From: Moniliella sp. 'wahieum'
Lineage: Eukaryota
Assembly (NCBI GenBank): GCA_003971905.1
Contig: RSEE01000039.1
Coordinates: 186,001-250,000, forward strand
DNA length: 64,000 bases
Direction of reading: 5' to 3'
Positions 1-64,000 of the stretch are shown here, one piece after another. Position 1 is the stretch's first letter. The number at the start of each line of letters is the position of its first letter. Position numbers and translations under genes: made by a program. The notes under the pieces are model-generated. The model had not been told where the DNA came from, ran no database searches, and saw nothing but the letters and a program-made list of their open reading frames with translations.

Positions 1-199
1 CTCTTTCAACTCTGAGATCTGACCCATGTCAGCCTCCTGTTCCTGCAATGATTCCCGTCCTGCTGCATACTCTGTAGGGGGGCAAGATCCTGATATATAG
101 TACTAGAAGATGGGTCGGAAGCAGAACTCGAAACCAGAACCATACATGATTTGTGGCGCTCACTACCTAGATCAGCGAAGGAGACTTCAGGGAGAAGGG

Positions 200-1877
200 T
201 TACCAGTTACTGCCGCCGCGGTCGGGAGGGACGATCGCGCTCCTGGCGATCATGACGATCGAATCGCGCTGAATCGTAACAGAAGGCTGGTCAGGGCTTG
301 CGGATCGGCGTCGGTCACGGCCCAAGGATCGGTCTTGATGAGACGCCACGGCAGACTGGTCGTCATGGGAGTAGGTAATCCAGTCCTGAGCCCGACTCGC
401 CATCAAAGTGGTCCAGCTCGTGACGGTTTTTGCGACGGGAGGTACGAGACGGACGATGGGAAGGTGCGCCCCACCGCCCGCGGCGGTCGAACGCGCGCGT
501 GGGTCTCGCGGCCGAGGTTGATTGCCTTCCTTGCCATCTTCTTCCTTACCGGCGGGAGCTCCATTGCCCTCACCTTCCTCATCGTAGGACGAAACAACAG
601 GCGGAGCCGATCCGGGAGGGCCGCGACCAATGTGAATGGCAGGCATCGCGCCCGCATCAGGCCCGGGCGTGCCATGAGGACTGTTAGGGATACCGGTCGG
701 GCCAGCGAGAGGGTAAGGTGCCGGTGGACGAGGTGGAGGAACCCCTGGCGCTGCCGCATTCGGATAGGCTGCCCCCATGCCCATCTGGGCATGGAGCATC
801 TGTTGTTGCATGGCAGCCAATTGTTGATTGATCTGCGCCTGCAAGGGCGCCGGCATGGTGGCAATGATTTGGTCTGGGTTCATTCCTGGCATGCCCATGG
901 CCGGATCAAAGTTGGCATACAGTCCCTCGTTGGCCGCTTGGCTCTCCATGTCCTCCTTCTCGGCCATGACTTGACGTTGATGAGTAGCCCAGCGAGCCCA
1001 GCTGTCCTCGTCAAAGCCATAGTTGAACCAATCGGTCAAGTCAGCCCCGGGGCGACGCCAGGGTTTAGACGCCATCGAGGCGGGATCCAAGTGGTACAAG
1101 TTGGTCCGGCCAAACTTGCCCCCCTTGGCACCAGGACCACCACCGGGCAAATCCATGTCGGACACTTGCAGATCCGCCATGGTGGGCGACATGCGCAGCG
1201 TCGGGGCTGTCGCTGGTGCATGAGGCGGTGGACCCTCGGCTCCTTCGGGCAAGGTGTGCACCAGACCATCGTCCGGTGCAGCTTGGGGGATGTACACCCC
1301 CGCGACGAGCGGGGCAGAGGCGTGTAATCCGACGTGAGACTGGCCGATTCAGCTGTGAGAAAGGCATGGGAGCCAAGCGAGCAAGGAAATGCATTGGTCA
1401 GCAGCCATGGCCATACAGGCCAGCAGCAGGAGAGATCACCCCCACCTCCTCCCAGGCACAGAGGGAAGAGCAAAAAAAAGGAAAACGAGCGATGGGCGGC
1501 AAGGGAAACGTATGACTTACTGGGCTGTTTGGGCGCGTGTGTGGCGGCGCCAGCGGGAGAGACGCACCAGGGATGTGAGCTCGGAGCAAATGGGTGAATT
1601 GGCTCATTGTTGGAGGGGACGAGTGTGCCGGAGGGCTTGTCGGAAGCGGCCACATCAGGTGCGTCCATCACAATCTCAAGATCCTCATCGCTCGACTCAT
1701 CGCTGCTCTCCTCCATCGCGCTACTGCCGCCATCCCCAGCGGGAGAAGGTGCTGTTCCGGACGCTGGGTCCGTGGCCGTTGCAGGTTGGGGCGGTCCCGC
1801 TGCCGCTACGGCAGGGGTAGATCCGTTGGCATCGGGCGCAGCGTCATCGCCGTAGAAATGCGTCGTCATCGTCCCAT
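200..1877 (-). CDS. FIP1: Pre-mRNA 3'-end processing factor Fip1 (spliced, frameshifted; ends approximate)
   Basis: Fip1 motif LYHLDPASMASKPWRRPGADLTDWFNYGFDEDSWARW in ORF 200..1297. Acidic N-terminus (EESSDESSDEDLEIVMD) in ORF 1036..2007, Pro/Gly-rich middle, RS/RD-rich tail. GTAAGT..CAG intron near 1352-1520. Confidence 0.92.
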
Positions 1878-2142
1878 GGTTGATGGGTCGTTGCTGTGAG
1901 CGTTGGTGGTGTCTTCTGGCTTTGCGGTGACCTGGCCGGGTTTGGCATCGATGGGGTACACCGCGGCGGAATGGGCCAGGGGGTTCCGCCTCGGGGTACA
2001 ATTTCAAATTCTGCGCAAGGGGTGGTGCATGCGTTGCGCGTTATCTGTGCTTGCTTCAAAACCACGTGGCCAGTCTTTCTCTGATGATCTGACCTCTGAC
2101 CTCGGACCTCGACCACCCACCACCATCCCCCCCACCACCACC

Positions 2143-2664
2143 ATGTCCAGCAACGCTCCATCCCCCTCATCCCCCTTCAACGCCGTCTTCCTGGCTGGTG
2201 TTGCCCTTGATGCGCCCCTTGCTCTTATCGGCCTCTTTGCCACCCACCTCCTGCCTTTGATCGAAGTCACCAACACCGCCATTGTTTTTATCAAGGTTTG
2301 TACCCCCCCTCCCCCTCCCCTCGCCCGGACCATCCCCCACTGACATGCTCCAATACAGCTTTGGTCGCTGGCCATCATTGCCCTCTGCCTCGCTTCGGCT
2401 CTGTGCTCCACTGTGCCCGACTACCTTCCCGGGAAACGCGCTCTGGCCATCGCTCTCCTACTCTACCACACCGGCATGTCTGCTGTTCTTTACACTGCCC
2501 CGCGGTTCATTCCCGTCTCGTTTGGTGAACTGGCCGAGAGCTTCAGCGTTTCCCCAGAGCGATTGGCCTGCATTGTGCATGGCCTTTTGGGGCTCTTGAT
2601 TACCGGTTGGTGGCAGACCACTCTGCCACTTGTCGAACTTGCCAGCCAGGGCAAGCTCGGGTAA
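2143..2664 (+). CDS. Small (~150 aa) multi-pass membrane protein of unknown function
   Basis: ATG 2143. Phase-0 intron 2296-2358 (GTTTGT..CTGAC..CAG) joins MSSNAPSP..TAIVFIK in frame to LWSLAIIALCLASALCSTVPDYLPGKRALAIALLLYH..QGKLG*. Several hydrophobic segments, no frameshift needed. Confidence 0.8.
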
Positions 2665-3986
2665 AGCCAAGTGTTCCTTTCTTGCGCTCATTTCCATCAA
2701 TCTTATTAAGGGACAGAAATGTGGCCGTCAGGCCCGCATGCTCAAATGTGATGCCGTCCCAACATATGAACTTGCAAGCCAGAAACAGTCAGGTCAATTT
2801 AAAGGGAAAGAAAGTGGCGTCCCGAATCCAGACCATTTGCAGGGGCAGGGGTAGGAATACATTTCATGTTAACCAACGTGCTTGTGTAAGAGCTGTTCTT
2901 ATGAATCCTAATTCCCGCACTGCTCTTGGTGAGGTAAATCCATCCAATATTCGACCGCAAACGACTCGAGGTTGAGAGATAGATCCCGAGCTTTCTCCCG
3001 CCTTTTCTTCTCAAACTTTTGGGTCTAGGAATCCCCACTCTTCCAGGAAAGCTCGGCTCCGACAAAAGCACAGATGCTACTCTTGCGTTTTTCGGTTAGG
3101 GCCACAATCCTTTGTTCTTATTCAGCTTCTTGCTCGCTCCTTTCGCACAGGGCGGTCAAATTTTCCCGGTTTTTGTTCACAGAGGTGAGCGTTTTTCGTT
3201 GTTCCTTCCCATCTCAATCTTGGTCTGATCTGCCTGGTTGCTACCTTCTCCATCTTGCTCAGATGAAGTGAGCCTAGTATTATCGCCCTTGGGCTCGCCC
3301 ACAGCGTCTTTGATTTTTTTCTTTGCGCAATGCCCCCTAATACTGATGCATTGGCTCGGTGAAGTTATCTCCACCAAATAGGTGGCTGAACTAAAGAGAA
3401 AAACAGAGTCAGGTACCCCGCGCGGTAACGAAAGGAAACGGGAGAGAAGGACACTTGCCATGTCTCGGTTTAGCCTCAGTTGGTCCGCCTCATCGGTAGA
3501 CTTGAATCTTCTTGCCGCGGATACTTGTCGTATAATCAGCCCTGATATTGTTACGAGGGACGCGGTACGCCTCGGCGATACCTACCATTGGACGTCTCGT
3601 CACCGCCCTTGTGAAAATGATCCTTGAGAGCAGTCTTGCGTTACATCTTCTTAGTTATTGAATTCGAGCTGGTCGCATTATCGGCACGGACACCAGTCAA
3701 GAAGGTCATATTATAGAAAACACCACTGATGCCATCAGCCAGCACTTTGTACCCATCGTGGTTGGTGGTGGCTGGTCCTTTGCGCTGTGATACGTCGGAG
3801 CCACACTTAGTGCTTGGTTTGGTGGGCGTTGATGCGTAATGGCAAGGCGAAAGTGTTGCTGGCCCGACCCCACCAACATATATACAGCCTGTGTAGTTGC
3901 TGGATCCGCAGGTGCCGCGAATATTGTCATTGGTCCGCTCACTAAACGTATGAACATCAGTTCTGCTTGAGAACTTGAATACTAAC

Positions 3987-4058
3987 GCCTCTTTGGCTCA
4001 ATGGTAAGGCGTCGCACTCGTAATGCGAAGATTAGTCGTTCGATTCGGCTAGGAGGCA
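3987..4058 (+). tRNA. tRNA-Thr(CGT), 72 nt, intronless
   Basis: Acceptor stem GCCTCTT/AGGAGGC, anticodon arm TCGCA-CT-CGT-AA-TGCGA (anticodon 4019-4021), T arm AGTCG-TTCGATT-CGGCT, discriminator A, followed by a T7 run. Confidence 0.96.
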
Positions 4059-4065
4059 TTTTTTT
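4059..4065 (+). terminator. RNA polymerase III terminator (T7)
   Basis: TTTTTTT immediately after the tRNA-Thr discriminator base. Confidence 0.85.
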
Positions 4066-4140
4066 ATTTGCGACTGGCGGTACGGTACATAGTGATGAAA
4101 CGTGGAATCTCGGGAAACGCGGGGCTGTACATTGCTTCTT

Positions 4141-4150
4141 CCACGTGGCA
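4141..4150 (-). promoter_or_regulatory. Candidate unfolded-protein-response element (TGCCACGTGG)
   Basis: CCACGTGGCA about 108 bp upstream of the ATG of an ER-targeted FKBP. Matches the CCACGT core bound by Hac1/XBP1-family bZIPs. Confidence 0.45.
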
Positions 4151-4257
4151 CTCATGTCAAGTTGCTGTCATGGAGAAGAAAAGGACACGAGGGCCTTACT
4201 GTCTGCATACCATCATCGTAACCGCGTAACCCGCCTTCGCCACACGCCTCTGCCACC

Positions 4258-4870
4258 ATGAAGCTGCTTCTCTTTCCTCTGTCCTCCTCGTTGCTGCTGG
4301 GCTGGCTATGGCAGCAGAGCCGCCTCATCGCTCCGAATCGGCATCAAAAGCGCGTGCCAGCGGAGGAGTGCCTCGTCAAGACTGTCAACGGCGACCGGGT
4401 CGAGATGGAGTACACGGGCCGTTGTGGGAAGGCGAGCAGTTTGATTCTTCTGTCGGACGTGGCCCTTTGAATTTGTGCTGGGCCAAGGCCAAGTGGTGTG
4501 TGCTGTTTCCAATTTGCGATACCTACACGGGCCGGGCTTTGTCTTTGCTACCCTTTTTGGCAGATCAAAGGATGGGATCAAGGCCTGACAGACATGTGCA
4601 TTGGCGAAAAGCGCAAGCTCACCATCCCGCCCGCTTTGGGCTATGGCAAAATGGGCGCGGGGGCCAAAATCCCTCCTGGGGCCACCCTGGTGTTTGATGG
4701 TACGTTTCGCAGGACTACACCCTGCTTGCCGGCATGGTACTGCGAGGTACGAAAGTCTTGGCGCCGCTGACGTTATTTTGCTTTCTTGCGCTGGACTAGT
4801 GGAGCTGCTGGACATTAAGGGTGCGCGTGCAGATGCCCTCAAGTTTGCGCACGCCAAGTCGGACCTGTAA
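4258..4870 (+). CDS. FPR2: ER-luminal FKBP-type peptidyl-prolyl cis-trans isomerase (FKBP2/FKBP13-like)
   Basis: Signal-peptide-like MKLLLFPL.., [71 protein letters not shown]-terminal KSDL. Introns 4496-4563 and 4700-4799. Indels in exon 1. Confidence 0.95.
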
Positions 4871-5923
4871 TCTGAAAAGCAGGACTCGTGTGATATTGAA
4901 TCGAAGGGGTCGCAGCCGTTGCGGTGCCTCAATCTGTAATAGTCTTACGATGGACCAGTTGTGGGTAGCTGCGCAGCTTTCTGCACTCAACTTCCCTAGA
5001 GACCGGACAGAAGTAGGGAGATGTTGGCTGGCATGTGGGGTGTGGGGTGTGGTAAGGCGAGGGACGTGTGTCGGGAGCTGGGGTGTTTCCAGTACGGGAT
5101 GTCCGGTTCGGGGTATCTGGTTCGGGGGTGACAGCCGGGGGGCCAAAAGTTCCCGGCGTCCAAAGAGAATCGAGGAAGGGTTATGCTGGTTATGTGTCGA
5201 CGTGCTCGAAGTGCTCAACAACAGATTGGAGGAGACAGCCTGGGGGTTAATGCGTACAGTTAACAGCTCACCGACATGCATTCCACACCGGCAGAGGGGC
5301 ATTCCGGGAAGTCTGCCCGTCTCGGGGCGTCCGCACCGGGCGTTGTAGAACAGAGCGGGCGGCGAAAGAGAAGGATGGGCATGCTACCTACCCAAACCCC
5401 CTCCAGACGGTGGACAGCTCAGGGACACCGCAGTAGATGGCGCAGGGGTCTGCTGAGCAGCCGAGTGCGAATCGGCTGAAGGTTGGGTGTTAGCCAAGGG
5501 CACTAAGGCCCCACCCGTGCGCCGCGCAGAGTCGGCCGGTGACGTCATCGACGGGTGATGCGTGGGCCGGCGCAGATAGTGATGTGGGGGAGCCACTCGT
5601 TCGCTTAGCCGCACCCCCCTACACCACCACCGCCTCCTCCTCGGCTGGCCCCGCGGCCCGTCCAGATGAGCCGCCTCGGCACGCCTGTGAATGAGCCGCG
5701 CGCCAAGGACGCCGACGAGCATGCTCCCATGCGCATCCACGCCTGCGCCCGCCCTCTGCCCTTCTCCCGCCTGCCACCGCCCCGTGCCACCTGTCCCAGC
5801 CTGCCTCGCCCACCCCCGGCCCTGCCTCCGCAGAGCCCACCGCGGTCTCGGGCGCATCCAACACATCTTCAGCCCGCCTGCCCTCTCCCCCCCTTCCCGA
5901 ACACGAGTCCCTCACACACCTAC

Positions 5924-8900
5924 ATGCCCCCTCGTCGTCGCCTCTCCCCTCCGACCAGCTGAGTCATCTCGCCGCTCTCGCCCTTCGCCATCTTCCCGAC
6001 GCTAGCGCACGCCTGCGCACCCTCGCCGCTGCCCAGCCCTCGGGGATATTCTTCAGCTTCCTGGTGTCGCTGTGGCCGCTCGCGGTATCCACGTGTCCGC
6101 TGCGCCCCGCTTGCCGTCTTACCTCCCGAAGTCGGCATCCGAATCTTCGAGTTTCGATCACCCACGCACCCTCGCCCGCGGCCCGTGTCAGTCGCACCTG
6201 GCACGCTTTGCCAGCACTCCTGCGGTCTCACGTACCCTTGCTCACCGCCGGGCTTACCGTACCTCCGTCATCGCCCCCTCTGCTCACCTCGGGCCGTAGT
6301 CGCTCGCTCGAATGGCTTGGTATTGGCTAGACAGCTCGCGTCGCCATTTCCCCCTCCCCCTCCTCGGCCCGCACTCGCTGCGCCGCGTCTCCACATGAGG
6401 ATGACTTGGATGTCATCGTCATCGACGACCTGAGGCCCAGATCGGTACCCACGCTTGGCCGTCGCCGCCGGACCCATGCTGACGACCTCGGCCCCAGACG
6501 CGTAAGCGCCCGCGTCAGTCTGCACCTAATCCTTCCACTTCAGTTCAAGATCAAAACATTGACCCGAACTTTGCACATAGGGAAGTGCTCAATGTCCTCG
6601 GAAGTCTGCAATGCCGTTATCTGGCCACGGGCGTTTTCGATCGGCAGTGATGATCGAGCGTTGCACCTCCTGACCAAGGAGCTTGGGTACCTTGATCGTG
6701 CACTCCGTACTCGCCTTCGTCCCTCTCTGAATCCCAAATTGGCATGTCTCTTCTCGATTCGCTCGAAGGTATCGTCCGCGCTGAATCAGCCCAGCGGCGA
6801 GGCATTCCTCCCTTTGCCACGTATCGCGTCTTCAAGTCGTCCCTTGGGGAAGGTGTTGTGGCCGAACCTGCGACGCGCGCCAAGCTGATCGAGTCTCTTT
6901 GTTCTTCGCCGATTTAGGCCCTGCATCAGGAAACATGCTTGACACCCAGTCATTCCTGTCGACCCATGTGGATGCACCCCGCGATGAGGCTGGAATCCCG
7001 GTGCCCAAAGTTGTCGGCGGACCTCATGCCGCAGGTGCAAAATGGTCTGGTGCAACTAGCTTGCCAGGGGATGCAGCTTCTACCCATACGTGTAGTGGAA
7101 GGGGGCACACTGGTGGCCAAGGTTGTGTAGTAATGGAGAAGACTGCATACGACGGAAATCAAGTCACGGTATCTTGTCTCGATCTTCAGGGAGGACTGCT
7201 CGATACGCTCAAACCCTCGTTGGACAATGTAGTTGTCAACGCACCCTTGAGGGGCAAGATGCAACGACAGTCCCAGCATCGCACCTCGCGAGGCTCTTGT
7301 ACTCCAGTATGAGGTGACACGGGCGTGGCTCGATCAGGGCGGACGCCTTCTTTCTCAACATTATCTTTATCCTGAGGTCTTGATTACCGACATGGTGGCG
7401 GACGACGATCGAATCGTCCTAGGCATGGGCAACAGCGCGATCCACATCATCGATACTCGGACGGGACTGCTGCAAGAGACGCTGCATCAACACACAAGTG
7501 GGGTATGGTGTTTGGCTCTGGTCCCCTCCTGGCCCTGTTTACTGTCGTCAGGATTCACGGAACAACCCCCACGCGAAAGGATCCCAACTACCAACATGGT
7601 CTTGACAGCATGCGATTCCCGTCCCGAGGCATACCTCGAGCCGTACCAACCCTGGCTACTGGATCCAAACGAATGGGAGCAGTGCCATGGCTCAAAGGAT
7701 TGACTGGCGCACAGCGCGCCCTTTTGCAAGTGTACCGTAGCATTGAACAAAAACTGCTCGAACACCTACTTGGGCCCACCGCCACGCGAAGCGGCCTGGT
7801 TCATCCGCCCCAGTAGCCGCGGCTCAGGGCGCACTAGAGGGAAACCCATCTGGAAGCTGGACCGCCACTACATTGACTATGACAATTCCTCGCAGGGAAA
7901 GAGGGTGCCACGCTTGCTGCGACGCGATTGGACTGGCCCCGAGTCAGTGTTGGATGCCGCCGTAGAGACGGAGAGAGCAGCGTGCTTGGCCGCTCGCAAC
8001 ACGCAGGGCTTGCCCAATGCCCCGCCCATCATACAAGAATCGTCGATCGCGTCCTTGGCGCGCGCACGGGCTGAGAAGGCGATGGAACTCGAAAAGTCAT
8101 TGGCCAACAAGCCGTTGCTTGTTTCGGGCGGATGTGATCGGACGGTTATCGTATGGGATCTAACAACGGGACAGCCGGTTCATGTTCTCCGTGGTCATAC
8201 TGCTACTGTTCGTTGCGTCTCCCTACTTCATGTCCGTGGCCGTGTGATGGCCGTCTCGGGGAGTCGAGACCGGGAAGCACGATTGTGGGATTTGCGTAGC
8301 GGTTTGCTCATCCACACCTTCCGCGGGCACCAAGAATCCATCCGCTGCATTGCCGTGTCGGAGGACTGCGAGGTAACATCCAGGGGCCAACGATCCCTTA
8401 ACCCGGACGAAGGACTGAAGGAACCCTTGTTTGCCACGGGTTCATACGACAGCAACGTCCGCATTTGGAATGCGGAGACGGGAGCGTGCCTTCACACGCT
8501 TCAAGGGCACACTCAGCAGGTGTACTGCATTGCCTTCCGTCGAGGTACGATCGTAACCGGCTCTCTTGATACTTCAGTGCGCGCATGGGATGCAGTGAAT
8601 GGGTACGTGGTTCTGTTCAGTACCATCCAGGTTTACTAACTTTGTGCCAGTCGACCTTTGTGTGTACTGAGGGGCCACACTTCGTTGGTGAGCGTAGTTA
8701 CCATTCGCGGTAACATGGTTGTCACAGGCGCAAGCGACGGGCGAGTTCTGGTGTATGATCTGGACAAGTTTACCTGCATCCACCGTCTCTGTGCACACGA
8801 CAACAGCGTCACGTCGCTCCAATTTGTGCCTGGCCTCGCTCGTGGGTTCATTCCTCAACACTACATGGCTCGCCGGCGGGCGAGTCAGCGACCGCCGCGC

Positions 8901-9498
8901 GGAGAGAGGCACAGCGGGGGTCGGGTTGAACCCGCCCGCAGAGGGAACCGTCGATGAGAAGTATTGGTGTTACAACCCAGAGTCGGACGATGCCCGTTGG
9001 CTCGTTTCGGCGGGCAACGACGGAACGACCAAATTGTGGGACTTGGCCGATGGGATCTGTGTGCGCTATATTGGCCCAACGAGCAAGCACGTGCTCAAGC
9101 TGGTCTGTACCAACGACCGTGGGTGATTGCTTCCTTCCCGCTCATGCATGTTATGCCACGGGTCGAGCGGTCGCGCTTGGATGTTGTCTCCTTCCGGCCG
9201 TTGAGTACGAAGGCCGACCGTTGGTTAGTGGTCAAGTCGACCGGGTGCGAGAACGAGGCTGAGGGGTCGAATAGCGACGACAGTGCTCCGAGACCCGACA
9301 TACGAGCACGTCCAGCAGCACGTCCTGACGTACCTCCATCTACTCGTGTGCGGCTATACTACGGACGGGGCTCCTTGGGACCGACTTCCCGCAGGGTTCG
9401 GGGACGAAGAGGAGGTGCAGGAGGAGGAGGGAGAAGAGGAGGAGGGGGAAGAGGAGGAGGAAGAAGAGGAGGGAGATGAGGAGGAGACTAGCGTATAA
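5924..9498 (+). CDS. WD40-repeat protein of the Cdc4/Fbw7-like class (start uncertain; F-box not clearly visible)
   Basis: Repeated WD blades: LHQHTSGVWCLAL, LVSGGCDRTVIVWD, LRGHTATVRC..SGSRDREARLWD, ATGSYDSNVRIWN, VTGSLDTSVRAWD, VTGASDGRVLVYD, LVSAGNDGTTKLWD. Intron 8603-8650 with TACTAAC. Poly-Glu tail ending EEETSV*. Many frameshifts. Confidence 0.85.
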
Positions 9499-9924
9499 TA
9501 AAGCCCGAGGCAGCCTCGGTTGGTTTAGAAAATACTTTTGGTGTCGTATAAAGCTTCTCGTAGCCTATGTCCTCGCACACGAGGGGAGGCACGTGAAGTA
9601 GGGCAGATTGTGGGCATGTGAGCGGGACAGCAGTAGGCGAGCGACAGAGATGGCCGCCACTCGGCTGCCATTAAGCTTCCAGGCCCCATTGGACTGGCCA
9701 AGTGGACGAGACTTTTCAGGTCGACCAGGCGGATCGATGAACGGGGAGCTGTTGCCTACTAATTGCCTGCTCGAGCCAGGCAGATCATCGATCATCGATC
9801 AGGCCTGAGATTCTGAGACCGTAGCAGCAGATAGATATGCTACTCGCTGACATAATATCTCTAAGTCCCGCACGTCTGGGTTGTCTCCGCTTTCAACCGG
9901 TCTCTTGCGCCCCACCAACGCACC

Positions 9925-10958
9925 ATGTCCACCACCCCCACAGCAGACAAGCGTGTTGTCCTCATTACCGGGTGCTCCGCTGGCGGCATGGGCTACGCCG
10001 TGGCCCAGGAGCTGCAGTACTGGAAATTACTGGGTCTTCGCCTCCACCCGCTCAGTGTCCAAGATGGACGGGCTGCCGGATGGCATCACCAAGTTGGCAC
10101 TGGACGTGACGTCGGACGAAAGCGTGCAAACGGCGGTCAAACAAGTATTGCAGCAGGCCGGCCGCATTGACATTCTGATCAACAATGCAGGTGTGAATGC
10201 TGCTGTGGGGCCAGCGGCCGAAGTGAGTCTTGGCAACTTCCAGGCCACCTATGATGTGAACGTCTTTGGCGTGATTCGGGTCACCCAAGCTGTAGCTGGG
10301 CCCATGATCGATTACGCTAGGACGAACCGTTCGAAGGCGGGGTTGATTGTCAACATTGGATCTACCGTCGGGGCTCAGCCTATGCCATGGAGTTCCGCCT
10401 ACAACTCTTCCAAAGGTCTGTCCTATCTGCACCCCAATGGCTCACTTCTCCACGGAACCATCTTATGCTCACCCATCTCTCCCTCCCCTTCGATTGCAGC
10501 TGCCATCCACTCGTACTCTGACACGCTGCGAATGGAACTGGCGCCATTTGGCATCCGTGTTCAAGTTGTTGCGCCGGGAAGATCCAGTCGCAGTTCGGAG
10601 TCAATGGCTCGGCTTCCGTGAGCTCAAGCCAAGGCAGCCGCTTTGCCCACGTTTGGAATCTGGTGCAAGCCCGCGCCATGTTCAGCCAGTCACCCACACC
10701 TCCACCGATGCCCTCGGCGGCATTTGCCAAGGCATTGCGTATCCATATGGAGAAGTACGGGGCGTTAGGTGGCCGCCTGAGCCCCTGGAGCATCCTCATG
10801 CGCTTGTTCAACAATGGGGCCTACTTTTTCGTCGGTCCCATGAGCTCTTTGGTTTGGTTGCTCACATTTTGCCTTGGTCTTGGCGTGATGCGATTATTTC
10901 GCGTAAAATGCAGCTGGGTCGCATAGCGGGCAATGAGCAGCACCAGAAGGCGGCTTGA
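9925..10958 (+). CDS. AYR1: Short-chain dehydrogenase/reductase, Ayr1-like (NADPH 1-acyl-DHAP reductase family)
   Basis: VLITGCSAGGMG (TGxxxGxG), LDVTSDESV, IDILINNAG, YNSSK (YxxxK), SDTLRMELAPFGIRV. Intron 10416-10499. Frameshifts. Orthology to AYR1 is an inference. Confidence 0.85.
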
Positions 10959-11662
10959 CGATACATCACAAGACGCAAGTCAAATGCTTGCTCTGCCTCG
11001 CCTATAACCCGAACGCATTAATATTGTTGCGAATAACAAGGTGATTCAATGAATGTGGGGCAGCGCCATTATTGTGTGATGAATCGATGAGGATGGATAT
11101 GTAGTTGGGATGATATACGGCATGGTGGGGCGTGTTTTTTCGATTCGAAAAGGGTGGCGAAGAGCCCATTCTAGATCAATTCCAAGCTGAAGAGGTGGTT
11201 CGACTCAAGATGGTCATCGAGAACGCTTGCGAAGCGAGAGTGGTGAGAACACACACACAGCTGTCCAAACTGATGGGATTCGCTTTTCGATGCTATTATA
11301 CACGCTCTACTGCACCAGTCGAACAGTGTCAAAGAGAAACATCATGCACTATTGCATATGGCAGTTGAAAAAATAAGGGGAAACGACACACCAGTAGGAA
11401 GGAAGGGAGGAACAGGAGGTATATACTAAGCCGGAAGATGAAGCAATTCGGCCCAAATGTATGCGCAGGGGAAGTACAGAGAGATGAGGGGGGCTTGGGA
11501 GAGGTGCGGATGAGAATGGGGTAGAGGTCGGTGAGAAACCGGGAATGAGGCGTCCGAGTGGATGGGCCACATAGCAGAAGCGCCGCAGAAGCCCGTCTGG
11601 GCACACAGGAAGAAGAGGATGGTACAAATGACCGAAAGAGGTGAACCGATCGTATGTGGAAA

Positions 11663-14600
11663 TCAAAGGGAAATATAGCCGCAATCATCGAAATCATCAA
11701 GGCAAAAGCAAGTTATTAACAAGCTGCCAAGCAAGCAAAAGATCGCAACAACAATCATGGCGAGAGAGGCCAAATCGCACCGAACGTAGAAAATTTGTTG
11801 TGCAGAGGCAAACGCATCCTTGTCGCCAGCCAAGTGCTTCATATCCACACTCATCAGCCCAGGAATTTTGGTCACGCGGAACACTTCAAGGGCAAACACG
11901 ACCAATGCCGAAACTGGATGCGCATCGTATGGGTCGCGCCATCGACACGCCCACACATACGGTTCAGGACAGTGCACCTCGGCCCCCATCTCATCCAAAG
12001 CACGTGTCACGCGCTCTACCAGCTCCGGTAGTGGCAACGAACACAATGCTTCCTCTTTGAGCTTCCCTTCGTGCGCACGTAGCTTGCTCTCCATGGAGCT
12101 GGGTCGTGTCTCTTCGGTCGACACTGTCTGATTGCGTGTCGTGATCGAGCTCGACGGAGCCGGGGAGGAGCCACGAGAAGGGTGATACGGCGAACAAAGA
12201 TGCGTGTGCGGGGAGGAAGTGATGATGCCCCGACCGAGCGAAGCAGTAGCCGCCACGTACTAGCACGAGGTCGGGTGACAATGCTAGGCCCATGGGGGGC
12301 GAGAGAATCGCGATGTATTGTTCCTTCGTCTTCATGGTGATGAACCAGATGCTTGAGCCAGCCGCGGGTGGAGGTGCGAGTAGACTTGGAAGGGCCCTGA
12401 GTGGGTGACTGAGGCAGGTCGGTCCGAGTAGAGAAAGCGGCCGTCGAATGCAAGATGCTGGTTTTCGTACTGTTTTGTTTGCTTCCGGTTACTTGCCCTT
12501 GACCAGTGAGGTCCAGGTGCGAGCCTTGAGGTCAGGATTGTGCGCCGGTGAAGCAAGACCCGAGTTTGAATGTGAGAGCAAGTCAGAACCAGAGGTAACG
12601 ATGGGAGAGTAGGATGGACTGGCTCCTGGGGTGGCCGATTTGGAAGGGTGATGATGCTCATGATGCAAGAGGGGGGAAAAGAGTGCCTTGATGCGACCGA
12701 GGTTCGATCTGCTGCGCGGACGACCCCCCATGGCGGGAAGAGTGGCGCTGCCGTGGCCGAAACCGGGAGGGCTGTGTTGTTGGCTCTCGGTCAAGACCGA
12801 TGGCAGAGTGAAAGATAGGTTGGGCCGTGATACGGCGTCGAGCCGTTTGGGAATCGGACCAAGGATTGTCCGAAGCAGCCACAATCGTTACCGATTTCCC
12901 CCTGTCCTTTCGCTCCGGTGCAACCAAAGCATCGTGAGTTGTGGGATTGTTCGAAACACGAGAAACAAGGATGCGGTCTGGACTCTGTTCATGATGATGG
13001 AGCGAGTGTTGGACTGTTGAGCGGGGGGACGCCTCCTGTACGGGCGACACTCTCGGAGACATGGGCATAGTTAATCATCCCTTCCCGCCCCTTGTGCCCT
13101 TTGATGGACTCCATGATCCAGTCCGAGCTGGAATTGCTGGGGTTCGCGACGTCGTCTCTCGTTCAGAATTGGAGGCGGGGGGTGGGGGGTGGAGATGTAA
13201 CGGAACTCTGACCGGGAGGAGGGGACTGGGGTAGGGGCTTGCTTCCAGTGGGACAAGTTGCCTCGGTCAAGAAGGGCAGAGACCAGCGGTGGGAGGAGCT
13301 GACGGTATCTCGACGCCAACTGTGGACAGGAACAACAGGGTCTGAATTGTGTTCCAACGCATCTTCGACCTTCGGCACCGGTGCGATGCTGCGACGGTGG
13401 GGTGGGGTGAGCTCGGTTTTGATGAGTACATGATCGACCGAGTTAGACCGGCGGGGGTAATGCAGTTTACTGTCACTGCCTGTACTGGACGAAGCGGGAA
13501 GAAAGACGGTGATGCCGCTGAGCTTCGTTCGCCATCGACTGGGAAACAGGGGAAATAGGTTGTTGCGGTGGAGGCAAAAGCGGTGGGGGACCTGGCTGAG
13601 GTGGTATCAGGTGCGGTGATGAGCGCAGTAGCCCAGACGGGGACAACACTACTCGTGCGGCCCCATCAGGGATCACAGAAGATATGTTTCCTTCGGTGAC
13701 AGAAGGAGTAGCAGAGAGTAACGTGGGTGTGCGAACAACGGGAGAAGGATCCAGGTTTGGCAGGCGTGGCCGATTTTGATCGGAGCGAGGTAGAAGAGAA
13801 GTGGGATTGCATCTCGATCGTCCAGCTCAGATAGAGAACCAAAGTGTCCAACACCAGATGCGGAGGAAACGGTCTCTCCAGTCGTGTTGGGCGATGGTGC
13901 GGTAAACGACAATATCGGAGAGGTAGAGGTGCGGCGTTGGTTGAGAGTTTTTGGTCGCCGAAGTTGTCTTGATAGGCGATAGCAAGTGCGAAACCGTGGG
14001 ACTGTGAGCACGGGAGAGAAAGTCTGACGACGAGTTTGCTGGGCCAGGGCTGCTTGTTCGAGCTGGTCGACGGTGAATTTGAATAATCCGCGTAATGGTG
14101 AAGCCAAGAGTGGCTCATGATGGTTTACGGTCAATCGCTTCGGCGGATCTGGCGCGAGCATTGATACCAGAAGACCACGAGGTTCGGCGGGCACATGATC
14201 CGGGAATGAGAGAGAGGTGTGCGCATAATGTACTTGTAAGCTGGTGGATGTTAGATTCATCGGGATTGGTGGGGTCGTCATCAAAAGGCAAATAACCCGA
14301 AAGCATCGCATACCTGAAAAGACATTTTGTCAGTCGGGTTCGGGAAAATGGCAGGAAGACATGCAAATACGCACAAGATAACGCCGCAGGACCACACATC
14401 TACCAGCGGTGCGTCATATGGCTGATCATGAACGACCAGCTCCGGCGCAGCATAGCAAGGTGAGCCACAGGAGGTGTTCATAAATTGCCCTTGGCCAGCA
14501 AGCCGGCAAAGCCAAAGTCGGTAACAAGAATGTTGCGGTGTCGATCAAGGAGCACGTTCTCCAACTTGAGATCACGGTGGACAACGCCCTTGGTATGCAT

Positions 14601-15287
14601 GTACCACACGCCGACACGAGCTGAGCAAAAATGCGGCGCGCTTCCGGCTCACGGAGGTAGCGTTGGGAAAGAATTGCATCGAACAACTCGCCCCCAGCAG
14701 CGTATTCGAGCACGATGCCCATGTACGTTCACTTTGGATCACCTCAAAAAGCCCAACAATGTTGGGATGTGGAGTTTTTTAAGCAAAGTCCGTCTTTTCG
14801 TCACCCTACTCCACTTGGCCTCGTTGGAGGAATCCGTCCGATGTATGAGCTTGACAGCGACCTCACCTCCATGAGGGATACGAACACCAAGCTTGACCTT
14901 ACCAAACTGGCCTTCACCGAGGGTGTGAAGAAGAACATAGGAGCCAAACTGCACATATGGGCGTCGGGATGGCGTTTTATCATAGGACGAGGAAGAAAAG
15001 GTCGATGATAATGATGCAGCGTTGTCGTTGACGGTCGTTGGGAGCATGGCACCTGCGGCAGGCTGACATGAGGGTGCGAGAGGCTGAGCAGTGGATCTGC
15101 GCTCCGAAGTCCCAGAAGCCTGGGAAATATCGATGTATGAAGCGTTCGTGAGGCTGGGCGCGACCGCGCTGACCGAAGCGGACGTGACTGTGGGCATGAG
15201 AGTGACGCCCCGTTGGGTACGCACAGCACCATGGGGGGAGCCCAGATGGTGCATCTCGTGAGCAGTCAAACGTGTGGGCATCGGCAT
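11663..15287 (-). CDS. Kin4-like CAMKL Ser/Thr protein kinase with long disordered linker and C-terminal KA1-like domain
   Basis: [93 protein letters not shown]. Intron 14314-14374. KA1-like [27 protein letters not shown] near 11820-11900. Many frameshifts, 3' end approximate. Confidence 0.9.
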
Positions 15288-16399
15288 AAGCGAGAAAAAA
15301 GAGTGAGGGAGATAACAGAAATTGGTGGGCAGGAGGTGTAAGACTGAGAAGGATGGAGGTGATGATAAAGGAGTGTCGAGAGAAAGCTCCAGTCGTTTTT
15401 GAGAGGCGATGGAAGGCAGAGAGAGAGAGCTCGGGAAAAAAACAAATGAGAGCGTGGTGGCAGTGCGGGCTGGCTTTCTCGGGGAAACAGCAGACTGGAT
15501 GGTGTCAGCCACACGTCCAATGGCCGTGCAATTTAGATATCGGAAGTAGGAAGAAACAGATGCAGTGGGGTTGAGGGTCGAGTGATGGGCGAACGACCGA
15601 GATGCAACAGCTGTGTGCTTTTTTTTCCTTTTTCTTTTGCTCTCTTTTTTTTTCTCTTGTCCTGTGTGCGAAAACGCGCGCGAACACGGTAGCAATGTCG
15701 GGAGTACCGGGGGTAGGTAGCAGTAGAGCCAACGGAGGAAACACCCAGCAATGCTCAGTTCTCCCCAGAGCGAGAGACGCACGGAAGAAATGGTGGAAAG
15801 ACTGAGGACAGCTGCACAAAGATATATATCATTTGAGAACGACTTGATCTTGATGAGGCGTTGCTTGAAGTTTGATGTATGATGCATGTGCATGATGTGC
15901 TCCTCTGTGATCGATGATCTGAGCACACGCGCTCACCGAGCGCTCAGCCTGAGCCTCTTGGGGATGCGGGTCTCTGGTGGGGAAGAACCCTGGCGCTGAA
16001 TAACGAGCAAGGAGCCATAATGTCTGGGAGTTACTGCGGCCTAAAAGGCCTAAGGCCAAGGCCGGAACAGTCGAAATACGAAGCAACCAGTCAGCCTAGG
16101 TACGGCGGGAGGGCCCCAACTTGCTCTCAGTATGTGCCCACACAAAAGTACATCATTCACGACGGCATAATATACTGGCTGGCCTCCGACCCTAGCGTGC
16201 TGTGCTTTTTTGGCTGGAGTGCTCGGCAGAACTCAGTACGTACTCTTCGACCATCCCCTGTCCCCATGCCCCCGGTCTCCGGCCTTCCCCGCCACAATCC
16301 TTCTTCGCCACACAAAGGCAATGGCGGGCAGAGCCAGGCAGAGCGTTCGGTCAGGGGGGCCACCGTCATCGGGTGGGCCGGAGCTAGTCCGTGTCCCTG

Positions 16400-16492
16400 G
16401 ATCATCGATCATCGATCTCAGGCCTCACTGACTAGTGACTTACCCTCAGCGCCTCAGCCCTCAGCCTCACCGGTCACCGGTCACCGGTCACC
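16400..16492. repeat. Mixed period-7 palindrome array
   Basis: ATCGAT-C-ATCGAT, AGGCCT, ACTAGT, (CCTCAGC)x3, then ACCGGT-C-ACCGGT-C-ACCGGT-C-ACC. Confidence 0.9.
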
Positions 16493-16778
16493 ACACCAGT
16501 TAGTACACTCAATTAATCTGTGTGATCGTACACTCATGGTTGCAACTTCCCGTCGGAGATCGGATTATCCGGTGGCTTACATCCTTCAGAACCTGCCGCT
16601 AAGTACGGCAGATGGCCCAAATGCACCCCTAGATCGACTAGATCCACTCGCTCAGAAATGAGTCTCAGTATGCTTAGCGTGTATTACTCAGTAACTCAGT
16701 ACTGGTCTCATCGATCTCAGTACTCTCACTATATAGGGCGTCGTCAAATTTCAAACTACATATATGGTGCCGCCGCCG

Positions 16779-16829
16779 CTTCCGACAACCTCTTCCGACA
16801 ACCTCTTCCGACAACCTCTTCCGACATCT
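16779..16829. repeat. 13-bp tandem repeat, about 3.9 copies
   Basis: CTTCCGACAACCT x3 followed by CTTCCGACATCT. Confidence 0.95.
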
Positions 16830-18515
16830 TGGTGGGGCTTGTGTGGGATTCAAGCGGGGCCCCTGGCTGAGCCCTGGGGCTGGGAAGCAGTCGCTGACAT
16901 GCATGACAGACCCCACAGATTCCTCCGGGAGCGCTGAGCTGCTAAGCCCCCCCGCTCAGCCTCTCAGGCTAAGCCCTCGGTGGGTAATTATATATTGCGG
17001 GTTAGTCCGGCCAGTCCGCGGCTAGTATGTGTGGGGCGTGGCACAACAAGCCTCTAGGATCCTACTCCGCGCATAGCCACCACGCCGGGACGGGTCCAGT
17101 ACGGCCAGTCCGACTGTATATTTAAACGTGATAACGTGGAGAATACTCCTGCGTCTCCCTACGATCTCTATCAACGTTGTTATCAGAACGAATGAGAAAC
17201 ACAGGCCGATATGGCCTATTATATTTTGCCACCGCGCACGCTCGGCGATGCAAAACACAAGGAGAGCAACAGAAAAAACTGTAAAAAATAGTAAATGAGC
17301 ACAGTAGTAGTACTAGTCACAAAGGCAGGGTGAAGACTCTAATCGAAGAGAGGCGATTCACAAGACAACGAGTGAAGGAAGGGAAACAGCAGTGTCATCA
17401 ATTATCCGGAGGGGGCGGTCCCCTGTAAGTGCATCTTCCACGAGAGCATGACACTGTATTACTGTGGTTACCGGTTTATATACTACGAGGAAGTGCTATC
17501 GGATGAAATTGCCAGCGGGCTTCGCAGGCTTCGCCTGCTTCGCTGTGTGTCAAGGGCTATTAGCAAGTGCGATGCGATTTAGGCTGTGGGAATTACAGAA
17601 TAGGCCAAAGAGGCGGAGAGGGGATACAATTAGTCTTCAGGCCTCAATGTCCTCCATAGGCTCAGCATCGTCACCACCCTCCATAGGCTGGGTAGTCTCC
17701 ACACCTTCCATCGGTTCGGCGATCTGAGCGGGGGTGTTGGGCTGCTGCCGCTCGAAGGTGCTGTTGACCTCGTTGATATAAGGTTTATTACTATGTACTA
17801 TCCTATAGCGGCATATATCACAGTGACCTTTCCTATATACTAAAGACCCCGACCAAGCACGATGGCCCACATGATGCATGACCACACTATAGGTAGCTCG
17901 AAGAGCATTATGTGGTGATCCCAACAGCCACATCTCCACGATTCAGCGCGACCAGAGATGGCTCCTCTCATTGTACCGGGTAACCCACCGCAATGCCACG
18001 CAAGCGCAGCGCCGTACGGAGGACCCGTGTATTAACGATCAAATTCGCATAAAAAGTTCCCCCTACACACAGTCCAGCATGCACTAGATTGATCAACAGA
18101 TGTTGGACAGACAGAGACTGCGGACCATTAGGATTACGCGCCAACATGTACAATAGAATACGATTTAGATATGATAAAAGCCCAGTCAGCACGTACAGTC
18201 TTGGGACATTGCACAATGGTGAAGCTGGTAAAGGAGATGTGCAAAGGGCACCAGGGAGAAACGATGGCCGACGGCAAAAGGGCGACCAATGTGGGTAACA
18301 CAGAAACAAAAACAGAAAAAGCATTGATGTGAAAACGAAAAAGGTCCCAGTGTGTGCGACCACACAGACGAAACGAAAAAGAACTCACGTCTCCCATAAA
18401 GAAAGGAAGCGATATCCAATCATCACACCCTGAGGAGGAATACTACTAGGATGAGGAGAGCGCGTCAAGAGGTAACGGAGGTATCGCCAGGAGGCACTTG
18501 CCCGGAAAAATTGGT

Positions 18516-20086
18516 TCAGGACAACAACATTTCCTCTAGTGTCTTTTCGATAAAATGGCCAAAATCACCAAAGCCCAAGTTACCGAAGCCAACACTAGCC
18601 GCCTGGGTTGCGAGGGTTTGTAATCCGGCTGCGGTGTTACCACCAAGAATGTCATCCAGCCCCCAAGTTGCCAGGTTGAGGAGAGACGGGGTGGGCATCC
18701 CACAGGGAACAGGGGTGCGGAAGCGACCGTTGGTCTCCATAACCTCTAGCACAAACTGCATCGCGTTCAAGTCGCCGCCAATGACCAGTTGCGGCGCGGT
18801 GTGGGCGTTGGCCTCATACACATTGAACTGGATCTGCACACCCGGACGGGAGCATTGTTGGTCGACGTAGGCTTGTACTGCATCGTAGCTAATCACATCA
18901 TCGTGGCGGCCTTGGTAGATCATCCGCGGGAATTTGGGGTATCCTACGCCAACAGATGACTTGTTGCTCCACATTGTCTCTCGATTGAGCACGGCGCGCA
19001 CCACCGGGTCGTTGTACGGGTCACCGCTAGGAAGGTTAAGCATCTCCATGTAGGGAACGTTGGCAAAGGCGGGCCCGCGTAGAATGACGTGGCAGACGGG
19101 TGGGGCATAAATGGTAGCCAGGTCGGTGAGCACCCGCTGCTGGGCGTGCTGAGTGATGGTACGGTTGAATTTGGGGTAGGCAGCCATCATGCCATGCATG
19201 CCACCCAGGGTAAAGCCTGAGAAGGAGGTGTTGTCAAAATGACGTAGGGTCAACTCCATGTCGATCGGCGTACCGCCGTGGGTGGCACCCACAATGTTGA
19301 GCTCGGGGGCATACGAAGGCGCCAGATTGGCCGCCCAGCAGGTCACATGTGCGCCTTCTGAGTACCCCGTCATGGCAATTCGGGCATCTGCCGGCCAGTG
19401 CATGTAGTTCTTCACGGCACGCGCCGAATCGAGGATTGCATGGCCTGCTTGGAATCCAGCAAAGAGGGCAGATTTGGGCCCCTCGTAGTCAGGTACCACT
19501 ACACTGATCCCATTGGCCAAGAGGAAGGCCCACCAAACAGGTACATCGTCACCTGTATAAAAATGACACATTGCAAGCAATCTAGTGTTAGAAGTGGAAC
19601 AAGGAAAGAGAGGAGATGAGATACACGGTGTGAAGGGCCAATAACATACCAAGGACCATGATGTTGGGGGCGCTGTTGCCCTTGAGGATGGTGTAGGACG
19701 GTGCACAGTCGCGATTGGTTGAATCCTCCCAAATATGGTACGAAAGCATGCGAGGCTGGGTGCCCGACGCAGGTTCAATTACTGTCGTCACGGTGGCTGA
19801 AGGGTGACCGAGTGTATTGGTGGTCCGGTACAGAATCTGGGTGGTGCGACCAGCGCCTGAGATCTTGTACTGGGCGTCGATAACGCGATGGCGAATAACA
19901 TCCCCGGTCTGTAGAGACTGATGTTGGCAGGACGTAGGTAGAAAGGGTCTGTTCGGGGAGGTGGGATAGCGGAGCTGTTGATGCGACGGAGTAATGCACC
20001 TCGTTCAAGGGCCGGGGGGGCAGCAAGCGCACTGATGACCCGAAAAGGAACGTGCAGGCGAAGAGGACCAGGAGAGACGTCTGCAT
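18516..20086 (-). CDS. Secreted lipase, LIP / Candida antarctica lipase A family
   Basis: Signal peptide MQTSLLVLFACTFLF, PPPRTDPFY, VVPDYEGPKS, GHAILDSARA, nucleophile GYSEG, APSYAPELNIVGATHGGTP, candidate Asp (GRHDDVI) and His (EANAHTA). Intron ~19582-19628 (GTGTAT..CTAAC..TAG). Frameshifts near the 5' end. Confidence 0.93.
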
Positions 20087-21378
20087 AATTTAGTGATGAA
20101 GCGAAGGCTGGAATATGCACAAGTTGAAGGGCGTAGGGAGAGTTAGCGGGGACAGGGAGATGGCCAATGTGGATGAGAGAGGGTAAGGAGGAAAGGAGCT
20201 GGTTCGAGGACTGAATATGTGGAGAGATGAAGAGAGCGACGGAGGCGTTTTGGTGGTTGCTGGCGTCGTCAGAGCCGTTGTCTCGGCAGAGGGGCAGGAC
20301 GGGGCATAAACTCTCACATGCGAATCCTGGGGGTCGCGGGGAGAGAGGAGGAGGTTAAGGCCGGCCATGCCGGGACTCGGAAAGGCACGGCACGGACACT
20401 TGCTCGTATCAGCCCCTATGTACACTATGGCTCTTGCCGTTCGGCGAGCAGAAATTCAGTGCAAGTGTACCAAAATTTGCCGGCACCCGTCGCAGCATCA
20501 GGCCGCAGCAGCAGCCGTATAGCCTGCCAGCGTGATATGTGCCGACTCGATCCCACACACTTACTGCTCATTAGATCACCTTTGTCGCCCAAACCAAAGT
20601 TAGGCTGCGTGCACGGTGCCTGCTAGTACCATTCCCCCCGCTGGGTTGGGCCGGTACCAGCATGGCCGGTGTATATCAGCAGAGTGATCTGCAGGCATGC
20701 TATAGGAACCCTCGGGCCTGAGCCTCAGGGACAAACATCAAATATCAAAAGTGCACACCCCTGTTGGTCTGTGCAAGCTGCAAGCTTCGCCCCAGGGCTT
20801 CTGGTCGCCACTTGCTACATATGTCAGCAGCAGACCTCCCATCTCCGGATAGGGTGTGGCTAGCCTCAAGCTCGGAGCCGGAGTTAGAGCGACTGTTACA
20901 GCACCGTGATGCACTCTGCCCGTAGCCATCTCTGTATGGACTGCCAGGCCTCAGGTACGTTGAGAGGGATTTTTGCGTACGATTGTCGCAAAACGTGGCA
21001 ATGTGGCAATGGGGATATGGTCATTAATCTGGTCGTTGCTCTGATCTCCCGCCTGGTCTTTTGGCGTTCGACATGGTGGGATGCAAATGACCAGTTTATC
21101 TTGGATTGATCTACGTTGAACGGCTGCTTGCACGTGTCCATAGGGGCTCAGCCTGAGCGCGCTGACGGTGGTGAATTAGTGACTTTAGACCAGCTGCCAA
21201 AACATGGTCCTCGTTGGATGCACGATTTCACATTTCATTCCAGCTTCTGGCGTCGTAGATTTCAAATGCCAGACAGACTGAGACAGGGAGGATCAGATGC
21301 ATCGGCTTCGATCTCCATCGGTGCTGGCCCTGCGGTGGCTTGGGAGAGCCTTGGCTTCCATGCCCGTTGCTGTCCACC

Positions 21379-23016
21379 ATGGCCACTGCCGCTGTTGGGA
21401 CGGAAACCATGGCCACGCCTACGCCAAAGCAGCTACGGGTGCTGACGCTCAACGTCTGGGGCCTTCCTGAGCCCTTGTCCAAGCAGAAGCGCACCCGCTT
21501 GCGTGCCATCGCAGAGGCCCTGGCCGAGAGCGAGTACGACCTGGTTGGCCTGCAGGAGTTGTGGGTGTCGCAGGTGGACTATGTGGGGCTGCAGTCTGTA
21601 CTCGCCGCCCGCTTCCCCTACAGCAAGTTCTTCTATGGCGGTGCATGGGGCATGGGGCTCGCTCTTTTTAGTCGCTTCCCCATCGTACGCACTCGCTCCA
21701 TTACCTACGATTACAATGGCCTCCCGCTGCTGTCGCCAAGGGGGACTGGATTGTCGGAAAGGGCGCCGGCTGCGACCGTCGCAGTCCCTGGTTTGCCATT
21801 GGGCCTTGACGTTTGGATCACTCACACGGTTGCTGCGGGCGGGGAGGATGGGCCAGAGTGGACCAGATCGGCGCGGATCACCCAAACGTGGCAACTGGCC
21901 CAATGGGCCCGGGACAGCGCCGAACAAGGCCGCCATGTTCTCGTCGTACGTTCACCCCTTTTGCTCTCGTCTCAGATTGTGTCCCAGGTCTCTACTCTGT
22001 TTTCCACCCTGCAGATGGGCGATTTCAACTGCACTCCACCCTCGCTTTCAGCTCGCCTCTTGCGCCACGTCGGTGGCCTGACCGACATGTACCTCGACCT
22101 CCATCCGATCTGCCCGAGCTGGCTGTCACGCTGTCTCCTCCCGATGGCCAAACATCCCGAGCTCTACCTGATCCGGCTCGTGGGGTGGCCGAGCTAGGCG
22201 TCACCTGCGATTCCCCGCTCAACTCGTGGACGGCCGGTAAGACCCTGGACCCTCGAGCCTTGGCCGGGGCTGGGAAACGGCTAGATTACATCTACTTTAC
22301 TCCACCTCGTTTAGGGGGTGATGTTTGGTCTCGGCCCTCGTCGCCTAGCTTGCTGACTCCGCTGGCGTGTAATGTGGCATTTACGGAGCCCATCCCCCTT
22401 CTCAACCAAAACGTCTCGGACCACTTTGGTGTCGAGGCCCTCTTTGCCATTTCAGCTCCTGATGAGGGGACCAGCGGAGGTCGGATCGGCGGGACGCACG
22501 ATCATACCGCGGGGGCTATCGAGTGCCTGAACTTGTCTGTTGCTGCTTTGGTACGCGGTCTACAGCAGACAGAGAAGAACCAGCGGTTCTGGCTCTTGGG
22601 ATTTGTTGCTGCCCTCGGCTTGGCTTTGATATTGTGCCTCGCCTCGTGGAATCCGCCAAAAGGCATGGGCTTCATTGTCACCTTCTTGGCCGTTGCCACG
22701 GGGTTTGCCGGGACTACCCTTTTGTACACTGGCCTCATCTGGGGCGAGTGGGAAAAACGTGGTTCTTTCCAAAACGGAAGTGCAAACCAGACTGACTCTT
22801 TTTTCGCATGGCATCTCAGGCATTTACCGGACCATGCTCGAGTCGATGCGGGAGGAACTGCGCATCCGACAAGAGGGTCATGGGACGACGCGCGAGCGCG
22901 GAGCTGGCAGCGCAAGCCCTTACCGGGATGACGAGCACAGTAACCCCACTCCCGACGGGGTCTCCTTGGACACAATGGCCACCGCTGCGCCTCCGACTAC
23001 TACGACGTCGTTATGA
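21379..23016 (+). CDS. ISC1: Inositol phosphosphingolipid phospholipase C / neutral sphingomyelinase (EEP fold, two C-terminal TM helices)
   Basis: LRVLTLNVWGL, DLVGLQELW, GLALFSRFPI, MGDFN, TCDSPLNSW, GKRLDYIYF, SDHFGVEA, two hydrophobic segments before WGEWEK. Introns 21946-22014 and ~22759-22820. Confidence 0.93.
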
Positions 23017-23108
23017 TCCCAGGCTCTATTCTAACCCGCCATATGACGAGGGAGTGGTTCTTTGCGCTCATCGATACGCGATGGGATCAAAACAGAAATT
23101 CAGATTGT

Positions 23109-26100
23109 TCATGCTTCCTGGGTCTGGTCAAACAGAGCCTCGCTCGTCTGTAGACAGACTTGTACCTCCTGAGCCATAGGGACCACCATGTCCCAGTGCT
23201 GAGCTTGCCGGGTCAGGGCAGCGTGGATGCGACTGACATGAAGCCAAATCTCGCTCAAAACGGCTTGGCGGTCCTCAGTGAGGTTACTGGAGCGGCGTCG
23301 TCGATTCAAAGCTGCCGACTGCTGGGCCGACTGAACCAGGGCCAAACTTTGGCCCTCGGCCAAGTCAGAAGCGTCCAGGTCATTACTGACACTGAGCGCT
23401 TGAACCAAGAGATAAACGCAGTCAAGACGTGTTCACAAGCCAAGTACGGATTGACCATGAGCTGCTCATGGCCCAGGATTTCAAGCAGACGCTTGGACGC
23501 ATATACACACCGCCCCAACGAATAGCGCGCTTCAAACGGGTGTTCACTCCTTGGCTTGCCAGACATGTCCGGCAGCCATGATGGCGACGTCTCTGTCTTT
23601 ACTGGGAAAGGAGGTGGATTTGTCCATGTCCCTGCGGACATGGGCTCCACAACCTCAGCACCAATCCCGTCCACCCCAGCGGAGGGACTGAGGCCGGCCA
23701 TGCGCAACAGCCAATCACCAGTCGATTCCGCTGGACCAGACCGGGGATTGTCGGCGCTCAGCTGTGCCGTGAGCTGGTCAAGATCGTTCCAAGCCCATCC
23801 TGGCCCAATTGGACCAACGGTTGGCTCCAAGTCGGAAGCCAATGTACCCGGTGCAAAGATGTTGCTGTACACATCCATCCCAGGGATGGGCACAGGCGCT
23901 ACCTGTGCCGTTGCCAATGCGGGAGGACCCATGGGAGCAGTAAAAGCAGTTAGGGGACTAGACATGGACGGGATAGGGTGTGGTAAGCTTGGGTTTTTCA
24001 TCAGGAATGCACTTGAGAAAGCAGAGCTTCCGTTCAAAAATTGAAGCACCTTCTAGGGCCGAGTACAAGTGAAGGCACAGCCAACCGGTGTAAAGTTGAC
24101 CCCAGTTCATCAAGCGCATATAGCTTGATAGACTTGCCTCAACTTGGGCCAAGCTGTTAGGTCGGCCTTGGAAGGTGGGCGAGTTCCAAGGTAAGGGCTG
24201 CCTCTCCAACTCCTGAATTTGGGCCTCCAACGCTTTGTCAATCGACCGCATACTATCCGCCAGGCGGTCTCGGTTCGAACTCGTCGACGATGAGGGGGAG
24301 AAAACGGAGTCGGTGGCCATGGAGCCACTGACGGTGGGGTCTGGTGATACAACGGGGTCGTCAGTCTCAGATGAGAGTGATTGGACCATGGCTGAGACCC
24401 GGTCTTGCACTATCAACATAAACCGGAGCGTGGACACGTGTTTCTCCCACTCATTTTCCCGTGACAACCCCGTCCCGGAAGGCAAGGCGGATGTAACTCT
24501 GGGGTCATCAGCGCTGATCGTCAACAACTTGCCCGTATTGAAGGATGCGTAAAAGAGAACGGTCCAGGTCGTCCACCAAACTCGCTTGCTCATATCGAAA
24601 AGAAATGGGCTTGAAATGGTGTCAAGCAGTCTGCGGGTTGATGCAGCCGTGATCGAGGGGGTCATTAGCGTTTCAAAGGCAGCCAAGGACGACATGCGGT
24701 GCATTCCATAGGACATGGCCAAGCTCAGAGCCTGGTCCGCCTTGATCCTCGCCTTGACTGCCCGGCTCGATCCATACTCCAAGATAGCCAGAACGACAAG
24801 AGCTTGGAGAATTTCAAGCAAAGTTCCCCAATCGGCTTGCTCCTCCATGGCCTCGAGAGCCTCGTCAATGACATCCCTTGCTTGGCGAACGAAATGGACA
24901 GCAGACCGGCGGCGCTCTTGACGAGCGGGCGAATTGAACGCTGCAGGACCCTCATATGGTCCTGTTCCACATTGTCTTCCAGAAGGGCAGTATGGCCTCC
25001 AAAGCCAAAAGGAAAGGAGATCGATGGGAGCTATACCACTCAACATATGCCTCCATGTGTTGAGGAGGGAGCAAAACGGGTAGAAACGAGTAAAGATGAA
25101 GGTAAAACGAGGTGAGCAATTGACGGGTGCGGGCGGGGCTTGACAAGTGAGTCTCGCAATGGTTATGCAAGGAACCCAATCCCGCTCGCCTTTGGCTCTG
25201 TTGCTGGTGCACTTTCGCCGCCAATGGAGCTAAAGGATCAGAAAGATCCGGCTCTAGCGTATTCATGGGTGGTGCAGCTGAAGGCGTGAAGTTGAGCGAA
25301 GTGGGAGACAGCGAAAAGCTAAACGAGTCATTTCCAGCAGCAACAGCGGGAATTGCCGAGGCTGGGACAGCACCCGTTCCGCGAAACGGGGGCCCCGTTA
25401 TTGAGCGCCAATTGTTGTGGAGACCACATATTCGGAGCAGAAGACATGGCGTTGGCATCTTCCACGCTCAACTGCTTAAGTGCGCCAGCTACAAGAGAAC
25501 GCAACTCGGAGGAATCGACGGTGGATGAACGAGGAGCGGAGGATCGAGAATTGCTGGCAGTGTGGGCAGCTGGGATGCGTCCGCGGGCGCTGTTGCACCA
25601 GACGCGTAAGGAACAGATGAAGCAGAAGACATCGGCTCCTTGTTGGTACTTCCATGTTCCTTTTTGGCGCCTCCCGCCTGCTGGCGTGCACGCTCAGTTT
25701 CAATTGCTTCCTGGAGCATGTTGAGCTCAAAAGAACTCATCGAGCTCAAGTCGGGCTGCTGAAACGGAAGCAGTTGCGGAATTCGGCCGGGGACACGAAT
25801 GTCGTTGGGCAAAGAACTAAGGCCCAAGAGCTCTTGAAGATGCTGGCGCAGTTCGGCTGGGTCGATCATGCGTCGCTTGGCTCCCCGCTTCGAGGCGGTG
25901 TATATGCACTCGTTTTCGCGTTTCCTGGTAATACATGTCTTGCAAGGCCTCTGTCCGTCACACTTGGACTTTCTGAGTAGGGATGAAAGTGTCAATGGGC
26001 ATGCGGGAAGCAAACGAGATCGCCAAAAGAGGAACGTACCGAGACCGGCAGAAGAGACACGCTGCCTTTACAGGCGCATGAGCCTTGGCGCCGGCAGTTG

Positions 26101-26212
26101 GGGGTGAGTCGTGATCAGCATCGTTGTCGTCCTCGGACATGGCAGCCCGCTTGACTCCATGAGAGGGCCTGCCAGGAGGCGAGGTGGTGCTGGAACCGTC
26201 GCTGGCAAACAT
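23109..26212 (-). CDS. Zn(II)2Cys6 binuclear-cluster transcription factor with fungal-specific TF middle domain
   Basis: ACLFCRSR|KSKCDGQRPCKTCITRKRENECIY across intron 25973-26039. Middle region (LLTSFYLHLYSFLPVL, ILQALVVLAILEYG, ALSLAMSYGMHR, KRVWWTTW). C-terminal NPYLAC motif. Frameshifts. Confidence 0.92.
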
Positions 26213-26829
26213 TGGCGGTAACGGATGGAGGCGACAGATGGCCAAGAGAAGGAGGCAGTGGTGGCGTCGTTCGGTGTTAAGACGGCCCAAACCGCACGGC
26301 GGTTGGCCGTTGGGGGGCAAGTGGCACTATTTGAGGACACATTAGGTAATCCCCATCATCTTGTCTCGCTGAGTTCAGAACGATCTCTGAGCTGACATGC
26401 TGACGCGGTTGCCAGCCTTTTTGGCTGACGGTCCAGGGGCTGCCGCAGGCTGCCGCGGACTTCTCCACATTGGCTGCGGTCCTCCGAGGTCCCGGCTGGG
26501 GCTCTTCGTCCAGAGCATCAGCAAAGAGCCTCAGTCTCCTCTTACTCCATCCAACCCCTAGTGCGGAGGCCATTCAAAATGGCCGTCACGACTTTGAGCA
26601 ACACATCTTTCCAAAACAGGTTCCGCGACGCATCCAGCTCTTTGCTGAGCGCTGCCCCTGTGCACCACTATCAAGCAACTACCGCTTTTCCTACGCGTAG
26701 ATGTCACTATCTTCCGCACGATGGAATGGCGTCTCCAAGATGCACGCGGTTTGGCAGTGGTTTGGCAGAGCATTTGATCGCACACACGCGCCTGGCATGG
26801 GATAACGGCCTTGAAGGCTTGGCCTGAAA

Positions 26830-27248
26830 TTACTCGTCGTCTTCAGCCTTGTCCGAAGTAATGTACTTCTGCCGCAGGTCCTTCCACTGCTTCTGTCCGA
26901 TGGGAACAAAGATCATGTCAGTCATCGCAGCCACAAGCATAGGAGTCAGGCAGGGGCGTCCACACCCATGCCAGCAGAGTTGGGCGGCAGCACTGCCCGG
27001 AACCCCAAGTCGGTACTCATGGAGGAAGTTCAACGTACGGGTAGTTGTGCTTGTCCCACCAGGTCGTAGTGACCTGGTCGAAGCCAACCATGAAGGCAAA
27101 GCCACCAAAGAAGCAGGCGCTCACACTGGGCAGAACGAGTTAGCGACGCCTCCAGTACATCCAGTCAGCAAGCCGAGACAGAATCGAGGACGCACAAGAC
27201 GGGGTTGCGCTTGAAGAGCACATTGTAGATGCTACGGGACAGAGCCAT
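26830..27248 (-). CDS. QCR9: Cytochrome bc1 complex subunit 9 (three exons)
   Basis: Spliced product MALSRSIYNVLFKRNPVFVSACFFGGFAFMVGFDQVTTTWWDKHNY(P)KQWKDLRQKYITSDKAEDDE*. Introns 27126-27195 and 26893-27038. One base missing in the C-run at the end of exon 2. Not called whole by the ORF track. Confidence 0.93.
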
Positions 27249-27492
27249 GGCGGATGTGGGAGGTGGAGACCGGAAAGAAGAAGGTGCTCAGGACGATGCT
27301 GGAGGCCTGAGGAGTGGTCATCGGGGAGGATCGGGGCAGAACAACTGCAGCACAAGGGCAGTCTCAGGAGCGCCTCTTAGTAATCCCAGTTTTGAAACCT
27401 GGCAGCGGCGGAAGCGGAATTTTAGTTTTGATTTGAACAAGTAATGATTAATGAGACCTCTTTAGTTTGCACATATTGTCTGCTGATGTAAG

Positions 27493-27579
27493 TCCTCAAT
27501 GGTCCAACGGCTATGATGTCACGCTTTCAAGCTCCTAAGCTGATCCGTGAAGACCCGGGTTCGACTCCCGGTTGGGGAA
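27493..27579 (+). tRNA. tRNA-Glu(TTC) with 15-nt intron (27530-27544)
   Basis: Acceptor TCCTCAA/TTGGGGA, anticodon arm TCACG-CT-TTC-A[intron]C-CGTGA with the intron at the canonical 37/38 position, T arm CCGGG-TTCGACT-CCCGG, T5 at 27585-27589. Confidence 0.95.
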
Positions 27580-28114
27580 CTAACTTTTTGTCTTTATCCA
27601 TCCGATCAATTTTGTAACCAAGCTAATCCGGTAAGGCCCACACTCGCGACTGCCCCACGTCACGCAAGTGTGCCTTGGACGTTTCGAGAGATGCGTGCCC
27701 CGTCCTCCGTGAGTACGAGTCATGACTTCGATGGGCAAGAAAAGTCTTTAATCATTAAAGGACTTAATCCCCCGTTACACGCAACAGTCAGTTCATTTTT
27801 AGTGCATCAGATCCTCCATCTGCCTTCAAGCTTCAGGCCTATCTCTTGCTGCATTATACGCGTTATGCACGTGGTGGGGGCAATCAAAGCGTGAAGGAAA
27901 CCAACCATATAACCATCTCGGCAACCATCGTGAGTTGAAGGGTATAAATATGAATGCGCACGGAAACAAGCTCGAGGTGAAAAAAGCATAAAACATGAGC
28001 AGACACACAGTATCCAGAGGACAAATAGAGAGCACGAGAAAGGAAACACAATGGAATGGAACACAAGAATGGAATAGACAAGAGTCCACGACAATGACAT
28101 GATGGCTGGAGCAA

Positions 28115-29190
28115 CTAGGCTTTGGAAAGGGGGCCAGTGGAGGACGAAACTCTTCCGTCCTTACTCAAGGGGGTTAGTCCGCCAGCCTGGGTTTCATCTT
28201 CAGTAGATGAACTGGATAAGCAGCAGAGCAAGTCGGTGAGCCAGATACCTCGCTCCGGCGGCAGGTCTTCAGGTTTACGATGCATAGGCGTAGGTGAACG
28301 CGACCGAGAAAGACTGTCCGACGATGATGAGAGTGGGGAATGCGATGGCGACGAGGATGAAGAAGATAAAGGATTTGATTGATCTCGCCCACGCCCTCGG
28401 CCACGACCGCGGCCACGCGAACCATAATCCCGAGGCGGGGGGTGGAGGGACATGCTTCGCACAGGAGCTGGGCCTGCCGTGACCAATGGCTTTGGCCGGT
28501 AGGGCGTGGATTGACGGTGCTTGGGTTGGGACTTTCCCTTTGTTGGTTTGGGTAGTCATATCCACCTCTTGGTGATCCCACATGGCCAGCCCAGACCCGC
28601 AATCGAATCAGAAATAGGCGTGCCAGGAGAGGTCAACGGCAGGTTGGAAGAAGGCGAGCTAGGCGACTGGGTACCCGGCTGAGGACTGGTGGGGGCAGGC
28701 GCAAGCGCTGAGGTGGAATGAACTCGGGTTTCCGAAGATGAAACCAAGGCTGCTGGAGTTGCAGCCGATGCACCGTTGGCCTTTGCTTCAGCCCGGGGGC
28801 GACGAAGAGTAGACAGACGGCGGAGGAGGCCTGGGCTGTTGAGTCAGACGTCTCAGCACCTGCGGTTGAGTTGAAGGATTTGCAGGGCGTCGCTGGCGTG
28901 CAGACTTGCGGCGTTGGCAGTCTCTTGGACCAATTAGCAAGATTGGCTGACGGCTGCCTCTTCTTCCTCCGTGGGCTCCTCGTGTTCTGGCGCGTCCGGG
29001 GTGTAGCGTTGGAGAGAGAAGGTTTCGCCACCAATAATGTTGGTGAGACTTGTGTTGAAGTCTATTTGCCCTAGAAGCATAGCATCGTTTGGGAAAGCTA
29101 CGTCATCTCCATCAGCCAGTGAGCCGGGCTGGACGTTGCCCTTGTGATGGTCCTTGCCTTGCCCATACTCTCGTCCGCAGGTCATCGATG
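28115..29190 (-). CDS. Hypothetical low-complexity Ser/Pro-rich protein with an RG repeat (fragmented)
   Basis: Successive minus-strand ORF pieces (28934..29194, 28556..28747, 28115..28486) read like one disordered protein, including SRGRGRGRGRGR and SRSRSPTP. No recognisable domain. Confidence 0.4.
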
Positions 29191-29833
29191 CCATGTGACA
29201 AAGCGGGGGTGAGGGTCAGAGGGAAGCACGGCGGGGGGGCCAGTCGGTTGGGCCGACGTTGGGTGGAGGGAGGGGCGCGGACGAGTGCTGACGAGCATAG
29301 CCCACGTTGGTGGGGGCAAGCAGGTGGAGGGTAGTAGTATGGAGAGATGGCGAGAGTTTGCACCAGCCATCCCAACGCGTAAGTGGTGCGGTGGAATGAT
29401 TCATGATGCGTGATGCACGTGATGCACGAACTTGAACATTTGCAAACCAAGCGGAAATCATTAATCCCGGCACTCAGTACTCACCGGTCGCCAGTCACCT
29501 AGTCACCGCTGGCACGTGCCTTCCTCGGTCCCTCTCTTGCAAAGCTGGGTCGGGCAGCTGGGTTGTTCAATGTTCAATGCTGCTTTGATTATGATTGCAC
29601 CACATGTGATGTTGCATGTGATATCCCAGGATGCCCGCGGGATGGCGGGCGGAATGCTCCGTTGGAAGAGCGCAGGGTGCGGGGCGGCAGGCGCAAGAGC
29701 GCAGGTGTGGATCCTGGAGGCAGCGCCACCTCCTCCACCTCCTCTCCCCTCCTCCCCTTTCCTCCCTCCTTTTCCTCCCCCGCCCCCACCCTCATCTGTT
29801 CGGGTATGGCCAGGGTCAGCCCCAGTCGCAGCC

Positions 29834-32800
29834 ATGTCCGTGGCGTTTCTCCCGCATCTGCTGCCTCCGGTGCGGATGCTGGAGAGGCACGTGGCGATGC
29901 TCCCCCGTCGGTCGTCCCCCTCGTTCTTCGTGCCCTCGCCCTCATATCGTTTGTCGCTACCACCCAGCTTGTCGGCTCGTTCTCTTTACCAAGGGCTTCC
30001 TCTTGACCCGAACCGAGCTTGAAGGCACGGCTCGCTGCCCTTCCTCGGATCGTTCACCCACCACCAATATCGACTTGGCCCTCTCCACTCTCGTTTTCTT
30101 CTGGACAAGCTCTCCCTTCCAACTGGTCCTCCGTCCTGGCCGAACATGGGGAATGCACCCTCCCCGCTCGCTTTGATCGCTCGTTGATCTTCATTGTTGA
30201 TGCGTTGCGTTATGATTTCGTTTCGCCCCCGCTCTTCGCATCAGGCAACGCGAGCGACGCCGAATTGGAAGCTGTCATTACACAGCTTGCTGGCGGTGTG
30301 CCCACGATTCAGGCCCTTCAGGCTGCCCACCCTGACCATACCCTCCTTGCTCATTTTGCTGCCGACCCCCACCCACTACCACTCTCCAGCGGCTCAAGGC
30401 AACTAACTACCGGAGTCCTGCCCACATTTATTGATGCTGGCTCCAACTTTGGAGCGACCAACATTGGCGAGGACAACTTGTTGGCTCAACTGCGGGCTCG
30501 AAATTTGGCTAAAAACCCAGACGCGGCAGGTATTGCATTCATGGGAGATGATACTTGGCTCAGCCTTTTCCCCGACTCCTTCGACAAGACGTGGGCATGG
30601 CCCTATGATTCCTTCCACGTGAGGACCTTGACACGGTCGACCAAGGTGTTCAGTTACATCTGCGTGCCTTCTTAAATCCCGCATCCACTCGCACCACGGA
30701 GGCAGGTAACTGGTCTCTCATCGTTGCACACCAGCTGGGGCTCGACCATGCTGGCCACCGTTACGGTCCCGGTCACGCCGAATTCAGTCGCAAGCTCAAG
30801 GAGCTCGATGCGCAAATCCGTTTCATTACCGATCACCTCCCGATGATGCTTTACTTTTCTTCATGGGGGACCATGGTATGGACGCCAAGGTCATGGTGGC
30901 GATGGGGAACTCGAAACAGGTGCCGCCTTCTTTGCTTACGCCAAACGTCCCCTCACTGCACAACTGCCTCAAGAAGAAGGTTTGGGCTACTCTGCTTTGC
31001 CCGAGACACCCTTGGATGTTTCGTTTGGCGCTTCATCAGGTGGTTATCACTTCGGCCCAGGCACATATGTCGCAACGGATACCTCCCTGACTGCCTATGG
31101 GGATGATTACTTCGTCTTTCTGGCTTGCGCCACGGGCGCCGCATGCCAGATCCAGGTGAACAAAGGAGGCGCTTCTTTCTCCGGAGCTTCCCAAGGCTCG
31201 TACGTTTTCTCCACTCCGCGGGAGGACATTTCCTTGGACGAGCTTTTCTTCCCCTCCGGTCTCAAGCAAGGTGGTCCCGTCCGTACAGCATTGGGTGCTC
31301 CTGATGAGTATATCGCCTTCAGTCCGTTGGGGAATGAAGTGGCCCACCGCAGCATCCAACAGATTGACTTTGTTCCTTCGTTCGCTTTACTCCATGGCCT
31401 GCCCATTCCCTTCAATTCGCTAGGCACTGTAGTGCCCGAGCTGTTTGTGGACGTCTGTTGCGCGCCCTACGGATCAACGCTCAGCAGATCCACACTTATC
31501 TCGAGCGCTATGTGGATCAAGCGGGTGAATTTAACAGATTTACCTCCGAGTTGGAGGAAGCCTGGCTTCGTGCAGCCCGGGCCGACTGGGTACGGGCGTC
31601 AGTCACCCCTCGAGCCCGCTGTATGCGTCCTTGACTCGGACTGCCGAGCGTGCGTACTTTGCCTATGCCCGCCTCGCTCTCGCTCGCGCCAAGCAGGTCT
31701 GGGCCCAATTTGATCTCACTCAATGGCAGCCGGCGTAACGCTCTTGATACTCGGAACTTATCTGCCTTACGCCTGCGCTGGTCGATTGGAACAAAGGCCC
31801 GGCCTGTAGATGGTCTGCGTGCTGCGGCGGGTACCTTGCGTCATGCCCTCGGCCTCGGCGCCGCGATTTCTGGACCAGTGTTTGCCATGGCACTGGGCGC
31901 AACGGGGGTGCGCCACAGTGATACAACGACTGTCTGGGAATTGATTGCCGTGGTAGGATGGGATGCAATCCTTACCTTTGTCTCGGCCGTCTTCATTTTC
32001 TTGAGCAATGTTGTTCTTCTCGCCCATCTACCCAAAACGTTCCGTGCTCTGTGCCCTAGCGCAAGTACTATCCTACCTGTTGGGATTGTCATCTGCATGC
32101 TGTTTCGCTGGGTAGCAACAGCTTCATTGCTTGGGAAGATCATGTGAGCTCGACGCTTCTCCAAGTTCTGTCCTTTCCCTGGTCAAAGGTGCGCTATTGC
32201 GCCTACCTGGTCTTTTCTCTGGTACAGATGGGGAAAAGGCTGTGGCACAAAAAGACTTGCTGCGGACAGGGGCCCTGGGGTTCTGAGCATTGTCCTCACG
32301 CTTTTGCTCGCGATACACGTGTGTCGGGAGGATCAGGCTCCGTACTGCCAAACCACTTTCTATTCACGCCTCGTCTCAGGCCCCTCAGGTGACTCGAACG
32401 GTGCTACGGGGCCGGCAGCCGTTGCTGCTGCTGCAGTGGGGAGTTCGACCAACAGTCTCTGGGCCTCAGCCTTGGCGCTCGCTGTGGCATGGTGGATGGT
32501 GCCCAGCATGGCCCGTTTGATGGCGGGCCTGACCGAGTCGGACACGCGCTTGGTCCAGCTCTATGTCAAGTGGCTTCTCCGCTCCACCTTGGTGGCTGGT
32601 GCGCTCTATTGGGTCCTCGATACCCTCTCTGCCGGCGCGTCGGGGGTTGCGTCCCTCAGCTTGGGCAGTTTGGGCCAATTCGCTTAAACGTCCTCTCGCT
32701 ATCCTGGACATCTGCGCCACTCTTGCATCGGTCTTGGTCGTTTGGCCCGGATCGCCACTCCCCCTCGAGCTGCGAGTGCAACCAGTGGCCACTTCGTCAG

Positions 32801-33576
32801 GACAGGCCCGGGCCAGCGGGCAGTGTTGACAGGCGTGCGGAACTTGCTGGGGATTCACTTCTTGCTCCTGGTCTTGTTCATTTTCTCCTTCGTTTTCTCT
32901 TGGCCCAGCCGATGGGGCAAGTGGCTCTTGGGCTTTTGGTTTGTGTCCTGCTTTGCCTCGCCGAGCTGGCCAGGGGGTCCGAGGATGCTGCGCGAGTGGG
33001 GTAAGAGGGAGACAGCATCCCCTCTCGTCCTCGTCACCCTCCATTTCCTCTACCTGGCCTTCTTTAGCACAGGGCACCAAGCTGCCATGCCGAGCATTCA
33101 ATGGCGAGCTGCTTTGTTGGCTTCGACCAGCTGACCTACCCTTTGCACCCTTGTTTGTCGTGGTCAACACGCTTGGTCCCAGCATTCTTGTCGTGCTTTT
33201 CATCACACTCGTCGTCCTGTGGCGGCACGCCCCACGCCCACGTGGGATGGGTGAGATGCGGTCTGATGGGACCCCGGCGCTATCCCAAGACGAGCCCATG
33301 GCCACCATTCCTTCCTTGCCGGGCCGCGCTAGGGTACGTGGCGGCTAGCTCTGTGGCCTGTGTGGCAGCGAGCGTGTTTGCTAGCGTGATGCGTCGGCAT
33401 TTGATGCTCTTAAGGTCTGGGCGCCCCGCTTTATGATCTCCGGTTTGCAACTGGCAGCGACGCACCTCTCTCTCCTGCTCGGGCTTGCCGCCGCGGGCCT
33501 AATTTGTGCCTACACTGTGCCCATCCTCGGTACTCAGTTCGACTCGCTCGTGCAGGTTGAGATTGACGAGGATTAG
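29834..33576 (+). CDS. GPI13: GPI ethanolamine-phosphate transferase 3 (PIG-O)
   Basis: IFIVDALRYDF, ADPPTTTLQRLK.LTTG.LPTFIDAGSNF (after indel repair), FMGDDTW, LGLDHAGHRYGP, MGDHGMD, QQIDFVPSFALLHGLPIPFNSLG, many TM segments, FFSTGHQA..PSIQW, MRRHLML..VWAPRF. Heavily frameshifted. Confidence 0.95.
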
Positions 33577-34901
33577 TCCGTCAAATCATCGCCACCCCAC
33601 ATGCACATCTATCATCCCCATCTCAAGATGTAATCCATGCGATGAAGATTGGCCTAGTCTGGCGGAGGAAACACCACAGCTGAACGTCGAACCTTGAGAA
33701 CTGTACGAGCGAAAAGACGTAGAAACACTGGGGGATTCGTGCGTTGAGGTTGTTGGAACGTAAAACTGGACGTTGAGATGAGGGTGGTGGAACGAATTGA
33801 GGCCTTGAGGACGAAAGCCCAAGGCTACGACCACGACATGGAGGTTCCCAACGACAGCGCTCGGTAAGTGTACGTGCGGAACCCCCACGTTGGCCTCCAA
33901 GCGAAGTCCGATATCCTCAGTGGCACTGCCGTCCAAAACACTCAAAAGTATGAGAAGCATTTGATCCAATTTTCATGGCATCGCATCGACCAGCCCAGAC
34001 GAGCATGGTGAGAAGGAAAAGATTGGGAGATGAGCGCCAGCGACCAGTGTGTAAGGGAGGCGGCACTCGTGGCGACCTCGTGTGCAAGCACAAGCGATGG
34101 AAGCCGAAGACGCAAAGAGTGGAATGACAAGTACAGCTGGGCAGTGCCCAGCGTAACAGTTGTCAAACTGTTAAGAACAGATACTACTGATCTAAGCCAG
34201 AAGGCCAGAAGAGTTGGGGGAAAACAGCAGAGATGCCTCCAGCCGGGTCCTTATATAGCCTGCTGACGCTTGCAACCCTGCTCGCTGCACATCGGAACAA
34301 GGCAGGTGCGAGTGTTATTGTTCGTTAGATTTCGCTAGACCATGTGCCGGTATGCTCCAACGCCCCTGCCTCCACTCCTGGGCGGTTTCCGCCGCATTAG
34401 TTCCGCTGAGAGCAATAGGCGAAGGATCATCGGATCATCGATCAATATCATGCAACACATGTCACCGGGCACCTGAACGGAACACTCCGTATTCAGTAAC
34501 CCAGTACTCATTTTCCTCTCGCTCAAGCGCTCAGGCCGCCTTAAGTCAGTCTGCGATACATCCGCCGACTGCAATCACTCGGTATCGGATCTCACACACG
34601 TTCGAGCAACGTCTCAATGTGAGGAGTAACAGGTAGAGAAAGGAAAAGAGGCGCACCTTCAGATAGGTGTGAAGGCAAGAGTGGTTAGCCACAAGTCATC
34701 AAGCAACGTCTGCAGGGAAGGTGACTGTATGGGGAGAGGAGGGAGGGGAGCGAGCTGGGGGCGCGCAGGCTCAGGCGGAGCGCAACTCTTCCGCTCGGCT
34801 ACTAAGGCGAGCGGCACCGATCAACTGAGGGCCGTGCCACAGGGGATGTCTAGCACACAATATCTCCTCCAACAAGATTGAGGTGATAATCCCGGAGCAT
34901 C

Positions 34902-35422
34902 TCAGAGTTTGGATACTACATCATCGCCAGCATCGCCAGCATCGCCTGCGTTGCCTGCATTGTCCTCGACTGATTTGACCGAGGGGGGGGGTGATTTTGG
35001 TAGGTAGATCCAACAATCGCATGTGCTGTGTAAGTGCTGCATGAACTCCGGTAGTGGTCCCATGACAAACTCCTCGCCTTGATGCTCCTTGAGGTACTTC
35101 AATTCGCTCTCCCACGCGTCGTCTGCGCTGCAGCAGACCATAAACCCGCCATTTCCCCCTGGGCAATCCGGCATATACCCATGAGCTTCATGGCCTCGAA
35201 TTGGAGGGCCATCGCGTCGTGCTTGTCTCCCGCTTGGGAAGAAGTGGGACGGATCATGGGACTGCACGGACTGTTCACCTCAAGTAAAAATTCCCATTGG
35301 TCAGCCATTGCACCAAGGCCATTGAGAACGTGGATGAGCATGTTTCGGTTCGGAACGGGAAAGTCGACGACCATGTCGCGCAGGCTGTACCCCTCACATG
35401 GCAGTTTCATCTCCATATTCAT
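34902..35422 (-). CDS. Orphan hypothetical protein (~170 aa, one frameshift), Met/Cys-rich with acidic repeated tail
   Basis: ORFs 35099..35656 and 34902..35267 join through one indel: MNMEMKLPCEG..AQGEMAG / FMVCCSADDAWESELKYL..NAGNAGDAGDAGDDVVSKL*. TATAAAAAA on the minus strand at 35549-35557. Confidence 0.55.
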
Positions 35423-35672
35423 ATTCAGCGGTGGGGACAGTTCGGGGGCGGAAGGCGCGGGATAGTAGGTGCGGGCGTGAAGGCGGGGGATAGGAGCGGG
35501 AGTGAAGATGGTGGTGGGATTGATTCTCAGTGCATAGCTCGGGTGCCATTTTTTATATGTCGCCGAGACACATATACGGGTACACTTATACGGACACCGA
35601 TGCGGGGTAGTGTTGCCTCCGCCATATGAGGGCACGCACACACAGGTCTGACTCATCGACTCCCAAGCGTGA

Positions 35673-35723
35673 AGGCCTAAGGCCTAAGGCTTGAAGCTTG
35701 AAGGGGCCTAAGGCCTAAGGTCT
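35673..35723. repeat. Period-7 AGGCCT/AAGCTT palindrome array
   Basis: AGGCCT-A-AGGCCT-A-AGGCTT-G-AAGCTT-G-AAG..CCT-A-AGGCCT-A-AGGTCT. Confidence 0.92.
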
Positions 35724-36953
35724 ATTAACACACATTTATGGCTCGTTGAATGGTGAGTATAGGATGATCGAGATGATCGATGACTCGAGTTTCCCCCCTC
35801 CCCTGAATGTTATGACTTTACCACTGACTGCCTCACTTCACAACGTCTTGGAGAGCAAGCGTGGAGGAAATGCAGCAGAGGATGGATTCCAGGCGAATAT
35901 GGCCTACCTACCGTGGCCTTGGCCCTGGCTCTTCTTTTGATGGCAGGAACACCCTATGCCAAGAGCAGCAACCCCGGGCCTAAGCATATCACTGATCGAT
36001 GGGGGCATCCCCTCTACCGATGCTTTTCTATTCCTGTTCCATGGATGAATGTCAGTGCCAAGTCCTACAGTACCACCCGCCCTTGACCACCAGGTACAGC
36101 ATCTGCCCCGCGGCCGCATCATATCCCGGGTTAACAACCCGAACACCCGGGAACAGGTGCGGACAGACATAAAAAAGGGCGCAACGCGAGGGAGCGTGGA
36201 GAATGGTTGGGCCTTCGATCGCAATATGCCGCCGTGTACCTCGGCCCAACAGGGTCCCAGCCGAGAGGCATTCCAGCATCCACCTGCCGCCAAGCGCGAC
36301 GGCACTGGGGCCTGGGCACACAGCAGGGTTAGAATGCACATGGCGTAGCCCCCTTGGTATCCATCGGCTATGCGATGCTACTTTTTTCTCTTGTCCCCGA
36401 CCATGGCGCAGAACCGCGCTTAGGACGGATGCGGCGCAACCGTGAGCTGGTCAAGGGTGAGATGGAGACGAAGAGGCGTCGAAACGAGGATGGCATGGCG
36501 AGAGGCACCACGGATGTACGTGCGCGGCTCGGGTCATGTGCGGCAGTAGGAAGGGGGGCTTCAGGTAGCTTCCATCTGTAAAGCGTCGGAGGGGGTGGCA
36601 GCTGAGGAGGTGTAAGCAGCGAGAAGGCGCGGCACCTGCCTGAACTCAGGCCTGAACGAACGCCGTGGGGTGCGGTGTGCTGGGCTGGGCTGGACCATCC
36701 TTGCTATTGGCCAAAGCTGCAAGCCTTACTTGGTACTTAGTACTTACGTACGACTGCGGTGCGTGAATGCATGGTGGGTGATTTGCATGCATGATGCATG
36801 ATGGTGCGTCGGTCCGCAGGCGCTTTGCGTTGCTGGGCTGCGTCGGGCGGGTCGGCTGGCCACTGGCTGCGCTGGGCGCCACCGCTGCCTCGTTCGGCCA
36901 CCTGCTCCTGCTCTCGGCTGGAGTCTGAGCCTGCCCCGGAGCTCCCCTCGGCC

Positions 36954-37671
36954 ATGTCCAGCTGGTGGACCTCTCTCTTTGGCGGCGGCGCCAGCCGCAC
37001 CGCCCCGCGACGCCATTGTTGGGCTGCGCGAGAACTTGTTGATGCTCGACAAGAAGAACAGCATCTTACCCGCAAGATTGAGGAGCAGCAGGACAAGGCA
37101 CGCACCCTCGTCACCTCCAACCGCAAGGCCGCTGCCCAGGCTCTTCGCCAGAAGAAAGTGTTTGAGACGGAGCTGGAGCGGCTGTATGGCACTCGCATGA
37201 CCTTGGAGACCCAGGTGGCTGCGATCGAGTCGGCCAACATGAACCTGGAGACGATGCAGGCGATGAAGCGCGGTTCGGAGGCTCTCAAGCAGATCCATGG
37301 CTCGCTCAACATTGACAAGGTGGATGCCACCATGGACTCCATTCGGGAGCAGATGGATCTGACGAATGAGATCTCAGAGGCCATCTCGAACCCCGTTGGG
37401 ATGGGGCAGGATGTTGATGAGGTTCGTATCGATCTGGCCGGGCCACCCTGTTCCGAGTTGCTGAGTATGCTGTTCCCAGGACGAACTTCTCAACGAGTTG
37501 GAGGAGCTGGAGCAAAGATCTCAATGCTCGTCTGATTGGGGCCGACACCGTTCCCGTCACGTTCCCCAGACCGCCCAACCCGTGCATGCACCTCTCGGCC
37601 GCCCCCAGCGGTCTCAGGAGGAAGACGAAGAAGCGGAACTACGTGCTCTCCAGGCCGAGCTGGCTATGTGA
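36954..37671 (+). CDS. SNF7: ESCRT-III subunit Snf7/Vps32
   Basis: RDAIVGLRENLLMLDKK, LETQVAAIESANMNLETMQAMK, NIDKVDATMDSIREQMDLTNEISEAISNP, DE|DELLNELEELEQ, EEDEEAELRALQAELAM*. Intron 37422-37479. Several indels. Confidence 0.96.
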
Positions 37672-37986
37672 GAGCAAGTTGTGCGCTCTGTATTCCTCCT
37701 CACTCCTCTTTACCGATCGTTCCCTGGCTTACTTTGTCCTGGTACCTCTCTCTTTGGTCCTCCCCCATACCGGCAAGCCGAATCAAACCAGTTCTCGACA
37801 CCATACCCAGCTGGTTTGCTCGTTTGCAGGATGATAAGGAATGGGACCTCATGTTTATGCCTTCCTGCTTTGGACGTCCCTTGGCCATGCCTACGGGGCG
37901 TGCTGCCCGTGACGCGGGTACTCCCCATCCCCTTGTCCAGAGAGGATGGGGAATAATGTATACGCATCTCACCGAGTCTAGGTGGT

Positions 37987-38985
37987 CTAGAGTGAGTGTG
38001 TTCGTAGCCAAGCTGGAATCTCCTCCAACGAGCGTACCACGCCGGCATGCTCATCCTCACGTAGTCCATGTGCTGCAAGCTCCCGTTCAATCGCGTCGTT
38101 ATGCGGGCCGTGGGACAACCACCTCTGGTCGTCGCAACCAAAGCGCATTCAGTTTCGCCGCTCGGGCCGCCCGCACATCCTCCAAAAGATGGTCGCCAAC
38201 GTAGAGTACTTCGTTGGGTTGGATGGGAACCTGTTCCGACTGCGATGCGGCTTGGATGCAAGTAGCGAAAAAGGCTTCTGATGGTTTTTCCGCCGAATCG
38301 CATAACTCAATACGGCACGCGGCCAGAAAGGCGGGGGAGAAGGCTGAACCCCGGGGTAGTAGGGGTCGAGGTTAAGCCAGGTGGACAAGCCCAAATCGCG
38401 CATGGCACGTAATATGCGCGTGTCCGAGTTGCTCGCGATGCCCAACGCGACCGAAGGGCATTGAGCCCGGAGCGCAGCAAGGCCGGAGCTACATCGGGGA
38501 AGAGGGTGTAAGCTCGGTCGCTGGCGAACCGATCCAAAAGGACAGTTTGGAGTTCATCAGCGCCCTCACACCTGCTTCCTCTTGCGTCCCGTACGACAGG
38601 CGCAAAGGTTCGTGCAATAACCAGGGCCCACCATGCATCGGGGCCGGTGCGCGCACCTACTTCCGGCTCCGCCTCGATGTTCGTCCCCGCTCCATAGAGA
38701 GGATGGGCGGACGAGACGCTCTTTAATGCGTTTCGGAACGAGGTTCGGACAGCAGCGGTGCTTAGTTGTGCTTCGGTGGTCTTTTGTTGGGCCCCACTGG
38801 TGGCCAGATAGGGAAGGAGGACGCGACGTGCTTCTTCCGCCTGGAATAGCCGGGAGAGAAGATGAGTTACGATCGCCCGAAAAGCGGGGGCAAAGCACGC
38901 ACATATTGCTCGTCGGGGGGAGGCGGGGATGAAGGAGTGTGTCGAACGCATCGAACAGAAGCAAGCGAATCCTTGGTTGGCTCAT
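37987..38985 (-). CDS. HAD-superfamily hydrolase, HDHD3/REG-2-like
   Basis: Motif I IRLLLFDAFDTLL, YTLFPDVAPAL, motif II GIASNSDTRI, KP motif, and VGDHLLEDV..A..A.LNALWL motif IV after frame repair. Confidence 0.88.
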
Positions 38986-39879
38986 TTGGGACAAAGCAGC
39001 AACAGTGCAGTGGTGGTTAAAACGACGATTCCTTGGACGCACACGCCGAAAATAGCAGGTCATCGGCCAATAATGATGAACTCGAGCGGCGTTACCATGT
39101 TACCGGCGTACGTAAATTACCCCGTAGCGGTGACATGTGACACCTGGGTGACATTGATGCACGACAATCGCTTGACTAGGCTGCTGCCCAGACCCAAAGG
39201 CACTAGGCCGATCCGTGTCGTAGCTTGCGTTGCGTGCGCGCTTTTGTCCCTTGTTGCTTCCTCCTGCGCGGTTGGTGTCCTATCCCTCACCAGTACTTCG
39301 TTTTCGCTTCACTCAAACAACCGTTGTTTTTCCACGCCCCTTCATCATCTCATCAAATGCCAACGGTTCTTCCCTATACCATTTCGAGATGTTTTGGGAT
39401 TTCATGCAGGGGATGTTCACGGTGAGAGAGACGGAGACAAACCCCAAGAAACCAAAAGAATTATGCAGTGTATGACTATAGGTAGCATCCCTCAAGCGGG
39501 TCAGGTTCGATCGTATAAGGCTGGGTGACATGGGGGTGGAACAACTGCAGAAACGAGGGAAGGAGAGAGGGGAAACGAGAGTGGCCGCTTTGTGGGCAAA
39601 AGGATCCGTCCAAAAACGGAAGTGGTACACAAAAGCGTCGAGAGCAGGCAAAGTAGGCAACCAAAAAGGGAACCAAAGGGAATAGGTAGGAGGGTACCGG
39701 ATATCACGTCAGATCTCGAAGAGCAGTAGAGAATAGGAAGCGGGAGGAACGGGCAATAGGGGGCACAAGAGCGAGTCAAGAGTGGATGGAAGGTAAGAAT
39801 GGCACAAATTGGGTAGGAGAAGTGATCCGAGAGTCTCGATCCGAAATCGATCATAGATCATGCACATGGATCATGTCGA

Positions 39880-42800
39880 TCATGTCTTTGTGCCCCGTTT
39901 GCGGAAGAAGGAGCCAAAGAAACTTTTCTTGGGTTTGAGCGTTGGGGCAGCACCCATCCTTTCTGACGGGTACAAGGTGCCACCCCCGGGGGAAGGGTAC
40001 TGGGGTGCAAGTCCGGAAGAGAGATTGGGAGGAGCGGCGGCGGCAGTCGTACCTGGGGCCGGGTAGAGGTGAGGGTGACCTGTATAGCCTTGTCTGAGAG
40101 GGGCGTGGGACTCCACCCCCTGGGACCGGGGAGGGGTGGCGGCCACAGTCACAGTCGGGGGAGACGGCAATGGTGCGCGGCAGGGGGCGACTTGCTGTGG
40201 GTGGCCGAACGAGCGAGGGAGCGCAGTCTGTCAGCCGAAGCAAAAGAGCGGAGACTCCGCTTAGGTTGGCGCTTGGAAGGACCTTGAGGATTTCCCGTTC
40301 CCTTTGTCAAGGGAGGGGCTTGGAAGTGCACAGCGGAAGGCGAGTGACCTGGCACCATCCCCTTCCCCGAGGAAGGAGTTGACACTGTCGAAGAAGGGTT
40401 AACTGTCGGGAACGACTGACCTCCTCCCGTTGAGCAGGAAAGGCGAGAGAGAGGAGCCTGTTCAGCATGGCTCGAGCCAATAGGGTACGCTGGGATCCTG
40501 GTGGAGGCGCCAGAATGGTGAGGGCCATACTGGCTTGGATCCATCGGATTCGTGGCCATGTGCATCCCCGAAAAGGCATATGTATCGTCGGCTGAGATCG
40601 AGAAGAGAGGGCGCGTAGGCATCGTGTTTGTCTGAGATTAGATGAGGAGGGTAGCCATGCTCAGCGTAACCACCCGCAGCCGGGTGCCGGCTAGCATTCT
40701 CCTCAGGCCCAGCTGGCAGGGCCATCTTAGGCGGGGGGTGAGGTGGCGGGGCATACAACTGTCCGTGGTGGTAAGGAGGTTGATACGACCCTCTCGTGAG
40801 GTTCAAGGATTTGCGGTGCGTAACGAGTGGAAGTGGGTGGTGGAAGAGGGGTGCCAGACGGGTCGGTGGCATACGAGTATTCAGCCAGGAAGTTGCTCGC
40901 CCAGACGGAGAGCTCCAAGGGCGTGAGAGGTTGCTTCTTGTGGTGCTCCGACAAGGCTTGCAGCGCTGCGCCGGATAACAGGTCTTGTGAGGGGCCAGGC
41001 CGTTCAGGGGCACCAAAGCGTTGTCGCACGTCGGCGGGGCCGGTTCGCCGCTGTCGCCGTAGCGGAGCTCGAGCATGCTTTGTCTCCCACGCAGACCAGG
41101 GTGCGAAGTTCCATTGGGACGCCGAGCCTCACCCCCCATCTGATCCCATCGCTGCAGCGAGGAAGGAGTCTCTCCCTGCTCCAACGTATTAGCCCGTCTC
41201 CGTCCTGTCCACACAGGCCGCTGGTCATCCCAAGAGGGGGAAACGGCTGTCTCTTCCCACCGGGATGGGGGAGTTGCGCCGTTCTTGCCCCTTCGCCAGT
41301 CATGGGGTTTGCCGACGTCGCTAGAGAAAATGGCTGGACCGACGAGAACATGGACAACGGTCTAGGCTGGGATGATATGGCCGACGGGGCAGGGTGATGA
41401 ACGGTCGTAGAAGCGGAGCGATGCAGAGGGTTATTTTGGTTGTGCATCGCCTGTTCGTCACCCCAATTTTGATTCCTACCCCACTCCACGGGGCCTGTCG
41501 AAGCGGCCATAGGCAAATTCGGGGTAGAGGGAACGTTGCGCAACGGACGCCCGGCCGGGTTGGCTTGGGGCTGGAGAGTTGCGGGGTGGATCTGAGACGG
41601 ATTTGGCTGAGGTTCAAAGGAAGAGGGATAGTGGGAGTGTTCCTCCCCCTCCTCTTGCACAGGAAGAGCCATGATCCCGGCCGAAGCGAACGGCGCCCGA
41701 GATGAAAGATCAGAAAGAGAATAGACTCGGGGCCGACCCATACCAACTCTCCCGGCGGGGAGATCAGCAGCATCACGAGCAGGATGAATGTTAGACACGC
41801 TCGGCGCGCCTGCTGTTCCTCGGAATAAGAAGTAAACGAAGGAGAACGGTACGGTCGTTGCTCCAAAGGAGCATAGGTGGAAGCCAACCCACGTCCATTA
41901 TGTGCGCTCTGGTATAGTTCTCCGTGCGACCGAACGGGACGCAAGGGGCGGACAGGTCCGGCTGGCAGGGATTGGAGTGCAGTCTGTGAGGCAGGGAATG
42001 ACCGCAAGGGCGGCGCTGGGTACCCCTGGGTCCCATAGGTCTCCCGTGGGGTAGAGCTGCGGGAGGGTGCGAGGGAGGAGGAGGAGGAAGGGACGAGGCG
42101 CAAGCGAGGGTGCTTCATGAGTGGCGTCTCGGTTGCTGTGCTGGCGCGCGAGTCCACCTCCGACACTGTACTCAGCCGAGAAATGACTGGCTGGGACGCA
42201 GCACTCTGCCCCTCGGCGGCATGCCGGGCAGACGAGGGAGGATATTGTCATCCTCCCCCTGACCTCCTCATCCATGGAAGATCCCAGCGGGGCAAAGGGC
42301 AAGGTGGAGGAAGGTTGGGCCTCATCAGGCGGGGGACCAGGCTGGAATTGTGCGGGTACGGGTGCGTCGCGGGGATGCGATAGGATAGTTGATTCCTTAG
42401 TTTGGTGCAGTTCTTCATGATCCAAAGGTACCAACGGAGAATCGGATTTGGTGGGCCCATTACTGCGCTCCAGGGGAGAGGAGGGGGGACAATTGCACTG
42501 CCGTGTCGATCATCAGGGGAGGGTTGGTCAAACGGAGAGGCCAGGATGCGAACGTGGTCTGGGGCTGTAGTAGAGCTCCGACGTTGGGCGGGAGAGGAAG
42601 CAGAGTCATGCGAAGATTCGACCTTGCCTACTGTCTTCTCTTCCTCGTACAGGGTAACTTTGTCCGAGCGAGGACGGGCGTGTACTTTGCCCCCGCTGGG
42701 GACTCTCTTTGTCCGTAACAGTGGATTGCGAGCCACTCCAGGCCAACGCCGGTGTGATGGGCGATATATGCGAGGATGACTCGGCAGTAGACGTCCCATT

Positions 42801-44300
42801 GGACGGAGGAGGCACCTCTTCCGATAACAGCGACCGATCCGAGACGCTGGGCTGGATAGGCATAGATGGTGGGCAGGGACCATCTCGGGCGTGACTTGAT
42901 CGGCCAAGTAGGACGATGCCGGAGAACGAAGAACTGGGTGGGAGGTGATGCTATCTCCAGGCGTCCGTGGTAACGTATTCCGCTCTCGCATCTGTGTGGC
43001 GCTGGACTGGGTTTCCGTTTCCTCTATTGAAGTCGATGACCCCAGTCCCGAGAGAGAGGCGAGAGGTGGGGTGAGGGCGCCGTTTCCACGTGGCAAGACC
43101 AGCACATCCCACCGATTCGTATCTTGAGCGTCAAGCTGAAAGGAGACGGTCAGTATTAATATGCGTGGGACATCCATAACGTTACGTACCGCTCGACAAT
43201 GCTGGGAGAGTCTCTCGGACGTCAAGGCATACGTGGGCGCGACACGATGCACCGCAACTTTGCCTCCGGCAAGCATTTTCACCTTGGGAGTCCGCGAAGA
43301 AGAGGCAGTCTCCCCCGACGAACTCAAATGCCGCGCTTCAATCTCCGCCTCTACCTGCAAAGCGTCGCGAAAGTCTTGGTCTGACGCGCGGGCCCAAGCA
43401 TGCTGCCCCATCACATGCACTCCCATCAGATCCGTCTCCCGCTCAGCACACTGCGAGCAGTCGGCACACAGTGGGCTCCCCTCCTCTCTCGAGCAGAGTT
43501 GTTTCCAGTACCAAGTTCCTCGACGCGAAGGGAGGTGGGACTAGAAAGGGGCTGGGCAGTTTCAAACGTGTCCCCGCTCGAAGCGCATGAGATGCTCCTG
43601 GCGGATGAGAGACAGGCCACACCGTCTCCTGCGCTCTCGACATGGGAGGAATGGTGCTGCGGCGATCGCTCTTGCGGCTGGTGAGAGGCAGGTCCAAGGG
43701 TAGCGATTGCGACAGTGGCATCTTGGACGAGGTCTCGGTCGTAGCAGTGTCGTCAGGCCGGAAAAGTGGGAGGCGGATGAAGCAGAAATAGAGTCTTGCG
43801 GCGTCCTGTGCCGCAAAAGAGAGTCCGGCTCACGCACTCCTGGCTGGCTGCGGGCGGGGGAGAGTGGGATGCAAGGCGGTCCACGACACGGGGTGATGGA
43901 TCGGGAACGGAGGCCCGACTACTCGGCTCGGGTGGGGTGCTGCCGTCCGGATCGCCGGTGGAGGAGCCATCAAGTCCAGTGCTGAGTCATTCCACAGGAC
44001 CGACGAGCGGGCTGAGGAAGACCGGCCGTCCGAGTCTTCCTGCTCCATTTCGTCGGCCTCGGCCTCGGCTTGCGCCTCAACCGAGGCGGATACCTCAAGG
44101 CCGTGGGGAGCGAGGCGTAGGGCACCCCACCCACGGTCCACTGGTGCATGCTCGCCGACCACTGTTGGGGCGGCGGATGCGATAGACTGTGCGGGGCGGC
44201 GAGCATAGCACGCGGCGGTGTGATGGTGGGAGAGAGGAAAGGCGGAGGCGGGGCGTCCAGTGCGCGTGAAGCTGTGAAGCTTGAAGCTTGAAGGGGCCAC
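39880..44300 (-). CDS. Large Ser/Pro-rich, largely disordered hypothetical protein (fragmented; start uncertain)
   Basis: About 4.4 kb chain of overlapping minus-strand S/P-rich ORFs (43830..44300, 42248..43426, 41321..42166, 41004..41798, 40149..40622, 39880..40170) ending KPKKSFFGSFFRKRGTKT*. Intron-like GTACGT..CTGAC..CAG near 43136-43189. Confidence 0.55.
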
Positions 44301-46270
44301 GGCATCACAAGGGACAGGTTACGAGTACGTAGAAGCGCTGGCGCTTCCTATCAACGGATCAACCATTCGGGTTGCTTTGCTAGGGCAAAAGCGGTTCCTG
44401 TGCGCGAGCGTTTTTCATGGACCACGTGTCTCGGAGGCTGGAGGGGCAGTGTAGGGATGGGTCTCAGATCGCATCTGAGAAGTAATCGATCTGCGTGGGC
44501 CAGCAGGGTGCAGCCTGGAGACGCCAGCTAGAGAGCGTCCTAAGACTTCCATTGAAGACTGGGTACGTTGAGTGGGGAGCTGTGAATATGACTGAGGAAG
44601 GGGCTGCACAACGAGGCGGCTCCCCCGGCGAAACAGCTGTGGGAAGGATGGGTGCTGCGTGGTGCAGGCTGGGTGCGCAAGGCGAGAGATAATGTGCGCT
44701 GGGCGTTGCAGGCGGGCGGTGTGCCTGGGTACGGATGATCGATGAGTGATTAGTGATTCCACCAGTGCGCAATTATGCCGTGGGGAGCCAACCCTAGCCG
44801 CTGGGGATGCGCGGACTGGCGGCAAGCCACAGGACCCACTGACGGGCACACTGCCTGCGTCCGCACCCTGCCCCGGCCACATCAGATGCAGCAGCAGCCT
44901 CAGCCCCAGAGCGGAGCCGCCGGGGCCAAGGCGCCACGGGGCGTTTCAAATTTCAAGGCTCCGGCGACACCCTGCGCCAGCCACAGTCACAGTCACTGTG
45001 CCCCCACGCCCAGCAGCAGCTGCTGTGGTTCGGCGCCCCTTCCCATCCAGCCCTTTCCACGCTGGCTGTCCGGAGCGATGCGGCGGGATCTACATACACG
45101 CCCCTCCAGCCCTCGGATTTGCAACGGCAGTGCGGGTTTTGCACAAGGGAAGCGCACGCACATACTCTGTTGGCACCCTCTTGGCCGACGGGTCCTCTCC
45201 CTCCCATTCAGGCAACCCTGCTGGTTCACGCACCCCAGCGCTCAGCCGCTCAGCTCAGCACAACACTCTCGAGTAACTCATTGTTCACGCTCAGTCGCCT
45301 GCAGATGTCTCCGCCTATAGCGTAAGCAAACAATGATCAGCACCTCGACGACCTCGAGGAACGTCCGCTAGCTGAACGTCGGTGGACGAGGAAGGAAACA
45401 ATGTCACTTTTTCGCAAGAGAAAATGCGGCACACACAACGGCGCAGCAGCAGTGCAGTCTGTATAAGCGTGAGCGGTGCGTCCACGTCGTCAATTATCAA
45501 CGCAACGTCAACACTCGTTGAGTTCAACTTGAACGGTCAACCGTGTCAACGTTTAACGTCAAATGCGGAACGTTGTCAAGGGCCGCAGTGTGTAGAGGAA
45601 AACCAAGGAAACGAGTTGTGGTGTTGGTGGAAAATCAGTGGAGGGTTCAACGTTCATGATCAACGAATGATTAATGAAAGCTCGCCTACACAGCCTGGCT
45701 ACAGCACCACTGCCCAGTCTGGCCAGTAAAAGGAGAGCCACTCGCCCGGGCTGTGACGCGGTGAGATGGAGACGTTTGTTGCCATAAGGCTCCGTGGGAC
45801 ATTAGCCATTACCCATTCGTCCTTTTACACCTTAAAGAGCCTATATAACCAAAACAACCAGTAAGGTCCCCTACCCAGACACAGCACACCATCCTGTGAC
45901 TTCTGCCGCAAGCGCCGCAGGTGCACTCCGTCCGTGCGAAGGAAGACATGGTATCGATAAAAGTCACGACGGCAAAAACGGAGAGCGGAGAAGCATTGGC
46001 CTGTCTGGCTGGTACGCCAGGCAGAAGAACATCATGGCCATGCGGAGGGAGCGAAGACGGCACTGCGGCCGAACGACGCCAGACAAGGGCATAGGAAGCC
46101 ATGCGAGTGTGAGCATATGCATGAGATCTGAGGTCTGAGGTCATCAAAGGTGAGCGGCAGAGCTAGGAAGTCCGTCTGCGCGGCTATCATCCTCCCAGGA
46201 CAATCGCATGCTCTGAGCAGACGCAGCGCGGCGAGAGGCGAGGAAATGGAAAGGTGTCGGGGGGGGGGAG

Positions 46271-47733
46271 CTAGGACAGAGCGCGGCGGGCTGGCATGAA
46301 GGCACGCAAGCCCTCCACTCTAGTTCGTCGGACCACAGCGAACGTAGCGAGGCAATTCGGGGATAGGCATGGGCATGGGATGAAAATCGAGCCAAATCCT
46401 TCAGAGCTGCAAGTCAACAGCATCGATGACCATCGCTGCCACCGCATGCACCGCATGCACCGCTCATACTTGTCCCGACCGAGCGCGGCGAACAATTCCT
46501 GGACGTCCCGTACAGCCCGGTCGATTTGCTGGTCGAGAGCGGAAGGGGTGCCGGGGGAGAGGAGGTAGTGCGATGCGAGCGGCAGTTTGCGTGGTGTTGG
46601 TACCGCTCCTGTCGAACGAGGTGAGGAGACAAATTTGGACGCGCCTGGGTGAGGCGAAGCAGGGACGGAAGCGGCGGTCGCCTTGGACAAGTCGGCACTG
46701 AGGACCGGGACCTTGTTCTTCAACAGGCCCAGCAGTCGATCCCGTTGTGTCTGCCACTGATCCAAGACGGCCAACAGGTCCCCCGCTCGGCCTCGCGTTG
46801 ATCTGCCAACCCCTCCATCTTGGCTGTCTTTTCCCTCACGGTAGCCAACTCAGCTTGGCGCTCTTGCGTGCGTGCCTGTGCCGCAGACCGAATGGCGTCC
46901 AGTTGGGTGGCCCAAGCCGGACGCGTGGTATCCCACGCAGCTTGCAGCGCATCCATCTGGACATTTAACCGCTCACACCCACGTGCCACATCGGCACATT
47001 CCTTCTCCAGCGCCTCTACGCGCGCATCCCACTCTGACCCAGCCTTCTCAAGTTCCGCCGTCTGGGCTTCCGCACGCTCTGCCTGCCTTGGCCGTCGCAT
47101 CGGCCAGCGCCGATGTCCGGTCCTGCACTTCGGCGCGGATCTGTTCCGATCGCGCCCGCATCTCTGGCACAGCCTTGCGTGCCGCGCCCAACTCCGCCTC
47201 GGAGGCGGTACGATCGCGCTGCGCACGAGCCAAGGCGCCACGGGCAGTGGTACGCTGCGTGCGCAAGTCAGCCAGTTCCCCCGCTAGACCAACAATCACC
47301 TTCTGCGAACCCGGAAGGGAATTGAGGCTGGCAGGTGGTGCAGAAGAAAGGTGAGAGAGACTGGCACCTGAGCCGACTCGGCCGGCAAACGCAGTGAGAC
47401 CAGCGGGACCGCGCCTTTCCCCATTGGGACCGAGACGAGCGGAAGCACTGCGCTCCCTAGGGGGCGACGCAGGGGAGGTCTGCCCGACACTCGAGGAGGA
47501 ATGGGAGGGGGAAATAAGCTCGGGAAGCGGAGGATCATCCTCCTCCTTCACAGCCACCTCGAGGGCGTGGAGCAGAGCGTCCTGGTCGGCCAGCGCGGCT
47601 TCTAGCACCGCAATCTGCTCGTCTGGGTTGCCAGGGACTGGCGGGGGCGGGGGGAGGGGTCAGACAGCAGAGAAGAAGAGGCATGGGGGGAGAGCGTACG
47701 GTGGTTGGCTCGTGGTTGCGGAGTCGTGGCCAT
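46271..47733 (-). CDS. Hypothetical coiled-coil protein (fragmented)
   Basis: Heptad-like A/E/R/Q-rich segments (EQIAVLEAALADQDALLHALE, AEAQTAELEKAGSEWDARVEALEKE, QQIDRAVRDVQELFAAL) in consecutive minus-strand ORFs. Family not recognised. Confidence 0.6.
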
Positions 47734-48480
47734 GGTGGGGCGATGGAGGAAGATGAGCGTGGCGAGGCAGCGGCACCCAAGGCCGCGTTGGAGCGTTGGC
47801 TTAAGCGTGCGTACTAAGCGCGTAAGGCTGAGCCTGTGCTGCTACGCCCCTGTCCGCCTGCCAGCTGAAACAAATCCGCCGTGGGGCAACAATTCCGCCC
47901 GGGGGGACTGGAGCGCACTGCAGCGTCTGGCGGCACCGCAGCCTACACAACCAACACCAACCACCGTGGGCCTGTGGGATTGATGCTCTGCTGCGCATAC
48001 TGGCGCGCTCATCCAGCGTGTGCTGCCAGCTCGTCCCAACCAATCAGGAAGCCAAGGGCGTGGCTACCGACAGCTCAGGACCCTCTATATAGCTTCACCC
48101 CCCATTCTCCGGGCAAAGGCAACTCAAAACAAAGGGCAAAGGGACTTCGCAGCTGACCGTGTCGAATTGCCATTGCTTCGCTGGACGAAGAACGAACGGC
48201 CGAGGAACCATGACGTATGAAACCCACTGGCTTCCCCGGGTCCTATAGCCATGTACATGTACCGACCGATCTATCGTGCTTAGATAGGAATGAGATATCC
48301 CCGCACTACACACAGAGGACATCTTGAGCAAATGAAAGAGCGTGGTTGTAGGTTATGTTGGTGCGGACCGAGGACGATCGTCAATACAGGAGGCACCACA
48401 TCCTTTTGTTCATCTAGCCCTGGAACAGTAAGTCCGAGGTGGACGAATTATGTTTCCAGAAAGTGCTGATAGGCCTGGCG

Positions 48481-51241
48481 TTATGCCGTTTCAGGAGAGA
48501 AGCGAGCGTGCACCGTTTGCTTATCCGCCACTCGTTTGAGCAGGCAAATGTCCGCCCACTTGCGGCCAAAGGGACCCAAGATCTCCTCTGGTAAGGGGAT
48601 GAAGAAAGCACGCCCAAACGCGGCGGCCGCACGAGCAAACACGCCACTTCCCTCGGGGGCCACAGTTGCATCTCGGTCCAGCATGAAGTCGCACTTGACT
48701 GTGGCGAACAGGTCGCGATGGTCCGATGCGTACGCGGTCGAGGCTCCCGAACCAGGCGACGACTCCTTCGACACGCCGCGGGACGGGGTAAAGTCCGTGT
48801 CGACAATATAGTCGCACTCCCAGGGGGGGATGGTACGGCCCTCGACAGGTTCGTTCAGCGCGTTGGCCAACCCGTCTTGGGCTCGCGTCGCAGGGTTGGG
48901 CCAGTACTGGTCAGCCCGAGCCAAGAGACCCGCCGCCAGCGGATCTTCTTGGAACGACGGCCAGGTTGCCCCACCTTCCACCTGCGGCGCAAAGTGGCCA
49001 GGGAGCTGGTGCTCGTACGAGTTCCACGTCCATTCCGGAGCAAAGTGCGGCGGAAGCAACCAGCGCCCGGGATAGCGGTGCCATGCATCGCCCCAGCACA
49101 CAGTCCGGCGCGGACCGCGCGCCCCATTAGACACGGACGTCTCGTTGACACGTTCCAGCAGCGCCACCAACACACGACGCATCTCCCCCGTGTATTCCAG
49201 GTAGGCCGCCTCGTTGATCGCCTCAAGATCGGTGAGACCATGCATCTTGGCCACCTCGGCCTGGGACGGGGGCAGCCAGTTTGGCACCTCCACCCCGCTT
49301 CGGCCAACACAGCCTGCCCTTCGCTCTCCCAGAGGGGGGCAATGATGGATTGGGGAGTACTGTACCCCTTCCGCACGCCCATCACTCTTGAACCGCTCAA
49401 CAAAGCATACACGGCCAATACGCCATAGGCAAACTTGAGCGTAGGAGTCAGCTTCCTGTACCAGGGCTTAGCGGCCTCCTGCTCCTGCTCTTGCTCCTTG
49501 AACTGGCGGAGAATAGTGCGTGGCTGCTCGGGCGGTGCAGGGGAAAGTGATTGCAGTAGGACAAAACTTTGGGCCAAGCGGCCGCAAAGAGGCGTGAGGC
49601 GAACCAGAGCCCGACCGCGGCGTTAAACGCAAGCAGAGTAGATAGATGGGGTAGAGGAACCGTTCCTCCTTGTGTGCCTGCAGTACCATCGCAAGTAGCC
49701 AAAGGTAGGGACCAGAGAGGCGGATCAGAAGCACAGCCACGGTGCTCTTGCGTCCACCAGGCGTAGTGTTAACCAGGACCCGGGGGATCAAAGCGGCGGC
49801 GACCAAAACGAGAGGAACAGAGCCAAGGCCAGAGGGAGAAGAATGTTGAAGCGAGCACGAGAGAGTACGGACATAGAACGAGGCGGGTCGGTGCCATACA
49901 GGTCGGGACCTGCTGCGCTCGAAGGCACAGATGCTAGGCCGGCAGCATGGTTCACAAGGCGCTAATTAGAGAACCGTACACACCCAGCCAGCGCAAGGGC
50001 GAATCGGCATCAGGAAGAGGAAGTGTGGCCAGGTCGTCCAAGGTGCGGTGGAATACGTTGTAGAGCACAATGTTGGCCGAGCCAAGGGCGGTACGACCAT
50101 AAGCGAGCGTATCTACAAATGTGGTGGGAACAATAACCACGACCGCGGCAAGCAGGCCAACGAGAGCCAACACGACAGCTCGCACCAGCGATGCCGGAAT
50201 GAACTCGCCCACGTTGTTGCGGGCGTAGACAAGCAGCATGGGACGTAGAACCAACTCTTCTGCCACAAATGGGAGGATCAAGACGGAAGCAAAGGGCCAT
50301 CCCAGGACACCGCCCATCGCAAAGGCAAAGACAACTTTGAGTACCCGCCCAACACTGCCGTTGGCAAACGGCGGCCCATCTGCAGGGCGCAGGAAGGCAG
50401 CCCAGGCAAATGTGACAAAGTACATTGCATACGACGACGGAAGCAAAGCTAAGACAAAAGCATGTCAACATCACAACCACAACGTGAGTAGAAGAAAGAA
50501 GAGCAGACATACCAGGAGCAGCGTCAAATAGAGCAGCGTTGGCAAAGAGAATGACCAGAAGGTACTGGGCCACCCGGTTGCCCAGAAGAGCACGAGTCGA
50601 CTGGTAGAGGAAGCCTTCCCCCAAGGCGGAGAGGAAGGCGAGGAAAGCGCGGAGCGTAATGAACACATTCTGGTCGGGCATGTCAAACCCGGCCGCATAA
50701 GGACGGAGGGGCAAAAACTGGACCAAGTACGCCCAGGAGCGGAGGGCAAAGCTGGAATCGTACTCCCCGCCTTGAAAGGAGGGGTGTTGTCTTTCGTGTA
50801 CACCTCTCCACGCATGAGGGCAAAGAGAGGGTCCCAATAGTTGAGCACCTCGTCGCTGTCAGCCAAAACGCGGAGCGATGCACTGGCGATGCGAACAATG
50901 AGAAGCACTTGGATCGCCCAATGCAGATCGGGAGCCCAGATTTTGGCGCCATTCGACACGGTATACTTCGTCGATGACCAAAGGCAGGTAGACGGTACCC
51001 TGCCGGCGGGCCTCGGCAGCACGACGGGCATCGGCCAAGTCAGCAGCAGCAGCCTTGGCGCGGCCGATGCGCTTGCTCATGTCCCCGAGCCATAGTCGGC
51101 AAACTTGGGGGCGATCTCTGCCTTGGCGGAGGCCTTGGCGGGGGCGGGGTGGCGGGCCTTGCCTTTGCCCTGGGCCTGGTCCTTGCTGTCGGCAGCAAGG
51201 CCGACGTCGCGCTTGCCCGCAGGAGCAGCGGAGGCAGACAT
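48481..51241 (-). CDS. ALG9: Dol-P-Man-dependent alpha-1,2-mannosyltransferase (GT22)
   Basis: ADSDEVLNYWDP, EY..SFALRSWAY, LLPSSYAMY, LGWPF, NIVLYNVF, GPDLYGT, QAHKEERFLYPIY, VCWGDAWHRYP, CDYIVD. Intron 50449-50512. Frameshifts. Confidence 0.93.
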
Positions 51242-51856
51242 GGATGGAGGCAGAGAGCGTCGCGACCGCTCGCCCGGTTGCCTGTGGCGCGAGAGGCGAG
51301 GCGAGAAGAGGCGTCACGTGCAGGCGACACGCTGGCGTGGTGTCGTCATGGCGGATGACGATGACGGCTGCATTGCATCACCCATCCACCGGGCGGCCGA
51401 CGGGCTCCGTGCCGACACGCGCATCATGACGTGTGCGACGCGTGACGCGCGCCGGTGCGCTTGTGGCCCAAACCAGCCCGGCCTGCCAGCGCACGCCCAG
51501 CACAACCCTACGTCCGAAGCCCTAACCCCGAACGCCGAGCGGAAGCTGAGCTCAGCCACGCACCTTGCGTCTGCCCGAGCGGAATGGACACCCGCGCTGC
51601 GATCATCGATCCACGTCCCATGGCTGAGGCGCGGGAAGACACCTCGCTTGGCCGCATTGAAATTGCAACTGCCGTCCGAACTCCCGCATTGTAAATGGCC
51701 CTGCCTCTGCGGCCGCACAAAGCAGCGTGCGTGCTGCCAAGACGCGCTCCTCTGGGTGAACAGCACTGGCCACCAGATTGAGAAGCTCCCCCCCCATTCG
51801 GCCTGCTGTGCACGCATTGCCTCCCCCCCCCGCCTCGCCTCCTTGTTTTGTGCAGC

Positions 51857-52882
51857 ATGGCCAAGAAAGGGAAGAAAAAAGCCAGCCAGGCCAAGAAGGA
51901 GGAGCTGCCGCCTCTGCCCGACATGGACGGGGACGTGGCTTCGACCTGGCCGACGAGCTCCTGGCGGCCCTAGACGCTGGCAAGACGCAGCCCCAACCGC
52001 AGGAGGACAAGCCAGAGGGGGCGCATCCGTCCCTCCCCAGGTACGTTATCACGTCCACCCTCTTTTCCAGCTCCCGCTTCAGCCCTGCCAGTCCGCTTAC
52101 CTTGTTTGCTTTCACGTGTGTTCGATCCATCCAGGAGCCTAGCCAGCCTACTTCTACTCCTCCATTACTGCTCCCACCGAAGAGGTCAATCCAACTGGGG
52201 CTGTAGAAGTGAGCAAGATTCCCATGGCGCTCCAAGCGGAAAGAAAAAGTCCAAGGCCAAGCAACGACTGGAAAAACGTGCGGCGCAGGAGGCGGCGACC
52301 CGTGCTGCTGCCGAGAAGGAAGTGGCCGACCTGCGCGCCAAGAACGGCATGGACCCTGCCGAACGGGAACGGAAGGAGATGGAATGGAAGTGCAAGAATC
52401 TCAATGTGGACATGATTGAGATCCAGCCTGATGGGCATTGTCTTTACGCCGCGGTCGCCGACCAGCTCAACGCGCTAGCCAAAGCGGACTCTGCCAAGGC
52501 TGGCCGGAACCCTGACTTGACCTACAAGGACACGCAAGGCCGCTGCTGCCACCATGCGGGCCGATCCTGATTCGTACTTGCCCTTTATCGATCCAAATGA
52601 GAAGTTGGCGGGTCTTACCGACGCTAGTATTAGTACTGATCCGGCCAAGTTTTTCCAAGCCTACTGCGATGCGGTGGAAAACTCGGCTGTGTGGGTGGTC
52701 AGTTGGAAATCCTCGCATTGTCCCGGGCCTATCAAACGCCCATGGTCGTTGTACAGGCTGAGACAACCCCTCTCAAGATTGGGGAAGAGTTTAGCTCTCC
52801 GCCCGCTTACATTGCCTACTACCGCTCCGCCTACGGCCTAGGAGAGCACTACAATTCTCTACGCCCTCATCAGCCTGCGTAA
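51857..52882 (+). CDS. OTU2: OTU-domain deubiquitinase (Otu2/OTUD6-like)
   Basis: MAKKGKKK start, KSKAKQRLEKR, catalytic IQPDGHCLYAAVADQL, WGGQLEILALS, YYRSAYGLGEHYNSLR. Intron 52041-52134. Confidence 0.95.
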
Positions 52883-53262
52883 GCCATCGCGGTGCCCCTT
52901 GATCCACTTCCTTTGCTGGCTTTGGGGTTCGGTACTCAGCCTAAACGTAACACTCGATCCGTAAGCATCTAGACTGGTGCATTACTGGCGCATTGCATTA
53001 GCAGTATCGTTCCTGGTGTGGGGTCACGATAATGTCATAGCCAACTCCACAGATCAAGATCGCGTGGGATGTGGCGGAGCGGCAGCACTCAGCCTCATGT
53101 GGCAGCAGGCAAATATTCCCAGCGTTTAATAACGAACCTAATAACGACCGTACCTATATATCAAGTACACCACACCAATGCGTCTCCCTACCGTCCTTTT
53201 CCCTTGGTTCCCCGCTCCGGACCTACAGTACCCACACCACCTTTGAACCCCGCAACCGAAGT

Positions 53263-55045
53263 ATGCCTGCTCTTGCTCGTTCATTGACGGTACAGGTGAT
53301 GCGGCCGGCCAATCGCCAGTGGGCCCGCTTGGCGGCCTTGGTGGGTGGTGCGCTCGTAGCACTGAGTGCCGGGAGCAACTACGCCTTTTCGACGTTCGCC
53401 CCGCAACTTCAAGCGGCCCTGCACCTCACCTCGACCCAAATCAATCTGATCGGCCTAGCAGGCAACATGGGCGTGTACCTCTCTGGCCCGATTTGGGGTA
53501 CGTGGATTGACAAGCATGGTCCCTCGGGTGCCCTCTTCGTCGCTTCGGGTCTCGTCGCGCTTGGGTACGGTGGTCTGTCCTTCTATGCTCCGGGCAGCTG
53601 TCGAAATCATACATGGCGATCGCCCTGGCTGAGCCCTCTCCACAAGTGGGAGCGTGGCAAGTTGTCGGTCCCGTCTTGTTTTCCTGCGCTACCGGTTTGG
53701 GCAACTCGGGAGCCCTGGCTGCGAGCTTGAATGTCCAGGCCAAGTCTTGGGGTGGCAACCGGCGGGGCACAGCGACCGGGATTGTGCTGGCTGGATTCGG
53801 ATTGAGTGCCGCGTTCTACTCGGCCCTAAGCTCTGCCTTCTTTTCCGAAAGCGCTCGTGCCTACCTACGCGCCATGGCCCTCATCCCTTTTTCACTTTTC
53901 TCGCTGGCATCTTCATCGTCCGCATCCACCCTCCGGATCAAGACCCTCGTGCCACCCCGCCTTCCAACTCCCAGGTGGGGGTAGAACAAGGACCGATGCA
54001 CGATGTTGCCCCCGGCTCTGATCAGGTCAGCCTCGCCTCCGCGCACGCACCACATCGGAGATGAGCCCTGCCTTGGTCGGAGGGTGTTTCAGCTGCACCT
54101 CATCCTCCTAGCGAAGAGGCGAGACAGGACCACGCCATCCTGCCTGCTGGCGATATGGAAGTCGCAGGAAGTTACGGCACGATGGATTCAGCGGCTCCAC
54201 CAATACGGCCCATCACGAGCCGGAGACCGAACCAAGCACAGCCGTATCGGGCTGGCGCCTGTTCTTGGAGTCGGATTTCATCCTGCTCTTTGTTGTCATG
54301 GCCCTCTTATCCGGAGCTGGTTTAATGCTGATCAACAATGTGGGAACCATTACGCGCACGCTATTTTGGTCGGAACTCAAACGTCCCAAGGCATGGATGG
54401 GAGGGAACGAAGGAACAATCTCGTTGATGGAGGAACCTTCACATGTGATGGCTCTGACAGGCGTACATCTCTTCAAAAAGGGGAAAAAGCGGGCGGGCCG
54501 CGAAGCCGAGGTACACCGCCTCCAAGCACAGCAAGTCAGTGCCATCTCCATTGGCAATGCAATCGGACGGATTGCGATTGGGGTGCTGGCCGACTGGGCC
54601 GTCAGCATGGCGCATGGTCAGGGGGTCGTTCGGGTGTGGCTGTTGATTGTGGTGTGCTTGGCAGTGACATCTCAAGTCTTTGCGGCCGTCCGGGGGGTTG
54701 TCACGACGGTGTCGATGCTGCTGATGCTAAGCAGCGTGACGGGGCTGATGTATGGCACCTTGTTTGGTCTTTGCCCTTCTCTCGTGCTCGAATTCTTTGG
54801 CCTGGCCCATTTCAGCGGCAATTGGGGGGTGTTTGCAAAATCTCACCGGTTGTGGCGGGAATGTGTTTAATCTGCTGTTTGGTCGGGTGTACGACCAACA
54901 TGCGCGTCAATCCCCGGGCTCGGACGTTTGCCTACAAGGAGCAGAGTGTTACCGGTCTACATTCGTTGTCACTGCTTGGGGCTCAGTTATGGCTTGCATC
55001 TTGGCTTCTGCCCTGATCTGGCGACGCGGCCGATTGAACCGTTAA
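53263..55045 (+). CDS. MFS transporter, Mch1/nodulin-like
   Basis: ALSAGSNYAFSTFAPQL..LHLTSTQINLIGLAGNMGVYLSGPIWG.WIDKHGP, RGTATGIVLAGFGLSAAFYS, GAGLMLINNVGTI, QVSAISIGNAIGRI, EFFGLAHFSGNWG, GGNVFNLLFGRVYD..C.QGAECY. Confidence 0.92.
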
Positions 55046-56016
55046 GAAAAACGGGTTGTCACACACCACCGGTCTCGTCGTCGCCTCTGATATCTCCATA
55101 CTTCTCCCTGTCTGATTCCGTCCTGATTTTGCTTCGATTGTCCCTCCCGCCCACAAACTTCAGCCCTTCTCAGGCCTCTCGTGATTGAAGACCATTCACA
55201 TCAGGTCCACCATGAGGGGGGTGCATTCTGCTACACACCCTCCTCTCCATGAAAAAACAAAATACCTATATATGTTTGATCTTTCTCCCCTTTCCCGCTG
55301 ATATGAGATTCCATATAGGTGAGTATATAACAGCAGACAAGGGGACTTCGGCTTTGGCACACCGCAGGGCTGCTGCCTCTCTCCCCGAGAAGGTATAGCC
55401 TCTGATATGGGTGTGTAGGGGCTCTAAATTAATACACCACGAGACAGGTTCGCAGCCTCTCTCCCTCTCTCTTATACCTATTGCGACTAGGGACTAATAC
55501 TAGTGAGATCTGAGAAGAACTAGTAAGACCTCAAGTGAGGCCTTCTGAGGCGCTGAGGCATCAGCGTGATGGAGGAGATGTCAATCGTTGCAGCGGTACG
55601 AAGAGCTCATGGGGCTGTCGGGGCCGGATGACTGTGTTGGAGTCAAGATTGATCTGGACAAGCGCCCCCAGGGTCTGTGTGAAATCGGCAGCATTGGGTG
55701 GATGGGGAATTGGATGATGGCGAACCGACTCTGCAAGATTCTCAGCGCAGAAGGTGCGGGGCCCGCTGTAGCGTCGGGAAAAGGAGACAGAGGGCAAGGA
55801 CTATTAGTCCCTGTACGTGACCGCCGCATGTCATGCTCATGCATGCCGCCACCCCCACATGTGTCACACGACCGGCGACGCAGCAAGAATCAAGTAATCG
55901 ATGATCGATGCTCTGGATAATCTCCGCAGCTTGTCTCATTCCGCCCGCCCACATGCGGGGAACACCGACGGCACTCGGACGGAGCACTGCGTTGCCACGT
56001 GATGCGGATGCAGGCG

Positions 56017-56044
56017 ATGCATGGTGCATGATGCATGATGCATG
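56017..56044. repeat. Period-7 (ATGCAT-G)n array
   Basis: ATGCAT-G-GTGCAT-G-ATGCAT-G-ATGCAT-G. Confidence 0.9.
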
Positions 56045-56547
56045 GTGGGCCGCCGGGTGGCGTGGCAGGGGCACTGTGTGCTGTGTGCTCGTGGGGTGCT
56101 GAGGCTGGGACCGGTGAGCCAGTGCGGCCTGCGGCTGAGGCGCTGAGGCACTGAGGGAAGGCTGTGCGGCTGAGGCTCAGCAGTTCAGGCGCTCAGGATG
56201 CAGGACTGCTATTTAGCCGGGTTCAGCCCAAAGGGCGGGGAGGGTGGGGCGGTGGTGGGGCACTAGAGCGCAGGGTGTGACCTGTGCGTGGGGGCTGGTC
56301 AGTGGCTGGGCCGGCGGGCCGCAGATGCCACACTGGGCCAGCTGCGGCCTGCGACGGGCCAGCGGCCGTGTGGAATCAAGAACACGCCCAGGCGGGGCTC
56401 CTCGGCTCCTCGGCTGCTGCGCCCTGGCCCACGCACGCACGCCCACGCTTCGGCGTTTATGTTGGTGGATGCGGCGGCACTGGCCCACTGACGCCAGCCC
56501 GCACCCGGCGGTTATCTGGTCGGGTGAGGCCGGACAGCGCTCAGCGG

Positions 56548-56607
56548 GCCCATCATGCATCACCCATCATGCATCACCCATCATGCATCATGCATCATGC
56601 ATCATGC
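56548..56607. repeat. Period-7 (ATGCAT-C)n array, about 8 units
   Basis: ATGCAT-C-ACCCAT-C-ATGCAT-C-ACCCAT-C-ATGCAT-C-ATGCAT-C-ATGCAT-C-ATG. Confidence 0.95.
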
Positions 56608-56749
56608 CCCAATTCGGCCCAATCTGGGCGCAACGGGGCTGCGGTGGCAATAAAAGAGCGCCCCAAGCCTCTTGACATTTCCTTTTTCTCGTCCACATCC
56701 CTCCCTCTGCTTTCTCCCGCATCGCCTCTCGGCGCCACCCGCAAGACCC

Positions 56750-59166
56750 ATGGACGTGCTCAGCGCACTCCCCTTTGACGTTGCCTGCGACGTGTTCGCC
56801 TGCGGTGTGCTGTCCCCCGCCGACGTGGCGGTTGCTGCTCGTGTCTCCAAGGCCTGGTACGCCATTGCCCTGTCCGAGCCTGTCTGGTACCAAATCGCCA
56901 AGCGCCACCACCTCCTTCCCCCCCCTCTGCCCCCGCCCAAGGCCCCCAAGCCTGCATCCGCGAGCACGACGAGACCGGTGCTTTTGCCTCTGTCCGCTCT
57001 TGGCGCACCCTCGTTTCCCTCCGCCACGCCCTAGCCCGCCAGTGGGGTACCGGCCTCGCCCGCAACGCCCGCGTCCCTGTCCCGTTGCCGGCGGTCCGTC
57101 ATGTCGTCTCGCTCTATGGCCCTCAGCCCTCCGATGCAACCATTGGAGGCCCGTCGGAGGAGCTTGTTGCCACGTTCCGTGAGTGCATCGCTCGCAACCG
57201 CCTCCAGCGCCACATCCTTCCCTTGCCCCGCCACCAGGCCCTGTTGGTGCCGGGTGTCCAAGGCGACGCCTGGGTCGTAGACACCCAGTCCCAAGAGCTT
57301 CTCTGGGGTGCCCCGCCTCCCGCCCCTCCTGCACAGCTGGACAATGACACGCTGGCTGCGGCTGCAGACCAGGCTCCCACTTCCCCCCTCGTCGCTTCTG
57401 TTGACTCGGATGGTGATCAGTTCATTCTCACTTCTCATGTCTGGGGCTTGGATACTTGCCAACTTGACGTCTTCCGTGCCCACGATGCATCTGGTCACGC
57501 GGCTACTTTGTACACATGGGGGAACTTCCCATGCCCGAGGGGCTGGAACACAGCTACCACAACATGCTGAAAACACATGCCACTTCGGCTGCCATCTTGG
57601 CCGGGGGCGAACGTTTGTCGAATGGGACCTGGAGAGCATGGAGTGCACCAATACCATTCTCGTTGCCGACACGCTCTCGCCTGCTCTGGGGACCTTCACG
57701 CCCCGGTCGTTTGACTATGACGACCAGTATATTTACCTTTCTGCTACCCTCCTCCCCTTTGGAAGGCAAGGTTGGCCGCCTGCTACCTGGGATGACCTTT
57801 TTGTCATCCGTCGTCCCCAGAAGCAAGGGAAGCCTCCAAGTTAGTGTGGTCCCTTGGAGAGGCAACTGCTTCTGGCTCGCTCCTTGGTTCCGACCCTACC
57901 GTTTGGGCAGCTGTATTCGACTCGCCCCCCCTCGTCCGAGATGGCCCCAGAGGCACGGATTGTTCAAGGTCCTCCTGTCGGTCGCATGACCCCATTGGAT
58001 ACTGTATTTGCTCGTGACGCCACAAACGATGCGATCTTGATCGCCACTGGCCGTGGGGTTCTGATTATTCGAGGCTGTTCCTCCCTCTTCAGTTCCCTTA
58101 ATAAAGCAGAGGGGGACGAAGAAGATGACAGGTCTGAAGCGTCCGCGCCATCGCCGCCTTTGGTGGCGATGCTGGATTTCGGCACTGATGACGAGTCTGG
58201 AGGCGTGCCAACTCACTGGCCTGGGCAGGCCACGCTCAGCTATCTCTGTGCGACGGCCGGGGGCTGTACGTCTCTCCTACCGGGCGTACCCTGCTTGTGG
58301 ACTATCAAAAGCTGTCAGTCCCAGCCAAGTTCGCGTGCTGGATATGAGTGCAGCCAAGCGGCCCTTTGGACCCAAGACCAACTGTCCCGTCCCCTTTGCA
58401 CCTATCTCGCTCGCCTGCCCCCCTCCGTCGGCACCAACGCCCCTTCCCTTGGCACCTGCCCCCTCTGGGCGTACCACTGCGCCCCCTACGCCCGGCCCTG
58501 CAGCCTCAACTCTGGCGCTAGCTATGACGCAGCGTCGCCCCTCGATGCAGCCCTTGTCGCGGCGTCCTTCGTTTGCCTCGGTCTCCCGACGGGCGTCGCG
58601 CTCGGTATCTCGCCGTCCATCGGGGTTGGCACCGGCTCCCTTGGCTGCTCTGCGCGCCATGGCGGCTGGGACGGTGAAGGAAGACATTGGGCCCAAGGGC
58701 AAGGTGCGCCAATTTACCCTCAACCCCGATCTGAGGGTCAGGCCGCTGCGACCGACTTGAGCCTATCGCTCTACCGTGCCGCTCAGGATCGCATGTTCCA
58801 GCGCCTGTACGGCATCCTGCCCGGTCGACCTTGCGCTGCGGTGGCCCTGACGCCCAGCGCAGCCTACCTGTTCAGCGTCCGGGTCGATGGCCACCCTGCT
58901 CGACATGGGTGGTACAGGTATGGGACTTGGCCTCGTCTGCCTTGTTAGCTGTCGACCCCTCTGCTGCAGCCCGGGCCTTGTCTTCCCGCACGTCCTTTCC
59001 CCTATGGACGTGGATACCTATTCCATCCGCGCCCATCCCACCAGGCAGGTGCGCCGGCCGCTCCGACCCCCCTGCCAGCCCAAGGACAGGCGGATCGGCT
59101 CCCTGGGCAGGAAACGCCGATCCTTCTGGGGGCCTAACTGTGGCTTGTCCCTCTCTCGACGACTGA
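56750..59166 (+). CDS. F-box protein with divergent beta-rich C-terminal region (fragmented; end approximate)
   Basis: N-terminal MDVLSALPFDVACDVFACGVLSPADVAVAARVSKAWYAIALSEPVWYQI is a typical F-box. Downstream pieces have propeller-like strands (RTFVEWDL, AVALTPSAAYL, VVQVWDL). Confidence 0.8.
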
Positions 59167-59336
59167 TCTGATGTCCGTTTACTGCAAGAACTTTAACTCT
59201 TTTCGCCATTAAACAAGACTGTTTCCCCACCCCTGTTCGCCGCTTATCCCTCTTGGTCGATACCCTGCTATCACTTCTTGGCCTCCCGTCGCCTCGTCCC
59301 CTTGTTGATGGGTTGCCCCCTCATCTAAACGCTTTC

Positions 59337-59375
59337 GTATATCGCCTTTGTATATCGCCTTCGTATATCTCCTCT
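59337..59375. repeat. 13-bp tandem repeat, 3 degenerate copies
   Basis: GTATATCGCCTTT GTATATCGCCTTC GTATATCTCCTCT. Confidence 0.85.
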
Positions 59376-59810
59376 TGTCGCATATGAACCTGTCTCTTGT
59401 TTCTCGATGCATTTTGCTGCTGTTTCGATTCTCAAGCCTGAGGCCTGACATAGCTCCTGACATAGCTCCTAGTTGGTGGGTGCAGTGTGGTGTGGGTGCG
59501 GAATCAAGTGCGTATGACGTAGATGGGTGACAGCCTGACGTAACCACGCAACGCGTAACCGCGGCTTTTTCGTGTCGTTTTCGTTCGGCAGCGTCTGAGT
59601 GAGTCGGTCGAGTCAGCCGGCCTCGCCACCGCAGAACGCCCTTCGCGGAGCGCATCCCCTCGGCCTGGAGCAGCGCCCCGCCTCTAAAGGCAGCCCATGC
59701 CCCCTGTGTGTGCCCGCACACTCTTCTCCCACCTCCGCTCCTCCACCTGCCGGCCCAGCTGCCCCTCCTCCGCCGTCTGCTCTGCCTGCCCGCCCCCTGC
59801 CGCCCCCACC

Positions 59811-62385
59811 ATGTCCACATCCGCCCTCGCCGCCGCGCGCGCTCTACGCCTTCGACTTGCCCGCCGACCTGGTCGCCCGCCTTGAGCCCTGCGATGCCCT
59901 GACCCCGCGTCAAGTCGAGCCTTCCCGCCGCGCTGCCGCCAGCGCCACCGCCGCTGGGCCCGGTGTGACTCCGGGCGCGGGCCGTTCGTGCTCCACCTGC
60001 CCCTCCGCCCCGACCTTTGCCTCGCCTCGCGACCAGCGGCTGCACTACCAGTCGGACTGGCACCGCTTCAACGCGCTGCTTGTTGCGCGGGGGCACAACG
60101 AGCAGCGCATGGCTGCTGCGCCTTTCGAGCAGGCGCTCGACCGACTGGACGAGATGGAGGACGAGAAGAGTGGGACGACGCGTCTGGATGGGACCCGGTG
60201 GTACGCCTCCTTCGTTCGCTTGGCCTTGCCAACCTGCTGGCGAGGCATCCACCAGGGTGACGCAGCCCTCTCCTCGTCCGACGAGGATCCCGATGCGGAG
60301 GGGGGCCTGATCGATACCGAGCGGCCCACCTGTGGTTTGCGCCGTCCGCGGGCGGCGAGAACGGGGAATGGGCCGACACCCAAATCGGCGTTCATCGTGC
60401 TCTCTTTGAGGATTTGACCGAGCAAGCCAACCCGATGGATTACGCCATGTACATGGTGCGCAACATGCACGTGGGCCAACTGCTGCGCTACCCCCGGGCT
60501 CGGTAGCGGCCAAGTCGGATCCGCGCATGGGACCCACTCGGTCGGGGCTGCGTTCCGCGGCAAGCGGATCCAAGGCGGTGTGCAAGACGTAGGAAAGCGT
60601 GCCCAGTTTGCCATTTTGGATGGCCATGGCTTCATTCCCGGGCTGCGTCTGACGGCGCAAGAGGAAGAAGCGGCAGCCCAATCCGACTCGAGCACCTCTT
60701 CTTCTTCCTCTTCCTCTTCCACGTCTATGCGGGGCAAGGACAGGGGAGTGGACACTGCCTTTGTCGACACCATCTCTTCCCCTCTCTTGCCCGCCGATCC
60801 TCCCCTGCGTCTATGGACGATCATCATGATGGGTGGTGGCCACTTTGCCGCCACGGTGGTGATGCTGAACCCGTATGTCACTGTGACCCGCTCCAAGCGG
60901 CGCGGGGAACGCCACGAACGCAGTCTTGTCGTCTTGGCCCATCGCACGTTCCATCGCTACACTACCCGTCGCAAACAAGGAGGCGGGCAGGCCGCGCAAG
61001 ATGCATCGGGCAAATTTGCCAAATCGGCCGGTGCGCAGCGCGTCGTGGGGAGGAGGCGCTGAAGCGGGAAATTCGTGACTTGCTCGACCTCCCCGGATGG
61101 CGCGCCTTGTTGGCGCGCTCGGAACGGATTTGGTTCCGTGCCTCGATGCGCGCCGCAAAGGATGTGCTGTGGTCGTGGGAGGCGGCGAGCCAGGCGTCAC
61201 CCTTGGATGCAGCTCGGGCAGAGGGACGTGTGTCGGCATTGCCGATTGCCACTCGTCGTCCTACGCTCGAGGAGTGCATTCGATGCTTCTTGAGCTGACC
61301 CGGGTCCGTGCTACTCACTACACCTCCGACCAGCTCGCGGAGATGCAGCGTGTACGCGAGCAGACGGCCAATGAGGCTGAGGTACGCGCTACGCGGCGCA
61401 AGTTGGCTGCCCAGGCCAAGGCTAGCAAGGTCGCCGCCGCCGTCCCAAGAAAGTCAAGGCTGAGATTTCGGCCGAGGAGAAGGCGCGTCGTGCCCGTTGG
61501 GAGCGTTTTATGGAGATGGTAACTAAGCGCAAAGAAGGTGCCGCAATGGGATTCTTGGCCAAGCACGAGTGGGATACGCTGGAGCCCCCCACCGATGACA
61601 ATGGCGCTACCGAAGGTACTGCTTCGCCCAAGGAAAGTCTAAGAAGGCCAAGGCACCCGAGGCAACTGTGGATTCTCCCTTGCCCGCGTGGTGGGTGGCA
61701 GATCAGGTCAAGGCTGCGACCAAGCCCCACACTTTGATCCCGGTCACCCTCCTTCAGTTGGCCGCAGAGAACGATTTGCCGAATTTGGTCGAGTCCCTCT
61801 GGTTGAGCACAAAGCCAATCCTACTCTCCCTGCACTCGAGACGGGCGTGGAACCAGGCACGACGGATGTGCCTGGACCTGCGAGTAACCACCGACCGCCT
61901 ACGACTTGGCCACCTCCAAGGCAGTCAAGGAAGTATTTTTGACCATGCAAGCGTCCCAGCCCACGTGGTGGGATTGGGCCGGCATGGGTCCTGGCGGGGC
62001 ACGCGTCGTACCCCTGTCGGCGGAGGACAAGGCGGACCAAGGCAAGACCCAGCTTCGTCCTGAGGCAGCCAAAGGACGCCGCAACGCGATGCGGGACAAG
62101 GCTAAGGCCCGCGCAGCCGCAGCAGCTGCTGCAACTACCGTCGTGGCTTCCTCTTCGGACGATGAGGAGGAGGAAGCGGCGCCTCCTACAGCCCGGGAAG
62201 CAGCTCTGGCCCGACCTAGCAGCGATCGTGCGAATCGGCTGGGTGGGCCCGGACCTGCGGTGCCTCGTGCATTGCGTCAACAGCTCGCTGATACTTCCAT
62301 CACCCCCGCCATGCGGGCGCGCATCGAACGCGAAAAGAGGGCCCGCGCGGCAGAGGAACGGATGCGCAGGCTGCAGGGCAATTGA
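59811..62385 (+). CDS. VMS1: Vms1/ANKZF1 ribosome-quality-control factor (C2H2 finger, VLRF1 domain, ankyrin-like repeat, VIM)
   Basis: LYAFDLP, CSTC..QRLHYQSDWHRFN, IMMGGGHFAA, HRTFHRYTTRRKQGGGQAAQDASGKFAKSAGAQ, TRRPTLEE, TLLQLAA, C-terminal RIEREKRARAAEERMRRLQGN* (RX5AAX2R VIM). Confidence 0.95.
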
Positions 62386-63551
62386 ATTCATTCTTGTTCT
62401 CCCTCTCACACTACGCGTCCTCATTCGTTTCTTGGGTATGCAGACTCAGAGGGAGATGGGGAAAGGGGAGGAAGGTGTGGCTCCCTGGGGAAATTGTCAG
62501 AATCGTGGGAGGTTTAACCTGGTATCATTGGTGCGAAGATATTGAAGCCTGAGCCTGACAACAGGGAAAACTTCAGTGGGGAGAGCAGATCACAAAAGTT
62601 ACAGATACAGGAGCAACCAGAACCAACAAGAGCAAGAGACCTCATCCGTACTTGGCAATGAACTTGTGGGAAATTGACTAAGCGAGCGCAGAAGGCTCAG
62701 AAATGATGGCGAGGAAGAGACTTGATGCGCAGCAACATATGCGACCGCTCGCGGTAGGCTCATCCTTGCAAAAGCCTGAGCCCCACTGTGACGCAGATTC
62801 CGATCGCATCCGTACTGGTCGGGCCGGCGAAGGGTCTCGACAGAGCGGGAATGACTTTGGCCAGCAAGTCAACCTCAGCGAGGAGGCACATTCTCCTTTC
62901 ATTAGTCCCGCCGAACATCAGGCACGGAAGAGCAAGTGGAACGTGTCCTTCATCTTGCGTGAGCGTGAACGGACTGAGCATCACCAGCGTGTATGCATGA
63001 CCGTATCCTGCTGCTTTTGACCCACAGATCACACGTCGCTCCTTCCTCTTCCCCTTATAGGCGGCTTGATCATAGTATAACGTCTCCATCCTTCTCTAGC
63101 TGGCCTGACAGAAAAGCAAAAGAGGCCGATGGAAACCTTCTTGCGATTCAGGGCTAGGATGGCATTGTGCAAGTAGGCCAACTCGAATTACCGGCCCTAA
63201 TAACCGACCAATCCTTCGAGATAGAGTTGAAGGGAGCCAACTCCACTCCTGGGCAATCGCATGCATGCTGCTGCCGGTGAATCCCTCATGTCCTTGTTTA
63301 ACTTTTGCGACTACAATCGATTCATTATACAACTAATCGGTCCGGTTCTTCAGACCTGTATTGTGAAGTTGTCAAGGTGTTACAATGGCATCGTGCTCTG
63401 GGGGGCCCAACCCTTGGTATTGGCATGACCTCGATCAAGAAGTCTGGTCATATTCTTGAGGATTAAACGTGAAGGCGAGGGGGAAACAAAGCGTACCTTA
63501 CTTCTCTTCGTTGAGTCTCAGCTCTGAACTCTGAGCTTCAAGGAGAATTGA

Positions 63552-64000
63552 TTAGCTTCGCTTTGCCTCCACAATCTCGACCCAGTACAAGTCAGGATCG
63601 TAATGAAGGCGATGTGGCGCATGCGGCCGTCCTCCGGACGCTGTAGGCAAGACGAATGTGGTTAGATCACACGTAGGCGGTGGAGGACGGAAAGGGAGTA
63701 TAGGATGAGATGGAAACGCACCTTCTTGAAGCGCACGCCATGGGCGTCAAAGTGCTTGACAGCCTCCTCGAGCGAGTCAACAGCGATGCAGATGTGGCCA
63801 AAACCTTGCTTGTCCTGCTCATTGCCGTTCACATATACCTGGCCCTCCTCCTTCTCGGTACCCTTGTTCCAGGTGAGCTCCAGACGGCCTCACGAGAAAA
63901 AACGGACGCTTCTTGGCTTCCATGCTTGTAGCCCAAGAAGTAGAGGACAAAGGATCCGTTGTCAGACTCGCGCAAAAGGTCCATGCCCAGCACGTCCTTG
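63552..64000 (-). CDS. GLO1: Lactoylglutathione lyase (glyoxalase I), 3' part; gene runs off the window
   Basis: Own translation: KDVLGMDLL..FVLYFLGY..REAV(L)ELTWNKGTE..NGNE..QGFGHICIAVD..GVRFKK|RPEDGRMRHIAFI.DPDLYWVEIV. Intron 63641-63721 with CTAAC. Missed by the ORF track. Confidence 0.95.

Follow-up and report, generated by a model that had tools for sequence, protein, structure and literature searches.

Palindromes recur in a 7-bp register

In the window analysed here, a 64-kb stretch of DNA from a smut-related fungus on which all counts are based, palindromic hexamers beginning with A and ending with T follow one another every 7 bp. The question raised by these arrays is how one palindrome can give way to another while the register is kept. 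The spacing itself, described in the initial annotation, is real. At lag 7 we found 16 pairs of perfect palindromic hexamers of the A..T class, where about 0.5 are expected; Markov backgrounds of order 1, 3 and 5 gave 0.45, 0.41 and 0.69 pairs, respectively (100 simulations per order; maxima 2, 2 and 5). Eight were counted at lag 14, and the other hexamer classes are nearly absent at lag 7 (C..G 1, G..C 1, T..A 0). The pairs form 13 chains, and in five neighbouring pairs two different perfect palindromes stand side by side, confirming that palindromes alternate without loss of phase.

Exact tandem runs of period 7 are likewise in excess (25 vs. 3.15 expected). A palindromic hexamer lies inside 13 of the 25, and all 13 are of the A..T type. 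Among the rows reported by Tandem Repeats Finder, 20 of 90 have period 7.

The repeated unit is a palindrome between two identical TSA copies

The period and the palindromes of the initial annotation stand, whereas its unit, a hexamer plus a spacer base, has to be replaced by T-S-A, a 4-bp palindrome and the same T-S-A (S = C or G). The arrangement T-N-A, 4-bp palindrome, T-N-A occurs at 48 sites (5.9 expected at order 3 and 9.25 at order 5). N is identical on both sides at 39 of them, and at 36 of these 39 direct sites it is C or G. Many palindromes are in use, as had been noted: 13 different cores at the 48 sites and 12 at the direct ones. With the same S on both sides only perfect palindromes are enriched (36 vs. 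1.6 expected), whereas cores with one complementary pair (15 vs. 10.1) or none (17 vs. 14.4) occur at about chance level. When 16 XnY frames were compared, 39 of 78 sites were palindromic for TnA only, against 2–11 of 35–192 in the others. Beyond the units the flanks show no further conservation.

All 18 sites listed initially have the sequences described, but the exact unit is present in 13 of them; those at 16046, 39846, 45546, 55897 and 63520 are degenerate, a split that was made by reading the sequence results. At least 13 isolated units had been missed (15908, 16744, 17637, 17870, 27442, 27824, 34433, 35772, 39130, 44734, 44944, 45645 and 45666). The location outside recognisable coding sequence was borne out. 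None of 33 exact period-7 runs around TNA sites lies in a Pfam-matched domain, and two (15908 and 36787) touch the 5' margins of stop-to-stop frames. Absence from Pfam-matched domains is as expected for +7 frameshifts. Related contigs could be aligned to the window in coding DNA only, and a control set of 17 other fungal contigs (64,111 bp in total) contained one such scar.

Half of each palindrome is copied from the flank

The lengths of the 33 runs are quantised as 5+7k nt with a sharp mode at 12 nt (12 nt, 15 runs; 13 nt, 4; 19 nt, 3; 26 nt, 1). The 12-nt runs are extended by exactly 2 nt, and this on one side only. Runs of 12–13 nt, that is 1.7 copies with half of it flank-templated, make up 19 of the 33. 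The basic scar consists of 12 nt reading nnTSA, the reverse complement of nn, and nnTSA again, on either strand. The pattern nnTNA-xx-nnTNA was counted 70 times on both strands where about 4 are expected, and in 49 of these 70 cases nn and xx are reverse complements (0.25–0.28 expected). One half of the palindrome between the two identical TSA copies is native flank, the other half an inverted copy of that flank. Exceptions to this rule are two to four GGCC-core units without flank match.

Each event takes place at T-S-A, with A or T rare in the central position, and adds exactly 7 bp. In a minority of events the 7-mer nnTSAnn is simply duplicated in tandem (18 vs. 0.14 expected, 5 of the 18 non-palindromic). 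As these copies are enriched whereas 5-bp duplications, nnTNAnnTNA, are at chance level (5 vs. 3.6), a 7-bp target duplication is preferred over a 5-bp one. The best reading of the scar is that nnTSAnn was duplicated over 7 bp and that two bases at the junction were replaced, leaving 5 repeated and two templated nucleotides.

Stepwise removal of scars was tried at 25 loci and explained 42 events at 24 of them; mixed arrays, such as 29472–29492, were split into separate events. There are about 42 events in 64 kb and about one locus per 3 kb (Table 1).

Table 1. Scars, duplications and arrays found in the window
Position	Feature	Evidence and remarks
11..22	Single 12-nt scar, nnTGA / reverse complement of nn / nnTGA	Exact period-7 run, +2 nt on the left only; collapses to one TGA
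2088..2103	Plain 7-bp tandem duplication of nnTGAnn, non-palindromic	Tandem-run and duplication lists (2090)
9783..9808	Two stacked TCGA-core scars, then 10-bp palindrome with GGCC core	19-nt run = 5+14; two events; last unit (GGCC) without flank match
15908..15919	Single 12-nt scar, mirror orientation	Period-7 run (L0 R2); stepwise removal
16400..16492	Composite array of about 13 units; cores TCGA, GGCC, CTAG, degenerate GCCC units, CCGG x3	6 exact events; 16467–16492 is a run of 26 nt = 5+21
16744..16755	Single 12-nt scar	Period-7 run
17637..17646	T-C-A, GGCC, T-C-A unit, exception without flank match	Period-7 run (L0 R0)
17870..17881	Single 12-nt scar	Period-7 run
27442..27454	Single 12-nt scar	Period-7 run
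27824..27842	AGCT-core 12-nt scar, then AGGCCT hexamer in register	Hexamer chains, period-7 run, stepwise removal
29472..29492	Two events at one original TCA: left flank used in one, giving GTAC core, and right flank in the other, giving CCGG core	Stepwise removal; reconstruction by reading, including one later point change
29564..29579	Plain 7-bp tandem duplication of nnTCAnn	Tandem-run and duplication lists
34433..34444	Single 12-nt scar	Period-7 run
35672..35783	Cluster: TAA/GGCC units, TGA/AGCT units, second TAA/GGCC block, single scar at 35772	4 exact events
36733..36803	TTA/GTAC scar and TGA/TGCA scars, upstream of Snf7 gene	Period-7 run, stepwise removal; Snf7 by domain match
39130..39142	Single 12-nt scar	Period-7 run
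44275..44293	Two stacked AGCT-core scars	19-nt run; 20 nt in common with 35689–35708
44734..44758	12-nt scar adjoining plain 7-bp nnTGAnn duplication of exactly 14 nt	Runs, duplication list, stepwise removal
44944..44956	Single 12-nt scar	Period-7 run
45645..45677	Two separate 12-nt scars	Period-7 runs, stepwise removal
46117..46142	TGA/GATC unit and plain 7-bp nnTGAnn duplication	Tandem-run and duplication lists, stepwise removal
55499..55515	12-nt scar, mirror orientation, behind ACTAGT hexamer	Period-7 run, stepwise removal
56017..56044	TGA/TGCA array	Period-7 run; inverted copy of 56577–56607 array
56551..56607	TCA/TGCA array, 14-nt super-repeat, longest array	Periods 14 and 7; 6 events
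59436..59448	Single 12-nt scar	Period-7 run

Origin of the scars

We read the arrays as scars of mutation and not as functional sites, and their pattern is the one left by a short target duplication to which the opening of a DNA hairpin has added two P nucleotides. An origin in break repair or hairpin processing is very probable. We infer, with a probability of roughly 55%, that the breaks were made by a transposon and that the scars are excision footprints of a cut-and-paste element with a 7-bp target duplication, whose transposase forms hairpins on the flanking DNA. Such an element, flanked by a 7-bp duplication centred on TSA, would exit by a double-strand break, and the flanking DNA would be sealed into hairpins. 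Opening of a hairpin 2 nt off its tip would give two P nucleotides, and joining of the opened ends would complete the scar. Different palindromes would share one 7-bp register because the regenerated TSA sites are hit again, and copies already present may also be multiplied by ordinary slippage or by duplication at microhomologies, so that the array grows further. Two earlier suggestions merge in this reading. Hairpin or fold-back scars at TNA come close, the filler being P-nucleotide-like, flank-templated and inverted. Stacked transposon footprints account for the real direct repeat and, by stacking, for the common register, but not as a 3-bp duplication with a free 4-bp filler.

We considered several alternatives to a scar left by a DNA break. 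The sites could be functional cis-elements, either promoter arrays bound by a dimeric protein or a signal in the shape of the DNA, in which TSA is read at 7-bp spacing. They are intergenic, grouped in few regions and sometimes just upstream of genes (9783 before a short-chain dehydrogenase gene, 36787 before Snf7). A transcription-factor array would have a common recognition core, whereas the direct sites share none and their flanks add no conserved sequence; a protein cannot check the complementarity of positions, and the rule tying palindrome to flank has no binding rationale. The core is arbitrary, half of it being set by the neighbouring native dinucleotide. The factor reading TNA spacing that had been suggested initially is therefore unsupported, because a palindrome dictated by its flank is a property of how the DNA arose, not of binding, and we hold a regulatory role to be improbable. 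Nearly as improbable are ordinary heptanucleotide microsatellites, in which hairpin-prone units of a palindromic hexamer and one base are grown by slippage or microhomology-mediated tandem duplication, a known process (described in part of PMC13167724), and then altered by point mutation. Short tandem runs exceed expectation at every period (period 6, 40 vs. 14.9; period 8, 9 vs. 0.9; period 9, 7 vs. 0.17), the homogeneous arrays 16467–16492 and 56579–56607 could arise in this way, and transition intermediates exist, e.g. AGGCTT between AGGCCT and AAGCTT. Slippage, however, works on at least two whole identical units with a content independent of the flanks, whereas the commonest form here is 12 nt or 1.71 copies, sharply edged and not at least 14 nt long, with a flank-templated half. 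Moreover, non-palindromic TSA-N4-TSA is at chance level, the palindromic units are exclusively A..T, and neighbours differ by up to four symmetric changes without intermediates, as at 29476. An assembly or base-calling artefact is the least credible explanation by far: it would neither spare Pfam-matched coding segments, nor reproduce the neighbouring native dinucleotide as an inverted copy, nor give lengths quantised at 5+7k nt.

A more serious competitor, although we think it unlikely, is the same scar formed without a transposon. A host or other nuclease could cut nnTSAnn with a 7-nt stagger; a polymerase could turn round at the fill-in end; or a short replication template switch at TSA could add the inverted dinucleotide and re-copy the 5-mer. 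All evidence for a flank-templated +7 scar fits this equally well, and the very narrow product spectrum is closer to the chemistry of one enzyme than to free end joining after excision. As the initial annotation had stated, a responsible enzyme is absent from the window as far as it was scanned: 301 of 338 open frames of at least 95 aa were covered and contained no transposase domain. Identical nnTNAnn 7-mer pairs 20–8000 bp apart enclosing terminal inverted repeats were searched for in the window and none was found, nor were dispersed repeats; these results count against the transposon. On the other side, literature searches found no nuclease or repair pathway with such a target and product, and we know of no described one that acts on nnTSAnn to give +7. 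The template switch would require priming from a 2-bp stem with a 1–3 nt loop. Duplication of 7 bp around a short symmetric target is a typical outcome of target joining by a transposase, and elements with 7-bp duplications occur in basidiomycetes (as reported in part of PMC12730594).

The transposon excision reading has difficulties of its own. The process is oddly stereotyped, and the exact loss of 2 nt from one flank has no explanation in it. Free joining of two opened hairpins should give two adjacent 4-bp palindromes, of which the window holds none, and TSATSA, which is at about chance level (50 vs. 44.9 expected). About 42 events in 64 kb demand very many excisions, and the mostly precise excision of Muta1, a MULE (PMC5225508), also counts against it. 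The literature searched yielded no published description of such +7 TSA scars. We tentatively consider, as a possibility on the weaker side of even, an undescribed and very active DNA-breaking system in an unsampled smut-related lineage, a transposase family or nuclease of uncharacterised chemistry that would act on nnTSAnn and leave a single stereotyped +7 bp scar, the 7-bp duplication plus two P nucleotides. If so, a system that hits its own scars would seed heptanucleotide microsatellites and remodel promoters throughout the genome, perhaps on tens of thousands of occasions.

Comparison with known systems

Once an array has two TSA copies 7 bp apart, microhomology-mediated tandem duplication and slippage can extend it, but they create neither palindromes nor the 12-nt form. 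PIF/Harbinger elements, with a 3-bp TNA target duplication, repeat T-N-A on both sides as in the scars here and correspond to the stacked footprints of the initial annotation. Their canonical duplication is TAA/TTA, in contrast to the prevailing C or G found here; they repeat 3 nt instead of 5, and any filler would stem from the element termini, whereas here the flank supplies it. The 5-nt repeat and the native half of the filler do not fit a PIF/Harbinger footprint, and excision of mPing has been described as precise (in part of PMC4561436). Transib and RAG-type joints have a 5-bp target duplication; the 12-nt form fits 5 bp plus two P nucleotides, whereas plain 5-bp copies are at chance level and the 7-bp copies are enriched.

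The 7-bp target duplication proposed here is shared by hAT7 of rust fungi and Kyakuja (KDZ) of mushrooms, elements of the same phylum; the part of PMC12730594 that describes them places them in Pucciniales and Agaricomycotina and not in the lineage studied here, and the window contains no copy. Classical hAT footprints of the Ac/Ds or Hermes type differ. Ac/Ds footprints form a heterogeneous set of 28 types from 128 events, and at the centre of their palindromes stands the complement of the base adjoining the element (given in part of PMC5873905). Classical hAT chemistry does not fit, because the palindromes here are even, not centred on that base, and have period 7, not 8.

The closest likeness is to flank-hairpin footprints as a class. 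In hAT, Transib, MULE and RAG reactions, hairpins arise on the flanking DNA and are opened by host enzymes (described in part of PMC5499845), and P-nucleotide palindromes are present in yeast Ac/Ds footprints (likewise part of PMC5873905). The scars of the window depart from this class in their always even 2+2 nt palindromes, period 7, T-S-A target, near-single product form, stacked arrays and density. With these footprints and with the P nucleotides of V(D)J coding joints they share the target duplication kept at the empty site, seen here as the direct repeat on both sides of the junction, and the short palindromic additions templated by the flank, seen here as the inverted complement at the junction; in those systems both are explained by a sealed hairpin, its off-centre opening and end joining (parts of PMC5499845 and PMC5873905).

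Palindromic hexamers in a 7-bp register

The initial annotation had named 18 sites at which palindromic hexamers of the form A..T recur every 7 bp, and at all of them the sequence agrees with its description. Perfect A..T palindromic hexamers form 16 pairs at a spacing of 7 bp, where order-1, -3 and -5 Markov simulations give 0.4-0.7; a spacing of 14 bp is found eight times, and the remaining three palindrome classes gave 0-1 pairs each at 7 bp. Different perfect palindromes adjoin one another within arrays, as had been claimed, in five neighbouring pairs. The observation is real and statistically extreme. Period 7 was the most frequent period reported for the window by Tandem Repeats Finder (20 of 90 rows), and 25 exact period-7 runs were present versus 3.15 expected. 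A palindromic hexamer occurred in 13 of these 25 runs, in all 13 cases of the A..T class. Since other periods also show an excess of short tandem runs (period 6, 40 vs 14.9 expected; period 8, 9 vs 0.9; period 9, 7 vs 0.17), the anomaly lies in the palindromes and not in period 7 by itself.

The bases adjoining the 212 A..T palindromes depart from randomness, with TC or TG as the left neighbour of 75 of them and GA or CA as the right neighbour of 72. The unit is therefore a T-N-A, a 4-bp palindrome and a second T-N-A. The window contains 48 such sites, versus a Markov expectation of 5.9 (order 3) or 9.25 (order 5). In 39 of them both T-N-A copies have the same middle base (C/C 19, G/G 17, A/A 2, T/T 1), and in only five are the two middle bases complementary; at least three of the nine sites with differing middle bases are situated inside Pfam-supported coding frames and look like chance occurrences. 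With the same S (C or G) on both sides the filler was a perfect palindrome 36 times versus 1.6 expected, whereas fillers with one complementary pair (15 vs 10.1) or none (17 vs 14.4) showed no excess over chance. Among the sixteen possible frames X-n-Y, T-n-A is the sole one with an effect, 39 of 78 fillers being palindromic compared with 2-11 of 35-192 elsewhere. A general 7-bp duplication process was rejected as explanation, as it would not produce an enrichment confined to palindromes and to T-n-A. The same holds for a protein factor reading the spacing, which had been put forward as one option. Complementarity that is arbitrary yet perfect has to arise by copying.

A 12-nt scar templated by its flank

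Extension of each site by exact period-7 identity yielded 33 runs. Their lengths peak sharply at 12 nt (15 runs, plus four of 13 nt), followed by 19 nt (three runs) and 26 nt (one run), corresponding to 5+7k; the remaining ten runs measure 10, 11, 11, 14, 15, 16, 17, 18, 20 and 29 nt. The 12-nt runs consist of the 10-mer and exactly two further bases on one side only. Read on one strand or the other, they are two copies of y1 y2 T S A separated by the reverse complement of y1 y2. Consequently, one half of the palindrome is the native dinucleotide adjoining TSA and the other half is an inverted copy of it.

A scan of both strands for this relation (5-mer, reverse-complement dinucleotide, 5-mer) with any 5-mer gave 84 matches versus 8.5 expected, and T-N-A occupied positions 3-5 in 49 of the 84 (0.25 expected). 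In the 70 structures of the form nnTNA-xx-nnTNA, xx was the reverse complement of nn 49 times, versus 0.25-0.28 in Markov models of order 3 and 5. No conserved bases were found in the flanks outside the scar structure. The filler follows the flank, and for this reason an origin from two bases left by each element end was rejected. The event is thus a gain of 7 bp at TSA, as a direct repeat with an inverted dinucleotide templated by the flank.

A few units with a GGCC core are without flank match. The 10-bp palindrome units containing GGCC break the flank rule and may represent a separate motif; a perfect one (TCA, GGCC, TGA) is present twice, and TCAGGCCT has six occurrences in all.

Build-up of the arrays

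Each scar regenerates TSA sites, so that later events can take place at the same position. One locus (29472-29492) has the sequence predicted for two events at a single original TCA site; the dinucleotide of the left flank would have served in one event (GTAC core) and that of the right flank in the other (CCGG core), followed by one point change. Stepwise removal of scars explained 24 of 25 loci tried by 42 events, a number that is a description and not a tally of enzyme events, as homogeneous arrays can lengthen by slippage or microhomology duplication too. The middle base S is constant within arrays because it is copied at each event. Transition intermediates, for example AGGCTT between AGGCCT and AAGCTT, show that ordinary decay is superimposed on the scars.

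Compared with itself, the window shows three short matches and lacks a dispersed repeat family. The only dispersed match besides the TGCA-core arrays is a 20-nt identity between two arrays 8.6 kb apart, which could be either chance convergence or a templated copy. The two TGCA-core arrays are mutually inverted and about 500 bp apart, and enclose a G+C-rich stretch with many GCTGAGG words.

Features of the window and of one control contig
Feature	Position	Strand	Remark
tRNA-Thr (CGT) gene	3987-4058	+	Single tRNA-Thr; surrounding stretch lower in G+C
GAG/GGA-rich repeat	9400-9486		Periods 3, 15 and 30 bp; downstream of WD40 frames; probably an acidic coding tail
10-bp GGCC palindrome	9799-9808; 36646-36655
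Stretches rich in runs (kb)	15.9-17.9; 27.4-29.5; 34.4-36.8; 44.3-46.1; 55.5-56.6		Larger intergenic stretches
Large arrays	16400-16492; 56551-56607		Six removed events each
13-bp tandem repeat	16779-16826		Perfect, 3.7 copies; shares its intergenic region with the largest array
Exo_endo_phos frame	21259-22194	+
Transition intermediate	35673-35700
20-nt identity	35689-35708; 44279-44298		End of AGCT-core array into GGGGCC
9-bp tandem duplication	39869-39886		Exact
CAAAGGG tandem pair	48130-48143		Taken by us to resemble the Ustilago maydis pheromone response element
Non-palindromic nnTSAnn duplications	2090; 16454; 29567; 44747; 46129
Inverted TGCA-core arrays	56017-56044; 56548-56607		31 nt at 93.5% identity
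GCTGAGG words	56098; 56134; 56142; 56169
Control scar	L010:4945-4956		12 letters identical to window 11-22

Genomic setting and comparison with other fungi

The DNA of the window is fungal and nuclear, its G+C content is 52-64%, and introns interrupt its open frames. Among the Pfam matches are Fip1, WD40, short-chain dehydrogenase, kinase, secretory lipase, a fungal transcription-factor domain, Snf7, Alg9-like mannosyltransferase, MFS transporter, VLRF1 and FKBP. The Snf7 frame shares 65% identity with Tilletiaria and Tilletia and 87% with one further assembly; the named relatives of the lipase all share at most 35% identity. These matches place the fungus among the smut-related basidiomycetes (Ustilaginomycotina, near the Exobasidiomycetes), where it lacks a close relative with annotation. 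An Exo_endo_phos frame was considered as candidate DNA nuclease and rejected as a relative of neutral sphingomyelinase: the only solved structure that it matches is sphingomyelin phosphodiesterase 2 (E = 4e-20), which makes it a housekeeping gene.

Gene positions are based on Pfam-matched open frames alone, and the codon-bias map is too weak to tell introns, untranslated regions and promoters apart. None of the 33 runs falls within a Pfam-matched domain, and two reach the 5' edge of a stop-to-stop frame. The runs are concentrated in larger intergenic stretches, some of them directly upstream of genes.

As control, the Snf7 protein served to fetch 17 metagenome contigs of other basidiomycete-like fungi, with a combined length of 64,111 bp; the effective size is somewhat smaller, as three of them (L001-L003) are near-copies of one another. 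Their alignment to the window is confined to the Snf7 coding part (71-83% identity). They contain eight T-N-A/palindrome/T-N-A sites and a single 12-nt scar, and because of this single scar the process is lineage-specific and not a general fungal feature. The contig with the scar, L010, carries two more T-C-A/palindrome/T-C-A sites, a weak hint that its fungus may share the process.

Origin of the scars

P nucleotides, in which the last bases of a DNA end reappear in inverted form, are classically left where a covalently sealed hairpin was opened slightly off its tip. Because the flank-inverted dinucleotide marks hairpins, and both hairpin-forming transposons and transposons with 7-bp target duplications are known, the best-supported reading is that the scars are excision footprints of a transposon that seals its flanks into hairpins. 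An element with a 7-bp target duplication would excise, the opened flank hairpin would add P nucleotides, and end joining would complete the scar.

The 12-nt form fits either a 5-bp duplication with two added bases or a modified 7-bp duplication, in which nnTSAnn is duplicated and the two junction bases of one copy are swapped for the other flank in inverted form. Plain tandem nnTSAnn duplications with TSA exactly central occur 18 times versus 0.14 expected, five of them non-palindromic, whereas plain 5-bp duplications nnTNAnnTNA are at chance level (5 vs 3.6 expected). Symmetry of the target about S is also to be expected of a two-fold symmetric enzyme. For these reasons we tentatively favour a duplication of 7 bp. 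The 9-bp tandem duplication can alternatively be read as nnTCA, a P dinucleotide from each flank, and nnTCA; two cases of this type are present, including this one, versus 0.03 expected.

Several features fit excision footprints poorly. Scar density is high, and nearly all products have one and the same form: free-joining products of two opened hairpins are absent from the window, with no case of two adjacent palindromes and TSATSA at chance. The proposed mechanism leaves the loss of exactly two bases by one flank unaccounted for. The window holds no element and no terminal-repeat candidate, and the earlier statement that it encodes no responsible enzyme is borne out by the lack of a transposase domain in the 301 of 338 open frames scanned. 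On account of such misfits, among them the even palindromes, we keep as alternative that a nuclease or polymerase route made the scars without a transposon, which we consider rather unlikely but well worth bearing in mind.

Implications

Hairpin footprints and P nucleotides are textbook knowledge. We found no description of TSA-centred, 7-bp-quantised palindromic scars or arrays in fungi in the full-text literature, mostly outside subscription journals. The finding is mechanistically informative and directly testable. If the footprint reading is right, about 42 separate breakages and rejoinings are preserved in these 64 kb at base-pair precision, and would show, as in a natural archive, how one enzyme system of an unstudied fungus chooses its targets and processes the ends. 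Hairpin-type repair scars, and not slippage, could then give birth to a whole microsatellite class, and the shared register of different palindromes would be explained. The simple 12-nt pattern can be used to search other genomes for the process and for the responsible element or nuclease. Being concentrated beside genes, the scars may steadily supply promoter variation.

Comparison with known systems

In Ac/Ds the palindromes are centred on the complement of the base adjoining the element; those in the window are even and not so centred. Hermes/Ac-type hAT chemistry, with odd palindromes and 8 bp, was worked through and did not reproduce the scar. The MULE Muta1, flanked by its duplication, is described as excising precisely in about 90% of events (PMC5225508), which counts against footprints. 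When hAT, Transib and MULE transposases and RAG free the element, they close the flanking DNA as hairpins, which are opened by host nucleases and repaired by end joining, so that footprints remain (PMC5499845). Ac/Ds footprints with P-nucleotide palindromes are reported from Candida and yeast (PMC5873905), and 7-bp target duplications from the basidiomycete DNA transposons hAT7 of rusts and Kyakuja of mushrooms (PMC12730594).
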